Shown here: positions 1-64,000 of the stretch, piece after piece
How positions within the stretch are numbered: the stretch's first letter is position 1
How the letters are laid out: each line of letters starts with the position of its first letter
Assembly: GCA_965223005.1 (NCBI GenBank)
Contig: CBDCVK010000009.1
Location: forward strand, 51,386-115,385
Length of the DNA: 64,000 nt
Source of the DNA: Terriglobia bacterium
GTDB lineage: Bacteria > Acidobacteriota > Terriglobia > JAJPHL01 > JAPKYU01
Direction: 5' to 3'
Position numbers and translations under genes: made by a program
Notes under the pieces: generated by a model
Told to the model about the DNA's origin: nothing
The model's input: the letters and a program-made list of their open reading frames with translations, nothing else
Database searches by the model: none

Positions 1-130
1 TGTCTTCAATGGCGTAGTACTTGCCGCCAACCTGGAACAGGGCGACCGCGCGCCCAGCGACTTCTACCAGCTTGCCACTCGAGGGGTCTCCAAACTCCGC
101 CGTGGTAGCCACTTTGACAAATTCAGCCAT
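1..130 (-). CDS. Rieske-type [2Fe-2S] ferredoxin, N-terminal part (runs off window start)
   Basis: Manual translation from ATG at 130: MAEFVKVATTAEFGDPSSGKLVEVAGRAVALFQVGGKYYAIED, typical Rieske ferredoxin N-terminus; GGAG RBS upstream; not in the ORF track. Confidence 0.8.
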   Translation of the reverse strand, partial: MAEFVKVATTAEFGDPSSGKLVEVAGRAVALFQVGGKYYAIED

Positions 131-185
131 GGGTGTCTCCTTTTCGTCCGGTCGTCTGCTGATTCTGCTGATGAATGATGCGTGC

Positions 186-839
186 TCATTGCTGCAGCCC
201 GTAGCGTACACCGAATCGCGCCTGCATGAAGGTATCGAGAACCTGGGTGTAGAAACGCTGGCTGTGCTCACGCACCGCCCGCTCGGCTTCCTGGGGCGCG
301 GCGTAGTGGTGCAACTCGTGAAGGAACACGTCGAGCAGGCCCAGCCGGTAGCGGAACACCTCCAGCTCTTCCCGGTCTGCCTGCTGTACGGAAGGTTCAA
401 TGGCCAGGTCGGAGAGCAATAGCGGCTGCCACTCGCGGATGGTTTGAAAGGCCAGGTCCAGCTCGCCTACCGGCACCCCGCTAAGGGTTCGCAGTTTGCG
501 GGCAATGCGAGTTTCCGTTCCCGAACGGTGGTGATGCCCCAGGCACCCGCAGGGGTTTCGGCGCCGCAGGATGACCACCACGATCGGCGGCACTTTCTTC
601 AGGACTGCCTCGTACTGCCGGCGGATGGCAGTGGGAATCGTCAGCCAGGTTTCTTCCAGCGCGCCTCGCAACTCAGCGGCGGGAGCCCGCTCGCGCCGCG
701 AGTGGGCAATCAAGACCAGCGGCAGTTCCGGTGCCGGCCGCACCAGCGCCTGTTCGGAGCCCCGCAGGCTGAGATACAGCCGCCACAGGAGCCCCGAGCT
801 GTGAACCCGCTGGGCGCTGGAACCGAGTGGCCGCCGCAT
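186..839 (-). CDS. Hypothetical protein with HExxH (FLHELHHY) zincin-like motif
   Basis: 217-aa ORF, divergent from glnE; start uncertain. Confidence 0.6.
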   Translation of the reverse strand: MRRPLGSSAQRVHSSGLLWRLYLSLRGSEQALVRPAPELPLVLIAHSRRERAPAAELRGALEETWLTIPTAIRRQYEAVLKKVPPIVVVILRRRNPCGCLGHHHRSGTETRIARKLRTLSGVPVGELDLAFQTIREWQPLLLSDLAIEPSVQQADREELEVFRYRLGLLDVFLHELHHYAAPQEAERAVREHSQRFYTQVLDTFMQARFGVRYGLQQ

Positions 840-906
840 TCGCTGATTGTACAGCCGCTGATTGTACTGCGCCAGAGCGCAGACGGACTATGCTATATAA
901 GCGAAC

Positions 907-3900
907 GTGGAAGCGGCGTTGAGATCGGTCCAGTTCCTCCAGCCGGCGCGCGCAAGGGAAAACTTGGCGCGGCTCGAGCGGGAGCTGCCACCGGCGGCGC
1001 AGCAAGCGCTGCCGCGCCTTCTCCCCAGCGTGCCGGATCCCGATACGGCGCTCAGCAACCTGGAACGCTTCGCAGCTGCGGCGACGCCCGAGGTCCGCGA
1101 GTATCTGGGGCTGCACCCGCCGGCATTGCACCATCTGCTGTCCCTGTTTGCTTATAGCCAGTTCCTTGCCAACACGCTGATTAGCCAGCCGGATCTGGCC
1201 CTCTGGCTGGAGCAGGAGCCGACCCTGTACCGTGTGAAAACGGCGGAGGAGATGTCCCATTCGCTGAGCGCATTCGCGGACGAACCGCAGCAATCCGGCG
1301 TCGAGCTTGCAACACTGTTGGCCCGGTTCAAGCGGCGCGAGTACCTGCGCATCGTCTTGCGCGACGTTCTACATCTGGCGACGCTGCCGGAGATCACGCT
1401 GGAGCTGTCCGGGCTAGCCGACGCGATCCTCGAATACTCGCTGCAACACGCCCAGGCGGAATTGGAAGAACGCTACGGCAAGCCGCTGCTTGAGACCCCG
1501 ATGCCTGAGACCAAGGATGCCGCCGGTAGTGAAAATGCCGAGTGCCCCATGACTATCCTCTCCATGGGCAAACTCGGCGGCAACGAGCTGAACTACAGCT
1601 CCGACATTGACTTGGTCTTTCTCTACCGTGGCAATGGCGAGACCAGCGGGGGAATTTCCAACAAGGAGTACTTCGTCAAGCTGGCGCACCGGGTGGTAGG
1701 CAGGCTGACGGAATTTGGCCCCGAGGGGATGGTGTTCCGGGTGGACCTGCGCCTGCGCCCCCAAGGCGGGGAAGGCGACCTGGCCATTTCGCTGGAGGGC
1801 GCGCGCCAGTACTACGGCGAGCGTGCCCGGGACTGGGAACTGCAGGCGCTGGCCAAGGCCCGCCACTCGGCCGGCGACGCGGCTTTAGCGCGCGATTTCC
1901 TGGAGTACGTCCAACCGCTCATCTACCGCACCTCGGTGAACTTCGCGGCCATTGACAGCGTGCTGTTTGCCCGGGAACGCATCAGCACTGCTCTCGAGCG
2001 GCGGTCCTTACGAAACCCGGGCATTAACGTCAAGCTGGAACGGGGCGGCATCCGAGACATCGAGTTTCTTGCGCAGTGTCTGCAGCGGCTCTACGGCGGG
2101 CAGCAGAGCTGGCTGCGCTCCGGCGGGACCCTGTTTGCCCTGCAAAAGCTGGCTGAGAAGGGCTACCTGCGGCAGCGCGACTACGGCCCGTTGAGCCGCG
2201 CCTACCTGTTCCTGCGCCACATCGAGCACCTGCTGCAACTGGACCGCGGCCAGCAGACGCACCGCTTGCCTACCTCGCCCGACGCGCTGGCCGTGCTGGC
2301 GCGCCGCGCCCGCCTCGACCAGCACACGGGCGTCTCCGGCGGGAAAGCCACACGCCGGACCGCAGTCGTCCACGCCGAGGTCGGCGAGCCGCATCAAGAG
2401 GCGGCTGAGATTCTGCTGGCCGAAGTCGAGCGGCACATGAAGCAGGTGCGCGAGATTTACGACCGGCTAATCCTGGCTCACTCGCCCTCGAAAGTTGCTC
2501 ACCGCCCGTTCCGGCTTGAGCCCGAGGCCCCATTCACCACCGGGGAGCACGGCTATCCCGAACTGCTGCGCTACATCGAGAGCAACTGCCCGCCACTCTA
2601 TCAGGAGATTTCCCAGCTCCCGCTGCGGCGCGGGCGGAAAGCCCTGCAGCGGTTCATCACCAGCGCCTACGCTGGCGCGGAGGAGTTCGCCTTCCTCTGC
2701 CAGCACCCGCAGGTGGTGGAGCGGGCCGGGAACCTATTTGAACACAGCCCGTTTCTGAGCGAGCTGCTGGTGCGCCACCCGATGGAAATTTCCGAGTTGC
2801 TTGAGCTGCCGCCAGCGGGCGAAGCACTGGCCCTGGAGGAGCAGGGCCGGTTCCGGGTCGAAGCCGCCTACACGGTGCAGGATGACCCACTGCTGATGCA
2901 CGTGGCCTGTTCCGATGCCCCTTTCGCCGAGAAGATGGCCCTGATGCGCCGGCATCACCGCCGGAACCTAGTACGAGTGCACGCCCACAGCCTGCTAGGC
3001 CCCGTTCCGGTTTTCTCCACGCTGGAAGCCACCAGCGCGCTGGCCGAGCAGGCGTTGCGTGCCGCCTACCAGGCGGCGGTGAAGGAAACGGCGCGCACGA
3101 TGGCCCACCCCGTCGGAGACCTGATCGTGCTGGCGCTGGGGCGCCTAGGCATCCGCGAATTCGACATCGCCTCCGACGCCGACCTGGCTTTTCTCTACCG
3201 CGGTGGCGATCCGGAGGCCAAACACTTCTGGACGCGGGTGGCGGAACGGATGATCGAGATTCTGTCGGCCTACACCGGGGAGGGAACGATTCTTGCGGTG
3301 GATACACGCCTGCGCCCACGCGGCCGCGAGGGCGAACTGGTAGAAGCCGAAGCGGGCTTTGCGGAATATTTCGCCTCGGCAGCGCAGCCCTGGGAAGCCG
3401 TCACCTACATGAAATCGCGAGTGGTAGCCGGCGACGTTGCCGAGGGCACGGTGCTGCTGACGCGCATCCAGAACACGATCGGTGAGCGCTTTGGGCAAGG
3501 ACCGGAGGCCGCCCAAAAGCTGGCCGAGATGCGCAAGAAGCTGGAAGCCATCGCCACCCCTCACAACCGGCTCAAGACTGCCCCGGGCGGCTACTACGAT
3601 ATTGATTTCATCCTGACTTACCTGCGCCTGCAGGCGGCTCAGGTCTTTTTTCCCTCACTGAACACTCTGGACCGGCTGCGGGTGGTCGAGTGGATGAACC
3701 AGTTGCGCCCCGACCAGATCCAGACGTTGCGCGAGGGAGCAATGTTTCTGCGTGGGTTGGAGCACGCGTTACGCGTTTCCACAGGTCGCTCTGACAGCGA
3801 ATTGCCGCTAGCCGACCCTCAGGCTGAAGCCTTGGCGGGGCTGGCCGAGCGCTGGCTGCCCCAAGCCCTGCGCGGCCGCCCCCTGGCGGAGTCTCTAGAA

Positions 3901-3948
3901 ACAGTCACGTCGCGGGTCCGCGGTGTCTTCCACGAAATCTTCGGGTAG
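907..3948 (+). CDS. glnE: Bifunctional glutamine synthetase adenylyltransferase/adenylyl-removing enzyme
   Basis: Two nucleotidyltransferase domains: MGKLGGNELNYSSDIDL...RVDLRLRP...GGIRDIEF and LGRLGIREFDIASDADL...VDTRLRP. Confidence 0.95.
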   Translation: MEAALRSVQFLQPARARENLARLERELPPAAQQALPRLLPSVPDPDTALSNLERFAAAATPEVREYLGLHPPALHHLLSLFAYSQFLANTLISQPDLALWLEQEPTLYRVKTAEEMSHSLSAFADEPQQSGVELATLLARFKRREYLRIVLRDVLHLATLPEITLELSGLADAILEYSLQHAQAELEERYGKPLLETPMPETKDAAGSENAECPMTILSMGKLGGNELNYSSDIDLVFLYRGNGETSGGISNKEYFVKLAHRVVGRLTEFGPEGMVFRVDLRLRPQGGEGDLAISLEGARQYYGERARDWELQALAKARHSAGDAALARDFLEYVQPLIYRTSVNFAAIDSVLFARERISTALERRSLRNPGINVKLERGGIRDIEFLAQCLQRLYGGQQSWLRSGGTLFALQKLAEKGYLRQRDYGPLSRAYLFLRHIEHLLQLDRGQQTHRLPTSPDALAVLARRARLDQHTGVSGGKATRRTAVVHAEVGEPHQEAAEILLAEVERHMKQVREIYDRLILAHSPSKVAHRPFRLEPEAPFTTGEHGYPELLRYIESNCPPLYQEISQLPLRRGRKALQRFITSAYAGAEEFAFLCQHPQVVERAGNLFEHSPFLSELLVRHPMEISELLELPPAGEALALEEQGRFRVEAAYTVQDDPLLMHVACSDAPFAEKMALMRRHHRRNLVRVHAHSLLGPVPVFSTLEATSALAEQALRAAYQAAVKETARTMAHPVGDLIVLALGRLGIREFDIASDADLAFLYRGGDPEAKHFWTRVAERMIEILSAYTGEGTILAVDTRLRPRGREGELVEAEAGFAEYFASAAQPWEAVTYMKSRVVAGDVAEGTVLLTRIQNTIGERFGQGPEAAQKLAEMRKKLEAIATPHNRLKTAPGGYYDIDFILTYLRLQAAQVFFPSLNTLDRLRVVEWMNQLRPDQIQTLREGAMFLRGLEHALRVSTGRSDSELPLADPQAEALAGLAERWLPQALRGRPLAESLETVTSRVRGVFHEIFG

Positions 3949-4000
3949 GTCCAGAGTCAACAATACGAAGTGCAAAGCCTGAAGTCGAAAGCCGTACTCA

Positions 4001-5437
4001 CTAGAGCTTCTGGTAGGTGTTCCAGACGCCGTAGAAGGCGGCGGCGAAGAAGCCCAGCAGGGAAAGCCACAGGAAGACATCCCACAACAAGCCTGGGGTG
4101 AGGCGACGGTCGCTTCTGCGGTAGCGCATGTAGACGGCAGCGGCGGCGATCATGGGCAGCGTCAGCGCCTGGCCGAACCCGCCAATGATGACCAGCTGCA
4201 CCGGGTTGGAAACCCACACAAACAGGATGAGATGCACAAACGGAAACACGAAGCAGAAACGGCGAATCCACCACCACCGGTCGCCCGGGTGGGTAAGCCG
4301 GATGAAGCCATTCACCTTCAGAAAATCGGTCAGGGTGCGACCGATGGTGGCGTTGGAGACAAAGAAAGTAGAGAACAGCACGGAAAAGGCGCCGATCACA
4401 ATGAACCAGAGAGCCGCCCGCTCGCCCAGCACCGGCACGTACATTTGCGAAAGAGCTTGCAACAGGCCGCTGACAGTACCGGGCAACCCTTCCGGCCCGG
4501 TGTATTGGTGTAAGACCGCGGCCCCCAGCAGATAGAAGGCCAGTGTGGCCACCGTGAACACGACCATGCTCAGAAAGGCGTCCAAGCGCATCACGCGGAG
4601 CCACCCACGGGCGCGTCGGATCCATGCCTCATCCGTGGCCTCATCCGTGCTGCGCGGGCCGACGTGGCGCGCATAGCCTTTCTCGATGCAGTAGTAGGGG
4701 TAGCAGATCAGTTCGGTGGCTCCCACACCGGTGATGCCAAACATCGCAAACGCCGCCCCAATTGCATGGGGGGGGATCTGGAAAGAAAGCCCGGAGGAGA
4801 TCTCGCGCCAGCCAAAGGAGTGGCCGGTCCAGGGCAGCAGCGCCACGCATCCTACGGTCATCATCGTGAAGACCGCCACCAGCAGGACGGAGCTGCGCTC
4901 CACCACCGAGTAGGTGCCCACCGCCAAAAGCGTTGCCGTCAGCAGCGTAACCAGCACCGCCCAAGGCAACTCGGGCCGGGCAGCGAGGCCCACTCCTTCA
5001 GCGATCGCAGAGGAAAGGCCAGGCACAGCCATGTGGACCGCCTGACCAACGCCGCCTACCATGGCTGCCAACTGCGCCTGGACCGCCAGCATCATCACCA
5101 GCCACCACCAGGGCAGCAGGAAGCCTGGCCCGGGCAGTTGCCGAAACCCGTCGAACGTCGTCAGGCCCGAGGAGATGGTGTAGCGTGCCAGCTCGATCTG
5201 CGCGAAAGTCTTGATGAAGCAGCTCACAATCACCAGCCACAGCAGGGCGAAGCCAGCCTGCGCGCCCACGTGTGTGGTGGCGATCAGTTCCCCGGTGCCC
5301 ACGATAGTAGCGGCAAGGATCAGACCGGGACCGATGTGGCGCAGCGATTGCCGCAGCGAAGTCGGCGGTTCCCGGACCGCGTCTTCCGATAAGGTGTAGG
5401 GGTCTATAGGAACTGCGCCTTGGGCCTGCTGCTCCAT
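4001..5437 (-). CDS. Nramp-family/APC-superfamily membrane transporter
   Basis: IGPGLILAATIVGTGELI motif, about 11 hydrophobic segments. Confidence 0.8.
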   Translation of the reverse strand: MEQQAQGAVPIDPYTLSEDAVREPPTSLRQSLRHIGPGLILAATIVGTGELIATTHVGAQAGFALLWLVIVSCFIKTFAQIELARYTISSGLTTFDGFRQLPGPGFLLPWWWLVMMLAVQAQLAAMVGGVGQAVHMAVPGLSSAIAEGVGLAARPELPWAVLVTLLTATLLAVGTYSVVERSSVLLVAVFTMMTVGCVALLPWTGHSFGWREISSGLSFQIPPHAIGAAFAMFGITGVGATELICYPYYCIEKGYARHVGPRSTDEATDEAWIRRARGWLRVMRLDAFLSMVVFTVATLAFYLLGAAVLHQYTGPEGLPGTVSGLLQALSQMYVPVLGERAALWFIVIGAFSVLFSTFFVSNATIGRTLTDFLKVNGFIRLTHPGDRWWWIRRFCFVFPFVHLILFVWVSNPVQLVIIGGFGQALTLPMIAAAAVYMRYRRSDRRLTPGLLWDVFLWLSLLGFFAAAFYGVWNTYQKL

Positions 5438-5613
5438 GCCGGTTCAAAGTATCGAAATGCCGACAGGCCTGTAAACACTTTCCGCGCGGCTCACAACAGC
5501 CGGGAACGAGTCTTGCCGGCGGGCAGGCTGCCAGTTGAAAAGCGTGTGCCGAGGGTGCTAACTTTCGTTCGCGGGGGAAGTGGGCAGTCTGGGAGGAAGG
5601 AGCGCATAGCTTT

Positions 5614-6882
<1,269 letters not shown>

Positions 6883-6927
6883 GCGTTTTGGCCAATCTGA
6901 AATCCGCAATTCTTCTTGGGAGATTCC

Positions 6928-7857
6928 ATGCGTAAAAAAATCACCGTGGTAGGAGCGGGCAACGTAGGCGCTACCAGCGCCCAGCGGCTCGCCGACAAAG
7001 CCCTGGGCGACGTGGTGCTCACCGACATCATTGAGGGCGTGCCGCAGGGCAAGGCCCTGGATCTGCTCCAGGCCGGCCCCGTCGAGGGCTACGATGTGCT
7101 GCTCACAGGCGCCAACAACTACGAACCCACCGCCCACTCCGACATCGTCGTCGTCACCGCCGGTTTCCCCCGCAAACCTGGCATGAGCCGCGATGACCTG
7201 GTGCTGAAGAACTCCGAGGTGGTGAAGCAGGCGGTGGAGCAGGTGGTGAAGTACTCTCCTGAGTGCATCCTGATCGTGGTCACCAACCCGCTGGACGCCA
7301 TGTGCCATGTCGCCTACGACACTGCCGGGTTCTCCAAGAACCGGGTGATTGGCATGGCCGGCATCCTGGATTCTTCTCGCTTCCGCACCTTCATCGCCCA
7401 AGAACTGAACGTCTCAGTGGAGAACACTCACGCCTTCGTGCTTGGGGGCCACGGCGACACCATGGTGCCATTGGCGCGCTTCTCCACCGTGGCCGGCATC
7501 CCCATCACCGAACTGCTGGACCAAGCCACCATAGACCGGCTCATCCAGCGCACGCGCGACGGCGGCGCCGAGATCGTCAAGCTGCTGAAGGCGGGCAGCG
7601 CCTACTACGCTCCCTCGGCGGCTATAGTCGAGATGGTGGATGCCATCCTGAACGACCGAAAAAAAATCCTGCCTTGCGCCGCGTACCTGGAGGGCGAGTA
7701 CGGCATCCGCAATCTGTTTGTTGGCGTGCCCTGCAAACTGGGCGCCCGCGGTCTGGAGCAAGTCCTGGAGATCAAGCTGACCCCGGAGGAAGACGCCGCT
7801 CTGAAGAAGAGCGCGGCGGCCGTGCAGGCGCTGGTAGACGTCATCCGCCGCAAGTAG
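6928..7857 (+). CDS. mdh: Malate dehydrogenase (LDH-like)
   Basis: [33 protein letters not shown]. Confidence 0.97.
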
Positions 7858-7954
7858 GAACGCGAGCGCCCCGCACTTCGGCCTTGAGCCGCTGGTTCCC
7901 AATGCAGGTGCGTGCCAGATTGGCCCTCCGCTTACATCACTAGAGCAATATCGG

Positions 7955-8872
7955 CTAGGGAGATTGCAGGGCTCGCTTGGCGTGGTAGGAGCTGCGCACA
8001 AATGGCCCGGACTCGACGTGCTGGAAGCCAATGGCGGTGGCAACCTGCTTCAGCTCGGCAAATTCTTCAGGAGTGTAGTAGCGAACAATGGGCAAGTGCT
8101 TGGTCGAGGGGCGCAGGTACTGACCGATGGTAATGATGTCCACCCGGTGTTCATGCAGGTCACGTAGAGTCTGAACGATTTCCTCACGCTGTTCGCCCAA
8201 TCCCAGCATTATTCCGGACTTGGTTGGTGTCTGGCCGGATTTAGTTGGGCCGGATTTAGTTGGCGTCTGCGGGGTCATCTCCTTGGCAGAGCGGAGTAGC
8301 CCCAGGGAGCGGTGGTAGCGGGAGCCCGGGCGCACCGGGCGGTAAAGGCGTTCGATGGTCTCGATGTTGTGGTTGAACACGTCGGGGTGAGCGTCGAGCA
8401 CGATGCGCAAGGCCTCGAGCGACCCCTGAAAGTCGGGCACCAGCACCTCCACCTTGCAGCCGGGGGTCCGGCGTCGGATTTCAGCGATGGTCAGGGCGAA
8501 CAGGGCGGCGCCGCCGTCCTTGCGATCGTCCCGATCCACGGAAGTGACCACGGCGTGCTCGAGCCCCAGCCGGGCCACCGCTTCAGCCACCCGTCGCGGC
8601 TCGTCCCAATCCACTTGCATCGGCGCGCCCTTGGGCACTGCACAAAAGCCGCAGCGGCGCGTGCAGACGTTGCCCAGGATCATGAAGGTGGCCGTGCGCT
8701 GCTCCCAGCACTCGCCGATATTGGGGCAATGGGCGCTTTCGCAGACCGTGTGCAGGCGCTCGCCTTCTATCAGCGCCTTCAGTTCGCGGTAGTTGGGGCC
8801 GCCAGGCGCGCGTACCTTCAGCCATTTCGGTCGCTCGCCTGCTGCCGGGCGGTTTTCCAGCGTTACCAGCAT
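7955..8872 (-). CDS. lipA: Lipoyl synthase
   Basis: [21 protein letters not shown]-terminal RSSY; probable start MLVTLENR at 8872. Confidence 0.96.
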
Positions 8873-9044
8873 GGCTCCCCTTATTATGCCAGCGATCGGA
8901 GTGCGACTCGGCAACAAATGAAATGCCCGGCAATAAACAAGCGAAAGCCCGATGGGGCAGATAACCACAGTAAGAGGGGCTTGGCTCAGCCACCCGGACC
9001 AACCATAATAGCGCCCGCCCAACTCGTGGGCCGAGAGGACTCGC

Positions 9045-9947
9045 ATGACACAAGTAGATCGCATCTCCCTGACTCTCCTTTTTGTTTTGGCCATTTCTCT
9101 GCTGATTCCTTTATGGGCTGATCCTTTATGGTCTGATCCGGCGCCGCCAGCGACCTCGAAAGCCCCCTTTCACAACTCGGTGAAGAAGGCGCTCCAAGAA
9201 GGCAAGGTAGTCATTGGAGCTGCCGTCAATATGGGCAGCGCCGATGCGGCCGCCACGCTGGCCGATGCCGGCTTCGACTTTGTCTGGATCGAGATGGAGC
9301 ACGGCCCGATCACGTTGGAGTCGGCCCGGGAGATGATCCTGGCCACGCGCGGTCTGAAGGCGGTGCCCTTCATCCGGGTGCCCGAGAAGCGGCACTGGCT
9401 TGCAAAGCGCGTGCTCGATATCGGCAGTCTGGGTGTGGCCTTCCCCTTCGTTTCCACGCGCCAGCAGGCCCAGCAGGCAGTGGCCGCCTGCAAGTATCCG
9501 CCGGAGGGCATCCGCGGATTCGGCCCGACCCTGGCGGCGGCGCGCTGGGGCCTGTCCAGCAGCGACTATGCTGGTTGGGCCAACGACAACGTGATGGTGA
9601 TCACCCTGATTGAAAGCAAGGAAGGGGTGGAAAATATCGAGGAGATCGCGTCGGTGCCCGGCATTGATCTAATGTTTATCGGTACCTCCGACCTCTCCTA
9701 TTCGCTGGACGTCGGGGGGCAGGTGGCGCATCCGCGGGTGGAGCAGGCTGTCGCCCGGGTGCTGGCGGCTGGCAAGAAGTACAAAGTGGCGGTCGGCTAC
9801 CCTACCGGCGACCCCGCGCAGATGAAGAAACGGGTCAAGCAGGGCTTTCGCGTCTTTCTGGTCGGCAGCGACGTGACGTTGTTGCGGGCCGGGGCCCGTC
9901 ATTTGCTTACTGGCGCCAGCGAGGCGATTCCCGGGGGCATTTACTAG
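9045..9947 (+). CDS. HpcH/HpaI aldolase-family protein with N-terminal signal-peptide-like leader
   Basis: [52 protein letters not shown]. Confidence 0.88.
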
Positions 9948-10105
9948 ACGCCGGAGTCTCAACTCCTGGCAGCAGGCGGGGCGTGCCGACTGCCGCTCGA
10001 CCTTCCCGCCAGAATACGGGCGCGTGCACTTCGCCCTGGAGAGAGAGTTTGGGTCGAGTTTGTGTGGCCAATTCCGGCCACCGGGAATATGATGGACGCC
10101 GGAGT

Positions 10106-10513
10106 ATGGCGAGGAAGTACCGACAAAAAGGCTACATGGACGTTGATCGGGAGGCGTCTGGCGAGAAGCGCCCACCGAAACAGGACCTGGGCGGTCCTCG
10201 CATGCTGCGCATGCCCGCCGCGCGGACGGTGATGCGTTGCGCCGGGTGCGGCACGCTGCTTCCTCCGGCGGTGGATACCGGCGGCCAGTGCCCGCGCTGT
10301 GGTTTTGAACTGCATAGCTGCAAGCAATGCGTCAACTTCGACACGGGCAGCCGCTTCGAGTGCAGTAAGCCGATCGCGGAGCGCATCACCCCCAAAGACG
10401 CCCGCAACGAGTGCTCGTTCTATGAGCCGCGGACGACCGTGGAGCGCGACACCTCCTCCGGCGGCCGGCCTGCCAACGCGCGCAGCGCCTTCGATAATCT
10501 GTTCAAAAAGTAG
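10106..10513 (+). CDS. Conserved cysteine-rich zinc-ribbon protein
   Basis: MARKYRQKGY start; CAGC, CPRC, CKQC motifs; C-terminal AFDNLFKK. Confidence 0.7.
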   Translation: MARKYRQKGYMDVDREASGEKRPPKQDLGGPRMLRMPAARTVMRCAGCGTLLPPAVDTGGQCPRCGFELHSCKQCVNFDTGSRFECSKPIAERITPKDARNECSFYEPRTTVERDTSSGGRPANARSAFDNLFKK

Positions 10514-10560
10514 CGGCGGCTTTTGACCGGGGGACTTTAGCTTTAGTAGCACAGCGGCTC

Positions 10561-11301
10561 GTGCGGACCACCAGCAGCGAAATCCCACTGCTTCATCTCC
10601 AGAAGCGAATCATTGTCTGCCAGCGCTGCCCGCGCTTGGTGAGGCACCGCCGAAAGGTGGCGCGCGAGAAGCGTCGGGCGTTTCAGGACTGGGACTACTG
10701 GGGCCGGCCGCTGCCCTCCTTCGGCGATCCCGACGCACGGCTGCTGATCCTGGGCCTGGCCCCGGCAGCCCACGGGGGCAACCGCACCGGGCGGATGTTC
10801 ACCGGCGACCGCTCCGGCGACTTCCTCTATGGCGCGCTGTATCGCGCCGGGTTCGCCAGCCAGCCCACTGCGGTGCACCGCGGCGACGGCCTCCAGTTGC
10901 GCGATGCCTACATCACCGCTGCGGTTCGCTGCGCTCCACCCGGCAACAAGCCCACGCTCGAGGAGCAGGCCCGCTGCCGCCCCTTCCTGGCGCGGGAGCT
11001 GGAATTGTTGCCCAACATCCGGGCTGTGCTGGCCCTGGGCGAAATCGGCTTTGATGGCTACCTCCGCCTGCTCCGGGACACCGGGCGCGTCGCCTCGCTG
11101 GCCCCCTATCGCTTCGCCCACGGCGCCCGCTACGTGCTGCCGCCGCCCTTGCCGGTCCTGTTCGTCTGTTATCATCCCAGCCAGCAGAACACGTTTACCG
11201 GCAGGCTGACGCCCCGGATGCTGGACACGCTGCTCGGCCGCGTCCGCCGCTTCTTAGTAAACAAACGACGGCAAGAAAACGAGGGTTCAAAGAGCAAGTA
11301 A
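10561..11301 (+). CDS. Uracil-DNA glycosylase, family 5 (UdgB-like)
   Basis: CQRCPRL, GLAPAAHGGNRTGRMFTGDRSG, YHPSQQN. Confidence 0.92.
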   Translation: MRTTSSEIPLLHLQKRIIVCQRCPRLVRHRRKVAREKRRAFQDWDYWGRPLPSFGDPDARLLILGLAPAAHGGNRTGRMFTGDRSGDFLYGALYRAGFASQPTAVHRGDGLQLRDAYITAAVRCAPPGNKPTLEEQARCRPFLARELELLPNIRAVLALGEIGFDGYLRLLRDTGRVASLAPYRFAHGARYVLPPPLPVLFVCYHPSQQNTFTGRLTPRMLDTLLGRVRRFLVNKRRQENEGSKSK

Positions 11302-11361
11302 ATGGGAATTTGCAGCGTTTCTATCAGCACACGATCTGAGACGGAAACGCAACATGTCCTT

Positions 11362-11399
11362 TTCTGGTAGAAACTTACGGTTCTGGTAGAAACTTACGG
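11362..11399. repeat. Perfect 19-bp tandem duplication TTCTGGTAGAAACTTACGG x2
   Basis: Read directly: 11362-11380 and 11381-11399. Confidence 0.9.
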
Positions 11400-11471
11400 G
11401 CAAAGCCTTTTTTGACGGGGTGACACCAGTGCTTTTCCACGAGGCTTTCAGGGCAATTGGCATATGGTAGA

Positions 11472-12548
11472 ATGGCCGACCGCTTGTCAGAGCACGCCAT
11501 TTCACCCCTTTCACGGGGGGGGAGGGTACGCCCAGTGGGATTGGACACCGAGCTTCTGCACCAGATGCTGTATTACATGAAACTCCAGCGCGAGCTGGAG
11601 GAGCGCATCGAGTTCAAGCTCTACCGCCAGGGACTGATCGTGGGCGGTGTCTACGGAGGGCGCGGTCAGGAGGCCATTGGGGTCGGCAGCGCGCTCATCT
11701 CCCAGCAGGACGATGTGCTGTGCCCGTCGCACCGGGACCTGGGGGCGTTCCTGGTGCGCGGCATGAGTGCGCGCACGGTGCTGGCACAGTTTATGGGACG
11801 GGTGGACGGCCCGACCCGCGGGCGCGACGGCAACATGCACATGGGCGACCTGGGCCTGAATCTCATTGCCTTCATTAGCAGCATTGGGTCCATCGTCCCG
11901 GTGGCCGGCGGCGCCGCCCTGGCTCTGCGCTACCAAGGCAAGCCCAACGTGGTCTTCTGCTACTTCGGCGACGGGGCCACCAGCCGCGGCGACTGGCATG
12001 AAGGGTTAAACCTGGCCGCCGTGCAGAAACTCCCCGTCGTCTACCTGTGCAACAACAACCTGTACGCCTATTCGACCCCGGTGGAGTTGCAGATGCCCGT
12101 GAAACACGTGGCCGACCGTGGCCCGGCGTATGGGATTCCGGCGGAGATTGTGGATGGCAACGATGTCATCGCGGTCCACCAAGCTGCCCAGCAGGCCGTC
12201 GAGCACGCTCGCTCCGGTCGCGGGCCGGCTATGATCGAGTGCAAGACCTTCCGTATGACCGGTCATTCGGCGCACGACAAGGCTGAGTATGTCCCCAAGG
12301 CGTTGTTTGAGGAGTGGGCGAGCAAGGACCCCATCACCCGCCTGGAGGCGGTGATGATGGAGTGGGGCTTCCTGTCGGAGGCGCCACTGGGCGAGTTGAA
12401 CCGTCGCATCATCGCCGAAGTGGATGAGGCGGTGAGCTGGGCCGAACAGCGCCCCTTCCCCGATCCGGCTACTGTGCTGGACAACGTGTACGATGGGCGG
12501 CAAGAATCGCCGGCGTCGCGGCGGACCTTTTCCGCCGCCCGGGGCTAA
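11472..12548 (+). CDS. TPP-dependent 2-oxoacid dehydrogenase E1 alpha subunit (PdhA/BkdA-like)
   Basis: GQEA, FGDGATSRGDWHEGLNLA...NNLYAYS, RMTGHSAHD; start uncertain. Confidence 0.9.
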   Translation: MADRLSEHAISPLSRGGRVRPVGLDTELLHQMLYYMKLQRELEERIEFKLYRQGLIVGGVYGGRGQEAIGVGSALISQQDDVLCPSHRDLGAFLVRGMSARTVLAQFMGRVDGPTRGRDGNMHMGDLGLNLIAFISSIGSIVPVAGGAALALRYQGKPNVVFCYFGDGATSRGDWHEGLNLAAVQKLPVVYLCNNNLYAYSTPVELQMPVKHVADRGPAYGIPAEIVDGNDVIAVHQAAQQAVEHARSGRGPAMIECKTFRMTGHSAHDKAEYVPKALFEEWASKDPITRLEAVMMEWGFLSEAPLGELNRRIIAEVDEAVSWAEQRPFPDPATVLDNVYDGRQESPASRRTFSAARG

Positions 12549-14041
12549 CAGCCCGTGTCTAAAATCGCCAGATGGGGAAGAAACATGTTACTTCGGAAAT
12601 GTTCTTACTTACAATCGGGCCATGGCCATGGGAACGCGCAAGCATCGTCAGCGACAAGAGCCGCTGTGGTATCGGGCAGAGTTGGCCGAGGCGCCCGGAC
12701 ACCCGTTCTACCGGCGGCTGCACCAACTGTTGGAGGAAGCCGATTTTGATCGATTCTGCGAGAGTCGGTGCCGGCAGTTCTACCACGAGCGGCTGGGCCG
12801 ACCGTCGTTGCCGCCGGGGATGTACTTCCGGTTGATGCTGATCGGCTTCTTCGAGGGGATCGACAGCGAGCGAGGCATCGCCTGGCGGGTGGCCGATTCC
12901 TTGAGTTTGCGGCAGTTTTTGCAGATTGGGCTGGATGAACAGACGCCGGATCATGTGACGATCTCGCGCACGCGGCGGCTGATGGACGAGCCGACGCACC
13001 AGGAAGTGTTTGGATGGGTGCTGCGGCTGGTGGCCGAACGGGGCCTGCTGAAGGGCAAGACGATCGGCATTGACGCCACCACGCTGGAAGCCAACGCGGC
13101 CATGAGGTCGATCATGCGGCGGGACAGCGGGGAAAGCTATACGGAGTACCTGAAGCGGTTGGCGGAGGCCGAAGGGATCGAAGCCCAGGATGCAGCGGCG
13201 CTGCGGAGGATGGACCGCTGCCGACCGAAGAAGATGTCCAATGCGAAGTGGGTGAACCCACATGATCGGGAAGCGGAGATCACCCGGATGAAGGACGGGC
13301 GCACGGCACTGGCTTACAAGGCCGAGCATGCGGTGGACATGGAGACTGGGGCGATTGTGGCGCTGACGGCGCACGGGGGAGCGACCGGCGACACGGAATC
13401 GGTTCAGCAGACCCTGCCGGCGGCCGGCGCGGCGGTGGGCGAGCAGATCGCGACACCCACGGCCGAAGGGGAGTTTGTGGTGAACGCAGACGGGGTGGAA
13501 GAGGTGGTGGCCGACAAGGGGTATCACAGTGGGGAAGTGCTGGCAGAGATGCAGGCGATGGAGGTGCGGACCTACATTGCGGAGCCGGAGCGGGGACGGC
13601 GGCAATGGACGGGCAAGGAAGAGCAGAAGGCGGCGGTCTACCGCAATCGGCGGCGGGTGACGGGGCAGCGAGGGAAGGCGCTGCTGCGGAAACGTGGGGA
13701 GATGCTGGAGCGTCCGTTTGCGCACATGTATGAGACGGGCAGGATGAGACGCTTGTATGTCCGTGGGAAGATAAACGTGCAAAAGAAACTGTTGCTGCAG
13801 GCAGCAGCCTGCAACCTGGCGCTAGTTTTGCGCCAGCTGCTGGGGGCGGGAACCCCGCGAGGCCTGCAAGACCGCATCACCGAGCTGTTTTTGCTCGTTT
13901 TCTGGATCACTGCCACAAGAATGGCCCACCCCGAATCCCCCACGCCCCTATCCTGGTGCAACGGTCAAATTCACGGCTTTGCTCTTCACTTGCCCCGCCT
14001 GAAAAAGAGGCCGGCCCAAAGGCCGGTTTAGACACGGGCTG
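12549..14041 (+). mobile_element. IS1182-like insertion sequence, apparently intact
   Basis: Perfect 15-bp terminal IRs CAGCCCGTGTCTAAA (12549-12563) and TTTAGACACGGGCTG (14027-14041); CTAA direct repeats at 12545-12548 and 14042-14045. Confidence 0.92.
12622..14031 (+). CDS. DDE transposase (IS1182-like)
   Basis: GRPSLPP, IDSERGIAWR, PDHVTISRTR, IDATTLEANA, ADKGY, RRGEMLERPFA-like motif. Confidence 0.9.
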   Translation: MAMGTRKHRQRQEPLWYRAELAEAPGHPFYRRLHQLLEEADFDRFCESRCRQFYHERLGRPSLPPGMYFRLMLIGFFEGIDSERGIAWRVADSLSLRQFLQIGLDEQTPDHVTISRTRRLMDEPTHQEVFGWVLRLVAERGLLKGKTIGIDATTLEANAAMRSIMRRDSGESYTEYLKRLAEAEGIEAQDAAALRRMDRCRPKKMSNAKWVNPHDREAEITRMKDGRTALAYKAEHAVDMETGAIVALTAHGGATGDTESVQQTLPAAGAAVGEQIATPTAEGEFVVNADGVEEVVADKGYHSGEVLAEMQAMEVRTYIAEPERGRRQWTGKEEQKAAVYRNRRRVTGQRGKALLRKRGEMLERPFAHMYETGRMRRLYVRGKINVQKKLLLQAAACNLALVLRQLLGAGTPRGLQDRITELFLLVFWITATRMAHPESPTPLSWCNGQIHGFALHLPRLKKRPAQRPV

Positions 14042-14064
14042 CTAAAGCCGCACAAAGCAAAACC

Positions 14065-15036
14065 ATGCTGACCACCTACCTGGAAGCCATCCGGCAGGGC
14101 CTGTGGGAAGAGATGGAGCGCGACCCGGACGTTTTTATTCTCGGCGAGGATGTCGGCGCCTACGGCGGCGCCTTCAAGATTACTGCCGGGATGCTGGAAC
14201 GCTTCGGGGCACGGCGCGTGATTGACACACCCATCTCGGAGTCGGCCATTGTGGGGTCCAGCGTTGGGGCGGCCCTGCTGGGCCTGCGCCCGGTGGCTGA
14301 GATGCAGTTTGCCGACTTTGTCTCCTGCGCCTACGACCAGTTAGTAAACTTCGCCGCCAAGTGCCGCTATCGCTGGGGTGCCGGCGTGCCCATGGTGGTC
14401 CGCGGGCCCTCCGGGGGCGGCATCCACGGCGGGCCGTTCCATTCGCAGAATCCGGAAATGGCCTTCGTGCACACGCCGGGACTGAAAGTAGTTGCGCCGG
14501 CCACGCCCTACGACGCGCGCGGCCTGATCAAGTCGGCCATCCGGGACAACGATCCGGTGCTGTTCTTCGAGCACAAGTTGCTCTACCGAAGCGTTAAGGA
14601 GGAATTGCCCGAGCCCGAGTACCTGGTGCCGATCGGCAAGGCGGCACTGCGTCGCACGGGCCGAGACATCTCCGTGATCACCTACGGAGCCATGGTGCAC
14701 GTGGCCCTGCGGGCCGCCGAGACGCTGGCCAAGGAAAAGATTGAGATCGAGGTGCTGGACCTGCGCACCCTGGTCCCGCTGGATGAGGAGACTGTGCTGG
14801 AGAGTGTGCGGCGCACCAACAAGGTTGTGCTGCTGCACGAAGATACCCGGCTCGGCGGTCTGGCCGGCGAACTGGCGGCGATCATTTCGGAGAAGGCTTT
14901 CGAATCCCTGGACGGTCCCATCCGCCGCATCACTGCTCCTGACACTCCGGTGCCCTATAGCCCGCCGCTGGAAAAGGCGTTCCTGCCCAACGAACAAGAC
15001 GTGATTCGCGCCTGCCGGGAGCTCTCTGCCTACTGA
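14065..15036 (+). CDS. 2-oxoacid dehydrogenase E1 beta subunit
   Basis: GEDVGAYGGAF, DTPISESAI, EMQFADF, HSQNPE, DLRTLVPLD. Confidence 0.93.
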   Translation: MLTTYLEAIRQGLWEEMERDPDVFILGEDVGAYGGAFKITAGMLERFGARRVIDTPISESAIVGSSVGAALLGLRPVAEMQFADFVSCAYDQLVNFAAKCRYRWGAGVPMVVRGPSGGGIHGGPFHSQNPEMAFVHTPGLKVVAPATPYDARGLIKSAIRDNDPVLFFEHKLLYRSVKEELPEPEYLVPIGKAALRRTGRDISVITYGAMVHVALRAAETLAKEKIEIEVLDLRTLVPLDEETVLESVRRTNKVVLLHEDTRLGGLAGELAAIISEKAFESLDGPIRRITAPDTPVPYSPPLEKAFLPNEQDVIRACRELSAY

Positions 15037-15080
15037 GGCTGCTTCTGGTTCCAGAACCTCCGAATAGAAAGGACAGCACA

Positions 15081-15572
15081 ATGGCCAAACCGGTGAAACC
15101 CATTCCCGAAGGCTTTCACACGCTCACACCCCACCTGGTGGTGCGCGACGCTTCGCAGGCTATTGAGTTTTACAAACGGGCGTTCGGCGCCGAGGTGCTC
15201 AGCATCAATCACGGGCCGGAAGGGAAAAGCGTCATGCACGCGGAGGTGAAGATCCGAGATTCCATTCTCATGCTGATCGACGAGCTCCCGGCGTGGAAGA
15301 CCCTCTCCCCACTGTCGCTGGGCGGCACCGGGGTGACGATTCACATGTACGTCGAGGATGCAGACGCCGCCTTCGAGCAGGCTGTTTCGGCCGGGGCCAC
15401 CGTGGGGATGCCCTTGATGGACGCGTTTTGGGGCGACCGCTACGGCACGCTGGTGGACCCCTTCGGTCACCAGTGGTCGCTGGCCACTCACAAAGAGGAC
15501 CTCTCCCCGGAGGAGATCAAGAAACGCGGCGAAGCTTTCTTTGCAGGGATGGCCAAGCAGGGGCAGAAATAG
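15081..15572 (+). CDS. VOC/glyoxalase-family protein (PhnB-like)
   Basis: KPIPEGFHTLTPHL, FWGDRYGTLVDPFGHQW. Confidence 0.88.
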   Translation: MAKPVKPIPEGFHTLTPHLVVRDASQAIEFYKRAFGAEVLSINHGPEGKSVMHAEVKIRDSILMLIDELPAWKTLSPLSLGGTGVTIHMYVEDADAAFEQAVSAGATVGMPLMDAFWGDRYGTLVDPFGHQWSLATHKEDLSPEEIKKRGEAFFAGMAKQGQK

Positions 15573-16065
15573 CCAAGCAAAGGCAAGAAGGAATAGCCAA
15601 GCAACGGCAAGAGGATAAATCCTGACTCTTGCAGGTTTCCGCAGAAAATCTCAGGCCTGTGCGCTTGGAAACTCAGATACTCCCCCGGCGTCCTGCTCCC
15701 CTCTAACGCTTCTTTAGCTTGAAGAGACAGGCTCAAGAGGCAGGGCCGCTCCCCCTGGTCGCGCAGCGGAAGCCATCCGGTTTTACTCCCCTGGTGCTTG
15801 GGGTGTTGGCAAGAGAGGCCCAATATCTAGGGCCCTACCCCTGAGAGCGCAACCAGATGTGCCGCAAAAACCCGCAGAACAGCCAAAGAAGCTGGGACGA
15901 AACCCGAAGATCCCCGCACAACTGCGGCCTGATGGTTCTTGACAGCGTTACAACGTAGGTGGGACGATACGTTTCGGTTGGGTCCCCTTTGCCTGAGGGA
16001 GTTGGGGTGTCATTGAGACTTGGCTAGCAGCTGGAGAGAGGCCGGAGCAAAGGGGTTGCTTAGTT

Positions 16066-16347
16066 ATGCCTGCACCGCCAGAGGTCATGAACATACGCCA
16101 GGCTTCTCAATACCTGGGGATTTCCCGGGATACCTTGTATCGATATGTCGCCGAGGAGAAGATTCCCGGCTTCAAGCTTGGCAACCGGTGGAAATTCAAG
16201 AAGACAACCATGGACCGGTGGATGGAGAAGCAGAGCCTGGCGACAAGGCGGAGGCAGATGGCCCGCGAAGTGGCGGGCAAACCAGAGGCGGCGGCTAGCG
16301 TGCGAGACGGCAGCAAGCGTTACGCGGCTGCCCGGCGCCTGCTATAG
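16066..16347 (+). CDS. Excisionase-like helix-turn-helix DNA-binding protein
   Basis: EVMNIRQASQYLGISRDTLYRY...IPGFKLGNRWKF. Confidence 0.85.
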   Translation: MPAPPEVMNIRQASQYLGISRDTLYRYVAEEKIPGFKLGNRWKFKKTTMDRWMEKQSLATRRRQMAREVAGKPEAAASVRDGSKRYAAARRLL

Positions 16348-16437
16348 CGGGTGCAGTGAGCCATGAGGGCCGGGTCGAGGGCCGCAAACGCGGCCAGGAT
16401 GGCTGCGGCGGTGGCTGACGGCGAGTAGGAGTGAGCC

Positions 16438-17496
16438 ATGTTCGGATTTAGCAAAGGCAAGCAGGTCGTAGGACTGGACATTGGGTCCAGTGCCCTAAAA
16501 GCGGTGGAGTTGAAAAAGAGTGGTAAGGAGCTTGTTGTCGACAAGGTAGCCGTGGAGCCCCTGGCCCCGGAAATTCTGGTGGAGGGGGCCATTGTAGATA
16601 CGGTCGCGGTGTCGAACTCCATTGTCAGGATGTTCACTGAGCATAAGATCAAGACGAAAAACGTGGCCACCAGTGTGAGTGGCCACTCGGTCATCGTCAA
16701 GCGCCTATCCATGCCCCCTCTGGCCGAGGAGGAAGTGGCGGAACAGATCCAGTCGGAAGCCTCCCAGCACATCCCCTTCGACATCGCCGAGGTGAACCTG
16801 GATTGGGACATACTCTCCGCGGATGCGTCGGCCGGCGGCATGGACGTGCTGCTGGTAGCCGCCAAGAGGGACAAGATCCTGAATTATACGAACGTGTTGA
16901 GCCAGGCAGCCCGGACTCCGGCGATCGTGGACGTGGACGCGTTTGCCTTGCAAAACGCCTTTGAGTACAACTACGAGCCGCCGAGCAACCAGACCGTGGC
17001 GTTGCTCAACATTGGCGCCAGCGTGATGAATATCAACATCGTCCACGGAACCGTTCCCTTATTCACCCGCGATGTGAGCATCGGCGGCAATCAGTACACC
17101 GACTCTCTGCAAAAAGAGCTGGACCTCAGCTTCGAGGATGCCGAGCAGGTGAAGATGGGACAGGGCGTGCCAGGGGTCAGCGAGGAGGCGCGGCTACCTG
17201 TGCTGCGGTCCGTTTCCGAGCTGATCATCCTGGAAATCCAAAAGACGTTCGATTTCTTCCGGGCCACTGCTGCTGGCGAGCACATTCAGAAGATTCATCT
17301 GGCGGGCGGATCAGCCAGAGTGCCGGGCTTGATAGACGTGTTGAGGGAGGAGTTTTCCATTCCGGTGGACGAGTTGAACCCGTTCCGCAAGTTGGGGTAC
17401 GACGTGGGGGGACCGCACGGCGATCTGATCGCAGAAAACCAGCCGCGACTGGCCGTCGCTGTGGGGCTGGCCCTGAGGAGTTTTGAAAACCTATGA
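16438..17496 (+). CDS. pilM: Type IV pilus assembly protein PilM
   Basis: VGLDIGSSALKAVEL actin-like fold, HIPFD, LAGGSA, LAVAVGLALR. Confidence 0.95.
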   Translation: MFGFSKGKQVVGLDIGSSALKAVELKKSGKELVVDKVAVEPLAPEILVEGAIVDTVAVSNSIVRMFTEHKIKTKNVATSVSGHSVIVKRLSMPPLAEEEVAEQIQSEASQHIPFDIAEVNLDWDILSADASAGGMDVLLVAAKRDKILNYTNVLSQAARTPAIVDVDAFALQNAFEYNYEPPSNQTVALLNIGASVMNINIVHGTVPLFTRDVSIGGNQYTDSLQKELDLSFEDAEQVKMGQGVPGVSEEARLPVLRSVSELIILEIQKTFDFFRATAAGEHIQKIHLAGGSARVPGLIDVLREEFSIPVDELNPFRKLGYDVGGPHGDLIAENQPRLAVAVGLALRSFENL

Positions 17497-18110
17497 TCCG
17501 CATCAACCTGTTGGGAATCAGGAAGGAGGTAGCCCGTGCCCCGGCGGTCAGCGTCGAAGGGGCCAAGCTGACGGTTTTGCTCGTGATCGTGCTGGTGGCG
17601 GCGGTGGGTGTGCTGGTCGTGGACTGGCAGAGGATTTCTAGCCAGAAGGCGAAGTTGGACAAGCGAAAGGCGGACGCCCAGACCGAGAAGGCACGCCTGG
17701 AAGGGGTCAAGCGGCAGTATGGCCAGAACTTGCAGAATAAACAGACGCTTGAACAACGCATCAACATCATTCAGGAGTTGGAGAATAAAAAGACCGGTCC
17801 GGTGAGACTGCTCAACACGGTGGTCAACACAGTCGAGCTCAGCACCGTCGAGGACAACAAGCACCTCTGGCTGACCAGTTTCTCGAGCAGAGACGGTCGG
17901 GTCGACATGGGCGGGATGGCAGACAGCGTCAAGACTGTGGCCAACTTCATTACGAACCTGCAGAGCAGCGGCCGGTTCAAGAGTGTGGAAATCCGGGAGT
18001 CCTACCAGCAGAATCTCGCCAAGGACTTTCCCACTTTTGTCTTTTCCCTCAACGCCGACCTGGCGCCGCTCACTACGCCCGACGCAGACGGCACGGCGGG
18101 AATGCAGTAG
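17493..18110 (+). CDS. pilN: Type IV pilus assembly protein PilN
   Basis: MIRINLL motif, single TM, overlaps pilM stop. Confidence 0.9.
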   Translation: MIRINLLGIRKEVARAPAVSVEGAKLTVLLVIVLVAAVGVLVVDWQRISSQKAKLDKRKADAQTEKARLEGVKRQYGQNLQNKQTLEQRINIIQELENKKTGPVRLLNTVVNTVELSTVEDNKHLWLTSFSSRDGRVDMGGMADSVKTVANFITNLQSSGRFKSVEIRESYQQNLAKDFPTFVFSLNADLAPLTTPDADGTAGMQ

Positions 18111-18163
18111 CAGCCGGGCCCGGCGGGCCAGGGGCTGCGGGGCCAGACAAGGGGCCAACAGAT

Positions 18164-18811
18164 ATGAAGAGTTTTAGCGAGTTCTCCTTCGGACAGCAAT
18201 TGGGCATCATGCTCGGGGCCGCCGCCCTCATTGTGGTCACCGGTGAGTTCCTTTACTTCCCCCCAACGGACAGTCTGAACGTGCGGCGCGAGGCCAACCA
18301 AGCGCTGGAAGAAAACGTAAAGAAGCAGGAAGAAGCCAATGAGGCGTTAAGGCAGTGGGAGCCAAAGCTTAAGGATCTCATGGCGGAGAATAAACAGCTG
18401 GAAGCTAAGCTAGCGACCCTCCGCGGGATCGTTCCTGAAGAGAAGAAGGCCGATGAGTACATCCGGTTGGTGCAGGACACTGCGTCACAGTCGGGAGTCA
18501 ATCTTCGCCGCTTTACCGCCAGGGGAGAGGTTCCTAGGGAGCTCTATGTCGAGGTGCCTTTTGACCTGGGTCTGGACGGCACTTACTTCACGGTGTTGGA
18601 CTACTTTGGGCGTCTGAGCCGTGCCGGCCGCGTTGTCAATGTGAGCAACCTGCGCATAGGTCCCGTCGGCTCCGGCGGCGGTGGGAAATACACTATCACG
18701 CCGAACGAGACCGTTGTGGTGACCTGTACGGCTACGACATTTTACCAGCCTCAGTCACCCCCCCCCGCCGGGTCAGTAGAGGACAGCGAGTTATGCCTAA
18801 CACGCGTTTGA
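18164..18811 (+). CDS. pilO: Type IV pilus assembly protein PilO
   Basis: TM plus coiled coil, YVEVPFDL...GTYFTV; C9 run at 18758-18766 near the 3' end. Confidence 0.88.
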   Translation: MKSFSEFSFGQQLGIMLGAAALIVVTGEFLYFPPTDSLNVRREANQALEENVKKQEEANEALRQWEPKLKDLMAENKQLEAKLATLRGIVPEEKKADEYIRLVQDTASQSGVNLRRFTARGEVPRELYVEVPFDLGLDGTYFTVLDYFGRLSRAGRVVNVSNLRIGPVGSGGGGKYTITPNETVVVTCTATTFYQPQSPPPAGSVEDSELCLTRV

Positions 18812-19335
18812 TGACATTGGCTCTGATAGTGGTGTTTGGGGTGGCTTTGGCTGCCTTGGCCCAAAACCCGCAGACCCGTGGCCTGGGCCAGGCAGCCAAA
18901 GCGAAGACACCTGGGGCGGGGGCGACCAAGTCGAAAGCCCCGGCGACCGCGTCCCAAGCAAAAGGGTTGGCGGCACCCGCATCGAAACGCCCGGCTTCGG
19001 AATCCGGTGACCGGCGAGACCCATTTGTCAGCACTGTCCGGCCGGACAAAACAGGCCAGCTTCCGATCCATGACTGTCCCCCCGGTGTTCGCAGCATCCT
19101 CGTCGGGCAGGCGGAACTGGACGGAGTGGTCCAGACTCCTGCCGACATGATCGCCGTGATCACGACCAGCAATACTGGACGCACCTATTTCCTACGCGAA
19201 GGAACGACACTGTGCAACGGGCGCGTGCTGCAGATCACCCCCGACTCCATTGTCTTTGAGGAAAGCGTGCTTGACCTAAGCGGCAAGCTCGAAAAGCGGG
19301 AGGTAATTAAAAAAATACCCGCCGAAGCAATTTAA
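18793..19335 (+). CDS. pilP: PilP-like pilus assembly protein
   Basis: RRDPF motif, position between pilO and pilQ. Confidence 0.75.
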   Translation: MPNTRLMTLALIVVFGVALAALAQNPQTRGLGQAAKAKTPGAGATKSKAPATASQAKGLAAPASKRPASESGDRRDPFVSTVRPDKTGQLPIHDCPPGVRSILVGQAELDGVVQTPADMIAVITTSNTGRTYFLREGTTLCNGRVLQITPDSIVFEESVLDLSGKLEKREVIKKIPAEAI

Positions 19336-19393
19336 GGTGGGCGCCACCGATTTCGTCTTAAAGTGACAGGGATGGGGCAGGAGTAATAACGCA

Positions 19394-21920
19394 ATGAACC
19401 TGACACCTCGTTCTGGTTTCTCCACTCTGGTTGTGAGCAGCATGGCGTTGCTGCTGGGATTGGCACAGCCCAATTTTGCCACTGCGGATAACGAGGCGAG
19501 CGCGCCGGCACCGGCGCCCGTCTTGCAATTGGGCGCGGTGCGCGCCGCCGTTTCTTCCCAGGCCGCCATCCTCACTTTGGAAGTCAGTGGAGAGTTTACT
19601 TATTCGCCCCGCACGTCCGGGGAGCAGCTGGTTTTCGTGGATTTGCCCGGCGTTGTTTCCACGCGGCCTCCCGACAGCCACCTGTTGCCCTCCAACCTGG
19701 TTTCCAGCTATCGGGTAGTGCCATACTTCCACGAGGGGCAGCGCGGCGCCCGGCTGGAGGTCTTACTCAAGCAGCCGGTCAAAGTCAGTTACCAGCAAAA
19801 TCCGGGCGCGTTGCAGGTTACGTTTGTGTCTCGGAGCACGCCAGCAGCGGTCCCTGGCACCCACGAAGCACCGCCGCCGGCGGTAGCGAGGGCGGAAAGG
19901 CCAGCAACCACACCGTTGGCGCTGCGCACTAGAGGGAATGCAGTTGAAAAGGTGACGTTTGCTCGCGATGGGGGCAAGTTGCGCGTCCTGATCCGTGCCA
20001 ACGGCGCGGTCGAGTACCGCTCTTTCCGATTGGAGAACCCGCCAAGGCTGGTGGTGGACATTCCTCAGACCGCGAACCGTGCCGGCCACCGCCAGATCCA
20101 GGTAGGGACGCCCCCGCTGCAAAGGATCCGGGTCGCCCAGTTTCGCAACGATCCTCCCATTTCCCGAGTGGTCATGGACCTGGATACGATGACGCCTTAC
20201 AAAGTGCACCGCCGCGGTCATGTCGTGGAGGTGGAACTGGAAGCTCCGGGAGCGAAGACGGGGCATGCGCGAGGGGCAAAAGCGGAGCCCGCGAAAAGCT
20301 CCGCGGTGGCTCTGCCGGAGGCTGCCGTAGCCACTGCAAACCTCAGCCGTCCGGCCGCGGCGCCACCCGCGCCGCCACCCGCATCTGAGAAGGCACCCGA
20401 AGTGGAGGCGTTGCCCTTGCTCGATAAGCTGGTGGGCCGCCTGCCCGTGCTGGCTGCGGCTCGGCCAACGATAGCCCCGCCCCCACCGCCTGCCGCCGGT
20501 TCCGCCGTGGCGTTGGACCATGCGGAGACGGCCGCCCTTAGACCCGGCGAACGCGGCAGCGGCGACACTGCCTACGCCGTCAGCTCCCACCGCTGGTTTT
20601 GCCTCCCAGGAGGCTCCAGCCGCCGAACAACAGCCACCGCCGGTTCCCATGCAGCAGGAGCCCATGCCGGGACCGCGCTATACCGGTGAGCCGATTTCGG
20701 TGAACCTCAAAGACGTGGACCTGAAGGACTTCTTCCGGCTCATGCACGAGATCAGCGGGCTGAATGTTGTGCTGGATCCCGCGGTGTCCGGCAGGGTTAC
20801 CATTGTGCTGGAAGATGTGCCCTGGGACCAGGCTCTGGATATCGTGCTGCGGAACAATGGCTTGGACAAGCAACTGGAAGGCAACGTGCTCCGCATTGCG
20901 CGCCGCTCAACCTTGCAGCAGGAGGAAGAGGAAGTCCTGGCCCTGGAACAGGCCCGGCAGTCCGCCGTCGAGCGGGTCACGGTGCTGCGGACCCTGAATT
21001 ACTCCCGTTCCGGAACGATGACGCAGACGCTGTCCAAGTTCCGCTCACCCAGAGGTGAGATCATCTCCGACGAGCGGACCAATACGCTGATTATCACCGA
21101 CATCCCGCAGGTGATCCCCGTTATGGATGACATTATCCGGCAACTGGACCAGCGCTCGGTGCAGGTCCAGATTGAGGCGCGCATTGTAGCCGCCTCGCGG
21201 GGCTTCGCACGCGAATTGGGTGCGCAGTTCGGCTTCCTATACAGCCCACGCGTCAGCGGGCGCACGGTGATCCAAGGCAGCCCCTTTTCACAGAGCCCCC
21301 TCTCCGTAACGACTTCGGGGCCGTCACGCTTCGCCGTAGAAGGGGATCAGCTGCCCCTTTTCTCCAACTTCCCGGCCGCCGGTGCCACCACGGGCCTCGC
21401 GCTCATTCATCGCACCCCGAGTACGGCCATCGACTTCATCATCTCGGCGGCGGAAACCAAGTCGCTCGGGAAGCTGCTTTCCAAGCCCACCCTGATCACC
21501 CAGAACAACGTCCAGGCGACGGTCTCGCAGGGCCTGCAAATCCCGATCCAGACGACCATCAACAACACCATCAGCGTGCAGCTCACGCCGGTCACCCTGC
21601 AGCTCACGGTGCGCCCGCAGGTGACGGATGAGGGAACCATCTTCCTGAGCATAAACGTGTCCAACAACACCATTGCCGCCGGCATCCCGCGGATCAACGG
21701 CATCCCGGCACTCACAACGCAAGAGGCTACCACCGAGGTGCTGGTCGACAACGGTGGCACGGTGGTGTTCGGGGGCGTCATCCAAAACCAGAGCAACCTG
21801 ACGATCGAGCAGGTACCCCTCCTGGGCAGCATCCCGGTGATTGGCCACCTGTTCAAGCGCACCGGCGTATCCACCGAGACCAACGAATTGCTCTTCTTCA
21901 TCACGCCTAAGATCGTCTAG
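19394..21920 (+). pseudogene. pilQ: Type IV pilus secretin PilQ, frameshifted or split (AMIN-like part 19394-20689; secretin part 20520-21920)
   Basis: ORF1 has a signal peptide and AMIN-like motifs (FRLENPPRLVVDI); ORF2 has YTGEPISVNLKDVDL, VPWDQALD, VPLLGSIPVIGHLF, ELLFFITPKIV; frames differ by 1. Confidence 0.8.
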
Positions 21921-21990
21921 CAGGAGAATCCATTCGGGCCGGGAGGGACCTGCCTCCCGGCTCGGAGTTCGCGATCCGACGTCCGACTCC

Positions 21991-23058
21991 GTGAACCAAC
22001 CCGCGCGCCTCAGCGCCCTACGCTTTCGGCTGGCCCGAGCTCAAGTGGATTGCCTGCTAGTAAGCCAGCAGGCCAACATCTTTTACCTTACCGGATTTAC
22101 CGGCAGCGCCGGCCTCCTGCTGGTGGACGAGCGCAGCTCCACCCTTTACACGGATGGCCGCTACGCGCTGCAGGCGGATCAAGAAGTGCGCGGTTCACAG
22201 GTGGTGATTGTGAGTTCAGGTACGACCAGGGCGGCCCTGAGCCGGGCCCGGCGCTGGCGCCGGGTCGGGTTTGAGGCTTCGGCGGACTACCGGCTGTATC
22301 GCCTGCTGGCCGAGGGAGTAGGGATCGAGCGACTGCGGTACTGCGAAAACGCTGTCGAACAGCTCCGCCTGATTAAGGACGAGCAGGAGCTGGAACAGAT
22401 TCGCCGCTCCGTGGCTCTCAACTCGCGCGTGTTTCAGGAAACGGTGGCCTTGCTACGCCCCGGCCTAACGGAGCAGGAAGTGGCGGCCGAACTGGAGTAC
22501 CGAATGAGGCGCTGCGGGGCCCAACAGGCGGCCTTTGAAACCATCGTGGCGGGCGGCCCGCGTTCCGCCTGGCCCCACGCCCGGGCCAGCTTGCGGCCGC
22601 TGGGGAAAAAGGAATTTTTGCTTCTGGACCACGGTGCTATACTGGCGAATTACGCCAGCGATATGACACGGACCGTTTATCTGGGGACCGCAAACCGCAG
22701 GGCACAAGCGCTTTACCGCGTGGTGAAGGAGGCGCAAGAACGGGCCATTGCTGCCGTGCGGACTGGCGCCTCTTGCTCGGCGGTGGACCGTGCAGCTCGC
22801 CAATACATCGCCCGGTGCGGCTACGGGGAGCACTTTCCCCACAGTACGGGACACGGCTTGGGGATCCAGGTGCACGAGATGCCTGGCATCGCGGCACGGG
22901 AAAAAACAAAGCTGCCGGCGGGAGCCGTCATCACCATCGAACCCGGAGTGTATGTTCCAGGTTACGGGGGGGTTCGCATCGAGGATGTCGTCGTGGTGCG
23001 CAACCAGGGTGCAGAGGTGTTGACCCCCACCCCGAAGGAGCTCCTACAAATCGAATGA
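21991..23058 (+). CDS. Xaa-Pro aminopeptidase (M24 family)
   Basis: YLTGFTGS, YASDMTRT, HSTGHGLG, TIEPGVY, GGVRIED; GTG start assumed. Confidence 0.9.
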   Translation: MNQPARLSALRFRLARAQVDCLLVSQQANIFYLTGFTGSAGLLLVDERSSTLYTDGRYALQADQEVRGSQVVIVSSGTTRAALSRARRWRRVGFEASADYRLYRLLAEGVGIERLRYCENAVEQLRLIKDEQELEQIRRSVALNSRVFQETVALLRPGLTEQEVAAELEYRMRRCGAQQAAFETIVAGGPRSAWPHARASLRPLGKKEFLLLDHGAILANYASDMTRTVYLGTANRRAQALYRVVKEAQERAIAAVRTGASCSAVDRAARQYIARCGYGEHFPHSTGHGLGIQVHEMPGIAAREKTKLPAGAVITIEPGVYVPGYGGVRIEDVVVVRNQGAEVLTPTPKELLQIE

Positions 23059-23561
23059 ATCTGAAAGAGATCAAAGACTTGGTTGATCTCATAACCGAGA
23101 AAGGGATCACCGAGTTTGAACTGGAACGCAGCGGGATCCGGCTGCGGATCAAGCGCGGGACGAACTCGATGCCCCAGGTGAGCTGGCAAGGAGCGGTACC
23201 GACGCTGGCCGAGCCCGCGTACCGGGCGGCACCCGCAGCCAACGGTCCTGCTGTTGCGTCTGCGCTTCCGGAATCCCTCTCAACCCCTGCCCAAATGCTG
23301 GCCGAAGATTTCCACCAGCTCAAGTCGCCGATGGTTGGGACCTTCTTTGAGGCGCCTTCCCCGGGCGCGGCGCCTTTTGTCAACCAGGGTGACTGGGTCG
23401 AGGTCGGACAGGTGCTCTGCATCGTCGAGGCCATGAAGCTGATGAACGAAATCGAGAGCGATGTGACCGGCCAGGTCGTCCAGCGCTATGTAGAAAACTC
23501 CCAGCCGGTGGAGTATGGAGAGGCTCTGTTTGCGATCCGGCCCACCGCTAGCAAAAAGTAG
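23055..23561 (+). CDS. accB: Acetyl-CoA carboxylase biotin carboxyl carrier protein
   Basis: MNLKEIKDL start, SPMVGTF, EAMKLMNEI. Confidence 0.96.
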   Translation: MNLKEIKDLVDLITEKGITEFELERSGIRLRIKRGTNSMPQVSWQGAVPTLAEPAYRAAPAANGPAVASALPESLSTPAQMLAEDFHQLKSPMVGTFFEAPSPGAAPFVNQGDWVEVGQVLCIVEAMKLMNEIESDVTGQVVQRYVENSQPVEYGEALFAIRPTASKK

Positions 23562-23564
23562 CTG

Positions 23565-24941
23565 ATGTTCAAGAAGATACTGGTTGCCAACCGAGGCGAA
23601 ATCGCATTGCGGGTCATCTGTGCCTGTAAGGAGCTGGGCATCAGCACGGTCGCGGTGTATTCGGAGGCCGACCGGAATTCGCTGCACGTCCGCTTTGCCG
23701 ATCAGGCGGTGTGTATTGGGCCGGCGCAGTCGGCCGATAGTTACCTGAACATCCCCAGTGTGATCAGCGCGGCCGAAATCACCGATGCGGATGCTGTCCA
23801 TCCCGGCTACGGCTTCCTTTCCGAGAACGCCAATTTCGCTGAGGTTTGCGAAACCAGCAAGATCGCCTTCATTGGGCCCTCGTCGGAACTGATCCGTATC
23901 ATGGGAGAAAAGGCCCGAGCCCGCCAGGTGTTCCGGCAAGCGGGCGTGCCGGTCCTGCCGGGTTCCGACAGCGTGGTGCGGAACGCGGCCGAAGCTCGCC
24001 AGATTGCCGGTTCTATTGGCTACCCGGCTTTGCTCAAAGCAGTGGCCGGCGGCGGCGGGCGCGGTATGCGCGTCGTGTGCGACCCTGCGGAGCTGCCAGA
24101 CGCCTTTGCCGCCGCCCAGCGGGAAGCCGAGATGGCTTTCGGCTGCGGCGACCTCTATCTGGAGAAATTCCTTGAGCGTCCCCGCCACGTCGAGTTCCAG
24201 GTATTGGGCGACCGCTTCGGGTCCCTGGCCCACCTCGGCGAGCGAGAGTGTACCATCCAGCGACGCCACCAGAAGCTGCTGGAGGAATCCCCCTCGCCCG
24301 CGCTGAGCGAAGCCCAGCGCCGGGAGGTAGGCAAGCAGGTGCTGCGGGCTCTGTCGCACCTTGGTTACAGCAGCGCCGGGACGGTCGAATTCCTGATGGA
24401 TGAGGACGGGCAGCTCTATTTCATCGAAATGAACCCCCGCATCCAGGTGGAGCACCCGGTCACCGAGATGGTGACCAACATTGACTTGGTCAAGAGCCAG
24501 ATTCTAATTGCTGCCGGAGAACCCCTGGATCTGTTACTGGAGGGCTCGTTGAGCGACGACCACGTCCCTCCCCAGGGGCATGCTTTGGAGTGCCGCATCA
24601 ACGCGGAACATCCGCAAACTTTTGCCCCCTCGGCTGGGCGCATCACCACTTTCCACATCCCCGGGGGTACTGGCGTCCGTGTGGACACGGCCGCTTACGC
24701 CGAATGTGTCATCCCTCCCTATTACGACTCTTTAGTGGCCAAGCTCGTCGTCCGCGGCCGCGACCGTCAGGAGGCCATCAGCCGCATGACCCGGGCCCTG
24801 GAGATGTTTATGATTGAAGGCATCCACACCTCTATCCCGCTCCACCAGCGAATCCTGGCTGACCCGGACTTCCGTGCTGGGCGCTTCGACGTCGGCTTCC
24901 TCCAGCGGTTCAACCCGGCGGCGCTCGTCGCCACCGTCTAG
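23565..24941 (+). CDS. accC: Biotin carboxylase
   Basis: [42 protein letters not shown]. Confidence 0.97.
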
Positions 24942-24956
24942 AGGGGGCCGCCGGGC

Positions 24957-25616
24957 GTGTTTTCAGCCTCGAGGCTGTACGCCATCCTCGATACCCGCTT
25001 GCTGGAGGCGCGGGACGTACGGACGGTCGCCGACCAACTGCTACAGACTGGGGTGCGCTTCCTGCAATATCGGCACAAGGCCCCCTTTACCCGGCGAAGC
25101 TGGGAAGACTGCTGCGCTTTGGCCGCGCTGGCCAGCCGGTATGAAGCCAGGTTCCTGGTCAATGATCGGACGGACGTGGCACTGCTTTGCGGCGCCTCAG
25201 GGGTGCACCTGGGCCAGCAAGACCTTCCTCCGGAACTGGCCCGACGCCTGCTGGGTTCGCGCCGGGAGCCGGAACCGCTCATTGGCTTCTCCACCCATAG
25301 CCTGGAGCAGGCGCGCGAGGGCGATCGCCTGCCGGTGAATTACCTGGCTATCGGTCCTGTCTTTCCTACCCGCACCAAGGAGCAGCCCGATCCGGTGGTT
25401 GGCCTGGAGGGGGTGGCTGCGGTGCGCGCCGCAGTGACCAAGCCCCTGGTGGCCATTGGCGGGATCACCCTCGAGAACGCCCGGGCGGTACTGCAGGCTG
25501 GGGCCGACGCGGTGGCTGTGTCCCGCGACCTGCTGGCCACCGGCGACGTCGCAGCGCGCGCCCGCCAGTTCCTGGACCAAGTACAAGACCAATTGCAAGA
25601 GAGGCTAGGCCCGTGA
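24957..25616 (+). CDS. thiE: Thiamine-phosphate synthase
   Basis: QYRHK, VNDRTD, GVHLGQQD, GFSTHS, GPVFPTRTK, AIGGIT. Confidence 0.93.
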   Translation: MFSASRLYAILDTRLLEARDVRTVADQLLQTGVRFLQYRHKAPFTRRSWEDCCALAALASRYEARFLVNDRTDVALLCGASGVHLGQQDLPPELARRLLGSRREPEPLIGFSTHSLEQAREGDRLPVNYLAIGPVFPTRTKEQPDPVVGLEGVAAVRAAVTKPLVAIGGITLENARAVLQAGADAVAVSRDLLATGDVAARARQFLDQVQDQLQERLGP

Positions 25617-25890
25617 AGCCTTCGCCTCCGGGGATTCAAAACGCAGAACTGGTGCAGGGACTGGGTCTGGTCAGCTCCACCACCATTGTGATGGGCTCGA
25701 TGATGGGCTCCGGAATTTTTATCGTCTCAGCCGACGTTGCTTGTCAGGTTCAGTCACCCGGCCTGCTCTGTTACGATTCAAGCCAGAGTGGACCTGGCCG
25801 GGGCTGATCATAGTTGTGCTGGGCGTGCCGGTTTACGTAGCTTTCCGCAAGGTCGGACCTGCACGAGGCCAGCAGGCAGAGAACTAACGA
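25613..25890 (+). pseudogene. APC amino-acid permease remnant with large internal deletion
   Basis: N-terminus (LGLVSSTTIVMGSMMGSGIFIVSADV) joined out of frame to a C-terminus (KPEWTWPGLIIVVLGVPVY). Confidence 0.75.
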
Positions 25891-25933
25891 GTCGGCGTAG
25901 AATTAACGAGCCATCGGAGAATTACTGAGCAGG

Positions 25934-26064
25934 AGGAATCCGCAAATTACGCACATTTCGTAGATATTGCCGACAAATGGTGCAAAAGGGTTGCATAAAA
26001 GCTCGTAAATGATGGTCCGTTTTCCCTATCAAAATCTGCGCATCTACGAAATCTGTGGATTCCT
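25934..26064. repeat. Imperfect inverted-repeat element (MITE/REP-like)
   Basis: AGGAATCCGCAAATTACGCACATTTCGTAGAT ... ATCTACGAAATCTGTGGATTCCT. Confidence 0.55.
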
Positions 26065-26085
26065 GAACACGAGGAGGTAGCCGGA

Positions 26086-26655
26086 ATGGCCTTTCGACTG
26101 TTTGCGCGAAAGTCCGTGGACCAGCTTCTGGTGGAAGTCGCGGACGAAGAGCAAGGCTTGCGGCAGGCGCTTGGTCCGCTGAACCTGGCGGCGCCGGGAT
26201 CTTCGTGCTAACTGGGGCGGCGGCCTCTCAGTACGCCGGTCCCGCCATTGTGCTTTCCTTCGTGCTGGCAGGTCTGGCTTCGGCTTTTGCTGGCTTGTGC
26301 TAGGCCAAACTCGCTTCCACGATTCCTGTGGCCGGCAGCGCCTACACCTACGGATATGCCACCCTAGGGGAGGTTATTGCTGGCGTTCGTGATCCTTTGC
26401 GCCGGAGTCCTGGTTCTGTGCTATCGCCACCCGGAGCTCCGGCGGCCCTTCCGAACTCCCGAGGTACCCTTTGTGCCTGCACTCGGCATTCTGGTTGCCC
26501 TTTCTATGATGATCAGCCTTCCGCTCGATACTTGGCTCCGACTGTGCGTGTGGTTGGCGATCGGAATGGTCATCTACTTTGGCTACAGCCGGAAGCACAC
26601 GGGTGCAACAAAGGCAGTCGGGAGTTCCTCTTGTGCCTCCCACCGAGGCCACTAG
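26086..26655 (+). pseudogene. APC (cationic-type) amino-acid permease remnant
   Basis: [10 protein letters not shown]...AGPAIVLSF...GLC*...PVAGSAYTYGYATLGE then jump to C-terminal LAFVIL...RPFRTP...IYFGYS; stop, frameshifts, internal deletion. Confidence 0.8.
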
Positions 26656-26742
26656 CACCTGGCAGGGGCGGGCCACAAGCTTGATTCGCGCGGCGGTGGA
26701 TGTCCGAAGCCTGCCGGACGAAGTCTCTCCACGCGCGCCGGT

Positions 26743-26771
26743 TTGACAAGTGGAGATGTGCCAGCTACACT
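26743..26771 (+). promoter_or_regulatory. Sigma-70 promoter for tRNA-Pro
   Basis: TTGACA(26743)-17 nt-TACACT(26766). Confidence 0.75.
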
Positions 26772-26806
26772 GGGCTCAAACGGGCCTTTCGCGTTTCTTT
26801 CCGTGT

Positions 26807-26884
<78 letters not shown>

Positions 26885-27209
26885 CAAAATAAGGAAGTTA
26901 AAAAGACAAGTCCTTGGGATAAAGATTACAAGGTAACAAGTAGGTAACGAAACCGCGGGTTGCAATGACATGTAATGGGAAGCCCAGGGCAGCACCGTTT
27001 TCAGTCTAGTCGGCCAAAGGAGCACGCAATTCGTGCGAGTTGGGACCCCACAGGCGGGAATTAAATGCTAGCCAGTTAGGCAGGATCTATCCGTACCCAC
27101 CCATCTAAGAAACGCTACACCATCCAGGCAGAACATAGGTAAACACTAGTCCCTTTGTGGGGACTATTGGCTTTTTGCGCCAGGTCTACTTCCCCGAAGG
27201 GAATCCAGG

Positions 27210-27243
27210 CACTTGTCCGGTTAGCGCGTTATACGTCCAACTG
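27210..27243 (+). repeat. 34-bp site A1 (class A, spacer GCGCGT)
   Basis: CACTTGTCCGGTTA GCGCGT TATACGTCCAACTG with conserved ~90-bp upstream flank. Confidence 0.9.
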
Positions 27244-27324
27244 GCGCACCGCTGAGCGGGTGGGGGTATGATCATTTCCGCCGCGCCTCGTTTTTGTGAA
27301 CTCGTACAAGGTTCCCATCTAGGA

Positions 27325-27410
27325 GGGCATTTACAAGCTGGCGCAGGCTGCGAGCGAAGCGGTCATAGCGGTAAACGACCACCGCGTCCACGCGGCGCTT
27401 CCGGCATCCG
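27325..27410 (-). pseudogene. Serine recombinase (resolvase) fragment
   Basis: RKRRVDAVVVYRYDRFARSLRQLVNAL matches the resolvase D-x-V-V-x-x-x-D-R-x-x-R motif. Confidence 0.65.
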
Positions 27411-27565
27411 GGGCCCGCTAAGGGAGTGGTGTGTTCAGAGACCAGAAAAAGGCGAATCGGGGACCCGAGCAAGGCCCCAAAGGCCCATGAACGCCCCTGG
27501 AAACGACTCGCACAGCTCCTCCAGAACGAAGCACTTTTATTTTTGCTGCGTTTTTCAGCACCCTG

Positions 27566-29002
27566 CTAGCGCACGAGGCGGGATTTTGGAAATTGGGCGT
27601 GCCAGCCGAACCAAAAGGCTCGGTGTGAAGGGAGGCGCTGTCGTCGTTCGCCCGAAGGGTGGATGAGCGCTTCCTCCCTCACTTCCCAAGCCTGGCCTTC
27701 TTCGTCGATGAGCAGCGAGTCCCGATTCCAATAAGCGAAGCTCACCCCGGTGGCATCGTGGACTCGATTGGCCCCCGACCGATCGGTCAAGATTACGAGA
27801 GGCTGGCTTCCAGCCCTTTCCTGATACAGTGGGTGCTTCTTCAGAAAAGAAGTGTCATAGGCGACCGCATTTCCCTTCAGCAGTAACGCAACGACTTCCT
27901 GTTTGTTCTTGAGCCGCTTGTCCTGAAAAGGAACCGGAAACATAAGGGCCTGGGTGGCAAAGTAATCTCGATAAGCGACGCCTTCCCTGTAATCCCTGTC
28001 ATGACCGGTTTCGAGCGACAGCACCTTGGTCCGCGGATGGCGCTGCTTCCACTCCTTCCAGGTGGTTGTGACAATGGGAAGTCGCTTCAACTGCAACCCG
28101 GAGCCCGTCAGCTTTCCGGTGACCGGAACTCCTTCCAGAGCCGACCACAGGGAACGGGTCTGACGGTCGTACATCAGTTTGTTGGACCGATAGATAAAGC
28201 CGCTGGTCCCGAAATCGAACTTCCGGCTTCCAATCCTTTGATCGTAAAGGACGGCGGACCCGCACAGGGTACAGTAGGCACAGGTCACATCGACGTCGCC
28301 AACAGTGTCGTTAAATAATTCATGCGCGGCCAGGATTCGCTTGGGATAAGCGCGGGCATCTCCATCGATAAAGACGCCGAAGACCACGTTCTTCTTGCCC
28401 AGATAGGTTGCCTCCCGGGCTTCGATGAACTTGGGATGCTCCAGAGGAGGAATCCCGTCCACTTTCACCCCTCCCCACACAATTTCATCCAGACGGATCG
28501 CGTGCTGCACCCCGGGGTAAAAAAACCAGCGAAATCGCTGGTCAATCTGCATATAGACCGCCTCTTTAAATCCCGGGTAGTCCGGGTGCATCTGGAATTC
28601 TTGCTGCCACATCCACTTTAGCCAGGTGTAGAAAGTTCGCTCCAACCTTTGCCCGGTTACCCGTTCGAGCATGCCCCACAGCCTCTTTGTGCGCAAATCG
28701 TTCGGAGGTAGAAATTGAATGACCTCCAGCACCATGGGCGCGAGACCTATTTCCCAACTGGATTCAATGATGGCCAGAGGCTCCGGCCGCGACGCCTTTC
28801 GCGGGTCCACGAAATCAGAAAGGGCCTGGACAGGATCATTCCCGGGAGAAGGGAGCCGTTGGCGAACCACCGCGGGAGCCTGCTCGATCGCACTCCCCTC
28901 TAACGCTTCAAAAGATCTGCCCCCAGCAATAACGCCGGATGCAAAAGCTACCAAACCTACCAGGATAAAAAACAACGTTGCGCTTCTAGAACGGATGAGC
29001 AT
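27566..29002 (-). CDS. DUF3179-family exported protein
   Basis: WGGVKVDGIPPL, RAYPKRIL..HELFND, YCTLCGS, SGFIYRSNKLMYDRQTRSLWS, FWFGWHAQFP; signal peptide. Confidence 0.85.
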   Translation of the reverse strand: MLIRSRSATLFFILVGLVAFASGVIAGGRSFEALEGSAIEQAPAVVRQRLPSPGNDPVQALSDFVDPRKASRPEPLAIIESSWEIGLAPMVLEVIQFLPPNDLRTKRLWGMLERVTGQRLERTFYTWLKWMWQQEFQMHPDYPGFKEAVYMQIDQRFRWFFYPGVQHAIRLDEIVWGGVKVDGIPPLEHPKFIEAREATYLGKKNVVFGVFIDGDARAYPKRILAAHELFNDTVGDVDVTCAYCTLCGSAVLYDQRIGSRKFDFGTSGFIYRSNKLMYDRQTRSLWSALEGVPVTGKLTGSGLQLKRLPIVTTTWKEWKQRHPRTKVLSLETGHDRDYREGVAYRDYFATQALMFPVPFQDKRLKNKQEVVALLLKGNAVAYDTSFLKKHPLYQERAGSQPLVILTDRSGANRVHDATGVSFAYWNRDSLLIDEEGQAWEVREEALIHPSGERRQRLPSHRAFWFGWHAQFPKSRLVR

Positions 29003-29285
29003 AACTGTATTGCCTCCTATCCCAAAAGTGGGTAGTAGCCCAGGCTCTGGCCAGTCATGGGAAGGCTCCCCTCTTGCCAGCGATCCTACGCCCCGCCCGC
29101 GGGCAAATCAACGTAGCGACTCGGCCAGTTGCAAGCGGCACGAGATACACTGCCTTGTCTCCAGTAATGCCGGATAGATTGCCCCTAACCCTCTAGTTCT
29201 TTCCGGTCCGGATGCCAACTCCCGAATGCTCGCCGACTCGGAAAGTACCCCAGCGCCTTGCGGCTCCTCGTCTAACGTCAGCGGT

Positions 29286-29319
29286 CACTTGGACGTATAG
29301 TCGGCTATCCGGACAAGTG
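29286..29319 (-). repeat. 34-bp site B1 (class B, spacer GCCGAC)
   Basis: Minus strand CACTTGTCCGGATA GCCGAC TATACGTCCAAGTG. Confidence 0.9.
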
Positions 29320-29475
29320 ACAAAGGGAATCCTCGGCAGCAGTGTTCCGGACGGGAGAAGGAAATGGAGTTTGGGTTCGATTAGGGTTCGATAAGGGTTT
29401 CCAAGCCTTCCTGAAGCTTCCTCAACATTGCTATGCGTACCGCAAAATGAATGACTTAGCCAAAAGGGGTTAAAG

Positions 29476-29519
29476 TCATAACCCAAAGGTCGTCGGTTCA
29501 AATCCGACCCCCGCAACCA
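29476..29519 (+). other. 3' half of an initiator tRNA-Met (att relic)
   Basis: TCATAACCCAAAGGTCGTCGGTTCAAATCCGACCCCCGCAACCA; no 5' half upstream. Confidence 0.85.
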
Positions 29520-29618
29520 AGAAATCAAGGGGTTAGGGCCGGATGCTCTAACCCCTTAGTTGTCTCATCTAACAGCCATCTAACAATTCACTGGGCACCA
29601 GTTGCATAAGATTTCTTC

Positions 29619-31119
29619 TCACCACGTGTAGTGCACCGTGTAGTCAATGATGGCCTCACCGCCGGCAGCAATCGTTGGTCGAAACTCTACCGTGCGAGCA
29701 TCCTTTTTTCGTGTGGCTCATCGAGCCGGCCGTGATTTCCCACTGGATCCACCGATACATATGCTCGACGATGCGGACTTCGACTTCTTCGTCCTTGTGG
29801 TTGCGCACCTTGATCTGGAAAGATTCATCCACCCAGTGATTCCTCGTGTCCACTTTGAAGTTGGTCTGGCGACGTTCCCCCACAAGGTCGAAAGCGTTCC
29901 CCGTGTAGAGTTGCACGGTCTCGTCCGTCGGCGTATGGTCGATCTTGTCCTCACCGATGAACTCATTGCGTCTGTCGACGTCTTGCCGATAGACCTTGAC
30001 CTTGCCTCGCGGAAGGGGCATCCCGAGATGCGATTTCTCCGAGTTCTCGAACTCCAGCATTACCCACACCTTGGAGTTCGACACAGTACCGTATTCGGGT
30101 CGCGTACGGATGTTGTGGAAACTCCAACCGCGGTACCGGGGGTCCATCTTGAAGCCGTCGTACACGTAGATCCGTTGGGCCGCAACATTGGTGGCGCGCA
30201 GGAACTCCACCTGCTTGATTTCTCGGTCCAGGACGGTGGTCGGCCGCTCCAACGTGTATAGGTGGTATTCCTCGAATGTGCGCTCGGTTACGGCTGGATC
30301 GGCGGCAGCGTAGTCTCTTGCCTGCCCACGCGAAAAGCTGACTGGTCCGCCCTCCGGCGCGACCCGTGCCACATCTCCTGCCATGAGCTTGACCTTGGCC
30401 TTCTCGAAATCCTTGCCGCTCATGTTCTCTAGAGTGATCCATCCAATGATGTCGAAGGTGTCTCCTTTTTCCGGCGCGACCGCGTTGTAGTTCGCCTCCC
30501 AACGCATGCCCCCGGTGAGGTAGGAGATCTCGACTTCGTGATCGCCAGCTTGGGCAGACCAAAGCTTCCACAACAGCGTCGGTTTCAAAAACGCTTTCGG
30601 GTCCAAGGCATCAAAAACCGGTTTGCCGGGCAGGCCAAACTGGATCCTGCCGTCCACTTGCACAATCGGCTGACCACCCCCCTGTGGATTCGCGTAGAGC
30701 ATTTGACTGGAAGCATACTGGCGGCCATAGCGTCGAAATGCAGACGTGTGGGGGACATATCCGCTGCGCAAGATCTTGCCCCTAACGGTCTTTTTCTCAC
30801 CGGTCTGCGGCAGAGTGATGTCGAAGTCCAGCACTTTGCCCTCCGACTTGCGCAGCAACAGACCTTGACTCAGCGGGTCGCTCTCGTAGTTCTGCTCCAG
30901 AATCCGGATTGAATCCGGTTGCCGAAGATGGCGGAGCACGACCGACTCAGGCTCCAGGTGCGCCGTGATATCGCTCACGCGGACCTCGTTCTCGCCCCTC
31001 ACCAACCCGAAGGTACGGTTTTCCTTTACCGCAGCGAAATTCTGGTTGTAGACAGTAAGTTGTGTTTGCGCATGTACCGTACATGGTGTAAGCACTGCAA
31101 CGAGAATCAGAAATCTCAT
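29619..31119 (-). CDS. DUF4139-family exported protein with one-base frameshift near the 3' end
   Basis: LTVYNQN, LEQNYE, SYLTGGMRWEANY, EYHLYTL, FIGEDKIDHTP; removing one base from the T6 run at 29704-29709 restores ...DARTVEF...YTVHYTW*. Confidence 0.8.
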
Positions 31120-31225
31120 ATGGCCTCCTGGGTCATGGTCTCCCCTGTCGGTTACATACTGCAAGAACTATACCGGGAAGTCCTCGTCGTAACCGTCTGC
31201 TGTTGACACATTCTCTCCGAGAACT

Positions 31226-32664
31226 GAGGGTGTCCTGAACTCAGTTGAAAGTTCGTAGCGGCGGTTCGGAGCCATCATACTACGCCACCTCCCGTCGAGT
31301 GGCCGACTTTGATCCTTCGAGGATCGCTTTCAACATCCACAGGTCCTGGTACCCCATCAGGCGGCGGAAGTTTTTCTCCGTGGCCAGGAAGCTGGAGGCG
31401 ACCCAGCGCTGGACCATGGCCGCATCCCGCCAGCGGCACACCCGGCGAGTTCGCAACCTCACTCCCGCCTGCGGACTCTCGATGAGATTGGTGGTGGCCA
31501 GACAGCGATGCAGCGAAGCCGGAAGCCCCAGCCGGTTGATGGTGAAACATTCCTCCAGACCCTCCCGCAAGCTGGCCGCCGCGGCCGGACAATCTCGCTC
31601 CAACCATTGGGCCAACTTCTCCAGCTTGGCCCTGCCGGTCTTCGGATCCAACCGCCAGGCGGCCCGCATCGCCGCCCGCACCTGGTCCCGCTCTGGCTCC
31701 GGCAACCGGTCCAGGACGTTGCGCAACTTGTGGGCGCGGCAGCGCTGCACCGGCTGCTCGGCCCCGAACACGGCGCGGATCGCCGCCCGCAAGGCCTTCG
31801 AGCCGTCGATCACAAACAGCCGTTTCTGGGCCGGCTGCACCCCTCGCCGCACTAAACCTTCCAGCAAGTCCTGGACGGCCGCGGCGTTCTCCGTAGCCCC
31901 CTCCTGAATCCCCAGCACGTGCTTGTGCCCTTCCGCATCCACGCCCACAGCCGCAATCACGTGATGGTCGCCAAACACCATCCCGTCGATGTAGAGGATC
32001 AGCAACTCTACTTCCTCGAAGCGGCGGTTCAACAGACGTTCTAACTCGGCTGCGGCAGCCTCCATCGTTTCCCGGCTGACCGTGGAGCGCGACACACCCA
32101 CGGTGTCCGCCATCTCCGGCAACACCCGCTGGTACTGCCGGGTCGAGACGCCCCGCAGCAAGATATCCAACATCCGGGCCCCCAGACCCTCGCCCTCCTG
32201 CATGGCTTCGTAGGCCGGGAGGGGAACTTCTTTCCCCGCTCCCCGGCCTGGCCGCCGGAGCCGTGGCCTGTGCACGGCCAGCTTTCTCTCCTTCAGGCGC
32301 ACCCGTCCCCGCTGGCGCCCATACCAGCCTACCCCACGGCGCCGCCGGCCCTGACGGCGTGGACCGGCCACCTGCGCGGCCGACAACTCCAGCACCGCTT
32401 CAATCGCCGCCCTACCCACCACGTCGATCAGCTCGTCGACGGCTAACCGCGATTGTTCGATCAACTCCACCCAGGGCAGCAGAAACTGCCCGTGGCGAGC
32501 CAGGTAGGCAGCCAGTTTGCGGGAGCTTCGGCTATCGCTCCGGCCTAGGATGTGGTAGCTTCTCTGCACGGCGGTTCCCCTTTCCAGAAAGTTTCCCAAC
32601 CCGATTCTACGGAACCAGGTCAGCGAACCGCCGCTCGACTTTCAACTAAAGGTGAGACACTCTC
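31226..32664 (-). mobile_element. IS256-family insertion sequence
   Basis: Imperfect IRs GAGGGTGTC..AGTTGAAAGT / ACTTTCAACT..GACACTCTC; 8-bp direct repeat CGAGAACT at 31218-31225 and 32665-32672. Confidence 0.9.
31280..32569 (-). CDS. IS256-family transposase
   Basis: GVSTR, LYIDG, VIDGSKAL, QRCRAHKLRN, TTNLIES. Confidence 0.9.
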   Translation of the reverse strand: MQRSYHILGRSDSRSSRKLAAYLARHGQFLLPWVELIEQSRLAVDELIDVVGRAAIEAVLELSAAQVAGPRRQGRRRRGVGWYGRQRGRVRLKERKLAVHRPRLRRPGRGAGKEVPLPAYEAMQEGEGLGARMLDILLRGVSTRQYQRVLPEMADTVGVSRSTVSRETMEAAAAELERLLNRRFEEVELLILYIDGMVFGDHHVIAAVGVDAEGHKHVLGIQEGATENAAAVQDLLEGLVRRGVQPAQKRLFVIDGSKALRAAIRAVFGAEQPVQRCRAHKLRNVLDRLPEPERDQVRAAMRAAWRLDPKTGRAKLEKLAQWLERDCPAAAASLREGLEECFTINRLGLPASLHRCLATTNLIESPQAGVRLRTRRVCRWRDAAMVQRWVASSFLATEKNFRRLMGYQDLWMLKAILEGSKSATRREVA

Positions 32665-32754
32665 CGAGAACTTTCAAGGTAAGGTAAGCCGCCTGCCGCT
32701 GGCCGGTACGGGCCCGGATTTCGCGCCCCAAACGAGAGGAGCGGGGCGCGAGAC

Positions 32755-33576
32755 TCAGCGAGGCTCGGGGCAGAAACCCGGCTCGAAGCCGCGGGCACTC
32801 TGCCGTCGGGCGAGCGGGTCCGGGTAGGGCGCGGACGAGGGTGGCAACAGGCCCAGGCGCACCAGTTGTGTCCGATACTCGTAGCGGATGTTGACAGTGG
32901 CGGCTGGCTTCCCTTCCAGTTCCATGCGCACCCGGTAGACCCGGTGGCCGTAGCGGCGGCCTATCCCCGTGGCGGCGTAATCCTCCTCACGGACGTTGCC
33001 TGACGGGCTCTCGGCCTTGCTCGATCGCTCGGCTGAGTCGCGCGATGCACCAGCTTCTGGAGCCGGGCTGGGCCCATCCCTCCGGCCTTGTTCCTTAGGC
33101 ACCACCGGGCGCGGCGCCTTCGGACGGCGCTTCTCGCGGAAGTACACGGCGCTGATGATTCCCAGGTTCTGCCTCTTTCCCAGCCAGGCTCCATACGACT
33201 GCTCTTCGCTGGTGAAGAAGAACCGGCGGGCGTTTTTCATTCCCGTCTGCCAGCCGCTGATGGTAATCGTCTCGTACGGGCCCAACACCCACTTCTGGGC
33301 CGAGCGTGGGTCGGTGTGCCGCGCGTCAATCGTGTTCAATCCGTCCACCGAAAGCGCCACGGCCACCCGCACGCCCAGCGGGTTCCGCAGGCGGATCGAA
33401 TACTTCTTGTCCTTGATGGCTTCCACGTAGCGCAGGCCGTGGCCGAAGTAGACGGGCACATGACGGCCATCCACCAGCACGTCCACCTGGAAACCAGCAG
33501 GGTAGGAAGTACGCGCGCAGGCGGGCACTGTGGCCAGCGCGAGAAAAACAGCCAGTCCGAAGAGCTTGCGGTTCAT
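32755..33576 (-). CDS. Conserved hypothetical exported protein
   Basis: Signal peptide MNRKLFGLAV..., VALSVDGLNTID, ITISGWQ, RRFFFT; GAGGAG RBS. Confidence 0.75.
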   Translation of the reverse strand: MNRKLFGLAVFLALATVPACARTSYPAGFQVDVLVDGRHVPVYFGHGLRYVEAIKDKKYSIRLRNPLGVRVAVALSVDGLNTIDARHTDPRSAQKWVLGPYETITISGWQTGMKNARRFFFTSEEQSYGAWLGKRQNLGIISAVYFREKRRPKAPRPVVPKEQGRRDGPSPAPEAGASRDSAERSSKAESPSGNVREEDYAATGIGRRYGHRVYRVRMELEGKPAATVNIRYEYRTQLVRLGLLPPSSAPYPDPLARRQSARGFEPGFCPEPR

Positions 33577-33790
33577 TGTCCTCTCCTCCTCGTCTAGAAG
33601 AACGGAGGAGGGACAGAAAACTTGCAGGGGGAGTGGGACACAAATTCTTGCCAGCTGGAGGACCTGTCCCACAAATCCAACTATTTGCTGGCGCATGCCC
33701 TGGACTCTCAGCCTGCGCAGGGCTTTCAGTATCCCACTTAATCCGAGGCGAACGTCTTGTACTCAGAGATTTGGACCAATACGAAGCAGG

Positions 33791-33985
33791 CTATTGCACG
33801 GCAATGGTGACGGTGTTGCTCGGGACGCCGTTCTGAAGCAGGACTAGGGGAACCTCGGAGCCCGACGCCACATCGGCCGGTATTTCCACGTTCACCTGGT
33901 AGAGTCCTACAAAACCTGGGGCTAGACCGGCAAAGTGCACCGTCGCTGGCTGGCCTCCCAACTGCGCCTCCACCGCCACCACCAC
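33791..33985 (-). pseudogene. C-terminal fragment of a TIGR03437-like (Solibacter C-terminal) domain gene
   Basis: FAGLAPGFVGLYQVNVEIP...SNTVTIAVQ; no upstream body. Confidence 0.75.
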
Positions 33986-34093
33986 CCTCGCCAGCGGCTC
34001 AGCTCCAGCAGAATATTGGATCCCCGTCCGCCAGATCCACGGTTGCGAGAATTCCTGGTTCGTGCCCACTCGGATATGCAGGCCGGTGCGAGG

Positions 34094-35698
34094 CTAGTGC
34101 TCGATTGCTTTCTCGGCACCGAGGCCCGTGTTCGCGCGGACGCTGAGCTCGATGTATTTCTCCTCAGCCGACGGCTCTTTCGAGAGAACCGATCCCATAT
34201 ACGCCGCCAAGAAGCCCAGCGGAATGCTCACGATGCCGGGATTCTTCAGCGGGTACAACGTCGGCGCCTGAATCATCCGGCGCGCGGCTTCGGCGACCTC
34301 CGGCCCGTCGACCCCCATGAAGCTCGGGCTCACCAGGATCAGCCCGATCGAGGAGAACAACCCGGCCGCCAAACCCCATACCGCCCCGCGGGTTGTGAAC
34401 TTGCTCCAATAAACCGAGAACAGGATGACCGGCAAGTTCGCCGACGCCGCCACCGCGAACGCCAGTCCCACCAGAAACGCCACGTTCGCCCCCGGGCCCA
34501 ACCCGATGGCAATTGCGATGGACACCGCGCCGACGACGAGCGCCGTCCAGCGCGCCACACGCACCTCTTCGCCCGGCGAGCGCTCTTTGCCGTGATGGAT
34601 CACGTTCGTGTAGAAGTCGTGGGCGAACGAAGTCGAGGCGCTGATGGTCAACCCGGCCACTACGGCCAGAATCGTCGCGAACGCCACGGCCGAGATGAAA
34701 GCGAAGAAGACGTCGCCGGCCAGCGCCTGCGCCAGCAACGGGGCACTCATGTTGATGCCGCCGTTTTCCGAGATCGCATTGCGTCCGACGATCGTCGCCG
34801 CGCCGAAGCCCAGGAACGTCGTCATGATGTAGAAGGCGCCGATCAGCAGCATCGCCCAGAAAACGCTCACTCGGGCGGTCTTGGCGTCCGGTACGGTGTA
34901 AAAGCGAATGAGGATATGAGGCAGCCCGGCAGTGCCGAAGATCAGCGCCATTCCCAGCGAAATCAGATCGAGCGCACCGTAGGGCGGCTTGTAGTAGAGC
35001 CCAGGTGTCAGGAAGTTTTCTGTGACGGTTTGTCCGCCGGCCTGGTAGGTGACGCGGCTGGTGGCCTCGAAGAACGCGCCGAGGTCGAAGCCGAAGTGGC
35101 CGAGCACGAGAACACTCATCAGGAAAGTACCGCTCATCAGCAGGACAGCTTTGACAATTTGCACCCAGGTCGTCGCCAGCATCCCGCCGAAGACGACGTA
35201 GACGATCATGAGGATGCCGACGCCGGTCACAGCGCCCGTAAAGCTGATCCCGGAATCGGCTAGCAGAAGGCTCACCAGCGCACCCGCGCCCACCATCTGG
35301 GCGATCATGTAGAACGTGGAAACGGTCAGCGTGCTCAGCGATGCCCAGGCCCTTACCGGACGCGCTCGGAGCCGGTAGGCAAGTACGTCGGCCATGGTGT
35401 ATTTCCCGGCGTTCCGTAGCGGCTCGGCGACGACGAACAGCACGGTCAGGTAGGCGACCAAAAAGCCGACCGAATACATGAAGCCGTCGTAGCCGTAGAA
35501 GGCGATCAGCCCGGCAATCCCCAAAAACGATGCCGCGCTCATGTAGTCGCCCGAGATGGCGAGCCCGTTCTGCCAGCCTGTGATGCGCCTGCCGGCGGCG
35601 AAGTAGGCGCTCTCGCCCGAGGATCTGCCCGCGGCCCAATAGGTGATTCCGAGGGTGGCGGCGATGAACGTCAGAAACATCAGCAGCGATAGTGACAT
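34094..35698 (-). CDS. actP: Cation/acetate symporter (SSS family)
   Basis: NGLAISGDYMSAASFLG, EPLRNAGKYTMADV, GTAGLPHILIRFYTVP, AVAFATILAVVAGL. Confidence 0.9.
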   Translation of the reverse strand: MSLSLLMFLTFIAATLGITYWAAGRSSGESAYFAAGRRITGWQNGLAISGDYMSAASFLGIAGLIAFYGYDGFMYSVGFLVAYLTVLFVVAEPLRNAGKYTMADVLAYRLRARPVRAWASLSTLTVSTFYMIAQMVGAGALVSLLLADSGISFTGAVTGVGILMIVYVVFGGMLATTWVQIVKAVLLMSGTFLMSVLVLGHFGFDLGAFFEATSRVTYQAGGQTVTENFLTPGLYYKPPYGALDLISLGMALIFGTAGLPHILIRFYTVPDAKTARVSVFWAMLLIGAFYIMTTFLGFGAATIVGRNAISENGGINMSAPLLAQALAGDVFFAFISAVAFATILAVVAGLTISASTSFAHDFYTNVIHHGKERSPGEEVRVARWTALVVGAVSIAIAIGLGPGANVAFLVGLAFAVAASANLPVILFSVYWSKFTTRGAVWGLAAGLFSSIGLILVSPSFMGVDGPEVAEAARRMIQAPTLYPLKNPGIVSIPLGFLAAYMGSVLSKEPSAEEKYIELSVRANTGLGAEKAIEH

Positions 35699-35699
35699 T

Positions 35700-36029
35700 T
35701 CATTCATCCCCTTCGCCGTCGGCGGCCTCGTTGGCGATGGCCTTGTCAGCCAGGATCTTCTCGGACATTCGGTCAAACCGCCTGGCGATGCGCATGTAGA
35801 GATACGCCAGCGCCCAGGCCATCAAGAACTGCGAAAACGCAAACAGGTAGGCCCAGTTGACGACGCCCCACACCTGGCGCTCCATCAGCTCCGGCCAGTA
35901 GCCGACCAGCACCGGCAGCGCGAAGTAGAAAATGACGAAGAACGCCGTCGCGGATACGATGAAACGCGTTTTCTGGGCGATCATCCGCCTATAGTCAGGC
36001 GAGTTGTGGATACGGTCCCATTGGTTCAT
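35700..36029 (-). CDS. DUF485/YjcH-like membrane protein
   Basis: Two TMs, directly upstream of actP as in the known yjcH-actP pair. Confidence 0.85.
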   Translation of the reverse strand: MNQWDRIHNSPDYRRMIAQKTRFIVSATAFFVIFYFALPVLVGYWPELMERQVWGVVNWAYLFAFSQFLMAWALAYLYMRIARRFDRMSEKILADKAIANEAADGEGDE

Positions 36030-36969
36030 GGCGAAGCGCTAAGGATAACTTTCTTCCATTTCGACCGCGAGGAAACTGGAGAGAAGGCCCTCCGCGGAAA
36101 GATAGAAGCGCTGCTACAGAGGACTAATCTGCAGCAGCTACAGCAGGGATATAGGATACTGAAGGCGCTTCTCGGCCCTAAACCAGTTCACTTATCTTGA
36201 TCGCGGATGATATACCATCCAGTCGGTGCCTGTTGCCGCTTTTGTTGGCAGCCCTTGCGTTAGTCGGAATCCTCCACAAAGTCGCCTGGGCGACCTCCTC
36301 GTTTGGACCGACGACCAAAATAGCGTGGCTTGCAGATGAAAGCGCATAAGAATAATTCAAGGGTATCCTAGCTGAGTTTGCAAGATGAAGGAGTCGTTCA
36401 CGAATCAGCGCCTGACACGGCCGCGAGAAACCCTCAGCTACCTGCTAGTGCCCCAGCAATCGCAAGGGTGCCCCAGGAGCTTGCATCCGTTGCGGCAACG
36501 ATAGCCCCGTCATCGAACTCGATCTCCACGCTCAGCTGCACCTCGATAGCTCCGTCGTCCGCGGCACCCTTTCGAAGTCAATTTCAGATCCTATGGGCGG
36601 AAACATACTCCCTTGCCGTCGATCTTATCCTTCAGATCGATGTGCGCCATTTCCGGACAGAACCGGCAGGTCTTCGTAGGGCAAGGTATCGCCGAAATAG
36701 ATGCAGTTGGCGGTATCGTAGTTATCTTAACGTTTGGGTCATTGACCGCAGCGAACCGTGGCCAAAGGAGTTTGCCGTTGCAGTGTGCTTGCCAACTTCC
36801 AGGATCGTGACACCGTTTTTTCGGGCATGTCCGCCACCTCCGGTTGGCCAGAAACGGGGGGTCCTCTTCCAGGCCGGCTCCGCCGGTGTACTCAACAACC
36901 CCGGGAGCTTTGGACGCAAGGCTGATGAGTTTCTTGGTCGCCGACGGTCATCATCATGTTGCAGAGAAT

Positions 36970-38244
36970 CCCTTTCAACCGGGTATCGAAGCTTGGCTGG
37001 AGGGGGCCGTCGCATGTCGAGGCACGTCTTTGACCCTCTCTCCGAGGTGTTGGCTGCGAGGCGGGCGAGAATCCAGTAATTCAGGCAGTTGCCTGTCCCG
37101 GAGGCAGCACTTCACGGTGGACTTGCGGACGCTGTCTGGAGGTCTAATCTCGTGGGCGAGCTTCCCCCAGAAGATGCTTTCAGAGTGAATCGGACGCCCG
37201 CCCGGAGGGGCCATTTTGGCTGCCGGAGTCGATGCGGAACAGTTCGCCTGCCCAATCCCACGGTCCGGGACTTCCACCAAACCCTCTCTCCTGGGTCGAG
37301 AAGCTGGAGCCAACGAATCGTTCGCACCAGCTCTGACGCTCAGACCCGGAGCGCTCGGCTGCCGCCCGGAAGCTGGCAAAGGCGAAGGAGGCCAAGCTGA
37401 GCTACGCCGGGCACGTGCTGATGGAGTTCGACCGCAACGGGCTGGTGGTGAACCGCCTGTGCCGGCTGATCCAGGCCACCGGCACCGCCGAGCGGGAAGC
37501 GGCCGTGGAGATTGGTGGAACCCCACGCGACAGTTCCGGGCCCGCCGTCAGCAGCGTCCAACGGCTGCCTGGTGCCGACCAGAACTACGACTGGCGCGAA
37601 GCGATGGTGCAGCTGTCGTTGCCGGGATGCGGAAGGCCACGCCGCACGTGGCGCAGAACCAGGAACGGCGGCGCAGTGCTACTTCTTGACAGCCGGACTC
37701 ACACGAAGTTCTTCCCAATCCCGGGTTACCAGATCAGCCAGAGTCACCCTCGCGCTGGCAAGAACGGGTGGAAGACTCGAGTTGTCGCTCTGATGGATGA
37801 AGACCGGTCGGGTGTGCTGTCCGGAACCCGGCTGCGGCATCCGGGGCCTGTTGATCGCTGCGCAAGGTCGTCTTGCGTCAGGATCTGTCTCACCTGTAAC
37901 GGCTGCTGCGCCCGTTCAATCCTGAACCGATCCGGAATTCGCAACTTGGTGAGCCGCTCGGGGCCGTATCCTGCCGCGGGTAGATGGTGCCGGCTGAAGT
38001 CAGTTGAGGGGCCGTTCTTCCCCTGAGGAGTCGAGTGTGTCCAAAGGACGAACCCCAAACGGGCTGGGAGTTTTTCAGAGGCGGAAGCTGATTCGCGACA
38101 AGGCCCGCAAACCGGGGCCAATAGCCGAGGTGTCACTACGAAGGCAATGTTGATGCTGGAACCGGCTCAACGTTGGAGAAAAGGTTGCCGGCCGACAGGA
38201 TAAACGCTTGACTGACCTTTTTTGGCCGCTTTTTCAGCACCCTG
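36970..38244 (+). mobile_element. Heavily decayed IS5/IS1182-like element
   Basis: Frameshifted motifs HFTVD, EAKLSYAGHVLME, QATGTAEREAA, GADQNYD, TPHVAQN, PGYQISQ; end TTTTTCAGCACCCTG followed by CTAG. Confidence 0.7.
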
Positions 38245-38388
38245 CTAGACCGCATAGGACCTGGGTCCTCCGTCTTTGGTCCCGATAACTGCCTTTCACC
38301 ATCCAGGCAGAAGATAGGTAAACGCTAACCCGTTTGTAGCGACTATCGGCCTTGTTCGCGAGGTCTACTTCCCCGAAGGGAATCCAGG

Positions 38389-38422
38389 CACTTGTCCGGT
38401 TAGCGCGTTATACGTCAAAGTG
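38389..38422 (+). repeat. 34-bp site A2
   Basis: CACTTGTCCGGTTA GCGCGT TATACGTCAAAGTG. Confidence 0.9.
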
Positions 38423-38877
38423 GCCTGCGTGCAGCATAGGTAAAAGCTAACCGCGGCTGAACTAGATTAGCAAACGTAGTGGTGTTGACCTCATTATCAA
38501 TCACGCCTCCGGCCACGATAAAAACCGCCCCCCGGCGGTAGAATTCAGCAAGTGGAGGTTGAAAGACAACACTGAACATCTTGATTCACATGTGTCATGG
38601 GGACTGTAGGGGATGAACTCAAATCGGAAATTCCGCCTCAAGGCTACCGGAAGCCCGTTGAGCCCCATTATCACGCAGTTCACCTATATGCAGTATCTTT
38701 ACGGTGACCGAAGAGTCATACTTGATATGTTCTTATGATGGCGGTGGGTTCGACCAATTAAGATCGGCTCTATTTCTTTTGTAAAAACCTCCCTTAAGAA
38801 TTGCGGTTTCAAGGGATTTCCCTGTGGAGAAACTTTGCATTGACTAACGTGTTTAGCGCCTCAGGAGGCAATGTGGC

Positions 38878-39094
38878 AATGATGGCCGCTGGGATTGCGT
38901 CTGCGGTCGACGATGTCCGCGGTTACGGGCCAGAAGTCGTCGAACGGCTTAGGGGGGCTTTGGAACAAAACTGCCCGGCCCGGCCAGATCCCCGCCATCC
39001 CTACCTGTTCGTCCTGGAGTGGGCGGGCGAGAGTTTCTATATCGCTCATCCTCCCACCGGGAAGATCCTGCTGCTGGCGCGCTGGCCGAGCTGA
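38878..39094 (+). CDS. Small hypothetical protein
   Basis: AGGAGG RBS upstream; about 70 aa. Confidence 0.5.
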
Positions 39095-39280
39095 GGCGGA
39101 CGGGTAGCGTTCAGGCAGCCTGTCAGCTATCACCCTGCCGAGACACAAACAGCCTGCTGGTTAATTCCAGGTTCAAATCTTCTGGGGTTTTTGGATGAGG
39201 ATGATTGGGCCGCCCTGGGACCAAGGAGGAAGCCGTCGGACGTCAGAATCACTTGGGCGAAGCGGCCGAAGCCGAGCCAA

Positions 39281-39490
39281 ATGCCATCCCGCGTCTTCAA
39301 GTGCGAAAGCTGTGGCATCTGCACGTCTCTCCTCATTCATGATGACCAATCGCCAGAAGGTATGAAGGAAAACCCTGTCGAGAAATACTGCCCTACGTGC
39401 CGGAGGTTGAGGAACTGGAGCTTTGTCTTCCCGGAACGGCGTAGCGGGCCACGTCGAAGGAGCGACCTGGATCGGCGCCGGGCAGAGTAG
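39281..39490 (+). CDS. Small zinc-ribbon protein with ERR/DRR tail
   Basis: CESC...CPTC then [15 protein letters not shown]. Confidence 0.6.
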
Positions 39491-39552
39491 ACAACAGTCT
39501 GCCAGTCGGCCCACCTCTGGCCGGCGGCGTTCTGGAGAGGAGTTGGCAGGTT

Positions 39553-41256
<1,704 letters not shown>

Positions 41257-41379
41257 CCCTGTCCAGTCTGGTAGTCTCCTTCACCCGCTCTTGCTTGTGC
41301 CAGGCGCGCCCCTGAGCCGGTCAACGCGCATCGGCTCCCGTCCCTAGCCAAGCCGTGGAAGCGGGCCTCGACCAAGTTC

Positions 41380-41413
41380 CACATGGACGTATAGTCGGCT
41401 ATCCGGACAAGTG
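41380..41413 (-). repeat. 34-bp site B2
   Basis: Minus strand CACTTGTCCGGATA GCCGAC TATACGTCCATGTG. Confidence 0.9.
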
Positions 41414-41441
41414 ACCCTCTACGCCCGCCAGGGTAGTGGGT

Positions 41442-41474
41442 CAGTTTCCGATAAGGCGTTATACATCCAAAGTG
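41442..41474 (+). repeat. Degenerate class-A site A3
   Basis: CAGTTTCCGATA AGGCGT TATACATCCAAAGTG; downstream flank (CACCGCTGAGCGGG...ATCATTTCCG) matches that of A1. Confidence 0.7.
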
Positions 41475-41628
41475 GCACACCGCTGAGCGGGCGGAGGTAA
41501 CATCATTTCCGAGTGCGCCGTGACACGATCGGAATCATCGAAACTGGCGATGCGGCCGGTATGCCTGTTCAGGCTATCACAATGGCGGTGAGGCAACTCG
41601 TCCGGTGCAGCGTATTGTTATACGGCCG

Positions 41629-42120
41629 TCACAAACCTAGCTCGGCGCGGGAGGCGGTTAGTTTACCGGCAGTACTTACCCCGTGAATGCCTATTAACCA
41701 AACGGCGAAGCTGACAATTTCTATGCGAGCCGTCTCCGGAGACGTCACACTTAGGCCGGAGCTCCACCATCCAATCGTCTTCGCAATTTGACCGACTACA
41801 CAATCGTCTTCCCATATGTCGTGATGTAAGATCAGGCCCTTTCGACGAGGTTTGAGCAGCCAAGAACGAGTATCGAAACTCACCGTCAACGTTAATCGAG
41901 GACCGGTGCCTTGTCTTTGAGAACTAGCGATGGAGATTCCGCTCTCCTCCAAAATCCATTTCCCCCGACCATTAGCACGAACAAAATAGCGCTTTTTCTC
42001 GATCAAGAGGCTGGCGTGTCTCCAATCGTCGAACTGCATGAAGCAAACAACTGAGTCCTTGTCCAATAGCTCATAATCTTTCGAGAATAATCCACCTTTT
42101 CTTCTAAGCAATAAGCTCAT
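41629..42120 (-). CDS. Hypothetical protein (beta-rich, lower GC)
   Basis: ORF, probable start MSLLLRRKGGLFSKDY. Confidence 0.6.
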   Translation of the reverse strand: MSLLLRRKGGLFSKDYELLDKDSVVCFMQFDDWRHASLLIEKKRYFVRANGRGKWILEESGISIASSQRQGTGPRLTLTVSFDTRSWLLKPRRKGLILHHDIWEDDCVVGQIAKTIGWWSSGLSVTSPETARIEIVSFAVWLIGIHGVSTAGKLTASRAELGL

Positions 42121-42637
42121 TGTGCAGGCAACAATCTCGACGGCGGGGCCCTTCACTTATTAATAAGGCTTCCTGAGTGTCACTGCTACCCAGCCAATGC
42201 TCTGAAGCCAGGGTTAGGACAAAAACATCGCTCCAAGTAGAATGGCTCCAAACCCTCTTCCGTTGCCACCTGTGCCCCTCAGGGGAACTGAGAACGCGGA
42301 TGGTAAGTAGAGAAATCAATCCCCCCTGCCGACAACCTACGCTCCCCCCAGGAGCTAGTCAAGAACGGACCAGCGTGGCCTTTATTAGGGGTCGGGGAGG
42401 GGTGATCCTGGCGGGCACCACTTTGGGACTCCCGCTTTCTCTAGGGTTGGCTATAGTGCCGATTCTCAGTCTAGGAACTACCAGTGCAGTCCAGCTGTGT
42501 CAGGGGTGTAGTGGGCCTTTCTGCGCTGTGGGGCATTCCTAGGAAACTAGCAGAGAAACCCGGATTGGAAATTGGGAACCTTAGGGGGAGCTGAACCGTG
42601 ACCGCAGCCTCCGCCTTCGCTGCGGTAAGATTACCTC

Positions 42638-43318
42638 ATGGAAAGTTTTCCGTCCCGCCGTGTCCTAGAGACTCTCCTGTCGCGAGAACCGCGAGAGTAC
42701 AGCCTGGAAGTCGGGGCATTCTCCGTCTTGACGATTCTGGGGATTTCCCTGCTAGCCTGGCAGAACGGAGCGGCTCTCCTGCCGACTCTTGCCGCCACTT
42801 CGGAAGGGGCTCTAGAGGAACATGAATACTGGAGACTGCTGACGGCCATAGCCGTGCACACGGACATGGCGCACTTTTTCTCCAACGCCATCTTCCTCGC
42901 CTTCTTCAGCTATCTGCTCTTTGGATACTTCGGCTTCTGGGTCTTCCCGGTTCTGGGTCTGGCTCTGGCCGGGTTGACTAACTACCTTTCCCTGCTGACC
43001 TATCCTCCCGAGGTCAGCTTGGTGGGAGCGTCAGGATTGGTCTATTGGATGGTGGGTTTCTGGCTGAGCATGAACCTGCTCGTGGATCGCAGAGTGGGTC
43101 TCGGGAAGCGGGTCGTGCGGGCGGTAGGCATCATACTGGTGGTCCTGTGGCCGTCGACGCTTCAGGAAAACGTCAGCTACCGGACCCACGCCATCGGTTT
43201 CGGACTAGGTGCGGTCTCGGCATTCGTCTATTTCCGGCGGAATCGCGAGTCCATCCGGGCGGCGGAGGTCGTGGAAGTGGAAGACCCGTTCGACTATCCC
43301 GATACCACAGCCTCCTAG
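42638..43318 (+). CDS. Rhomboid-family intramembrane serine protease
   Basis: YWRLLTA..VH...HF.SN, GASG, catalytic H in RTHAIGF. Confidence 0.88.
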   Translation: MESFPSRRVLETLLSREPREYSLEVGAFSVLTILGISLLAWQNGAALLPTLAATSEGALEEHEYWRLLTAIAVHTDMAHFFSNAIFLAFFSYLLFGYFGFWVFPVLGLALAGLTNYLSLLTYPPEVSLVGASGLVYWMVGFWLSMNLLVDRRVGLGKRVVRAVGIILVVLWPSTLQENVSYRTHAIGFGLGAVSAFVYFRRNRESIRAAEVVEVEDPFDYPDTTAS

Positions 43319-43640
43319 CAAGGGGCAGGTGGTGATCCTAGGCGACCCCGCTCCGGGACTCGCGCTTCTTCTCTACTTAAAGGTTTAATTCAAGCGGTAC
43401 GAATACGTTAGGAGTGGTGGTTACAAGGCCAGCCGTAGTCGAATGGTTGGCGATGCAACCACCTCATATCGCCCCTGAACGCAAACCTGCCTGCGCCGCA
43501 AAGTCCAGACGCAGGTATAAGTTGCGGGGAGCCGCAATGAAATAACCCGCAGCCATGCGGGATCATGGGTAAACGCTAGCCCGTTTGTGGGGACCATCGG
43601 CCTCGTGCGCCAGGACCTAACTTCCCCGAAGGAATCCAGG

Positions 43641-43674
43641 CACTTGTCCGGTTAGCGCGTTATACGTCCAAGTG
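43641..43674 (+). repeat. 34-bp site A4
   Basis: CACTTGTCCGGTTA GCGCGT TATACGTCCAAGTG. Confidence 0.9.
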
Positions 43675-43830
43675 GCGCACTGCTGTGGGCGCACCGCCGA
43701 AAATGCGCCGCAGATCTGTGGGAGTTCCCTCTTGAAAGGACTACTAAACGCTAACCGACTTGTGGAGACTAATCTGCCGAATGTGAGGCAACTCCTGCCG
43801 TATCAAAGAATTACATCGCCGGCGACGGCC

Positions 43831-46800
43831 TCAGGGTGCTTGGGCCGGGATGGTGACGGACTTATCCGGGTTGGCAACAATCCCGTTCTGCGTCAGGACC
43901 ACCGGGACGGCGCCCGTCGCAACGCCGGCGGGCACCACTGCGTTCACTTGGTAGAGACCCACAAAGCCCGGCGCCAGCCCCTGGTAGGCTATCCCGGCGT
44001 CGATCCCTCCAATGGTCACCGTCACCGGCAGTTGCACGGTGCTGAACGAGGGCGCGGGGGCTCCCGTTTCCACCTGCTCCTGCACCGCGCCCAGACCGGT
44101 GGCGAAAATCTGAATGGTGTCTCCGGCGCGGACCGGGTTCTGCGCCGTCACCAGTTGGAACGAGGCGTCCAGAATGGCGGCGTTTTCGCCGGCGATGAAG
44201 ATGCCTGGCTGCACGGGCGCAATCAAATAGTTCTGCGGCGCGGTCAGTAGGCCACCCACACTGGTCGTGACCGGAACGCTATCGCCCGGGCTCACCTCGA
44301 ACGGCACCTGCGCGTTGATCTGCCCCGGGCCGACGAAATACAGTGGCGCATCCTGGCTGCCGATGCGCACGCTCACCCCGGCCAGCTCCCGCTCCAGCGG
44401 GAGCTGGGTCGCGAAACTGTTCTCGTTCGCGAAGCGCGCTCCAAACAAGGAGATGATGCCGCCGGGAGACAGCGGCCGCCGCTTGGTGAAGCCGGCCCCT
44501 TCCACCACCCCATCGGCGAACAACGACGGCAAACTCACATCGCCCGGCGCAGCCGCCGTCGAAACCGTAAAGGAGCGCTGCACCTGGGCAAAGTCAGGAT
44601 GCAGAGCGTCAAGGGTGAGCCTCACCGGGGCCGCCTCGCTTTGCGGCACCCAGGTGCCGCTGTAGAAGCCGGTCCTCAGAGAGCGCAACGGGATGTTCAG
44701 GCCTTCCACGCTGGCTACCAGCGTAGCGTTGTTTACGGCGCTGCCGCAGTCGTCCACCACCAACGCGGTGAGCACACGGGGAAAGGAAACCGGCAGGCTC
44801 AGTCCGTTGCCGACGGTAGTAGCCAGCAGGTGCAGGCCCGATGGAGCGCACTGGGCCGCATCTGGCAGACCCGCCTGCGTCTGCAGCGCCGTGCCCGGCG
44901 GCGTCACGATCAGCAGTACTTCCACTTCCTGCGGCCCACCGGAGGAGAAGCTGCCGTTGACGGTCCCACGGTAGACGCCCGGCGCTAGCCCCAGCGGATT
45001 TACCGACACCTGCGTCGGGAACGGACCGCCCGATGCGGTCCCGCTCGATGGATTTACCATCAGCCAGTCTCCGCCGGAACTAGTCGCAGCCGCAAAATCA
45101 GCCGTGAGGGTTCCTCCCCCGGTGTTGTTCACCGTCAGGTCCTGCTCACCCGGCACAGTGCCCGACTGCTGTAGAGTGACGCCCTGCTCGGCGACGAACA
45201 GCATCCCATTGGGGCTCAGGTCTGCCGAAGCAGCTGTGCTTGTTGACACGACGTTCAGCGTCGCCGTGAACAGTTGCGGAGCGTTACTTGCTCCCGGGGC
45301 GGATACGGTCACTAGTACCTGGTTTATGCGGGAAGCCTCACCCGTCAGATCCGCTGTCAGGGTGACCAGCGAAGACGAGCCCGCCCCTGCCGTTCCCGAC
45401 TGCGGGGAAGCCGTGAGCCACGAAGGGAGCTCCGAAAGCGACCAGTTCAACGTTGCCGTTCCTTGGTTGAATACCGTAAGGCTCTGCGGAGGAGGAGGCC
45501 AGTTGGTCACCCCCTGGAACACGAATGCCGTCTGGCTCAACGACAGCCGGGCTACGGGAGCGCTCAAGACCGCCGTCACCTGAACTGCAATCGAAGAGCC
45601 CGTCGCTGTATCGGTCACCGTAATCTCCGCCTGGAACACTCCGGCGCCGCCCAGTGCGCTGTAGTTGACCTCCGCGATCACAATCGCTGGCTGCGCCAGG
45701 GTGGCGGTGCCCGAACTGGGGGAAACGGTGAGCCAGCCGGTTCCATTCAGCAGCGAGACCGTTGCTGTCCAGTTCACTGGCTCGCCATCGCTACCAATTT
45801 GCAAGCCCTGGCGCGCAGGCGGGTCTCCCACAGTCGCGGAAAAGCCCAGCACTCGGGGGCCCACGGTCAAGGCGGAAACCTGCGGCGTTCCTGCCTGGAT
45901 CACCGTGGTGGGCTGCCAGGTGGCAGCTCCGTCTGTACTCTTGAAAACACCGCTGCCGAAGGTGCCAACGTAAATGGTCGCCGGGTTGGCCGGATCGATG
46001 GCCAGGGGGACAACAAATACGCCCGTTAGGCCCGGGAACGTAAGCATAGACGCTAGGCCGGAGTTGGCAGTGGCCCAGCTCCTGCCCCCATCGATGCTCT
46101 TGAAGACACCGCCACTAATGGTCCCAGAATAGAGAGTGTCAGGGCTGGCCGGATCGATGCCCAGCGAATAAACAGTGGAGGAGCCTTTTGAAAAGCTCCC
46201 GTCGGGAGCTGGAACAAGCGGAATGTCGGAATGGGCCGCAGTCCAGCTCGCTCCGCCGTCGGTGGTCTTGAAAACCCCTGTGGAGCCGGATCCGCCCGGA
46301 ATACCAGTTCCGGCATAAACCGTCGCAGGGTTGGTGGGATCAACGGCCAGGGCTGTAACCAGTGCGTTCCGAATTCCGGAATTGGCGGCAATCCAACTCT
46401 GGCCGCTATTCGTGCTTTTGAAAACACCATTCCCTGTCCCCGCATAGAGCGTGCCGGGGCTGGAGACATCGAGAGCCAGCGCGGGAACAACTGCTGCCGC
46501 TAGGCCGGAGTTGATGGCTGCCCAGCTTTGGCCCCCGGTGCTGCTTTTGAACACGCCCTTGCCAAAAGTTCCTGCATAGATCGTTGCGGGGCTAGCCGGA
46601 TCGAGAACCAGCGCGAAAACAGACGTGGGTGTAAGGTCGAAGTTGACGGCAGTCCAGCTCTGGCCCCCGTCGGTGCTCTTGAAGACACCATCAGTCAATT
46701 CCCCCGCAGTAACACCAGCATAGACCGTGGCTGGGTTGGAGGGATCGATGGCCAAAGAGGTAACAACTGGGAGAATTCCAGGAATTCCAAATAATGCGAC

Positions 46801-47619
46801 AGCCGGAAGGCCGGAGCTGGCGGCGGTCCAGTTCTGGCCCCCGTTGGTGCTTTTGAAAACACCGTTAGCCAAGGTGCCTGCATAGAGCGTGGTGGAGTTG
46901 GAGGGATCGATAGCTAAAGTGAGGACAATTGCCGCGGGTAAGTCCTCGATAACATCGACAGCAGTTAGGCCAGAGTTGACGGCGGTCCAGCTCTGGCCGC
47001 CGTTGGTGCTCTTGAAGATACCATCGCCCGTCCCGGCATAGAGAATGGCGGGATCGGAGGGATCGATGACCATGGCCAGGACAGGCGTGTTGAACAGGAC
47101 GGAATTGGTCCAACTGGCTCCACCGTCCGTACTCTTGAATACACCGTCAGTCGAGGTTCCAAAGACCCCAGCATAGATCGTGTCGGGGCTGGACGGATCG
47201 ATGGCGAGAGCAGAAACAATTGGAGGAATTGAAGGAAATGAGATAACCGGAAGGCCGGAGTTTGCGGCAGTCCAGCTCTGGCCGCCGTCTATGCTCTTGA
47301 AGACACCACCGCCAATAGTCCCAGCGTAGAGCGTGTTCGGCCTCGTTGGATCAATCGCCAGCGAGGTAACAATCCTACTCGTGAGGCCAAAGTTGACGGC
47401 AGTCCAGCTCTGGCCGCCGTCGGTGCTCTTGAAGACACCACCGCCAATAGTCCCAGCATATAGGGTAGCCGGGCTAGCCGGATCAATCGCGATCGCCACA
47501 ACAATTCCGCCCGGCGGGCCGCCACCTTGGGTAACGGGAGCGCCGGTATCCTGTGCCAACGCCTCCGGCGCGACAAGCGCAAGGAAGAGAACAACTACAA
47601 GCAGAGCCAATCGCGTCAT
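43831..47619 (-). CDS. Large secreted protein: Asp-box/BNR beta-propeller repeats, BACON-like domains, TIGR03437-like C-terminus
   Basis: Signal peptide, about 11 GVFKSTDGGQSW repeats, WLTVSPSSG repeats, YQGLAPGFVGLYQVN. Confidence 0.85.
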   Translation of the reverse strand: MTRLALLVVVLFLALVAPEALAQDTGAPVTQGGGPPGGIVVAIAIDPASPATLYAGTIGGGVFKSTDGGQSWTAVNFGLTSRIVTSLAIDPTRPNTLYAGTIGGGVFKSIDGGQSWTAANSGLPVISFPSIPPIVSALAIDPSSPDTIYAGVFGTSTDGVFKSTDGGASWTNSVLFNTPVLAMVIDPSDPAILYAGTGDGIFKSTNGGQSWTAVNSGLTAVDVIEDLPAAIVLTLAIDPSNSTTLYAGTLANGVFKSTNGGQNWTAASSGLPAVALFGIPGILPVVTSLAIDPSNPATVYAGVTAGELTDGVFKSTDGGQSWTAVNFDLTPTSVFALVLDPASPATIYAGTFGKGVFKSSTGGQSWAAINSGLAAAVVPALALDVSSPGTLYAGTGNGVFKSTNSGQSWIAANSGIRNALVTALAVDPTNPATVYAGTGIPGGSGSTGVFKTTDGGASWTAAHSDIPLVPAPDGSFSKGSSTVYSLGIDPASPDTLYSGTISGGVFKSIDGGRSWATANSGLASMLTFPGLTGVFVVPLAIDPANPATIYVGTFGSGVFKSTDGAATWQPTTVIQAGTPQVSALTVGPRVLGFSATVGDPPARQGLQIGSDGEPVNWTATVSLLNGTGWLTVSPSSGTATLAQPAIVIAEVNYSALGGAGVFQAEITVTDTATGSSIAVQVTAVLSAPVARLSLSQTAFVFQGVTNWPPPPQSLTVFNQGTATLNWSLSELPSWLTASPQSGTAGAGSSSLVTLTADLTGEASRINQVLVTVSAPGASNAPQLFTATLNVVSTSTAASADLSPNGMLFVAEQGVTLQQSGTVPGEQDLTVNNTGGGTLTADFAAATSSGGDWLMVNPSSGTASGGPFPTQVSVNPLGLAPGVYRGTVNGSFSSGGPQEVEVLLIVTPPGTALQTQAGLPDAAQCAPSGLHLLATTVGNGLSLPVSFPRVLTALVVDDCGSAVNNATLVASVEGLNIPLRSLRTGFYSGTWVPQSEAAPVRLTLDALHPDFAQVQRSFTVSTAAAPGDVSLPSLFADGVVEGAGFTKRRPLSPGGIISLFGARFANENSFATQLPLERELAGVSVRIGSQDAPLYFVGPGQINAQVPFEVSPGDSVPVTTSVGGLLTAPQNYLIAPVQPGIFIAGENAAILDASFQLVTAQNPVRAGDTIQIFATGLGAVQEQVETGAPAPSFSTVQLPVTVTIGGIDAGIAYQGLAPGFVGLYQVNAVVPAGVATGAVPVVLTQNGIVANPDKSVTIPAQAP

Positions 47620-47880
47620 TGCACCTTCCTTGAAGATAAAACAGGCGATCCACAATTCGTCGCTCTCATGCAGCGGCACGCTAGAGTAGCCGATGAATCT
47701 CCGCCGGCTGATTTGTCCGCGATTTCTGTTTCTCATGGATTGCCTTCCTTGTCTTAAGCCGGAATTTCCGATTTGAGCTTCCCCTTCGTCCGAAAGCCTA
47801 CGTCAAACACGGGAAGGCCTTCCTCGGTGCGGTCATCCTACGCCGCGCTCGCAGGCAATAGTTCATGCCTTCTTCATAGC

Positions 47881-48903
47881 TCAAAATGTGGCAATCGGAT
47901 TCAGGGGAGACCCGGTTCCTCCCGAGACGGCTAGCGGGGCTGCGGTGAGCAGGAATTCCCAGCGGTTTCGTTTTTGTGCGGCTTCACTGAGAGCCTCCAA
48001 ATCCAGGCAGTCGAAAATGTGCACGCCCACGGCGATGAGCATGACCTGGTGGACCGGGCGGGTCAGGCCCTCAATCCGTGAGGGTGAGACGTCGGAAGCG
48101 GCCTCGCTGCCCAGGATCGCAATATCTCTCTCGCGGAGCCAAGCCGTGGAGGAAACATGCAGTCCCGCGGCTTTCTCCTCCACGTTCCAGGGGCCACGAA
48201 GGCCCCGCCGCTTCCACCGGCCTGTACGGATCAGGAGCGCATCGCCGGCGCCCACCTTGATTCCTATCTTTTCTTCCCAGGCTTCAAGGTCTTCCGCATA
48301 GATTGGAGTACCGGGCTCGAGGTAAGGAACACCCTTGAGCCGGGGCAGGTCAACCAGGATGCCTCGGGTGAAAATGCCGGTTTTCACGTTCGAGATGCCC
48401 AGTTTCTGGGCACCGGCCTCGGTAATTTCCTTCCGTGAGATTCCGTTATACATCTTGCCCCGATAGAACATGTGGCCGAGCGAATCGATATGGGTGTGCG
48501 CGTGGCCGTGGTAGGAAACGGTGTAGGTGTCGACGGCAAACTGCGCCGTATTGTTCAAGCCCGTGGAGAGCATCTTGTGGCCGAAAGGAAAGGGATTATC
48601 CGCCGCCTCCTCTTTTTCGACCAGGCGAGCCAGTGATACGGAAACGCCCTCCTGAACCAGCCGAGCGGCCCGTAGGCGCTTCGCAGGAGTTATCAAGTTG
48701 ATCGCGCCCAGTTGGTCCTCTTTTCCCCAGCGGCCCCAGTTCGACAGCTCCTCCATCATCCGATCGACATCCGCCTTGGTGAGATTGTGGTGAGTTGCCC
48801 GGGAAGAAGCCGGTTGGGATCCTTGAAGGAAGATCAGCCAGGAAAATGCTCCTGCAAACAGAACCCAAATAAGCCTGTGCAATGCTTTCTTGTCGGGCAG
48901 CAT
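47881..48903 (-). CDS. Cyclase-family (kynurenine formamidase-like) metallohydrolase with N-terminal TM/signal
   Basis: NWGRWGKEDQLGAIN, HGHAHTHIDSLGH, GGTGSPLNPIATF. Confidence 0.85.
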   Translation of the reverse strand: MLPDKKALHRLIWVLFAGAFSWLIFLQGSQPASSRATHHNLTKADVDRMMEELSNWGRWGKEDQLGAINLITPAKRLRAARLVQEGVSVSLARLVEKEEAADNPFPFGHKMLSTGLNNTAQFAVDTYTVSYHGHAHTHIDSLGHMFYRGKMYNGISRKEITEAGAQKLGISNVKTGIFTRGILVDLPRLKGVPYLEPGTPIYAEDLEAWEEKIGIKVGAGDALLIRTGRWKRRGLRGPWNVEEKAAGLHVSSTAWLRERDIAILGSEAASDVSPSRIEGLTRPVHQVMLIAVGVHIFDCLDLEALSEAAQKRNRWEFLLTAAPLAVSGGTGSPLNPIATF

Positions 48904-49104
48904 GATTTACCTCTTTTCTGCACAGAATAGCACTTCACCCGGCGCGGAGCGAGGCAACAGAGAATGCGGAGACGCCCTGGTTCCGCTGCACTGGCTTGTT
49001 ATGCGGCTTTCACCTGCTCATGGTCGCCAGTTGTCCAGCAATGAATGACAACATTAAGGGTTAGCAGGCAGGACCGTTGCCTTCTCAACATCAAGATCAA
49101 CGGC

Positions 49105-49767
49105 TCAATCGGCGGCGAAGCAGTAGAAGAGGCCGTTACCGCCCGTGCCCTGCAAATCGTCCTGGCTGCAGCCTCTGGAGCCGTGCGCAGAGTTCCATGA
49201 CGTTGGATGTTCTCCGCCGCCCTGGCGATCGTGGTGGCCTACCCGGGCACCGCCTGCACCGCTACTTGTCCAATTCTCGCAGGTCATGTCAACCTCCCCC
49301 GAAAAAGCTGTGCCTTCGAGCTGCGAGCCGGTCAGGATGTCGTGCATATTGGGATTGTCCCCTCGGCCGTTGACCTCCTCGCCTTTCTCGTTGAGCGACG
49401 TCTGCTTGCTAAGATTGTTATTGTCTCCGTGGAGCTCGTCTACGTTTCGAGCTACGAGGACGCCTCGGGCGTTGTGCCAAGGCCCCTGGCCAATGCGGTC
49501 CCGGGCGTTGACAGCAGCGTTAGAGCCGGAAGCACTGGTGCTGAGATAGGCACGCCAGGTGCGATCGCTGGCTCCCGCAGGTTCGGCTAGCGCCTGGCAA
49601 TGCCGGTCTGCTCCGTCCAGGCCACCCAGATCGGCTCCATTGCCGGGGCCGATGCTCGTGATGAAGAAGCCCATGCTGGTGTCATCAGAGGCGTCCTGCG
49701 CCATCGCTACCTGCGTACCCAGCACCGACAACAACACTGACGCCAATGCAGAGAGGATCCTATTCAT
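49105..49767 (-). CDS. Exported lectin/endostatin-like domain protein
   Basis: ADLGGLDGADRHCQALA, WRAYLS, ARDRIGQGPW, HDILTGS, GLFYCFAA. Confidence 0.75.
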   Translation of the reverse strand: MNRILSALASVLLSVLGTQVAMAQDASDDTSMGFFITSIGPGNGADLGGLDGADRHCQALAEPAGASDRTWRAYLSTSASGSNAAVNARDRIGQGPWHNARGVLVARNVDELHGDNNNLSKQTSLNEKGEEVNGRGDNPNMHDILTGSQLEGTAFSGEVDMTCENWTSSGAGGARVGHHDRQGGGEHPTSWNSAHGSRGCSQDDLQGTGGNGLFYCFAAD

Positions 49768-50085
49768 GTCGTCCACCTCTTCTTTTTGTTTTGGGGATGA
49801 CCGCCGATCGTAACACCGTTACCCTCAGCAACAAACAAAGAACCAATCCTGAATCATTGACTTGTTCCATTAAGGATCAATGGAGTCCAACTGTTTTGAT
49901 TTCCTGGCCGACCAGTCTTCTGTGCCGCATAACTATTGTTTAGGCTGACCCACATAAAAACCCTTCCTGGACGGCCCAACGTGAAAGCGCCATTGCCTCG
50001 TCGCAGCCATAACCAACTGCTGTGTAACGACTTCCACTGCATGCCCAGAAACTATCGCAGCGCTTTGCCGCTCCTCGTCAGCGGC

Positions 50086-50119
50086 CACTTGGACGTATAG
50101 TCGGCTTACCGGACAAGTG
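50086..50119 (-). repeat. 34-bp site B3
   Basis: Minus strand CACTTGTCCGGTAA GCCGAC TATACGTCCAAGTG. Confidence 0.9.
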
Positions 50120-50427
50120 CCTACCTTGAGGCAGCGTCACTTGATAACTGAGAGGTAGATCCCGCCTCGCTTCCGACTGACAGAGGCCAGACAGGATCAC
50201 AGGAGTCGGCTAGGGTTTACCTGCCTCCACGCACAGCCGGACAGGGGCAGGGGGTGATCCTAGGGAGCCTCCTCTGAGACTCCCGCTTTCTCTCCTACAA
50301 CCTGACCGTCAGTCCGCTATGGCACCCACGAGAAGGCATCGTGATCTGAACTTGACACGCAGGGCGGCTGGCGTATGCTCTGGGCAGAGGGGAAGCTCGA
50401 ATCGGGGATTCCCGTTTGCAACCAATC

Positions 50428-50739
50428 ATGCCCGAGAAAAGACAACACCGACGCGTCCCATGCCTGGTCGAGGCTCAGGTATGGTGCCGCGACAAGGATG
50501 CGCATTGGAATGTGCACCTCACCGTCATCGGCGATGGTGGCTGCTTTGTGGACACGGTAGTTCCGCTGGAGGATGGATCGCTGGTGTCATTGAAGGTCAA
50601 AGATGACAGCGGTTCAATGGAAATCCCAGGCAAAATTCTCTACGCTCAGGCGACCATTGGTTCGGCCATCGCCTTTGATCCGATGGATACCAGCCTTCGG
50701 CAGCGGATCGAGAAGATCATCGCCAGCACAGAGACCTGA
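50428..50739 (+). CDS. PilZ-domain protein
   Basis: EKRQHRR (RxxxR), IGDGGCFV, about 100 aa. Confidence 0.75.
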   Translation: MPEKRQHRRVPCLVEAQVWCRDKDAHWNVHLTVIGDGGCFVDTVVPLEDGSLVSLKVKDDSGSMEIPGKILYAQATIGSAIAFDPMDTSLRQRIEKIIASTET

Positions 50740-51275
50740 GATCTCCAACGGTCTCCAGCTGTAGAAAATCACAATCCGCTTAGAAGCCATCCAGTCATCA
50801 GCAGCGGCCACAGAATCCGACGCCCATTAATCGGGGACTCTGCCTATAAGGTGGGGTACAACTTATGCAACCTTGCATATCTCGCACCCTGCCCTACCGC
50901 TATTGCACGGTGAGAGGGTGACGGTGTTGGAAGTGGCGCCGCCGAGCGCACCGCAGCGCAACCCAGCCACGTCAGCGGACGTGGCTGGCGTCATTTATAT
51001 TCATAAATGTCATTCCGAATTCCAAGATTCTGGCTCGGGCTGGTACCGTCACGCGCTTGCGCACGCCCGCGTGGCGGAAGCCTCGCGGGCACGGTGTGAT
51101 GACGCCCGGCGATTGTGACGTACTTTGTGACGTAACCCTGCCATCCAAGCCCAGCTAACTCCTTGTCACTCGGTGTGCCTCAGTATCACTCGTCGGGGCA
51201 TAGAATAGGGGGATGCACCGCTGGTCGTATCACTTGAGCTCACTCCAACTCACTCCTTGCCACTGCGGTCTTTGA

Positions 51276-51321
<46 letters not shown>

Positions 51322-51711
51322 TTTATCCCATTGAACATCAATTGATTGTAGGTTGCTCAACGTTCAGCTGAGGAACGGCTGTGGTGCCAGTGTGCCCAAA
51401 TTTGTGCCCACTCTGTGCACGTTCCATGGCTTCCCGAACGACTAGTACGGACCTATCTGTCAAATCCGAAGCAAGTTCTTTCGTTTCAGAGCGTCTGCGC
51501 CGAAGCCTCCCCGATCTTGGTCCTGGAATAGTCCCGCCGGTGACCCGTGTCGAACGACAGCACGATAGTTCCCGAATGTTGTTTCTTCCAGATGATAGAT
51601 GATTGGCTAGGTTGTTCACCGCCTGATGGGTCCAGCGGCTCTTGCCGACGCTTGACTTTTCGGGATACAGGGAAATATCTTCGCCCTGTTGCCCCCGGCG
51701 GGTTGCCGTTT

Positions 51712-54700
51712 ATGCCCAAGGTGAATGCACTTTTACGCCTGCTGGCTCTACTGCTCGGTTCCGTCCTTTCTTGTTTCGCGCAAACTCCGATCAGCGTGGG
51801 GGAAACGAAGACCGGGACCCTCGAAGCTTCTGACAGCCGCCGGGAGGATTGCAATGGGTGCATCGCCGACCGGTACGAGTTCATCATCAGCAGCTCGCAG
51901 GCGCTGGTGATCACCCTGAACTCGACCGACTTCGACGCCTTCCTGCGGGTGCGGGACGGGAGCAGCGGCGCGGAGGTGGCCACCGACGACGAAAGCGGTG
52001 GAGGGGGCAACGCGCTGATCTCGCGCACTTTTGCGGCGGGGACGTACGAGATCCAGGCCAGCACGTTTTCTGAAGGTGAAACGGGAGGTTATACACTGTC
52101 GTTGCAGGCGGTGCCGCCGCCAACGCTAATCAGCGTGGGACAGACGTTGAATAGGACGCTGGTCGCCTCAGACGGGCGCTCGGTAGGCTGCAGCGGCTGT
52201 TTCGCCGACCGGTACGAGTTCAGCATTAACAGCTCGCAGGCACTGGTGATCCGCCTAGACTCCACTGACTTTGACGCCTTCCTGCGTGTACTGGACAGCA
52301 CCGGGTCGGAGCTGGTCACCGACGATGACAGCGGCGGGGGAACGAACTCGGTCATCTCGCGCATCTTTCAGGCGGGCACTTACCGGATCGAAGCCACTTC
52401 GTTTTCCGAGGACCAGCAGGGGGCCTACACTCTCTCCTTGCAGGAAGTGCCAGTTACGATGATCAGCGTGGGGGAGACGGTGAGTGGGACGCTGAACTCC
52501 GCGGACGGCCGCTCAGTGGGTTGCGCAGAGTGCTTTACGGACCTGTACGAGTTCAACATTAGCAGCTCCCAGGATTTGGCGATTGGCCTGGACTCCATGG
52601 ATTTTGACGCCTTCCTGCGGGTGCTGGACAGCAGTGGGATGGTGGTGGCCAGCGACGATGACAGCGGTGGGGGAACGAACGCACGAACCTTGAGTACATT
52701 CGAGGCTGGAACCTACCGGATCGAGGCCACCACGTTTTCTGAAGACGAAGCGGGAGCTTACACAGTGTCGTTGGAGGAAGCACCAGAGCCGACCGTAACG
52801 CCAATTAGCGTGGGGCTGACGGTAAGCGGGGCGCTGAACTTCTCGGATGGCCGCTCTATGCGCTGCAGTGGCTGCTTCGCCGACCAGCACGAGTTCAGTC
52901 TCAGTAGCTCGCAGGATTTGGCGATTGGCCTGGACTCCACGGATTTTGACGCCTTCCTGCGGGTGCTGGACAGCAGTGGGGTGGTGGTAGCCACAGATGA
53001 TGATAGCGGTGGAGGAACGAACGCACGAATCTTGAGTACATTTGAGGCTGGGACCTACCGGATCGAGGCCACCACGTTTTCTGAAGACGAAGCGGGAGCT
53101 TACACGGTGTCGTTGGAGGAAGCACCGGCGCCGACTATAACGCCAATTGGCGTGGGGCAGACGGTAAGCGGGACGCTGAACTTCTTGGATGGCCGCTCGG
53201 TGCGCTGCAGTGGCTGCTTCGCCGACCAGCACGAGTTCAGTATCAGCAGCCCGCAGGCATTGGTCATCCGCCTGGACTCCACGGGCTTTGATGCCTTGCT
53301 GCTGGTGCTGGACAGCAGCGGGGTGGTGGTGGCCACAGATGATGATAGCGGCGGGGGGACGAACGCACGCATTTCGCGTACATTCGGGGCAGGGACTTAC
53401 CGGATCGAAGCCACCACGTTTTCTGAAGACGAAGCGGGCGCTTACACAGTGTCGTTGGAGGAAGTTCCGCCGCCGACCGTGACGCACATTAGCGTGGGGC
53501 AGACGGTGAGCGGGACGCTGACCTCTTCAGATAGCACCTCGGTGAGTTGCAGCGACTGCTTTGCCGATCTGTACGACTTCAGTCTTGGCAGCTCGCAGGA
53601 GTTGACCATCAGCCTGGACTCGATCGACTTTGACGCCTTGCTGCGGGTGCTGAACAGCAGCGGGGTGGTGGTGGCCACCGATGATGACGGTGGAGGCGAC
53701 ACCAATTCCCGGATCGCCCGAACGTTCGCCGCCGGGACCTACCGCATTGAGACCACCAGCTATTCAGAAGACGCTTACACACTGTCGTTGACGGTGGGCA
53801 TGGCTGCGCCAGCGCCCTCCATGACGTCTCTTTCACCGGCCAGCACCAGCGCTGGAGGTCCGGATTTCGACCTGACCGTCGGGGGCGCCAATTTCGCAGC
53901 TAGCTCGGCGGTGCGCTGGAACGGGAGTGACCGGCCAACTACGCTTATCGACAGCACAGAATTGCGGGCTACGATTTCTACCACCGACATTGCGCAGCCG
54001 ACGACGGCCCTGGTGACGGTCTTCACCCCAATAGGCGGCACCTCGAATGCTCTCGAGTTTAGCGTGATCACCGCAGCGGCTCAGCTGGAGGTAGCTCCTG
54101 AGTTCTTGAATTTTGAGGCCACCGAGGCCGGGCCCAGTACTCCCGCCAAGACTCTCTCCATCACCAACCTGGGCAGCGGCACCCTGGAGTGGAGTACCAC
54201 GGTCCAAACCAGCGGCGGCGGCCAGTGGTTGAGCGTATCACCTGCCTCGGGCACTGCCCCTTCGTCGGTCACGGTGGTGGTGGATCCCAGCAATCTGTCC
54301 GCGGGCGTTTATAGCGGGCTGGTGACAGTCCAAGGGGCCGGTGACAGCAAGGAAGTCGTGGCCACGTTTCTCGTGACCCGTCCCGTCTCGATCCTGCGGC
54401 CTACCCAAACCGGGTTCCTGTTCGAGGGCACCGAAGGCGCCTTGAGTGTTCCGGCGCAGACCATCCAGATGCTGAACGCCGGTCAGGGGACGATGAACTG
54501 GACGGTGCAGGCGGAGGCGGGCGACGGCGGGAACTGGCTTTCGGTCACCCCCACCAGCGGCACCAGCCAGGGCGGCGTCAGCGTCGGCGCTCCCACGACG
54601 ACGATCCAGGTGGACCCGTCCGGGTTGAAGGCAGGTACGCATGTGGGCCTGCTGACGTTTGAAGCTCCGGGCGCGCCCAACTCGCCGCTGTCGGGGATCG

Positions 54701-56178
54701 TGTTGGTGAATGTGTTTCCGCCTAGCGGCGAAGCTCTAGGAGTCGTGCAGCCTTCAGGTTTGATCTTCCTGGGGGTGGCCGGAAGCGCATCTCCGTCGGC
54801 GAAGCAGATCAGTCTCACCAGTACCGGAGGTAAGCAGCTTCTGTATGAAGCCACGGCGAGTACGGCGGATGGCGGCAATTGGTTGACGGTGAAGCCCAGC
54901 AGCGGTTCGCTCTCGCGTGCCAGCGAAGTTGTCGCGTTGAGCGCCCAGGCGAATACCACGGGCCTTGCTGCCGGTATCCATACCGCGACGGTCTCGGTGG
55001 CCCTGAGCACCGGCCGAAGGCTGGATGCCTCGGTGGTGCTGGTGCTAGCGACGCCCGGCACGGTCCTGAATGCTTCCGCGGCACAAACCCTGCCAGCCAG
55101 GGCCGATGCAGGTTGGGATGGGGCAGCTCAAGAATGCCAGGCGACCGAGGTGGCCATCGTCGAGACGTTGGCCTCAGGTAACTTTGCGCTGTCGGTAGGT
55201 TTTCCGAGGGCCCTGCTAACGCAGGTGGTGGACGATTGCGGCCAGCAAGTGACCAATGCCACTGTAATCGCCACGTTCAGCACTGGCGATCCGACTCTGG
55301 TGCTCAATAACCACGGAGACGGGCTTTACTCGAATACCTGGGTGCCGTCCAGAGAAGCTAGCTCGGTGGTCGTGACCTTGCAGGCGGGGGCGCCGGGGTT
55401 GCCCGAGGCTCGAGTCCAGCTCGGGGGCAAGGTTCAGCAGGCAGGTGGTCCGCTGGTGTTCCCCAACGGCGCAGTCAACGGCGCCAGCTTTGCCAAGGGA
55501 GCGCCGCTGGCGCCGGGCAGCATCTTCTCCGTGTTTGGGCGGAACCTGCCGCGGTCGGCAATGGTCGCAACCCAAGTGCCGTTGCCCCTGGACCTGAACG
55601 ACGTTCGCGTCACCCTGGGGGGCAAGGAGGTGCCTTTGTTCTTCGTTGGCGCCGGTGGTTCCGGCTTCGAGCAAATCAACGCGCAGGTACCGTTCGACTT
55701 GGCACCGGGTACTACGCCCTCGCTGCTGGTGGCGGTGAGGGGGCGCACTGCGCCTCCCGAGCAGGTGATCCTAGCCGCGGTTCAGCCCGGCATCTTCGAC
55801 GTCGGCGGCGGGCAGGGAGCGGTCCTGATCGCAAACACGGATATCTTGGTGGCGCCCGTGGGTAGCATCCCCGGCCGCCAGACGCGACCGGCCGACCGGG
55901 GCGAGTTTGTTTCGATTTTCTGCACTGGTCTGGGAGCCACCAGTCCAACAGTGCCCGCCGGTGAGACAGGAGGAGGGCAGCCGGTGACCACTCCGGTCAC
56001 CGCGACCCTCGGGGGCGTAAACGCGCCGGTCACCTTTGCTGGGCTGGCACCCGGCTTTGTAGGACTCTACCAGGTGAACGTGCAGGTGCCTGAGGGGGTC
56101 GCCGCAAACGACGCCGTGTCCCTGGTCATCACGCAGGCCGAGGTCAGCAGCAACACGGTCACGATTGCTGTCGAGTAG
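51712..56178 (+). CDS. Large secreted protein: six PPC-like CxxC repeats, IPT/TIG, BACON-like domains, TIGR03437-like C-terminus
   Basis: Signal peptide; six ~112-aa repeats with CxxC and DDDSGGG; FAGLAPGFVGLYQVNVQVP. Confidence 0.85.
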   Translation: MPKVNALLRLLALLLGSVLSCFAQTPISVGETKTGTLEASDSRREDCNGCIADRYEFIISSSQALVITLNSTDFDAFLRVRDGSSGAEVATDDESGGGGNALISRTFAAGTYEIQASTFSEGETGGYTLSLQAVPPPTLISVGQTLNRTLVASDGRSVGCSGCFADRYEFSINSSQALVIRLDSTDFDAFLRVLDSTGSELVTDDDSGGGTNSVISRIFQAGTYRIEATSFSEDQQGAYTLSLQEVPVTMISVGETVSGTLNSADGRSVGCAECFTDLYEFNISSSQDLAIGLDSMDFDAFLRVLDSSGMVVASDDDSGGGTNARTLSTFEAGTYRIEATTFSEDEAGAYTVSLEEAPEPTVTPISVGLTVSGALNFSDGRSMRCSGCFADQHEFSLSSSQDLAIGLDSTDFDAFLRVLDSSGVVVATDDDSGGGTNARILSTFEAGTYRIEATTFSEDEAGAYTVSLEEAPAPTITPIGVGQTVSGTLNFLDGRSVRCSGCFADQHEFSISSPQALVIRLDSTGFDALLLVLDSSGVVVATDDDSGGGTNARISRTFGAGTYRIEATTFSEDEAGAYTVSLEEVPPPTVTHISVGQTVSGTLTSSDSTSVSCSDCFADLYDFSLGSSQELTISLDSIDFDALLRVLNSSGVVVATDDDGGGDTNSRIARTFAAGTYRIETTSYSEDAYTLSLTVGMAAPAPSMTSLSPASTSAGGPDFDLTVGGANFAASSAVRWNGSDRPTTLIDSTELRATISTTDIAQPTTALVTVFTPIGGTSNALEFSVITAAAQLEVAPEFLNFEATEAGPSTPAKTLSITNLGSGTLEWSTTVQTSGGGQWLSVSPASGTAPSSVTVVVDPSNLSAGVYSGLVTVQGAGDSKEVVATFLVTRPVSILRPTQTGFLFEGTEGALSVPAQTIQMLNAGQGTMNWTVQAEAGDGGNWLSVTPTSGTSQGGVSVGAPTTTIQVDPSGLKAGTHVGLLTFEAPGAPNSPLSGIVLVNVFPPSGEALGVVQPSGLIFLGVAGSASPSAKQISLTSTGGKQLLYEATASTADGGNWLTVKPSSGSLSRASEVVALSAQANTTGLAAGIHTATVSVALSTGRRLDASVVLVLATPGTVLNASAAQTLPARADAGWDGAAQECQATEVAIVETLASGNFALSVGFPRALLTQVVDDCGQQVTNATVIATFSTGDPTLVLNNHGDGLYSNTWVPSREASSVVVTLQAGAPGLPEARVQLGGKVQQAGGPLVFPNGAVNGASFAKGAPLAPGSIFSVFGRNLPRSAMVATQVPLPLDLNDVRVTLGGKEVPLFFVGAGGSGFEQINAQVPFDLAPGTTPSLLVAVRGRTAPPEQVILAAVQPGIFDVGGGQGAVLIANTDILVAPVGSIPGRQTRPADRGEFVSIFCTGLGATSPTVPAGETGGGQPVTTPVTATLGGVNAPVTFAGLAPGFVGLYQVNVQVPEGVAANDAVSLVITQAEVSSNTVTIAVE

Positions 56179-56228
56179 CGTGGCGCCGGACCGGTCGGCG
56201 CTGGGGTACCCTCAACGGAGGAGGCAGG

Positions 56229-56906
56229 ATGAAGAAGCGTTGTACCACGGCAGGTTTGGCATTGTTGCTCCCACTGCTTTGCTGGGGTCAGGGACAAACG
56301 CAGGGGAGCTGGCCAAAGGAATCCGGCAAGCCGGTCAAAGAAACCCAGATTGTGGACCCAATGTTAAGGACGCAAGGTGAGCCCGGGCAGCGAATGGAGG
56401 ACCAATCTGTCGTGTACCGCTTCCGCCTGGCTCCGGCCGAATTCGGATGCGATTTGGTGGTGACCAACACCTCTGCTGTGGAGGAGGTATTCAGGCTGGT
56501 GGCGCAGGGAGCCGAAGGGCGGTTGACACACGAAGCGAACATTACTATTGGGTCAAGCGAAACTCTGCGGATACCTTCGGCCGAGGTCCACTGGTTGGCG
56601 TCCGGCCGGGTCTCCATCAAGACGTCGCGACGGCTGCGGTTGAACCTTCATCCCTCTGGCGGTTCCAAGCCAACGATCATCAAATTGCATCCCAGCGCCG
56701 CGGTATACGATGTTTTCAGCCTGGAGAGGGAATGGGAAATGGGTCTCGGTGGAGAGAAACGCCGAATCGAACTGCTTTCCTCCGGTAAGAAGTTCTCGAA
56801 GTCCGTTACCGGGGCTGACTCTCTGCAACAGGCCATCCTGGAACTGTGGAACCAGAGGGGCTCTGACGGTACCCGCGGCCTATTCGTAGCCTATACCGCC
56901 AAGTAA
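56229..56906 (+). CDS. Hypothetical exported protein
   Basis: GGAGG RBS, signal peptide MKKRCTTAGLALLL. Confidence 0.6.
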   Translation: MKKRCTTAGLALLLPLLCWGQGQTQGSWPKESGKPVKETQIVDPMLRTQGEPGQRMEDQSVVYRFRLAPAEFGCDLVVTNTSAVEEVFRLVAQGAEGRLTHEANITIGSSETLRIPSAEVHWLASGRVSIKTSRRLRLNLHPSGGSKPTIIKLHPSAAVYDVFSLEREWEMGLGGEKRRIELLSSGKKFSKSVTGADSLQQAILELWNQRGSDGTRGLFVAYTAK

Positions 56907-57249
56907 CGTCTGTTGTTCACGGCCATTGACCGAGGGACCACAATCCCGGTTTCCCCGCCTAGCCCGCGCTCTTCTCTGTGGGCATGCTGGGAAAGCAGGG
57001 GGGCAAATCCATGTCCTGTGAGGGAAGTGCAACAAAGGGCTAGGGACGTTACAAGCACCCCCATGATTTTTGTACTCGACTCGAGAGCGATAATTCTTGC
57101 GGGGGGCGTAGGGCGTGTCTATACTTGCAGTTTTTCGGTAGTGGGGTCTTGAGCTTGCCCAGGCTGGAACACAGGTAAACACTAGACTGGCCCGTTTGTG
57201 GGGACTATCGGCCTTGTGCGCGAGGCTTACTCCCCGAAGGGAATCCAAG

Positions 57250-57283
57250 CACTTGTCCGGTTAGCGCGTTATACATCCAAGTG
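57250..57283 (+). repeat. 34-bp site A5
   Basis: CACTTGTCCGGTTA GCGCGT TATACATCCAAGTG. Confidence 0.9.
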
Positions 57284-57387
57284 GCGGCGTGGCAGCATCG
57301 GTAAACGCTAGCCGACTAGTGGGGACTAGTCCTCTGAACCTGAGGCAAGCGTCTTGTACTCAGCGACTTGGGCCGACGCAAAGCAGG

Positions 57388-57870
57388 CTACTGCACGGCA
57401 ATGGTGACGGTGTTGCCCGGAACGCCGTCGATGATGATCTCGACGTTCTGCGTGCCCGACGGGACACCCCCTGGCACCTGCACGTTCACCTGGTAGAGTC
57501 CCACGAATCCTGAGGCCAGGCCGGAGAAGGTCACCTGGGCAGGTATGCCGGCAATGTTCACCAGCGGTGTGCTCAGCGTCTCTGCCAGTGGCTCCGTGCT
57601 GGGGGCAACGTCCCCGGAGGGGACTTCGGGCTGCACCGGACCGAGTCCAGTGCAAAAGATCATCAGGAACTCGCCCGCCTGTGCCGGGGCACTGTCGCTC
57701 ACTGGCTGGAAATCTTCCGCGTGCAGGATCGCCCCGGCTCCGGTGCCCTGCGCGTTCAGCGTAAAAATGCCCGGCGATACGGCTGCGATCCCGATCGGCT
57801 GCGCCTCGCTCGTTTCACTGCCCCGCCTCACCTGCACCATGACCGCCCCGGAGCCGGTCATCTGGACCAA
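57388..57870 (-). pseudogene. 5'-truncated TIGR03437-like domain gene
   Basis: SPGIFT...IFCTGLG...FSGLASGFVGLYQVNVQVP; overlaps the upstream ORF out of frame. Confidence 0.7.
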
Positions 57871-60749
57871 ATGGGTTGGGTGACGAATGCGCCCTCGTCG
57901 TTTGCTAAGAACCCGATTCCGCTAAGTTCCGGAGTAGATGAGCTGCCAAGAATCTCAAGGCTACCCTCACCGGTCGCGGTGCACGGAAGGACATCCCGAA
58001 GCAAGAAGGCTCTGTGCTCGCCGTCGACAAACGAAAGCGTTGTACTGCAGCGCACAGCCCCCTCCACCCCCGACCGCGCCGTCAGCGTGACGGTCTGCGC
58101 CACCCGGGAGACCAACGCCAGCGACGGGGTGAAACCGCCGTCCGACACGTAGGGCACGTAAGCGGTGCTATGGCGCGTGTTCGTCGCCGGGATTCCGGCC
58201 ATGAAGGGTGGACGGCCAGGCACAAGTTGGACAAATGTCGCGTTGACGGCAACCGAATCGTTTGGGGTCGACGTGATTCGAGCGTAACCGATCCGGGCGC
58301 CGGAGCCGTTCGGGACTGTCTGAACCGCCGTATAGCCCCCCGGCTGAAGCGTCGCCGTGAAACCGACGAACTCGCCGCCCAATGTCGGCATGCTCATAGG
58401 GGCTCCCTGGGAGTCGAAGAACTCGACAGTGACCGTCGCGGGTCCGCTCGTCACGTTCACGGCGCTGAAAATCGTGAAGAACCCGCTCTCAGGCGTGCCA
58501 GTGTTGGCGATCTGGGGGATGATGTCTGGTAAGGCGACCGTGATCTTGGCGATAAAGGCGTGACCAGAACCCGCGCCAAAAGTGGCCTGGAAGGCTCCCC
58601 CCGTCGTGGGGAAGTCCATACTAGAGGTAATTCCTGTCACATACGCGTTGCCGGGGGCATCTGCGGCAATGGCCACGCCAATATCAGTTATATTGCCGCC
58701 GAGGTAGGTGGAATAAACGAGAGCGTTGCCAGCGGCATTCAATTTCGTGACAAAGGCGTCGCCGGCAAATAAGCCGCTGCTGCCGGTGCCGCCGTAGGCA
58801 GGCTGGACGGGGCTGGCCGTGGGGAAGTCAGTGGAATTCGTCTGCCCTATCACGTAAGCGTTGCCGGTGGTGTCTACGGCGATGCCGCGGCCACCGTCGT
58901 CGTCGCTGCCGCCGAGGTAGGTGGAATAAACGAGAGCGTTGCCGGCGGCATTCAATTTCGTCACAAAGGCGTCGAGGCCGCCACCGTTAGCGGGCTGGAG
59001 GGGACTGGCCGTGGGGAAGTCGACCGTCTGGCCCGTCACGTAGGCGTTGCCGGAGGAGTCTAGGGCGATGCCCTCGCCAAAGTCAAAGCTGCTGCCACCG
59101 AGGTAGGTGGAGTAAACGAGAGTATTGCCGGCGGCATTCAATTTCGTCACAAAGGCGTCGGAGCGACCCCCGAAAGCGGGCTGGAAGGAACTCGCCGTGG
59201 GGAAGTCGGGCGAACGCGTCCAACCCGTCACGTAGGCGTTGCCGGAGGCGTCTACGGCGACGCCCGTGGCCTCCTCGAATCCGCTACCGCCGAGGTAGGT
59301 GGAGTGAACCAGAGCACTGCCGGCGGCATTCAATTTCGTCACAAAGGCGTCGGAGCGACCCCCGAAAGCGGGCTGGAAGGAACTCGCCGTGGGGAAGTCG
59401 GGCGAACGCGTCCAACCCGTCACGTAGGCGTTGCCGGAGGCGTCTAGGGCGATGCCGCGGCCAACGTCGGTGCCGAAGCCGCCCAGGTAGGTGGAGTAAA
59501 CCAGAGCGTTGCCGGCGGCATTCAATTTCGTCACAAAGGCGTCGAAGATGCCGCCGTTGTACTGTGGCTGGATGGGACTGGCCCTGGTCCTGGCGAAGCC
59601 GAACGAATTCGTGGACCCCGTGACGTAGGCATTGCCTGAGGAGTCCACAGCGATGGCATTACCGGCCTCCTGCCCGTCGCCGCCCAGGTAGGTGGAGTAA
59701 ACCAGAGCATCCCCGGCGGCATTCAATTTCGTCACAAAGGCGTCGGAGCCGCCGCCGAAAGCAGCCTGGAAGGAACTCGCCGTGGGGAAGTCGGTCGAAC
59801 TGGTGTTGCCCGTCACGTAGACGTTGCCTGCGGTGTCTACGGCTATGCCCAAGCCGCTGTCCCCTACGGCGCTGCCGCCGCCAAGGTAGGTGGAGTAGCT
59901 CAGCACCGGGTCAATGATGAGCGGCTTGCTAGCATCATACGCGGCCACCTGGAAACCAACCTGGCGCCCGCCGTTGAGCACGTAGGCCCCGGCGATTTCC
60001 CGCCGGACGCCGTCTACCTGCTGATAGACCAATGGCTATTGCAGGCGAACTTGACCACCGTCGCTGTACAACACCAGGTCGCCTTGGGCATCTATTTCCA
60101 GTTTATCTTCACCCTCGAAGGCGAGCTGGATGGCCCCAGGATCGGTCCCGGGATTGACGATCAGGTCGTACTCCAGCTGTCTCTGGTTGCCGTAATAAAC
60201 CAGGTCCACTCCGGGATAAACGTCCTCGTACTGCACTTTGGCGTAGTGAAGGACATTGGTGCGCCACTTGGACGGGTCGTTGCCGAGGAAGTAGTTGCTC
60301 TTTCCGGGCAGCTCCTCCAACCCCGAAACCCGTGGCGATGGGTTGGCGCCGACCAGCTTCATACGTAGCACGGCCGTTGGGGCAGCAGGAGCCTGCTCCG
60401 CTTCTGCATTGCGCGGCGTCCCATTGTCTCTGCGCGGTCTGTTGGACGCGACGGGCTTGCGCAAGGCCAACACTGCCTCAGTGGGAGTCAAGAACAGGGT
60501 GTAGCCGCTGCCCCGCGACAGGAAGTCCACATGGTTGTCGGTCTGCCCCTCATTGGCTTCAAAGCTTAGCGGCAGCTTGCCGTAAGCCTCCACGACCTGC
60601 AGCTTGTTGGCCGCCGGAGTGTTCGCTGCGGAGTATGACTCGCGGGCAAGGCCAGGGCGGGAACCCAGTCCCACCACGGCGACGCCTAGCAGCCCGAGCG
60701 TTAGAAGCGCCATTCCCGGTCCCACGGTACCAAGCAAGGTCCTGTGCAT
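57858..60749 (-). pseudogene. SBBP beta-propeller repeat secreted protein interrupted by an in-frame TAG
   Basis: [37 protein letters not shown], repeated DAFVTKLN; ORFs 60036-60749 and 57858-60032 share a frame, TAG at 60036-60038. Confidence 0.8.
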
Positions 60750-60861
60750 GGTTGTTCTCCCCCTCGGAAGCGAACGACCAAGGCTACACCCAGCGGGGTC
60801 GCGAGTCCAGGAATGCCGGATAGGTCGCCACTAACGGGCTAGCGTCTATCAATCCCGGTTT

Positions 60862-60895
60862 CACTTGGACGTATAGTCGACTATCCGGACAAGTG
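60862..60895 (-). repeat. 34-bp site B4 (spacer GTCGAC)
   Basis: Minus strand CACTTGTCCGGATA GTCGAC TATACGTCCAAGTG. Confidence 0.9.
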
Positions 60896-61047
60896 CCTAC
60901 CTTGAGGCGCTACCCAACCAGCGCCGACGCTGGGGCAGGCCGGGACTCGGTGGTAGGCTGCGCTGGCATTGGGGTCTACCGTGAGGAGACCTCGATCGCC
61001 TGAACTCGAATGATCCCGAATCGTGTAGAATTGTGTGGGAGGTGCGG

Positions 61048-61488
61048 ATGGCTGGAAGAATGGTGGTCATTGTGGTCGCGACGGTTATCATAGCTCTGAC
61101 ATTCGCACCACGTGCGGCATTGACCCAGGAAAAGAAGACGGAACGCATTGCCATTTCGGAACTGAAGAAAAAGCTCGACAGCGACGAGAAGTTCCTCTTG
61201 ATCGATGTCCGCGAGGACTGGGAAATGAAAAGGGACGGTGCGATCCCCGGTGCCATCCACATCTCGGTGGCCGAGCTCGACAAGCGGATGAAGGACATCC
61301 CCAAGAATATCCGGCTTGTCTTCTACTGACAGGGTGGGGGGCGCGCGTCGCGTGCTGCCGAGAAATTCGTCAGAGCGGGCTACAAAGCAGGTCAGTTTTG
61401 CGGCATTCGGGATTGGAAGAAAGAAGGTCAGAAGGTCGTTGAGAAGATAGACCGGCCGGCGGAAGGATCGATCCGGCAGAAGCGGTAG
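61048..61488 (+). CDS. Exported rhodanese-domain protein, probable selenoprotein (TGA at 61327-61329)
   Basis: LIDVRE, GAIPGAIHI, VFY-TGA-QGGGRASRAA...GIRDWKKEG continues in frame to TAG at 61486. Confidence 0.8.
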
Positions 61489-61688
61489 TAGATTCCCAGT
61501 CGGGACATGTCACAAGCGACGGTCGCAGACCGCCGCTTTTCTACGTTACCTGGACCGTCGTCCGAGGCCGCTGACCGAAGCAAGGGATACCCCACACAAT
61601 CCGGGCAGAACATACGTAAGCACTAGCCTGTTTGTGGGGACTATTGGCCTTTTTGCGCTAGACCTGCTTCCCCGAAGGCGATCCAAGG

Positions 61689-61722
61689 CACTTGTCCGGT
61701 TAGCGCGTTATACGTCAAAGTG
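61689..61722 (+). repeat. 34-bp site A6
   Basis: CACTTGTCCGGTTA GCGCGT TATACGTCAAAGTG. Confidence 0.9.
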
Positions 61723-61869
61723 GCCGGCGTGGCAGCATCGGTGAGTGCTAACCGACTAGTGGGAGACCTATCCGGCAAGTCTGAGTCAACTCTTGCCGTT
61801 TCATGGGTCACTCAGGCAAGCCTGCCAATTCTCTCCTGCGCTGCGGCTCTTCTGGCGCGGGCCCCCAAC

Positions 61870-62076
61870 TCAAACCCGAATCGACGATGACCCGAATGCC
61901 GCTGAACTACAAAAATCTTGCCCGCGACGACGGATTTTGTCGTTCTCCTTCAAGCACAGCACTACATGGGCCCCGGCCAAGTCATGCCAGTCGGCCGCTA
62001 CCAAGGCGCCTGTCTCGCTATAGTCCACCAACCCGCCCCTTACGTTGCTCCTGTAAGTAACCAGGAGCACCTCCAC
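61870..62076 (-). pseudogene. Possible PilZ-domain remnant
   Basis: VRGGLVDYSETGALV resembles the PilZ DxSxxG motif. Confidence 0.35.
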
Positions 62077-62221
62077 AGAAGGCGCAGTTGTGCTTGGGCA
62101 GCCGACTCTGTGTTAGGGGGGAATACCCACACCGGGCAATCACTAAGCTCTACATGCGCCAATCCGTGGTGGGGTTTACGCCCGCTGAGAAGAGTGCACC
62201 GAGAGGGGTACTACCGCGCGG

Positions 62222-63301
62222 CTATGCTGCGGCTGGGCCATCCCCCAGGGGTAGTCGAACTGCCTGGCCATCGCCTTTCTTATCGGCCATTCCTGCCGGC
62301 AGAGCGACAGCCTTTATCTTGTAAAGCAGCGCCCGGTAGCTGATGCGGAGCACCCGGGCAGCTTCTTTCCGGTTCCAGTTGTTGGCTTGCAATACCTTGA
62401 GGATAATTCTGTGCTCCATTTTCCGAACTGCGTTGCGGGTCAACTGTTTAAGGGAAACTCGGCGGCTGAAGGGCACCTCCGGGTCAAAATGGCTCTGTTC
62501 GCCCGTCGGCAATTCCGTGATGGCTGTTTCTTCCGACCCAAGAATCACGTACCACTTGATCACATTTTTCAGCTCGCGAATATTCCCCGGCCACTCATAG
62601 TCTCGCAGGAGTTTCAGGAGGCGCGAGGAAGGCCGCCGGACCCCGCAGTTGAACTTTTCGCGGTAAAACTGCAGAAAGTAATTCACTAGATCCGGGATGT
62701 CGCCACTGCGCTCGCGCAGCGGTAACAGTTGCATATTCACCACATTAATGCGGTAAAAAAGATCCGAGCGGAAGGAGCCGCTCTTCGTCTCCTCCTCCAG
62801 CCGACGATTGGTGGCGCAGACCACCCGTACCTCCACCCGCTTGTCTTCCCGAGCGCCAATCCGGCTAAACTGGCCATCCTGCAACAACTGCGACAATTTG
62901 GCCTGCAACATCGGGTCTAACTCGGCGATTTCATCCAAAAACAGCGTGCCCCGGTGGGCCAGTTCCACTTGGCCCGGCTTGGTTCCATAGGCCTCGGTGA
63001 ACGCCCCCTTCTCATAGCCGAACAGCTCACTTTCCAGCAGTGTGCCGAGAATCGCCGGGCAGTGGACTTTGACAAAGGGACCGTCTTCCCACGGAGAGCG
63101 CATGTGGAGCAACTTGGCCACTAACCCTTTGCCGGTCCCGCTTTCCCCGCAGATCAACACCGGAACATTGGCCCCGGCCACCTTCTGCGCTTTTTGCCGC
63201 ACCGCTTGCATAGCTTCCGACCGCCCGAAGATGACCGGTTCGGGTGGCAGAATGCCGACAGCGGCGGAGGGATAGGATTCAGTCGCCGGGATGGATGCCA
63301 T
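62222..63301 (-). CDS. Sigma-54-dependent transcriptional activator lacking an N-terminal input domain
   Basis: GESGTGK, ESELFGYEKGAFTEA, FLDEI, DLFYRINV, WPGNIREL, Fis-type HTH. Confidence 0.88.
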   Translation of the reverse strand: MASIPATESYPSAAVGILPPEPVIFGRSEAMQAVRQKAQKVAGANVPVLICGESGTGKGLVAKLLHMRSPWEDGPFVKVHCPAILGTLLESELFGYEKGAFTEAYGTKPGQVELAHRGTLFLDEIAELDPMLQAKLSQLLQDGQFSRIGAREDKRVEVRVVCATNRRLEEETKSGSFRSDLFYRINVVNMQLLPLRERSGDIPDLVNYFLQFYREKFNCGVRRPSSRLLKLLRDYEWPGNIRELKNVIKWYVILGSEETAITELPTGEQSHFDPEVPFSRRVSLKQLTRNAVRKMEHRIILKVLQANNWNRKEAARVLRISYRALLYKIKAVALPAGMADKKGDGQAVRLPLGDGPAAA

Positions 63302-63681
63302 TAGGTCCTCCTAAATCGTCGTCAATGAGCAAGACTTTGGGTCGTTCCATGCCTCATGGCTCCAGTTGGTGGTGTTCAAATACGCCTCGATAACTCTCCA
63401 GCACCACTCACCGGGAGAATCCGTAGAAACTCCGGCAGGCTCCTGCGGCTCATCCGTGCCGCAACTACCACGCAGAACAGCGCTGCCATGGCCTGGGTTC
63501 TTGTCGGGTTCATAACAGCATCTAGTCAAACGCAACGGCAGCAAGCAGCCAATAGGCTAACAGTTACATTTTGCTCGGTCCTTTGGACCAGCAGGGGCGC
63601 GCCCAACAGATCCGGACAACTGCGAACATAAAGTAGAATCAGTCAGTTATGAACCATTACGCGTCGCTAGAACCTACTTTT

Positions 63682-64000
63682 TCAACATCCTGCTCGGGAG
63701 AATCGCTTGAGGTAGACAATCAGCCGTATCCGGTCCTCGGGAAGCGTCTCCACAAAAGTGACCCCACACCCGTACACAAAGTGGCGCACCAAACCGTTTA
63801 CCTCGATCTGTTCGCCACCCCCGAGGGAGAATCGCAATTGCACCTGCGAGCCCACCGCCGGGAGCTTGGGTCCGGCTAGGAAAAGACCCAGCCTCGATAT
63901 GTTTACACCGAAGGTTTCCACGGTTCTGCCTTGGAATTTGCAAGAGACGGGAATCTCCAACGGAAAGCGAGAGTAGCGGCGAGCATCATCTTGCGTGATG
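63682..64000 (-). CDS. PilZ-domain protein (5' end outside window)
   Basis: DARRYSRFP (RxxxR) and NISRLG motifs. Confidence 0.7.
   Translation of the reverse strand, partial: ITQDDARRYSRFPLEIPVSCKFQGRTVETFGVNISRLGLFLAGPKLPAVGSQVQLRFSLGGGEQIEVNGLVRHFVYGCGVTFVETLPEDRIRLIVYLKRFSRAGC

Follow-up and report, generated by a model that had tools for sequence, protein, structure and literature searches.

Heterospecific lox or FRT pairs are engineered sites, used for recombinase-mediated cassette exchange with Cre or Flp. The attC sites of integrons have an R''-L''...L'-R' layout with an unpaired central spacer, and REP/BIME, REPIN-RAYT and MITE repeats are known elsewhere as rearrangement hot spots. 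The system most like the locus described here is that of the dif modules of Acinetobacter Rep_3 plasmids. PMC13141974 describes short pdif sites, acted on by XerC/XerD, in which a 6-bp centre lies between two unlike arms. Inverted neighbouring sites give two alternating module types (C and D), which are added in pairs, and sites with like spacers react with each other.

The window, i.e. the whole 64,000-nucleotide stretch analysed, from a Terriglobia MAG (G000), contains intergenic 34-bp sites of comparable anatomy. When the whole window was scanned with the consensus, allowing up to three mismatches, nine 34-mers claimed in an earlier note were found at their positions with 0-1 mismatch each; none of 100 dinucleotide shuffles of the window yielded a match, and 0 were expected by chance. 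In each site a left arm (CACTTGTCCGG..) and an unlike right arm (..TATACGTCCAAGTG) flank the centre, of which there are two conserved versions, ..AGCGCGT.. in class A and ..AGCCGAC.. in class B. The claimed spacers were confirmed: the five class A sites, all on the plus strand, have GCGCGT, and the class B sites, all on the minus strand, have GCCGAC (three) or GTCGAC (one). The proposed imperfect 14-6-14 palindrome holds in so far as the arms agree at 10/14 positions, but a 16-2-16 reading is also possible; direct reading then gives symmetric pairs at 12/17 positions in A and 13-14/17 in B, with GC as the centre of A and CG as that of B. All window sites are intergenic relative to long ORFs, as had been noted, and positions 1-27000 are free of them. 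The site at 41442, taken for a degenerate A, is real and represents a conserved third class, a*, with the left arm CAGTTTCCGATAAG, while the decayed B suspected at 63580-63622 is absent (no ungapped alignment there even with 12 mismatches allowed). The features of the window are as follows.

26807-26883, plus: tRNA-Pro(CGG); its last 46 bp (26838-26883) are the left direct repeat (attL)
27210-27243, plus: site A1, class A, GCGCGT; outer-left flank conserved over about 100 bp
27323-27406, minus: small serine recombinase relic of 28 codons, 80 bp inside A1
27566-29002, minus: DUF3179 protein, cargo of the module between A1 and B1
29286-29319, minus: site B1, class B, GCCGAC
31226-32664, minus: IS256-family IS (Mutator transposase) with its own inverted ends, unrelated to the 34-mers
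34004-36255, minus: segment of a sodium:solute symporter, at 99-100 % identity in three species
38389-38422, plus: site A2, with conserved outer flank from 38245
38423-41379, plus: module between A2 and B2, with a 912-bp conserved segment and a second rpoD-type sigma-70 gene (39553-41256)
41380-41475: doublet of B2 (41380-41413, minus), a 28-bp hairpin linker and the a* site a3 (41442-41475, plus)
43641-43674, plus: site A4, with outer flank from near 43554
43831-49776, minus: cargo of the module between A4 and B3: BNR/Sortilin/BACON protein (1301 aa), putative cyclase and 223-aa ORF
50086-50119, minus: site B3, GCCGAC
51276-51321, plus: attR, 46-bp repeat of the tRNA-Pro 3' end
57250-57283, plus: site A5
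57858-60749, minus: cargo of the module between A5 and B4: SBBP beta-propeller/DUF7948 gene, split into two ORFs
60862-60895, minus: site B4, GTCGAC; the centre ATAGTCGACTAT is a perfect 12-bp palindrome
61689-61722, plus: site A6, followed by a sigma-54 activator gene (62222-63301, minus)

The tRNA-Pro island measures 24.4 kb between the 46-bp direct repeats at 26838-26883 and 51276-51321, and in the related species G001 the tRNA is followed directly by the sequence of window 51322-51440. The earlier reading of the sites as module boundaries, with a class/strand rule and interspecies breakpoints, stood, but not that of a single self-contained array in the window: the island holds part of it and sites extend past the right end. 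No partner B for A6 was found up to the window end. Several segments have counterparts in the related species. The IS256-family IS is an insertion within the interval from B1 to A2, and G001 and G003 have copies of it at 100 % identity; homology to G003 (L008) ends near 43554, where the outer flank of A4 starts. In L007 the symporter segment adjoins the outer flank of a B site, in L003 that of an A site, and it is therefore a left-arms-inside module.

The MAG has 28 distinct sites when up to 5 mismatches are allowed, or 41 with a* included and up to 7 mismatches, and three sister species have 21, 5 and 36. Elsewhere the family is rare (4 of 400 other Acidobacteriota genomes). The sites lie mostly in tRNA-linked islands, and the hosts are soil Acidobacteria, mainly of one genus. 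The 34-mer forms the core of conserved mosaic repeats of greater length: conservation covers about 90-145 bp on the outer side of A, each class has two kinds of inner flank (that of B1, about 150-190 bp, recurs at many B sites), and a 30-bp motif, R, occurs on both sides of the 34-mer. The core is much better conserved than the flanks, across species and even families.

The claimed clustering and alternating orientation were also seen beyond the window. Among 66 pairs of neighbours at most 15 kb apart in G000, G001 and G003, class/strand coupling was kept in 61, of which 44 were of different class on opposite strands and 17 of the same class on the same strand; the latter include same-strand runs of B sites without A in G003. 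The exceptions were four pairs of the same class on opposite strands and one of different class on the same strand. As A and B face each other, the island DNA is a chain of two interval kinds. Intervals with the right arms inside contained cargo in 21/21 cases (509-13284 bp, 1-3 genes). Of those with the left arms inside, 16/23 were mere linkers of 27-37 bp, and some others hold genes. The linkers, in 16 cases conserved 28- or 36-bp sequences, result in B-A doublets of about 100 bp, and between such units the array orientation was kept in 21 intervals, with 4 head-to-head or tail-to-tail. The cargo agrees with the claim that unrelated genes lie between the sites: the genes are ordinary and diverse, lie on either strand in units of up to 13 kb, and the short units have no transposase.

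The sites coincide with breakpoints of interspecies homology, as predicted. When crossing was defined as a contiguous interspecies match of at least 80 % identity over at least 400 bp on each side, 0 of 100 sites were crossed (one was collinear with a gap), compared to 10-18 % of nearby control positions (31/198 at 700 bp, 35/193 at 1500 bp and 19/182 at 3000 bp). One-sided homology ends were found at 45 of the 100 sites and at 16-24 % of controls. Isolated sites behaved in the same manner: the flanks of C2:447479 map to separate G001 contigs, and at C6:61769 homology of the left flank breaks off about 245 bp short of the site, with no match for the right flank. Taken over all homology ends, a crude test showed only weak enrichment within 200 bp (8.7 % vs 5.0 %). 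Whole site-bounded modules recur in unrelated contexts. The rpoD module also sits between doublets in G001 (L002 9742-13243), and the left-arms-inside unit G000:C10:1569872-1572173 corresponds to G003 L008 9960-12287 (92 %). The flank type on one side of a site was independent of that on the other (B p=0.105, A p=0.41), while arm variants tracked the adjacent flank (B right arm and inner flank p=0.008, A left arm and outer flank p=0.019) and none of four tests against the opposite flank was significant; the p-values are indicative only, since the tests use related copies and several comparisons.

The reading that we favour, with about an even chance, is that the 34-mers are the joints of a module-exchange system served in trans, most likely as crossover sites of a site-specific recombinase encoded elsewhere. 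In the simplest mechanism, a circle made up of a single A, a single B, a cargo and a linker would enter or leave by conservative recombination of A with A or of B with B, and two such events would exchange a single module. A comparable route has been proposed for Acinetobacter dif modules. The unlike centres would prevent A from reacting with B, in which case arrays would stay in register and modules would not be flipped. Joints in contigs were indistinguishable from other genomic doublets and demonstrated neither a circle nor an excision junction.

The arrangement shares much with the dif modules as described in PMC13141974: short sites with two unlike arms and a 6-bp centre, inverted neighbours giving two alternating module types (right-arms-inside and left-arms-inside here), unrelated accessory genes reshuffled between replicons, modules without their own enzyme gene, and an expected addition in pairs. 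However, the 34-bp site lacks the XerD arm TTATGTTAAAT, and compared to the XerC arms of Table 1 in that source only 7 centre-proximal right-arm bases match (CGTATAA in A), possibly by chance. Here there are two fixed, orientation-tied centre classes, whereas that source gives many spacers. One of the module types here is usually an empty 28-36-bp linker, and the modules lie in tRNA islands of Acidobacteriota chromosomes instead of on plasmids.

As in integrons, promiscuous cargo units are arranged in tandem, with an imperfect inverted-repeat element between them. The statement that the sites are not attC-like is valid for single sites, but the B-linker-A doublets share with attC the layout of two inverted simple sites, which face each other around a variable middle and whose centres stay unpaired when folded. 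On folding, doublets give long hairpins (z-scores -5 to -8; -0.9 and -3.4 for distant copies); the folding of single sites is not significant (z = -1.3, -1.6). In contrast to integrons, direct reading finds no GTTRRRY core, cargo units reach 13 kb with genes on both strands, doublet halves may also be kilobases apart, and arm pairing is not conserved. Engineered lox/FRT pairs are similar in that two 34-bp sites differing only in the centre flank a cassette, and like reacts with like and no inversion follows. They are man-made, whereas here orthogonality of A and B is a proposal and no Cre-like gene is linked to the sites.

The search for a co-occurring recombinase, which the earlier note had placed outside the window, tied none to the sites. 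The tyrosine recombinases encoded close to sites proved to be unrelated integrases of tRNA islands. None of the ten full-length tyrosine recombinases in G000 reaches the integron integrase model cut-off, and there is no integron integrase within the window. The rve genes of G000 are of IS type and away from site clusters. The sites differ from canonical dif and from the ends of the IS elements present, and no resemblance to the host dif could be shown. Since the centres of A and B are symmetric dinucleotide contexts (GC vs CG), a serine recombinase is as good a fit as a tyrosine one. Like the res sites of Tn3, Sin and beta, the sites are dimer-sized and part-palindromic with a symmetric central dinucleotide, and doublets place two of them 28-36 bp apart. 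Only in G003 do sites have small resolvase genes as neighbours, at distances of 480-580 bp, and the relic beside A1 is 93 % identical to residues 62-89 of the L030 resolvase of G003. Unlike in res systems, the sites are not immediately upstream of a resolvase gene. No intact small resolvase was found in G000 or G001, and small serine recombinases did not co-occur with the sites in the other site-bearing genomes (G041, G151, G353, G042 and G008).

The lack of a recombinase among the genes found would suit the main alternative, which we regard as possible but unlikely: that the B-linker-A doublet with R-motif flanks is a non-autonomous repeat of MITE/REPIN/BIME type, spread within the genus by transposition or copying. 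Its copies would act as homology patches, and island DNA would be shuffled there by RecA-dependent or illegitimate recombination, e.g. after DNA uptake from sister species, and single A and B sites would be doublet halves parted by insertions. The 34 identical bases may be just enough for homologous recombination. The embedding of the 34-mer in longer mosaic repeats with the R motif and several alternative flanks and linkers is a counterpoint to the module-exchange proposal, as are the weak enrichment of homology ends near the sites and the runs of B without A in G003. Like those families, these are intergenic hairpin-forming doublets of about 100 bp in tens of copies per genome, patchy in phyletic spread. 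Moreover, many breaks are 60-170 bp off the 34-mer, at the flank edge rather than the core, and one orthologous locus has a 72-bp indel between two direct B-like sites. On the other hand, no Y1/RAYT transposase was present in G000 or G003, no cognate transposase or IS with such ends was found, and the copy number is far under that of typical REP families. Independent insertions should face both ways, whereas orientation is uniform within arrays (the 21 intervals against 4). Gene-bearing left-arms-inside intervals act as discrete units, the core is conserved far above its flanks, and doublet arms vary independently, so hairpin pairing is not maintained.

It is improbable that A and B are instead terminal inverted repeats of cargo transposons (mobile insertion cassettes) mobilised by a DDE transposase in trans, with doublets as the junctions of adjacent insertions. 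Left and right transposon ends often differ slightly, and right-arms-inside intervals, always with cargo, are indeed bounded by slightly unlike inverted 34-mers. These units recur in other contexts, and truncated genes abut repeat edges (e.g. the integrase fragment G000:C10:114621-114764). Independent insertions do not explain the conserved 28-/36-bp linkers in 16 cases, left-arms-inside intervals are likewise discrete units, and no transposase with 34-mer-like ends was found in the site regions of four genomes. That the 34-mer is an operator, a nucleoid-protein site or a transcription terminator/stabiliser in foreign DNA, with a secondary link to breakpoints, is very improbable: the strictly intergenic placement, the partial palindrome with two half-sites and the position of B 5' and A 3' of the cargo genes in 4/5 window modules would fit, but direct reading shows no sigma-70-like spacing within the site, single sites fold insignificantly, no Rfam family matches, the cargo is functionally unrelated, and operators are not expected at every homology break or in class/strand-coupled pairs.

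The overall picture resembles a gene-cassette exchange system with a predicted enzyme, in which the tRNA-linked islands of these bacteria are split into modules that are found in new combinations in related species.

The repeated 34-mer consists of a left arm, a centre and a right arm of unlike sequence. Scanning the window with its consensus gave nine matches with 0-1 mismatch, compared with none in 100 shuffles of the window sequence. The centre is GCGCGT in all five plus-strand sites (class A) and GCCGAC or GTCGAC in all four minus-strand sites (class B), and the nine intact sites and their spacer and strand classes described in the earlier note are thus borne out. The sites in the window, all of them between genes as had also been described, are the following:

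27210, plus strand, class A site (A1)
29286, minus strand, class B site (B1)
38389, plus strand, class A site (A2)
41380, minus strand, class B site (B2)
41442, site of a third class (a*)
43641, plus strand, class A site (A4)
50086, minus strand, class B site (B3)
57250, plus strand, class A site (A5)
60862, minus strand, class B site (B4)
61689, plus strand, class A site (A6)

The element at 41442, 28 bp from B2, had been taken for a degenerate A site. It is a real site, but it belongs to a conserved third class with the left arm CAGTTTCCGATAAG. Scanning of 63580-63622, where a decayed B site had been suspected, found no such site. The 34-mer is the best-conserved core within longer mosaic repeats. 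The outer flank of class A is conserved over ~90-145 bp and that of class B over a comparable length, the inner flank occurs in two alternative kinds for A and two for B, and a 30-bp motif is repeated on both sides of the sites. No XerD-type arm was found in A or B by direct reading of the site sequences, and a search of Rfam gave no family match except tRNA.

The arrangement of the sites was assessed from 66 pairs of neighbouring sites, at distances of up to 15 kb, in three well-assembled species. In 44 pairs the neighbours were of different class and on opposite strands, and in 17 they were of the same class and on the same strand; four pairs combined the same class with opposite strands and one combined different classes with the same strand. 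The alternating inverted layout proposed earlier therefore holds as a class and strand rule, kept in 61 of the 66 pairs. Two kinds of interval lie between facing sites. Those with the right arms inside (n=21) all carry cargo and span 0.5-13 kb, while 16 of the 23 with the left arms inside are linkers of 27-37 bp and the remaining seven span 0.8-9 kb. The linkers join B to A or B to a* in doublets, and are either a conserved, self-pairing 28-bp or a 36-bp sequence. At 222.3-231.5 kb of contig C2 of the source genome (G000) the order is doublet-cargo-doublet-cargo-doublet-cargo; the window, with three long left-arms-inside intervals, is less typical than such arrays. The doublets of the genus form long hairpins (folding z -5 to -8), as would any inverted repeat. 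Doublets from distant genomes fold poorly and single sites have no significant folding, so that arm pairing is not obviously maintained.

The genome-wide scan suggested in the earlier note was carried out on the G000 assembly (3.24 Mb, 10 contigs), of which the window is C9:51386-115385, and the sites were mostly clustered, with a few isolated ones. There were 28 distinct sites at up to 5 mismatches, or 41 when a* was counted and up to 7 mismatches were allowed, and the clusters were at C2 136-145 kb, C2 218-272 kb, the window on C9, C10 109-114 kb and C10 1.56-1.58 Mb. The other three species of the genus had 21, 5 and 36 sites, the lowest count being from a genome that is 62% complete. Beyond the genus, two of 37 further relatives had one site each, and in the rest of the phylum four of 400 sampled genomes had 1-4 sites at up to 3 mismatches. 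Exact pattern matches occurred on 32 metagenome contigs, mostly one site per contig, and the public records with the same site are Terriglobia and other Acidobacteriota MAGs. Two distant MAGs have doublets with 15-16-bp linkers in which the difference between the A and B centres is retained. The neighbours of the sites in distant genomes and metagenome contigs are ordinary genes. Three metagenome contigs (L071, L075 and L076) from organisms outside the genus share 1.75 kb with a DUF1028+TPR gene as well as an A-like and a B site; this is a conserved module.

The accessory part of the window has no synteny in the sister species, where pieces of it are scattered. A site or control position was counted as crossed when a contiguous interspecies match of at least 80% identity covered at least 400 bp on each side. 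None of 100 sites was crossed and one was collinear with a gap, compared with crossing of 16, 18 and 10% of control positions 700, 1500 and 3000 bp away, respectively. A one-sided match ended within 300 bp at 45 of the 100 sites and at 16-24% of controls. The expectation that the sites mark synteny breakpoints is in line with these figures (0 of 100 sites crossed, 10-18% of nearby controls). An earlier version of the test gave 0 of 105 sites and 11% of random positions, and a blunter test on all match ends gave a weak enrichment near sites, with 8.7% vs 5.0% within 200 bp. Many breaks lie 60-170 bp from the site, where the conserved flank ends, which counts against a strict reading in which breaks occur at the core. 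At the single collinear locus (G000:C2:144.6 kb vs L009 of sister species G001) the two species differ by a 72-bp indel, which lies between two B-like sites in direct orientation. Isolated sites are likewise found at homology breaks.

Whole site-bounded intervals recur as units in unrelated surroundings. The rpoD module of the window matches G001 L002 9742-13243, where it has doublets on both sides, and a 2.3-kb left-arms-inside unit at G000:C10:1569872-1572173 matches L008 9960-12287 of sister species G003 with 92% identity. The sodium:solute symporter segment adjoins the outer flank of a B site in one species and that of an A site in another. The kinds of flank on either side of a site assort independently. 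Of four tests for association of the arm variant with the adjacent flank, two were positive (p=0.008 and p=0.019), and of four with the far flank none was. The statistics on flanks and arms are indicative only, the copies being related. In public runs X19-X24 about 80% of sampled words were present, as short contigs, and such contigs from four of the runs, which cover the region, contained joints such as 41453>57263 and 50141>43639, with 12 letters between; these joints equal doublet junctions found elsewhere in the genome and are indistinguishable from them.

Part of the window is also a classical tRNA island. The last 46 bp of a tRNA-Pro(CGG) gene ending at 26883 are repeated (26838-26883 and 51276-51321), and in G001 the tRNA-Pro is joined directly to the sequence of window 51322-51440, which together define 26884-51321 as an island of 24.4 kb. 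Its integrase is gone, as a PF00589 profile search gave no match on the contig of the window. The same tRNA-Pro in G001 and G003 has differing integrases and differing cargo, indicating an integration hot spot. Insertion at a tRNA gene whose 3' end is repeated is a trait of the surrounding island and not of the A/B sites, which extend past its right end. The site clusters at C2 218-272 kb and C10 1.56-1.58 Mb sit in tRNA-linked islands, and eight of twelve tyrosine-recombinase matches in G000, one of them a fragment, are within 6-115 bp of a tRNA gene. At G000:C10:114346-114764, beside a tRNA-Val, a B site with ~106 bp of outer flank abuts what is left of an integrase gene, its 3' fragment; the intact gene is found in G001 (L019), and the edge of the repeat is the point of truncation.

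The cargo of the window includes DUF3179, a sodium:solute symporter, a sigma-70 factor, a rhomboid protease, BNR/BACON surface proteins, a cyclase, a beta-propeller protein and a sigma-54 activator. Other short units carry an MFS transporter, an aldo-keto reductase, response regulators, SpoIIE, GGDEF and FHA proteins, and a hydrolase. No transposase was found in the short units. Two of their proteins without Pfam matches (612 and 546 aa) were considered as recombination enzymes and rejected, since their translations read as secreted or surface proteins. The rpoD-type sigma-70 gene (39553-41256) is a second copy, its protein being 97% identical to that of G000:C10:704922-706622; G001 has three copies of this gene region. 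The symporter segment (34004-36255) is 99-100% identical in three species, far more alike than the flanking core DNA (85-93%), which points to a very recent exchange between species. Next to it, a 2-kb stretch with two Pfam-less ORFs (36256-38244) is missing from the otherwise collinear G001 locus L003, and is bounded by imperfect ~20-bp repeats (GCCGCTTTT..GCA.CCC) and not by A/B sites. DUF7948 (57858-60749, minus strand) is divided over two adjacent ORFs, one of 237 aa and the start of a 724-aa SBBP protein, probably through a frameshift, or else the gene is broken.

The earlier note anticipated a co-occurring tyrosine recombinase. Those near the sites proved to be mutually unrelated tRNA-island integrases, and the integrases near isolated B sites were rejected as the recombinase on the same ground. 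G000 encodes XerD and a XerC-like gene. The rve genes in G000 are of IS type and located away from the site clusters, and the IS256-, IS3- and IS4-type elements of these regions either end in other sequences or have no site nearby. A census of neighbouring genes was dominated by IS3 elements and antisense pseudo-ORFs, and no recombinase family emerged from it.

Several mobile elements were encountered in the same regions. The IS256-family element at 31226-32664 has 100% identical copies in G001 (at least 10) and G003, and to judge from these copies it is active and shared between species. An IS3-family element lies ~70 bp from an A site, inside the A outer flank, at both L025 ~9056 and L028 ~10544 of G003; the equal distance may reflect either a target preference or co-duplication. 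In G003, three tyrosine recombinase genes in a row (frames of 334, 540 and 430 aa) occur twice in identical form (C2:2040465-2042853 and 2879446-2881834), an arrangement which we take to resemble 'recombinase in trio' elements. A 390-aa recombinase is present in many copies in G001 and G003, and two copies are often adjacent.

One lead is provided by small serine recombinases, which the symmetric GC/CG centres would suit, although this is a lead only. In resolvase/res systems such a gene is next to its multi-subsite res. G003 has two intact genes of this kind 480-580 bp from sites: L026 13108-13734, 480 bp from a B site and behind a small helix-turn-helix ORF, and L030 7193-7774, 580 bp from an A site and the first gene after a tRNA. 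In the window, a 28-codon relic with 93% identity to the L030 protein is found 80 bp inside A1 (27323-27406, minus strand). No intact small serine recombinase was found in G000 or G001, and no linkage of such genes to sites in other site-bearing genomes.

The closest parallel in layout is with dif modules (XerCD/pdif), in which, as here (21 right-arms-inside and 23 left-arms-inside intervals), neighbouring sites are inverted and two module types alternate. According to PMC13141974, the C and D modules of Acinetobacter alternate, are added in pairs, and react between sites of like spacer. Unlike dif, the A and B sites do not have the 28-bp structure of XerC arm, 6-bp spacer and XerD arm (TTATGTTAAAT-like). 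They also differ in having two fixed centre classes tied to orientation and a second module type that is mostly empty, and the site is of its own kind, in a chromosomal island setting and in another phylum. Searches of G000 for ATAA-N6-TTAT and XerD-arm-like motifs gave no credible canonical dif, and its GC skew is too weak to place the terminus. One 28-mer (C10:1630195) was rejected as a dif candidate, being present in G001 and not in G003. In an arms-only scan of 27 relatives outside the genus, A/B-like sites were absent or were rare 3-mismatch matches, and thus they are not a shared single-copy feature of these relatives.

Integron attC sites are built of two inverted simple sites, and the doublets have an analogous layout. 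Their arm pairing is not conserved in distant copies. Unlike integrons, G000 has no integron integrase (IntI) among the ten full-length tyrosine recombinases scanned, the best TIGR02249 match reaching 142 bits vs a cut-off of 265, and RYYYAAC/GTTRRRY core motifs were absent on direct reading. The sites further differ from REPIN/RAYT systems in the lack of a Y1 transposase gene (PF01797) in G000 and G003, the two site-richest genomes relative to size; weak PF01797 matches in G001 are away from the sites. No prior description of the site came up in literature searches on pdif/XerC modules and on mobile elements of Acidobacteria, which is not proof of absence.

An exchange of units between like sites would predict the class and strand rule, the asymmetry between cargo and linker intervals, the breakpoints, and flanks that assort freely. 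The unit would be one cargo and one linker with one A and one B, and recombination between like sites would insert, remove or swap such units. We consider the chances evenly balanced that the sites are the recombination joints of such module exchange. It is possible, if rather doubtful, that they belong to an undescribed chromosomal cassette platform in Acidobacteriota islands, a third kind beside integrons and dif modules. A recombinase supplied in trans would then insert, excise and swap circles with one cargo, one A and one B; candidates would be a small serine recombinase, or host XerC/XerD working on a site other than dif. Inversion would be prevented by the two centre classes as naturally heterospecific sites, or the two centres might instead stay unpaired in the middle of a folded doublet resembling attC. 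If an enzyme and a conservative crossover were demonstrated, there would be a fair chance that this is a new cassette platform.

The main rival explanation is a MITE-, REPIN- or BIME-like repeat family, the copies of which would serve as patches for homologous recombination. Such a family accounts for the mosaic flanks and for breaks at repeat edges, but it fails on the uniform orientation within arrays (21 vs 4) and has no transposase to go with it, and we regard it as unlikely. That the sites are the ends of transposons carrying the cargo is improbable, and that the 34-mer is a regulatory site is highly improbable.

Even if repeats and homologous recombination explain the pattern, the sites would be precise markers of island mosaicism, of use for delimiting modules in metagenome-assembled genomes. 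A natural pair of 34-bp sites that do not cross-react could, along with the enzyme acting on it, be put to use directly for cassette exchange. Should the sites prove to be recombination joints, they would show how accessory genes are assembled and traded among uncultured soil Acidobacteria; the cargo here ranges from transporters, signalling proteins and surface proteins to a second sigma factor of the housekeeping type. Genes would then be exchanged between species without transposases or integrons, and the principle of dif modules would reach from Acinetobacter plasmids to the chromosomes of another phylum.
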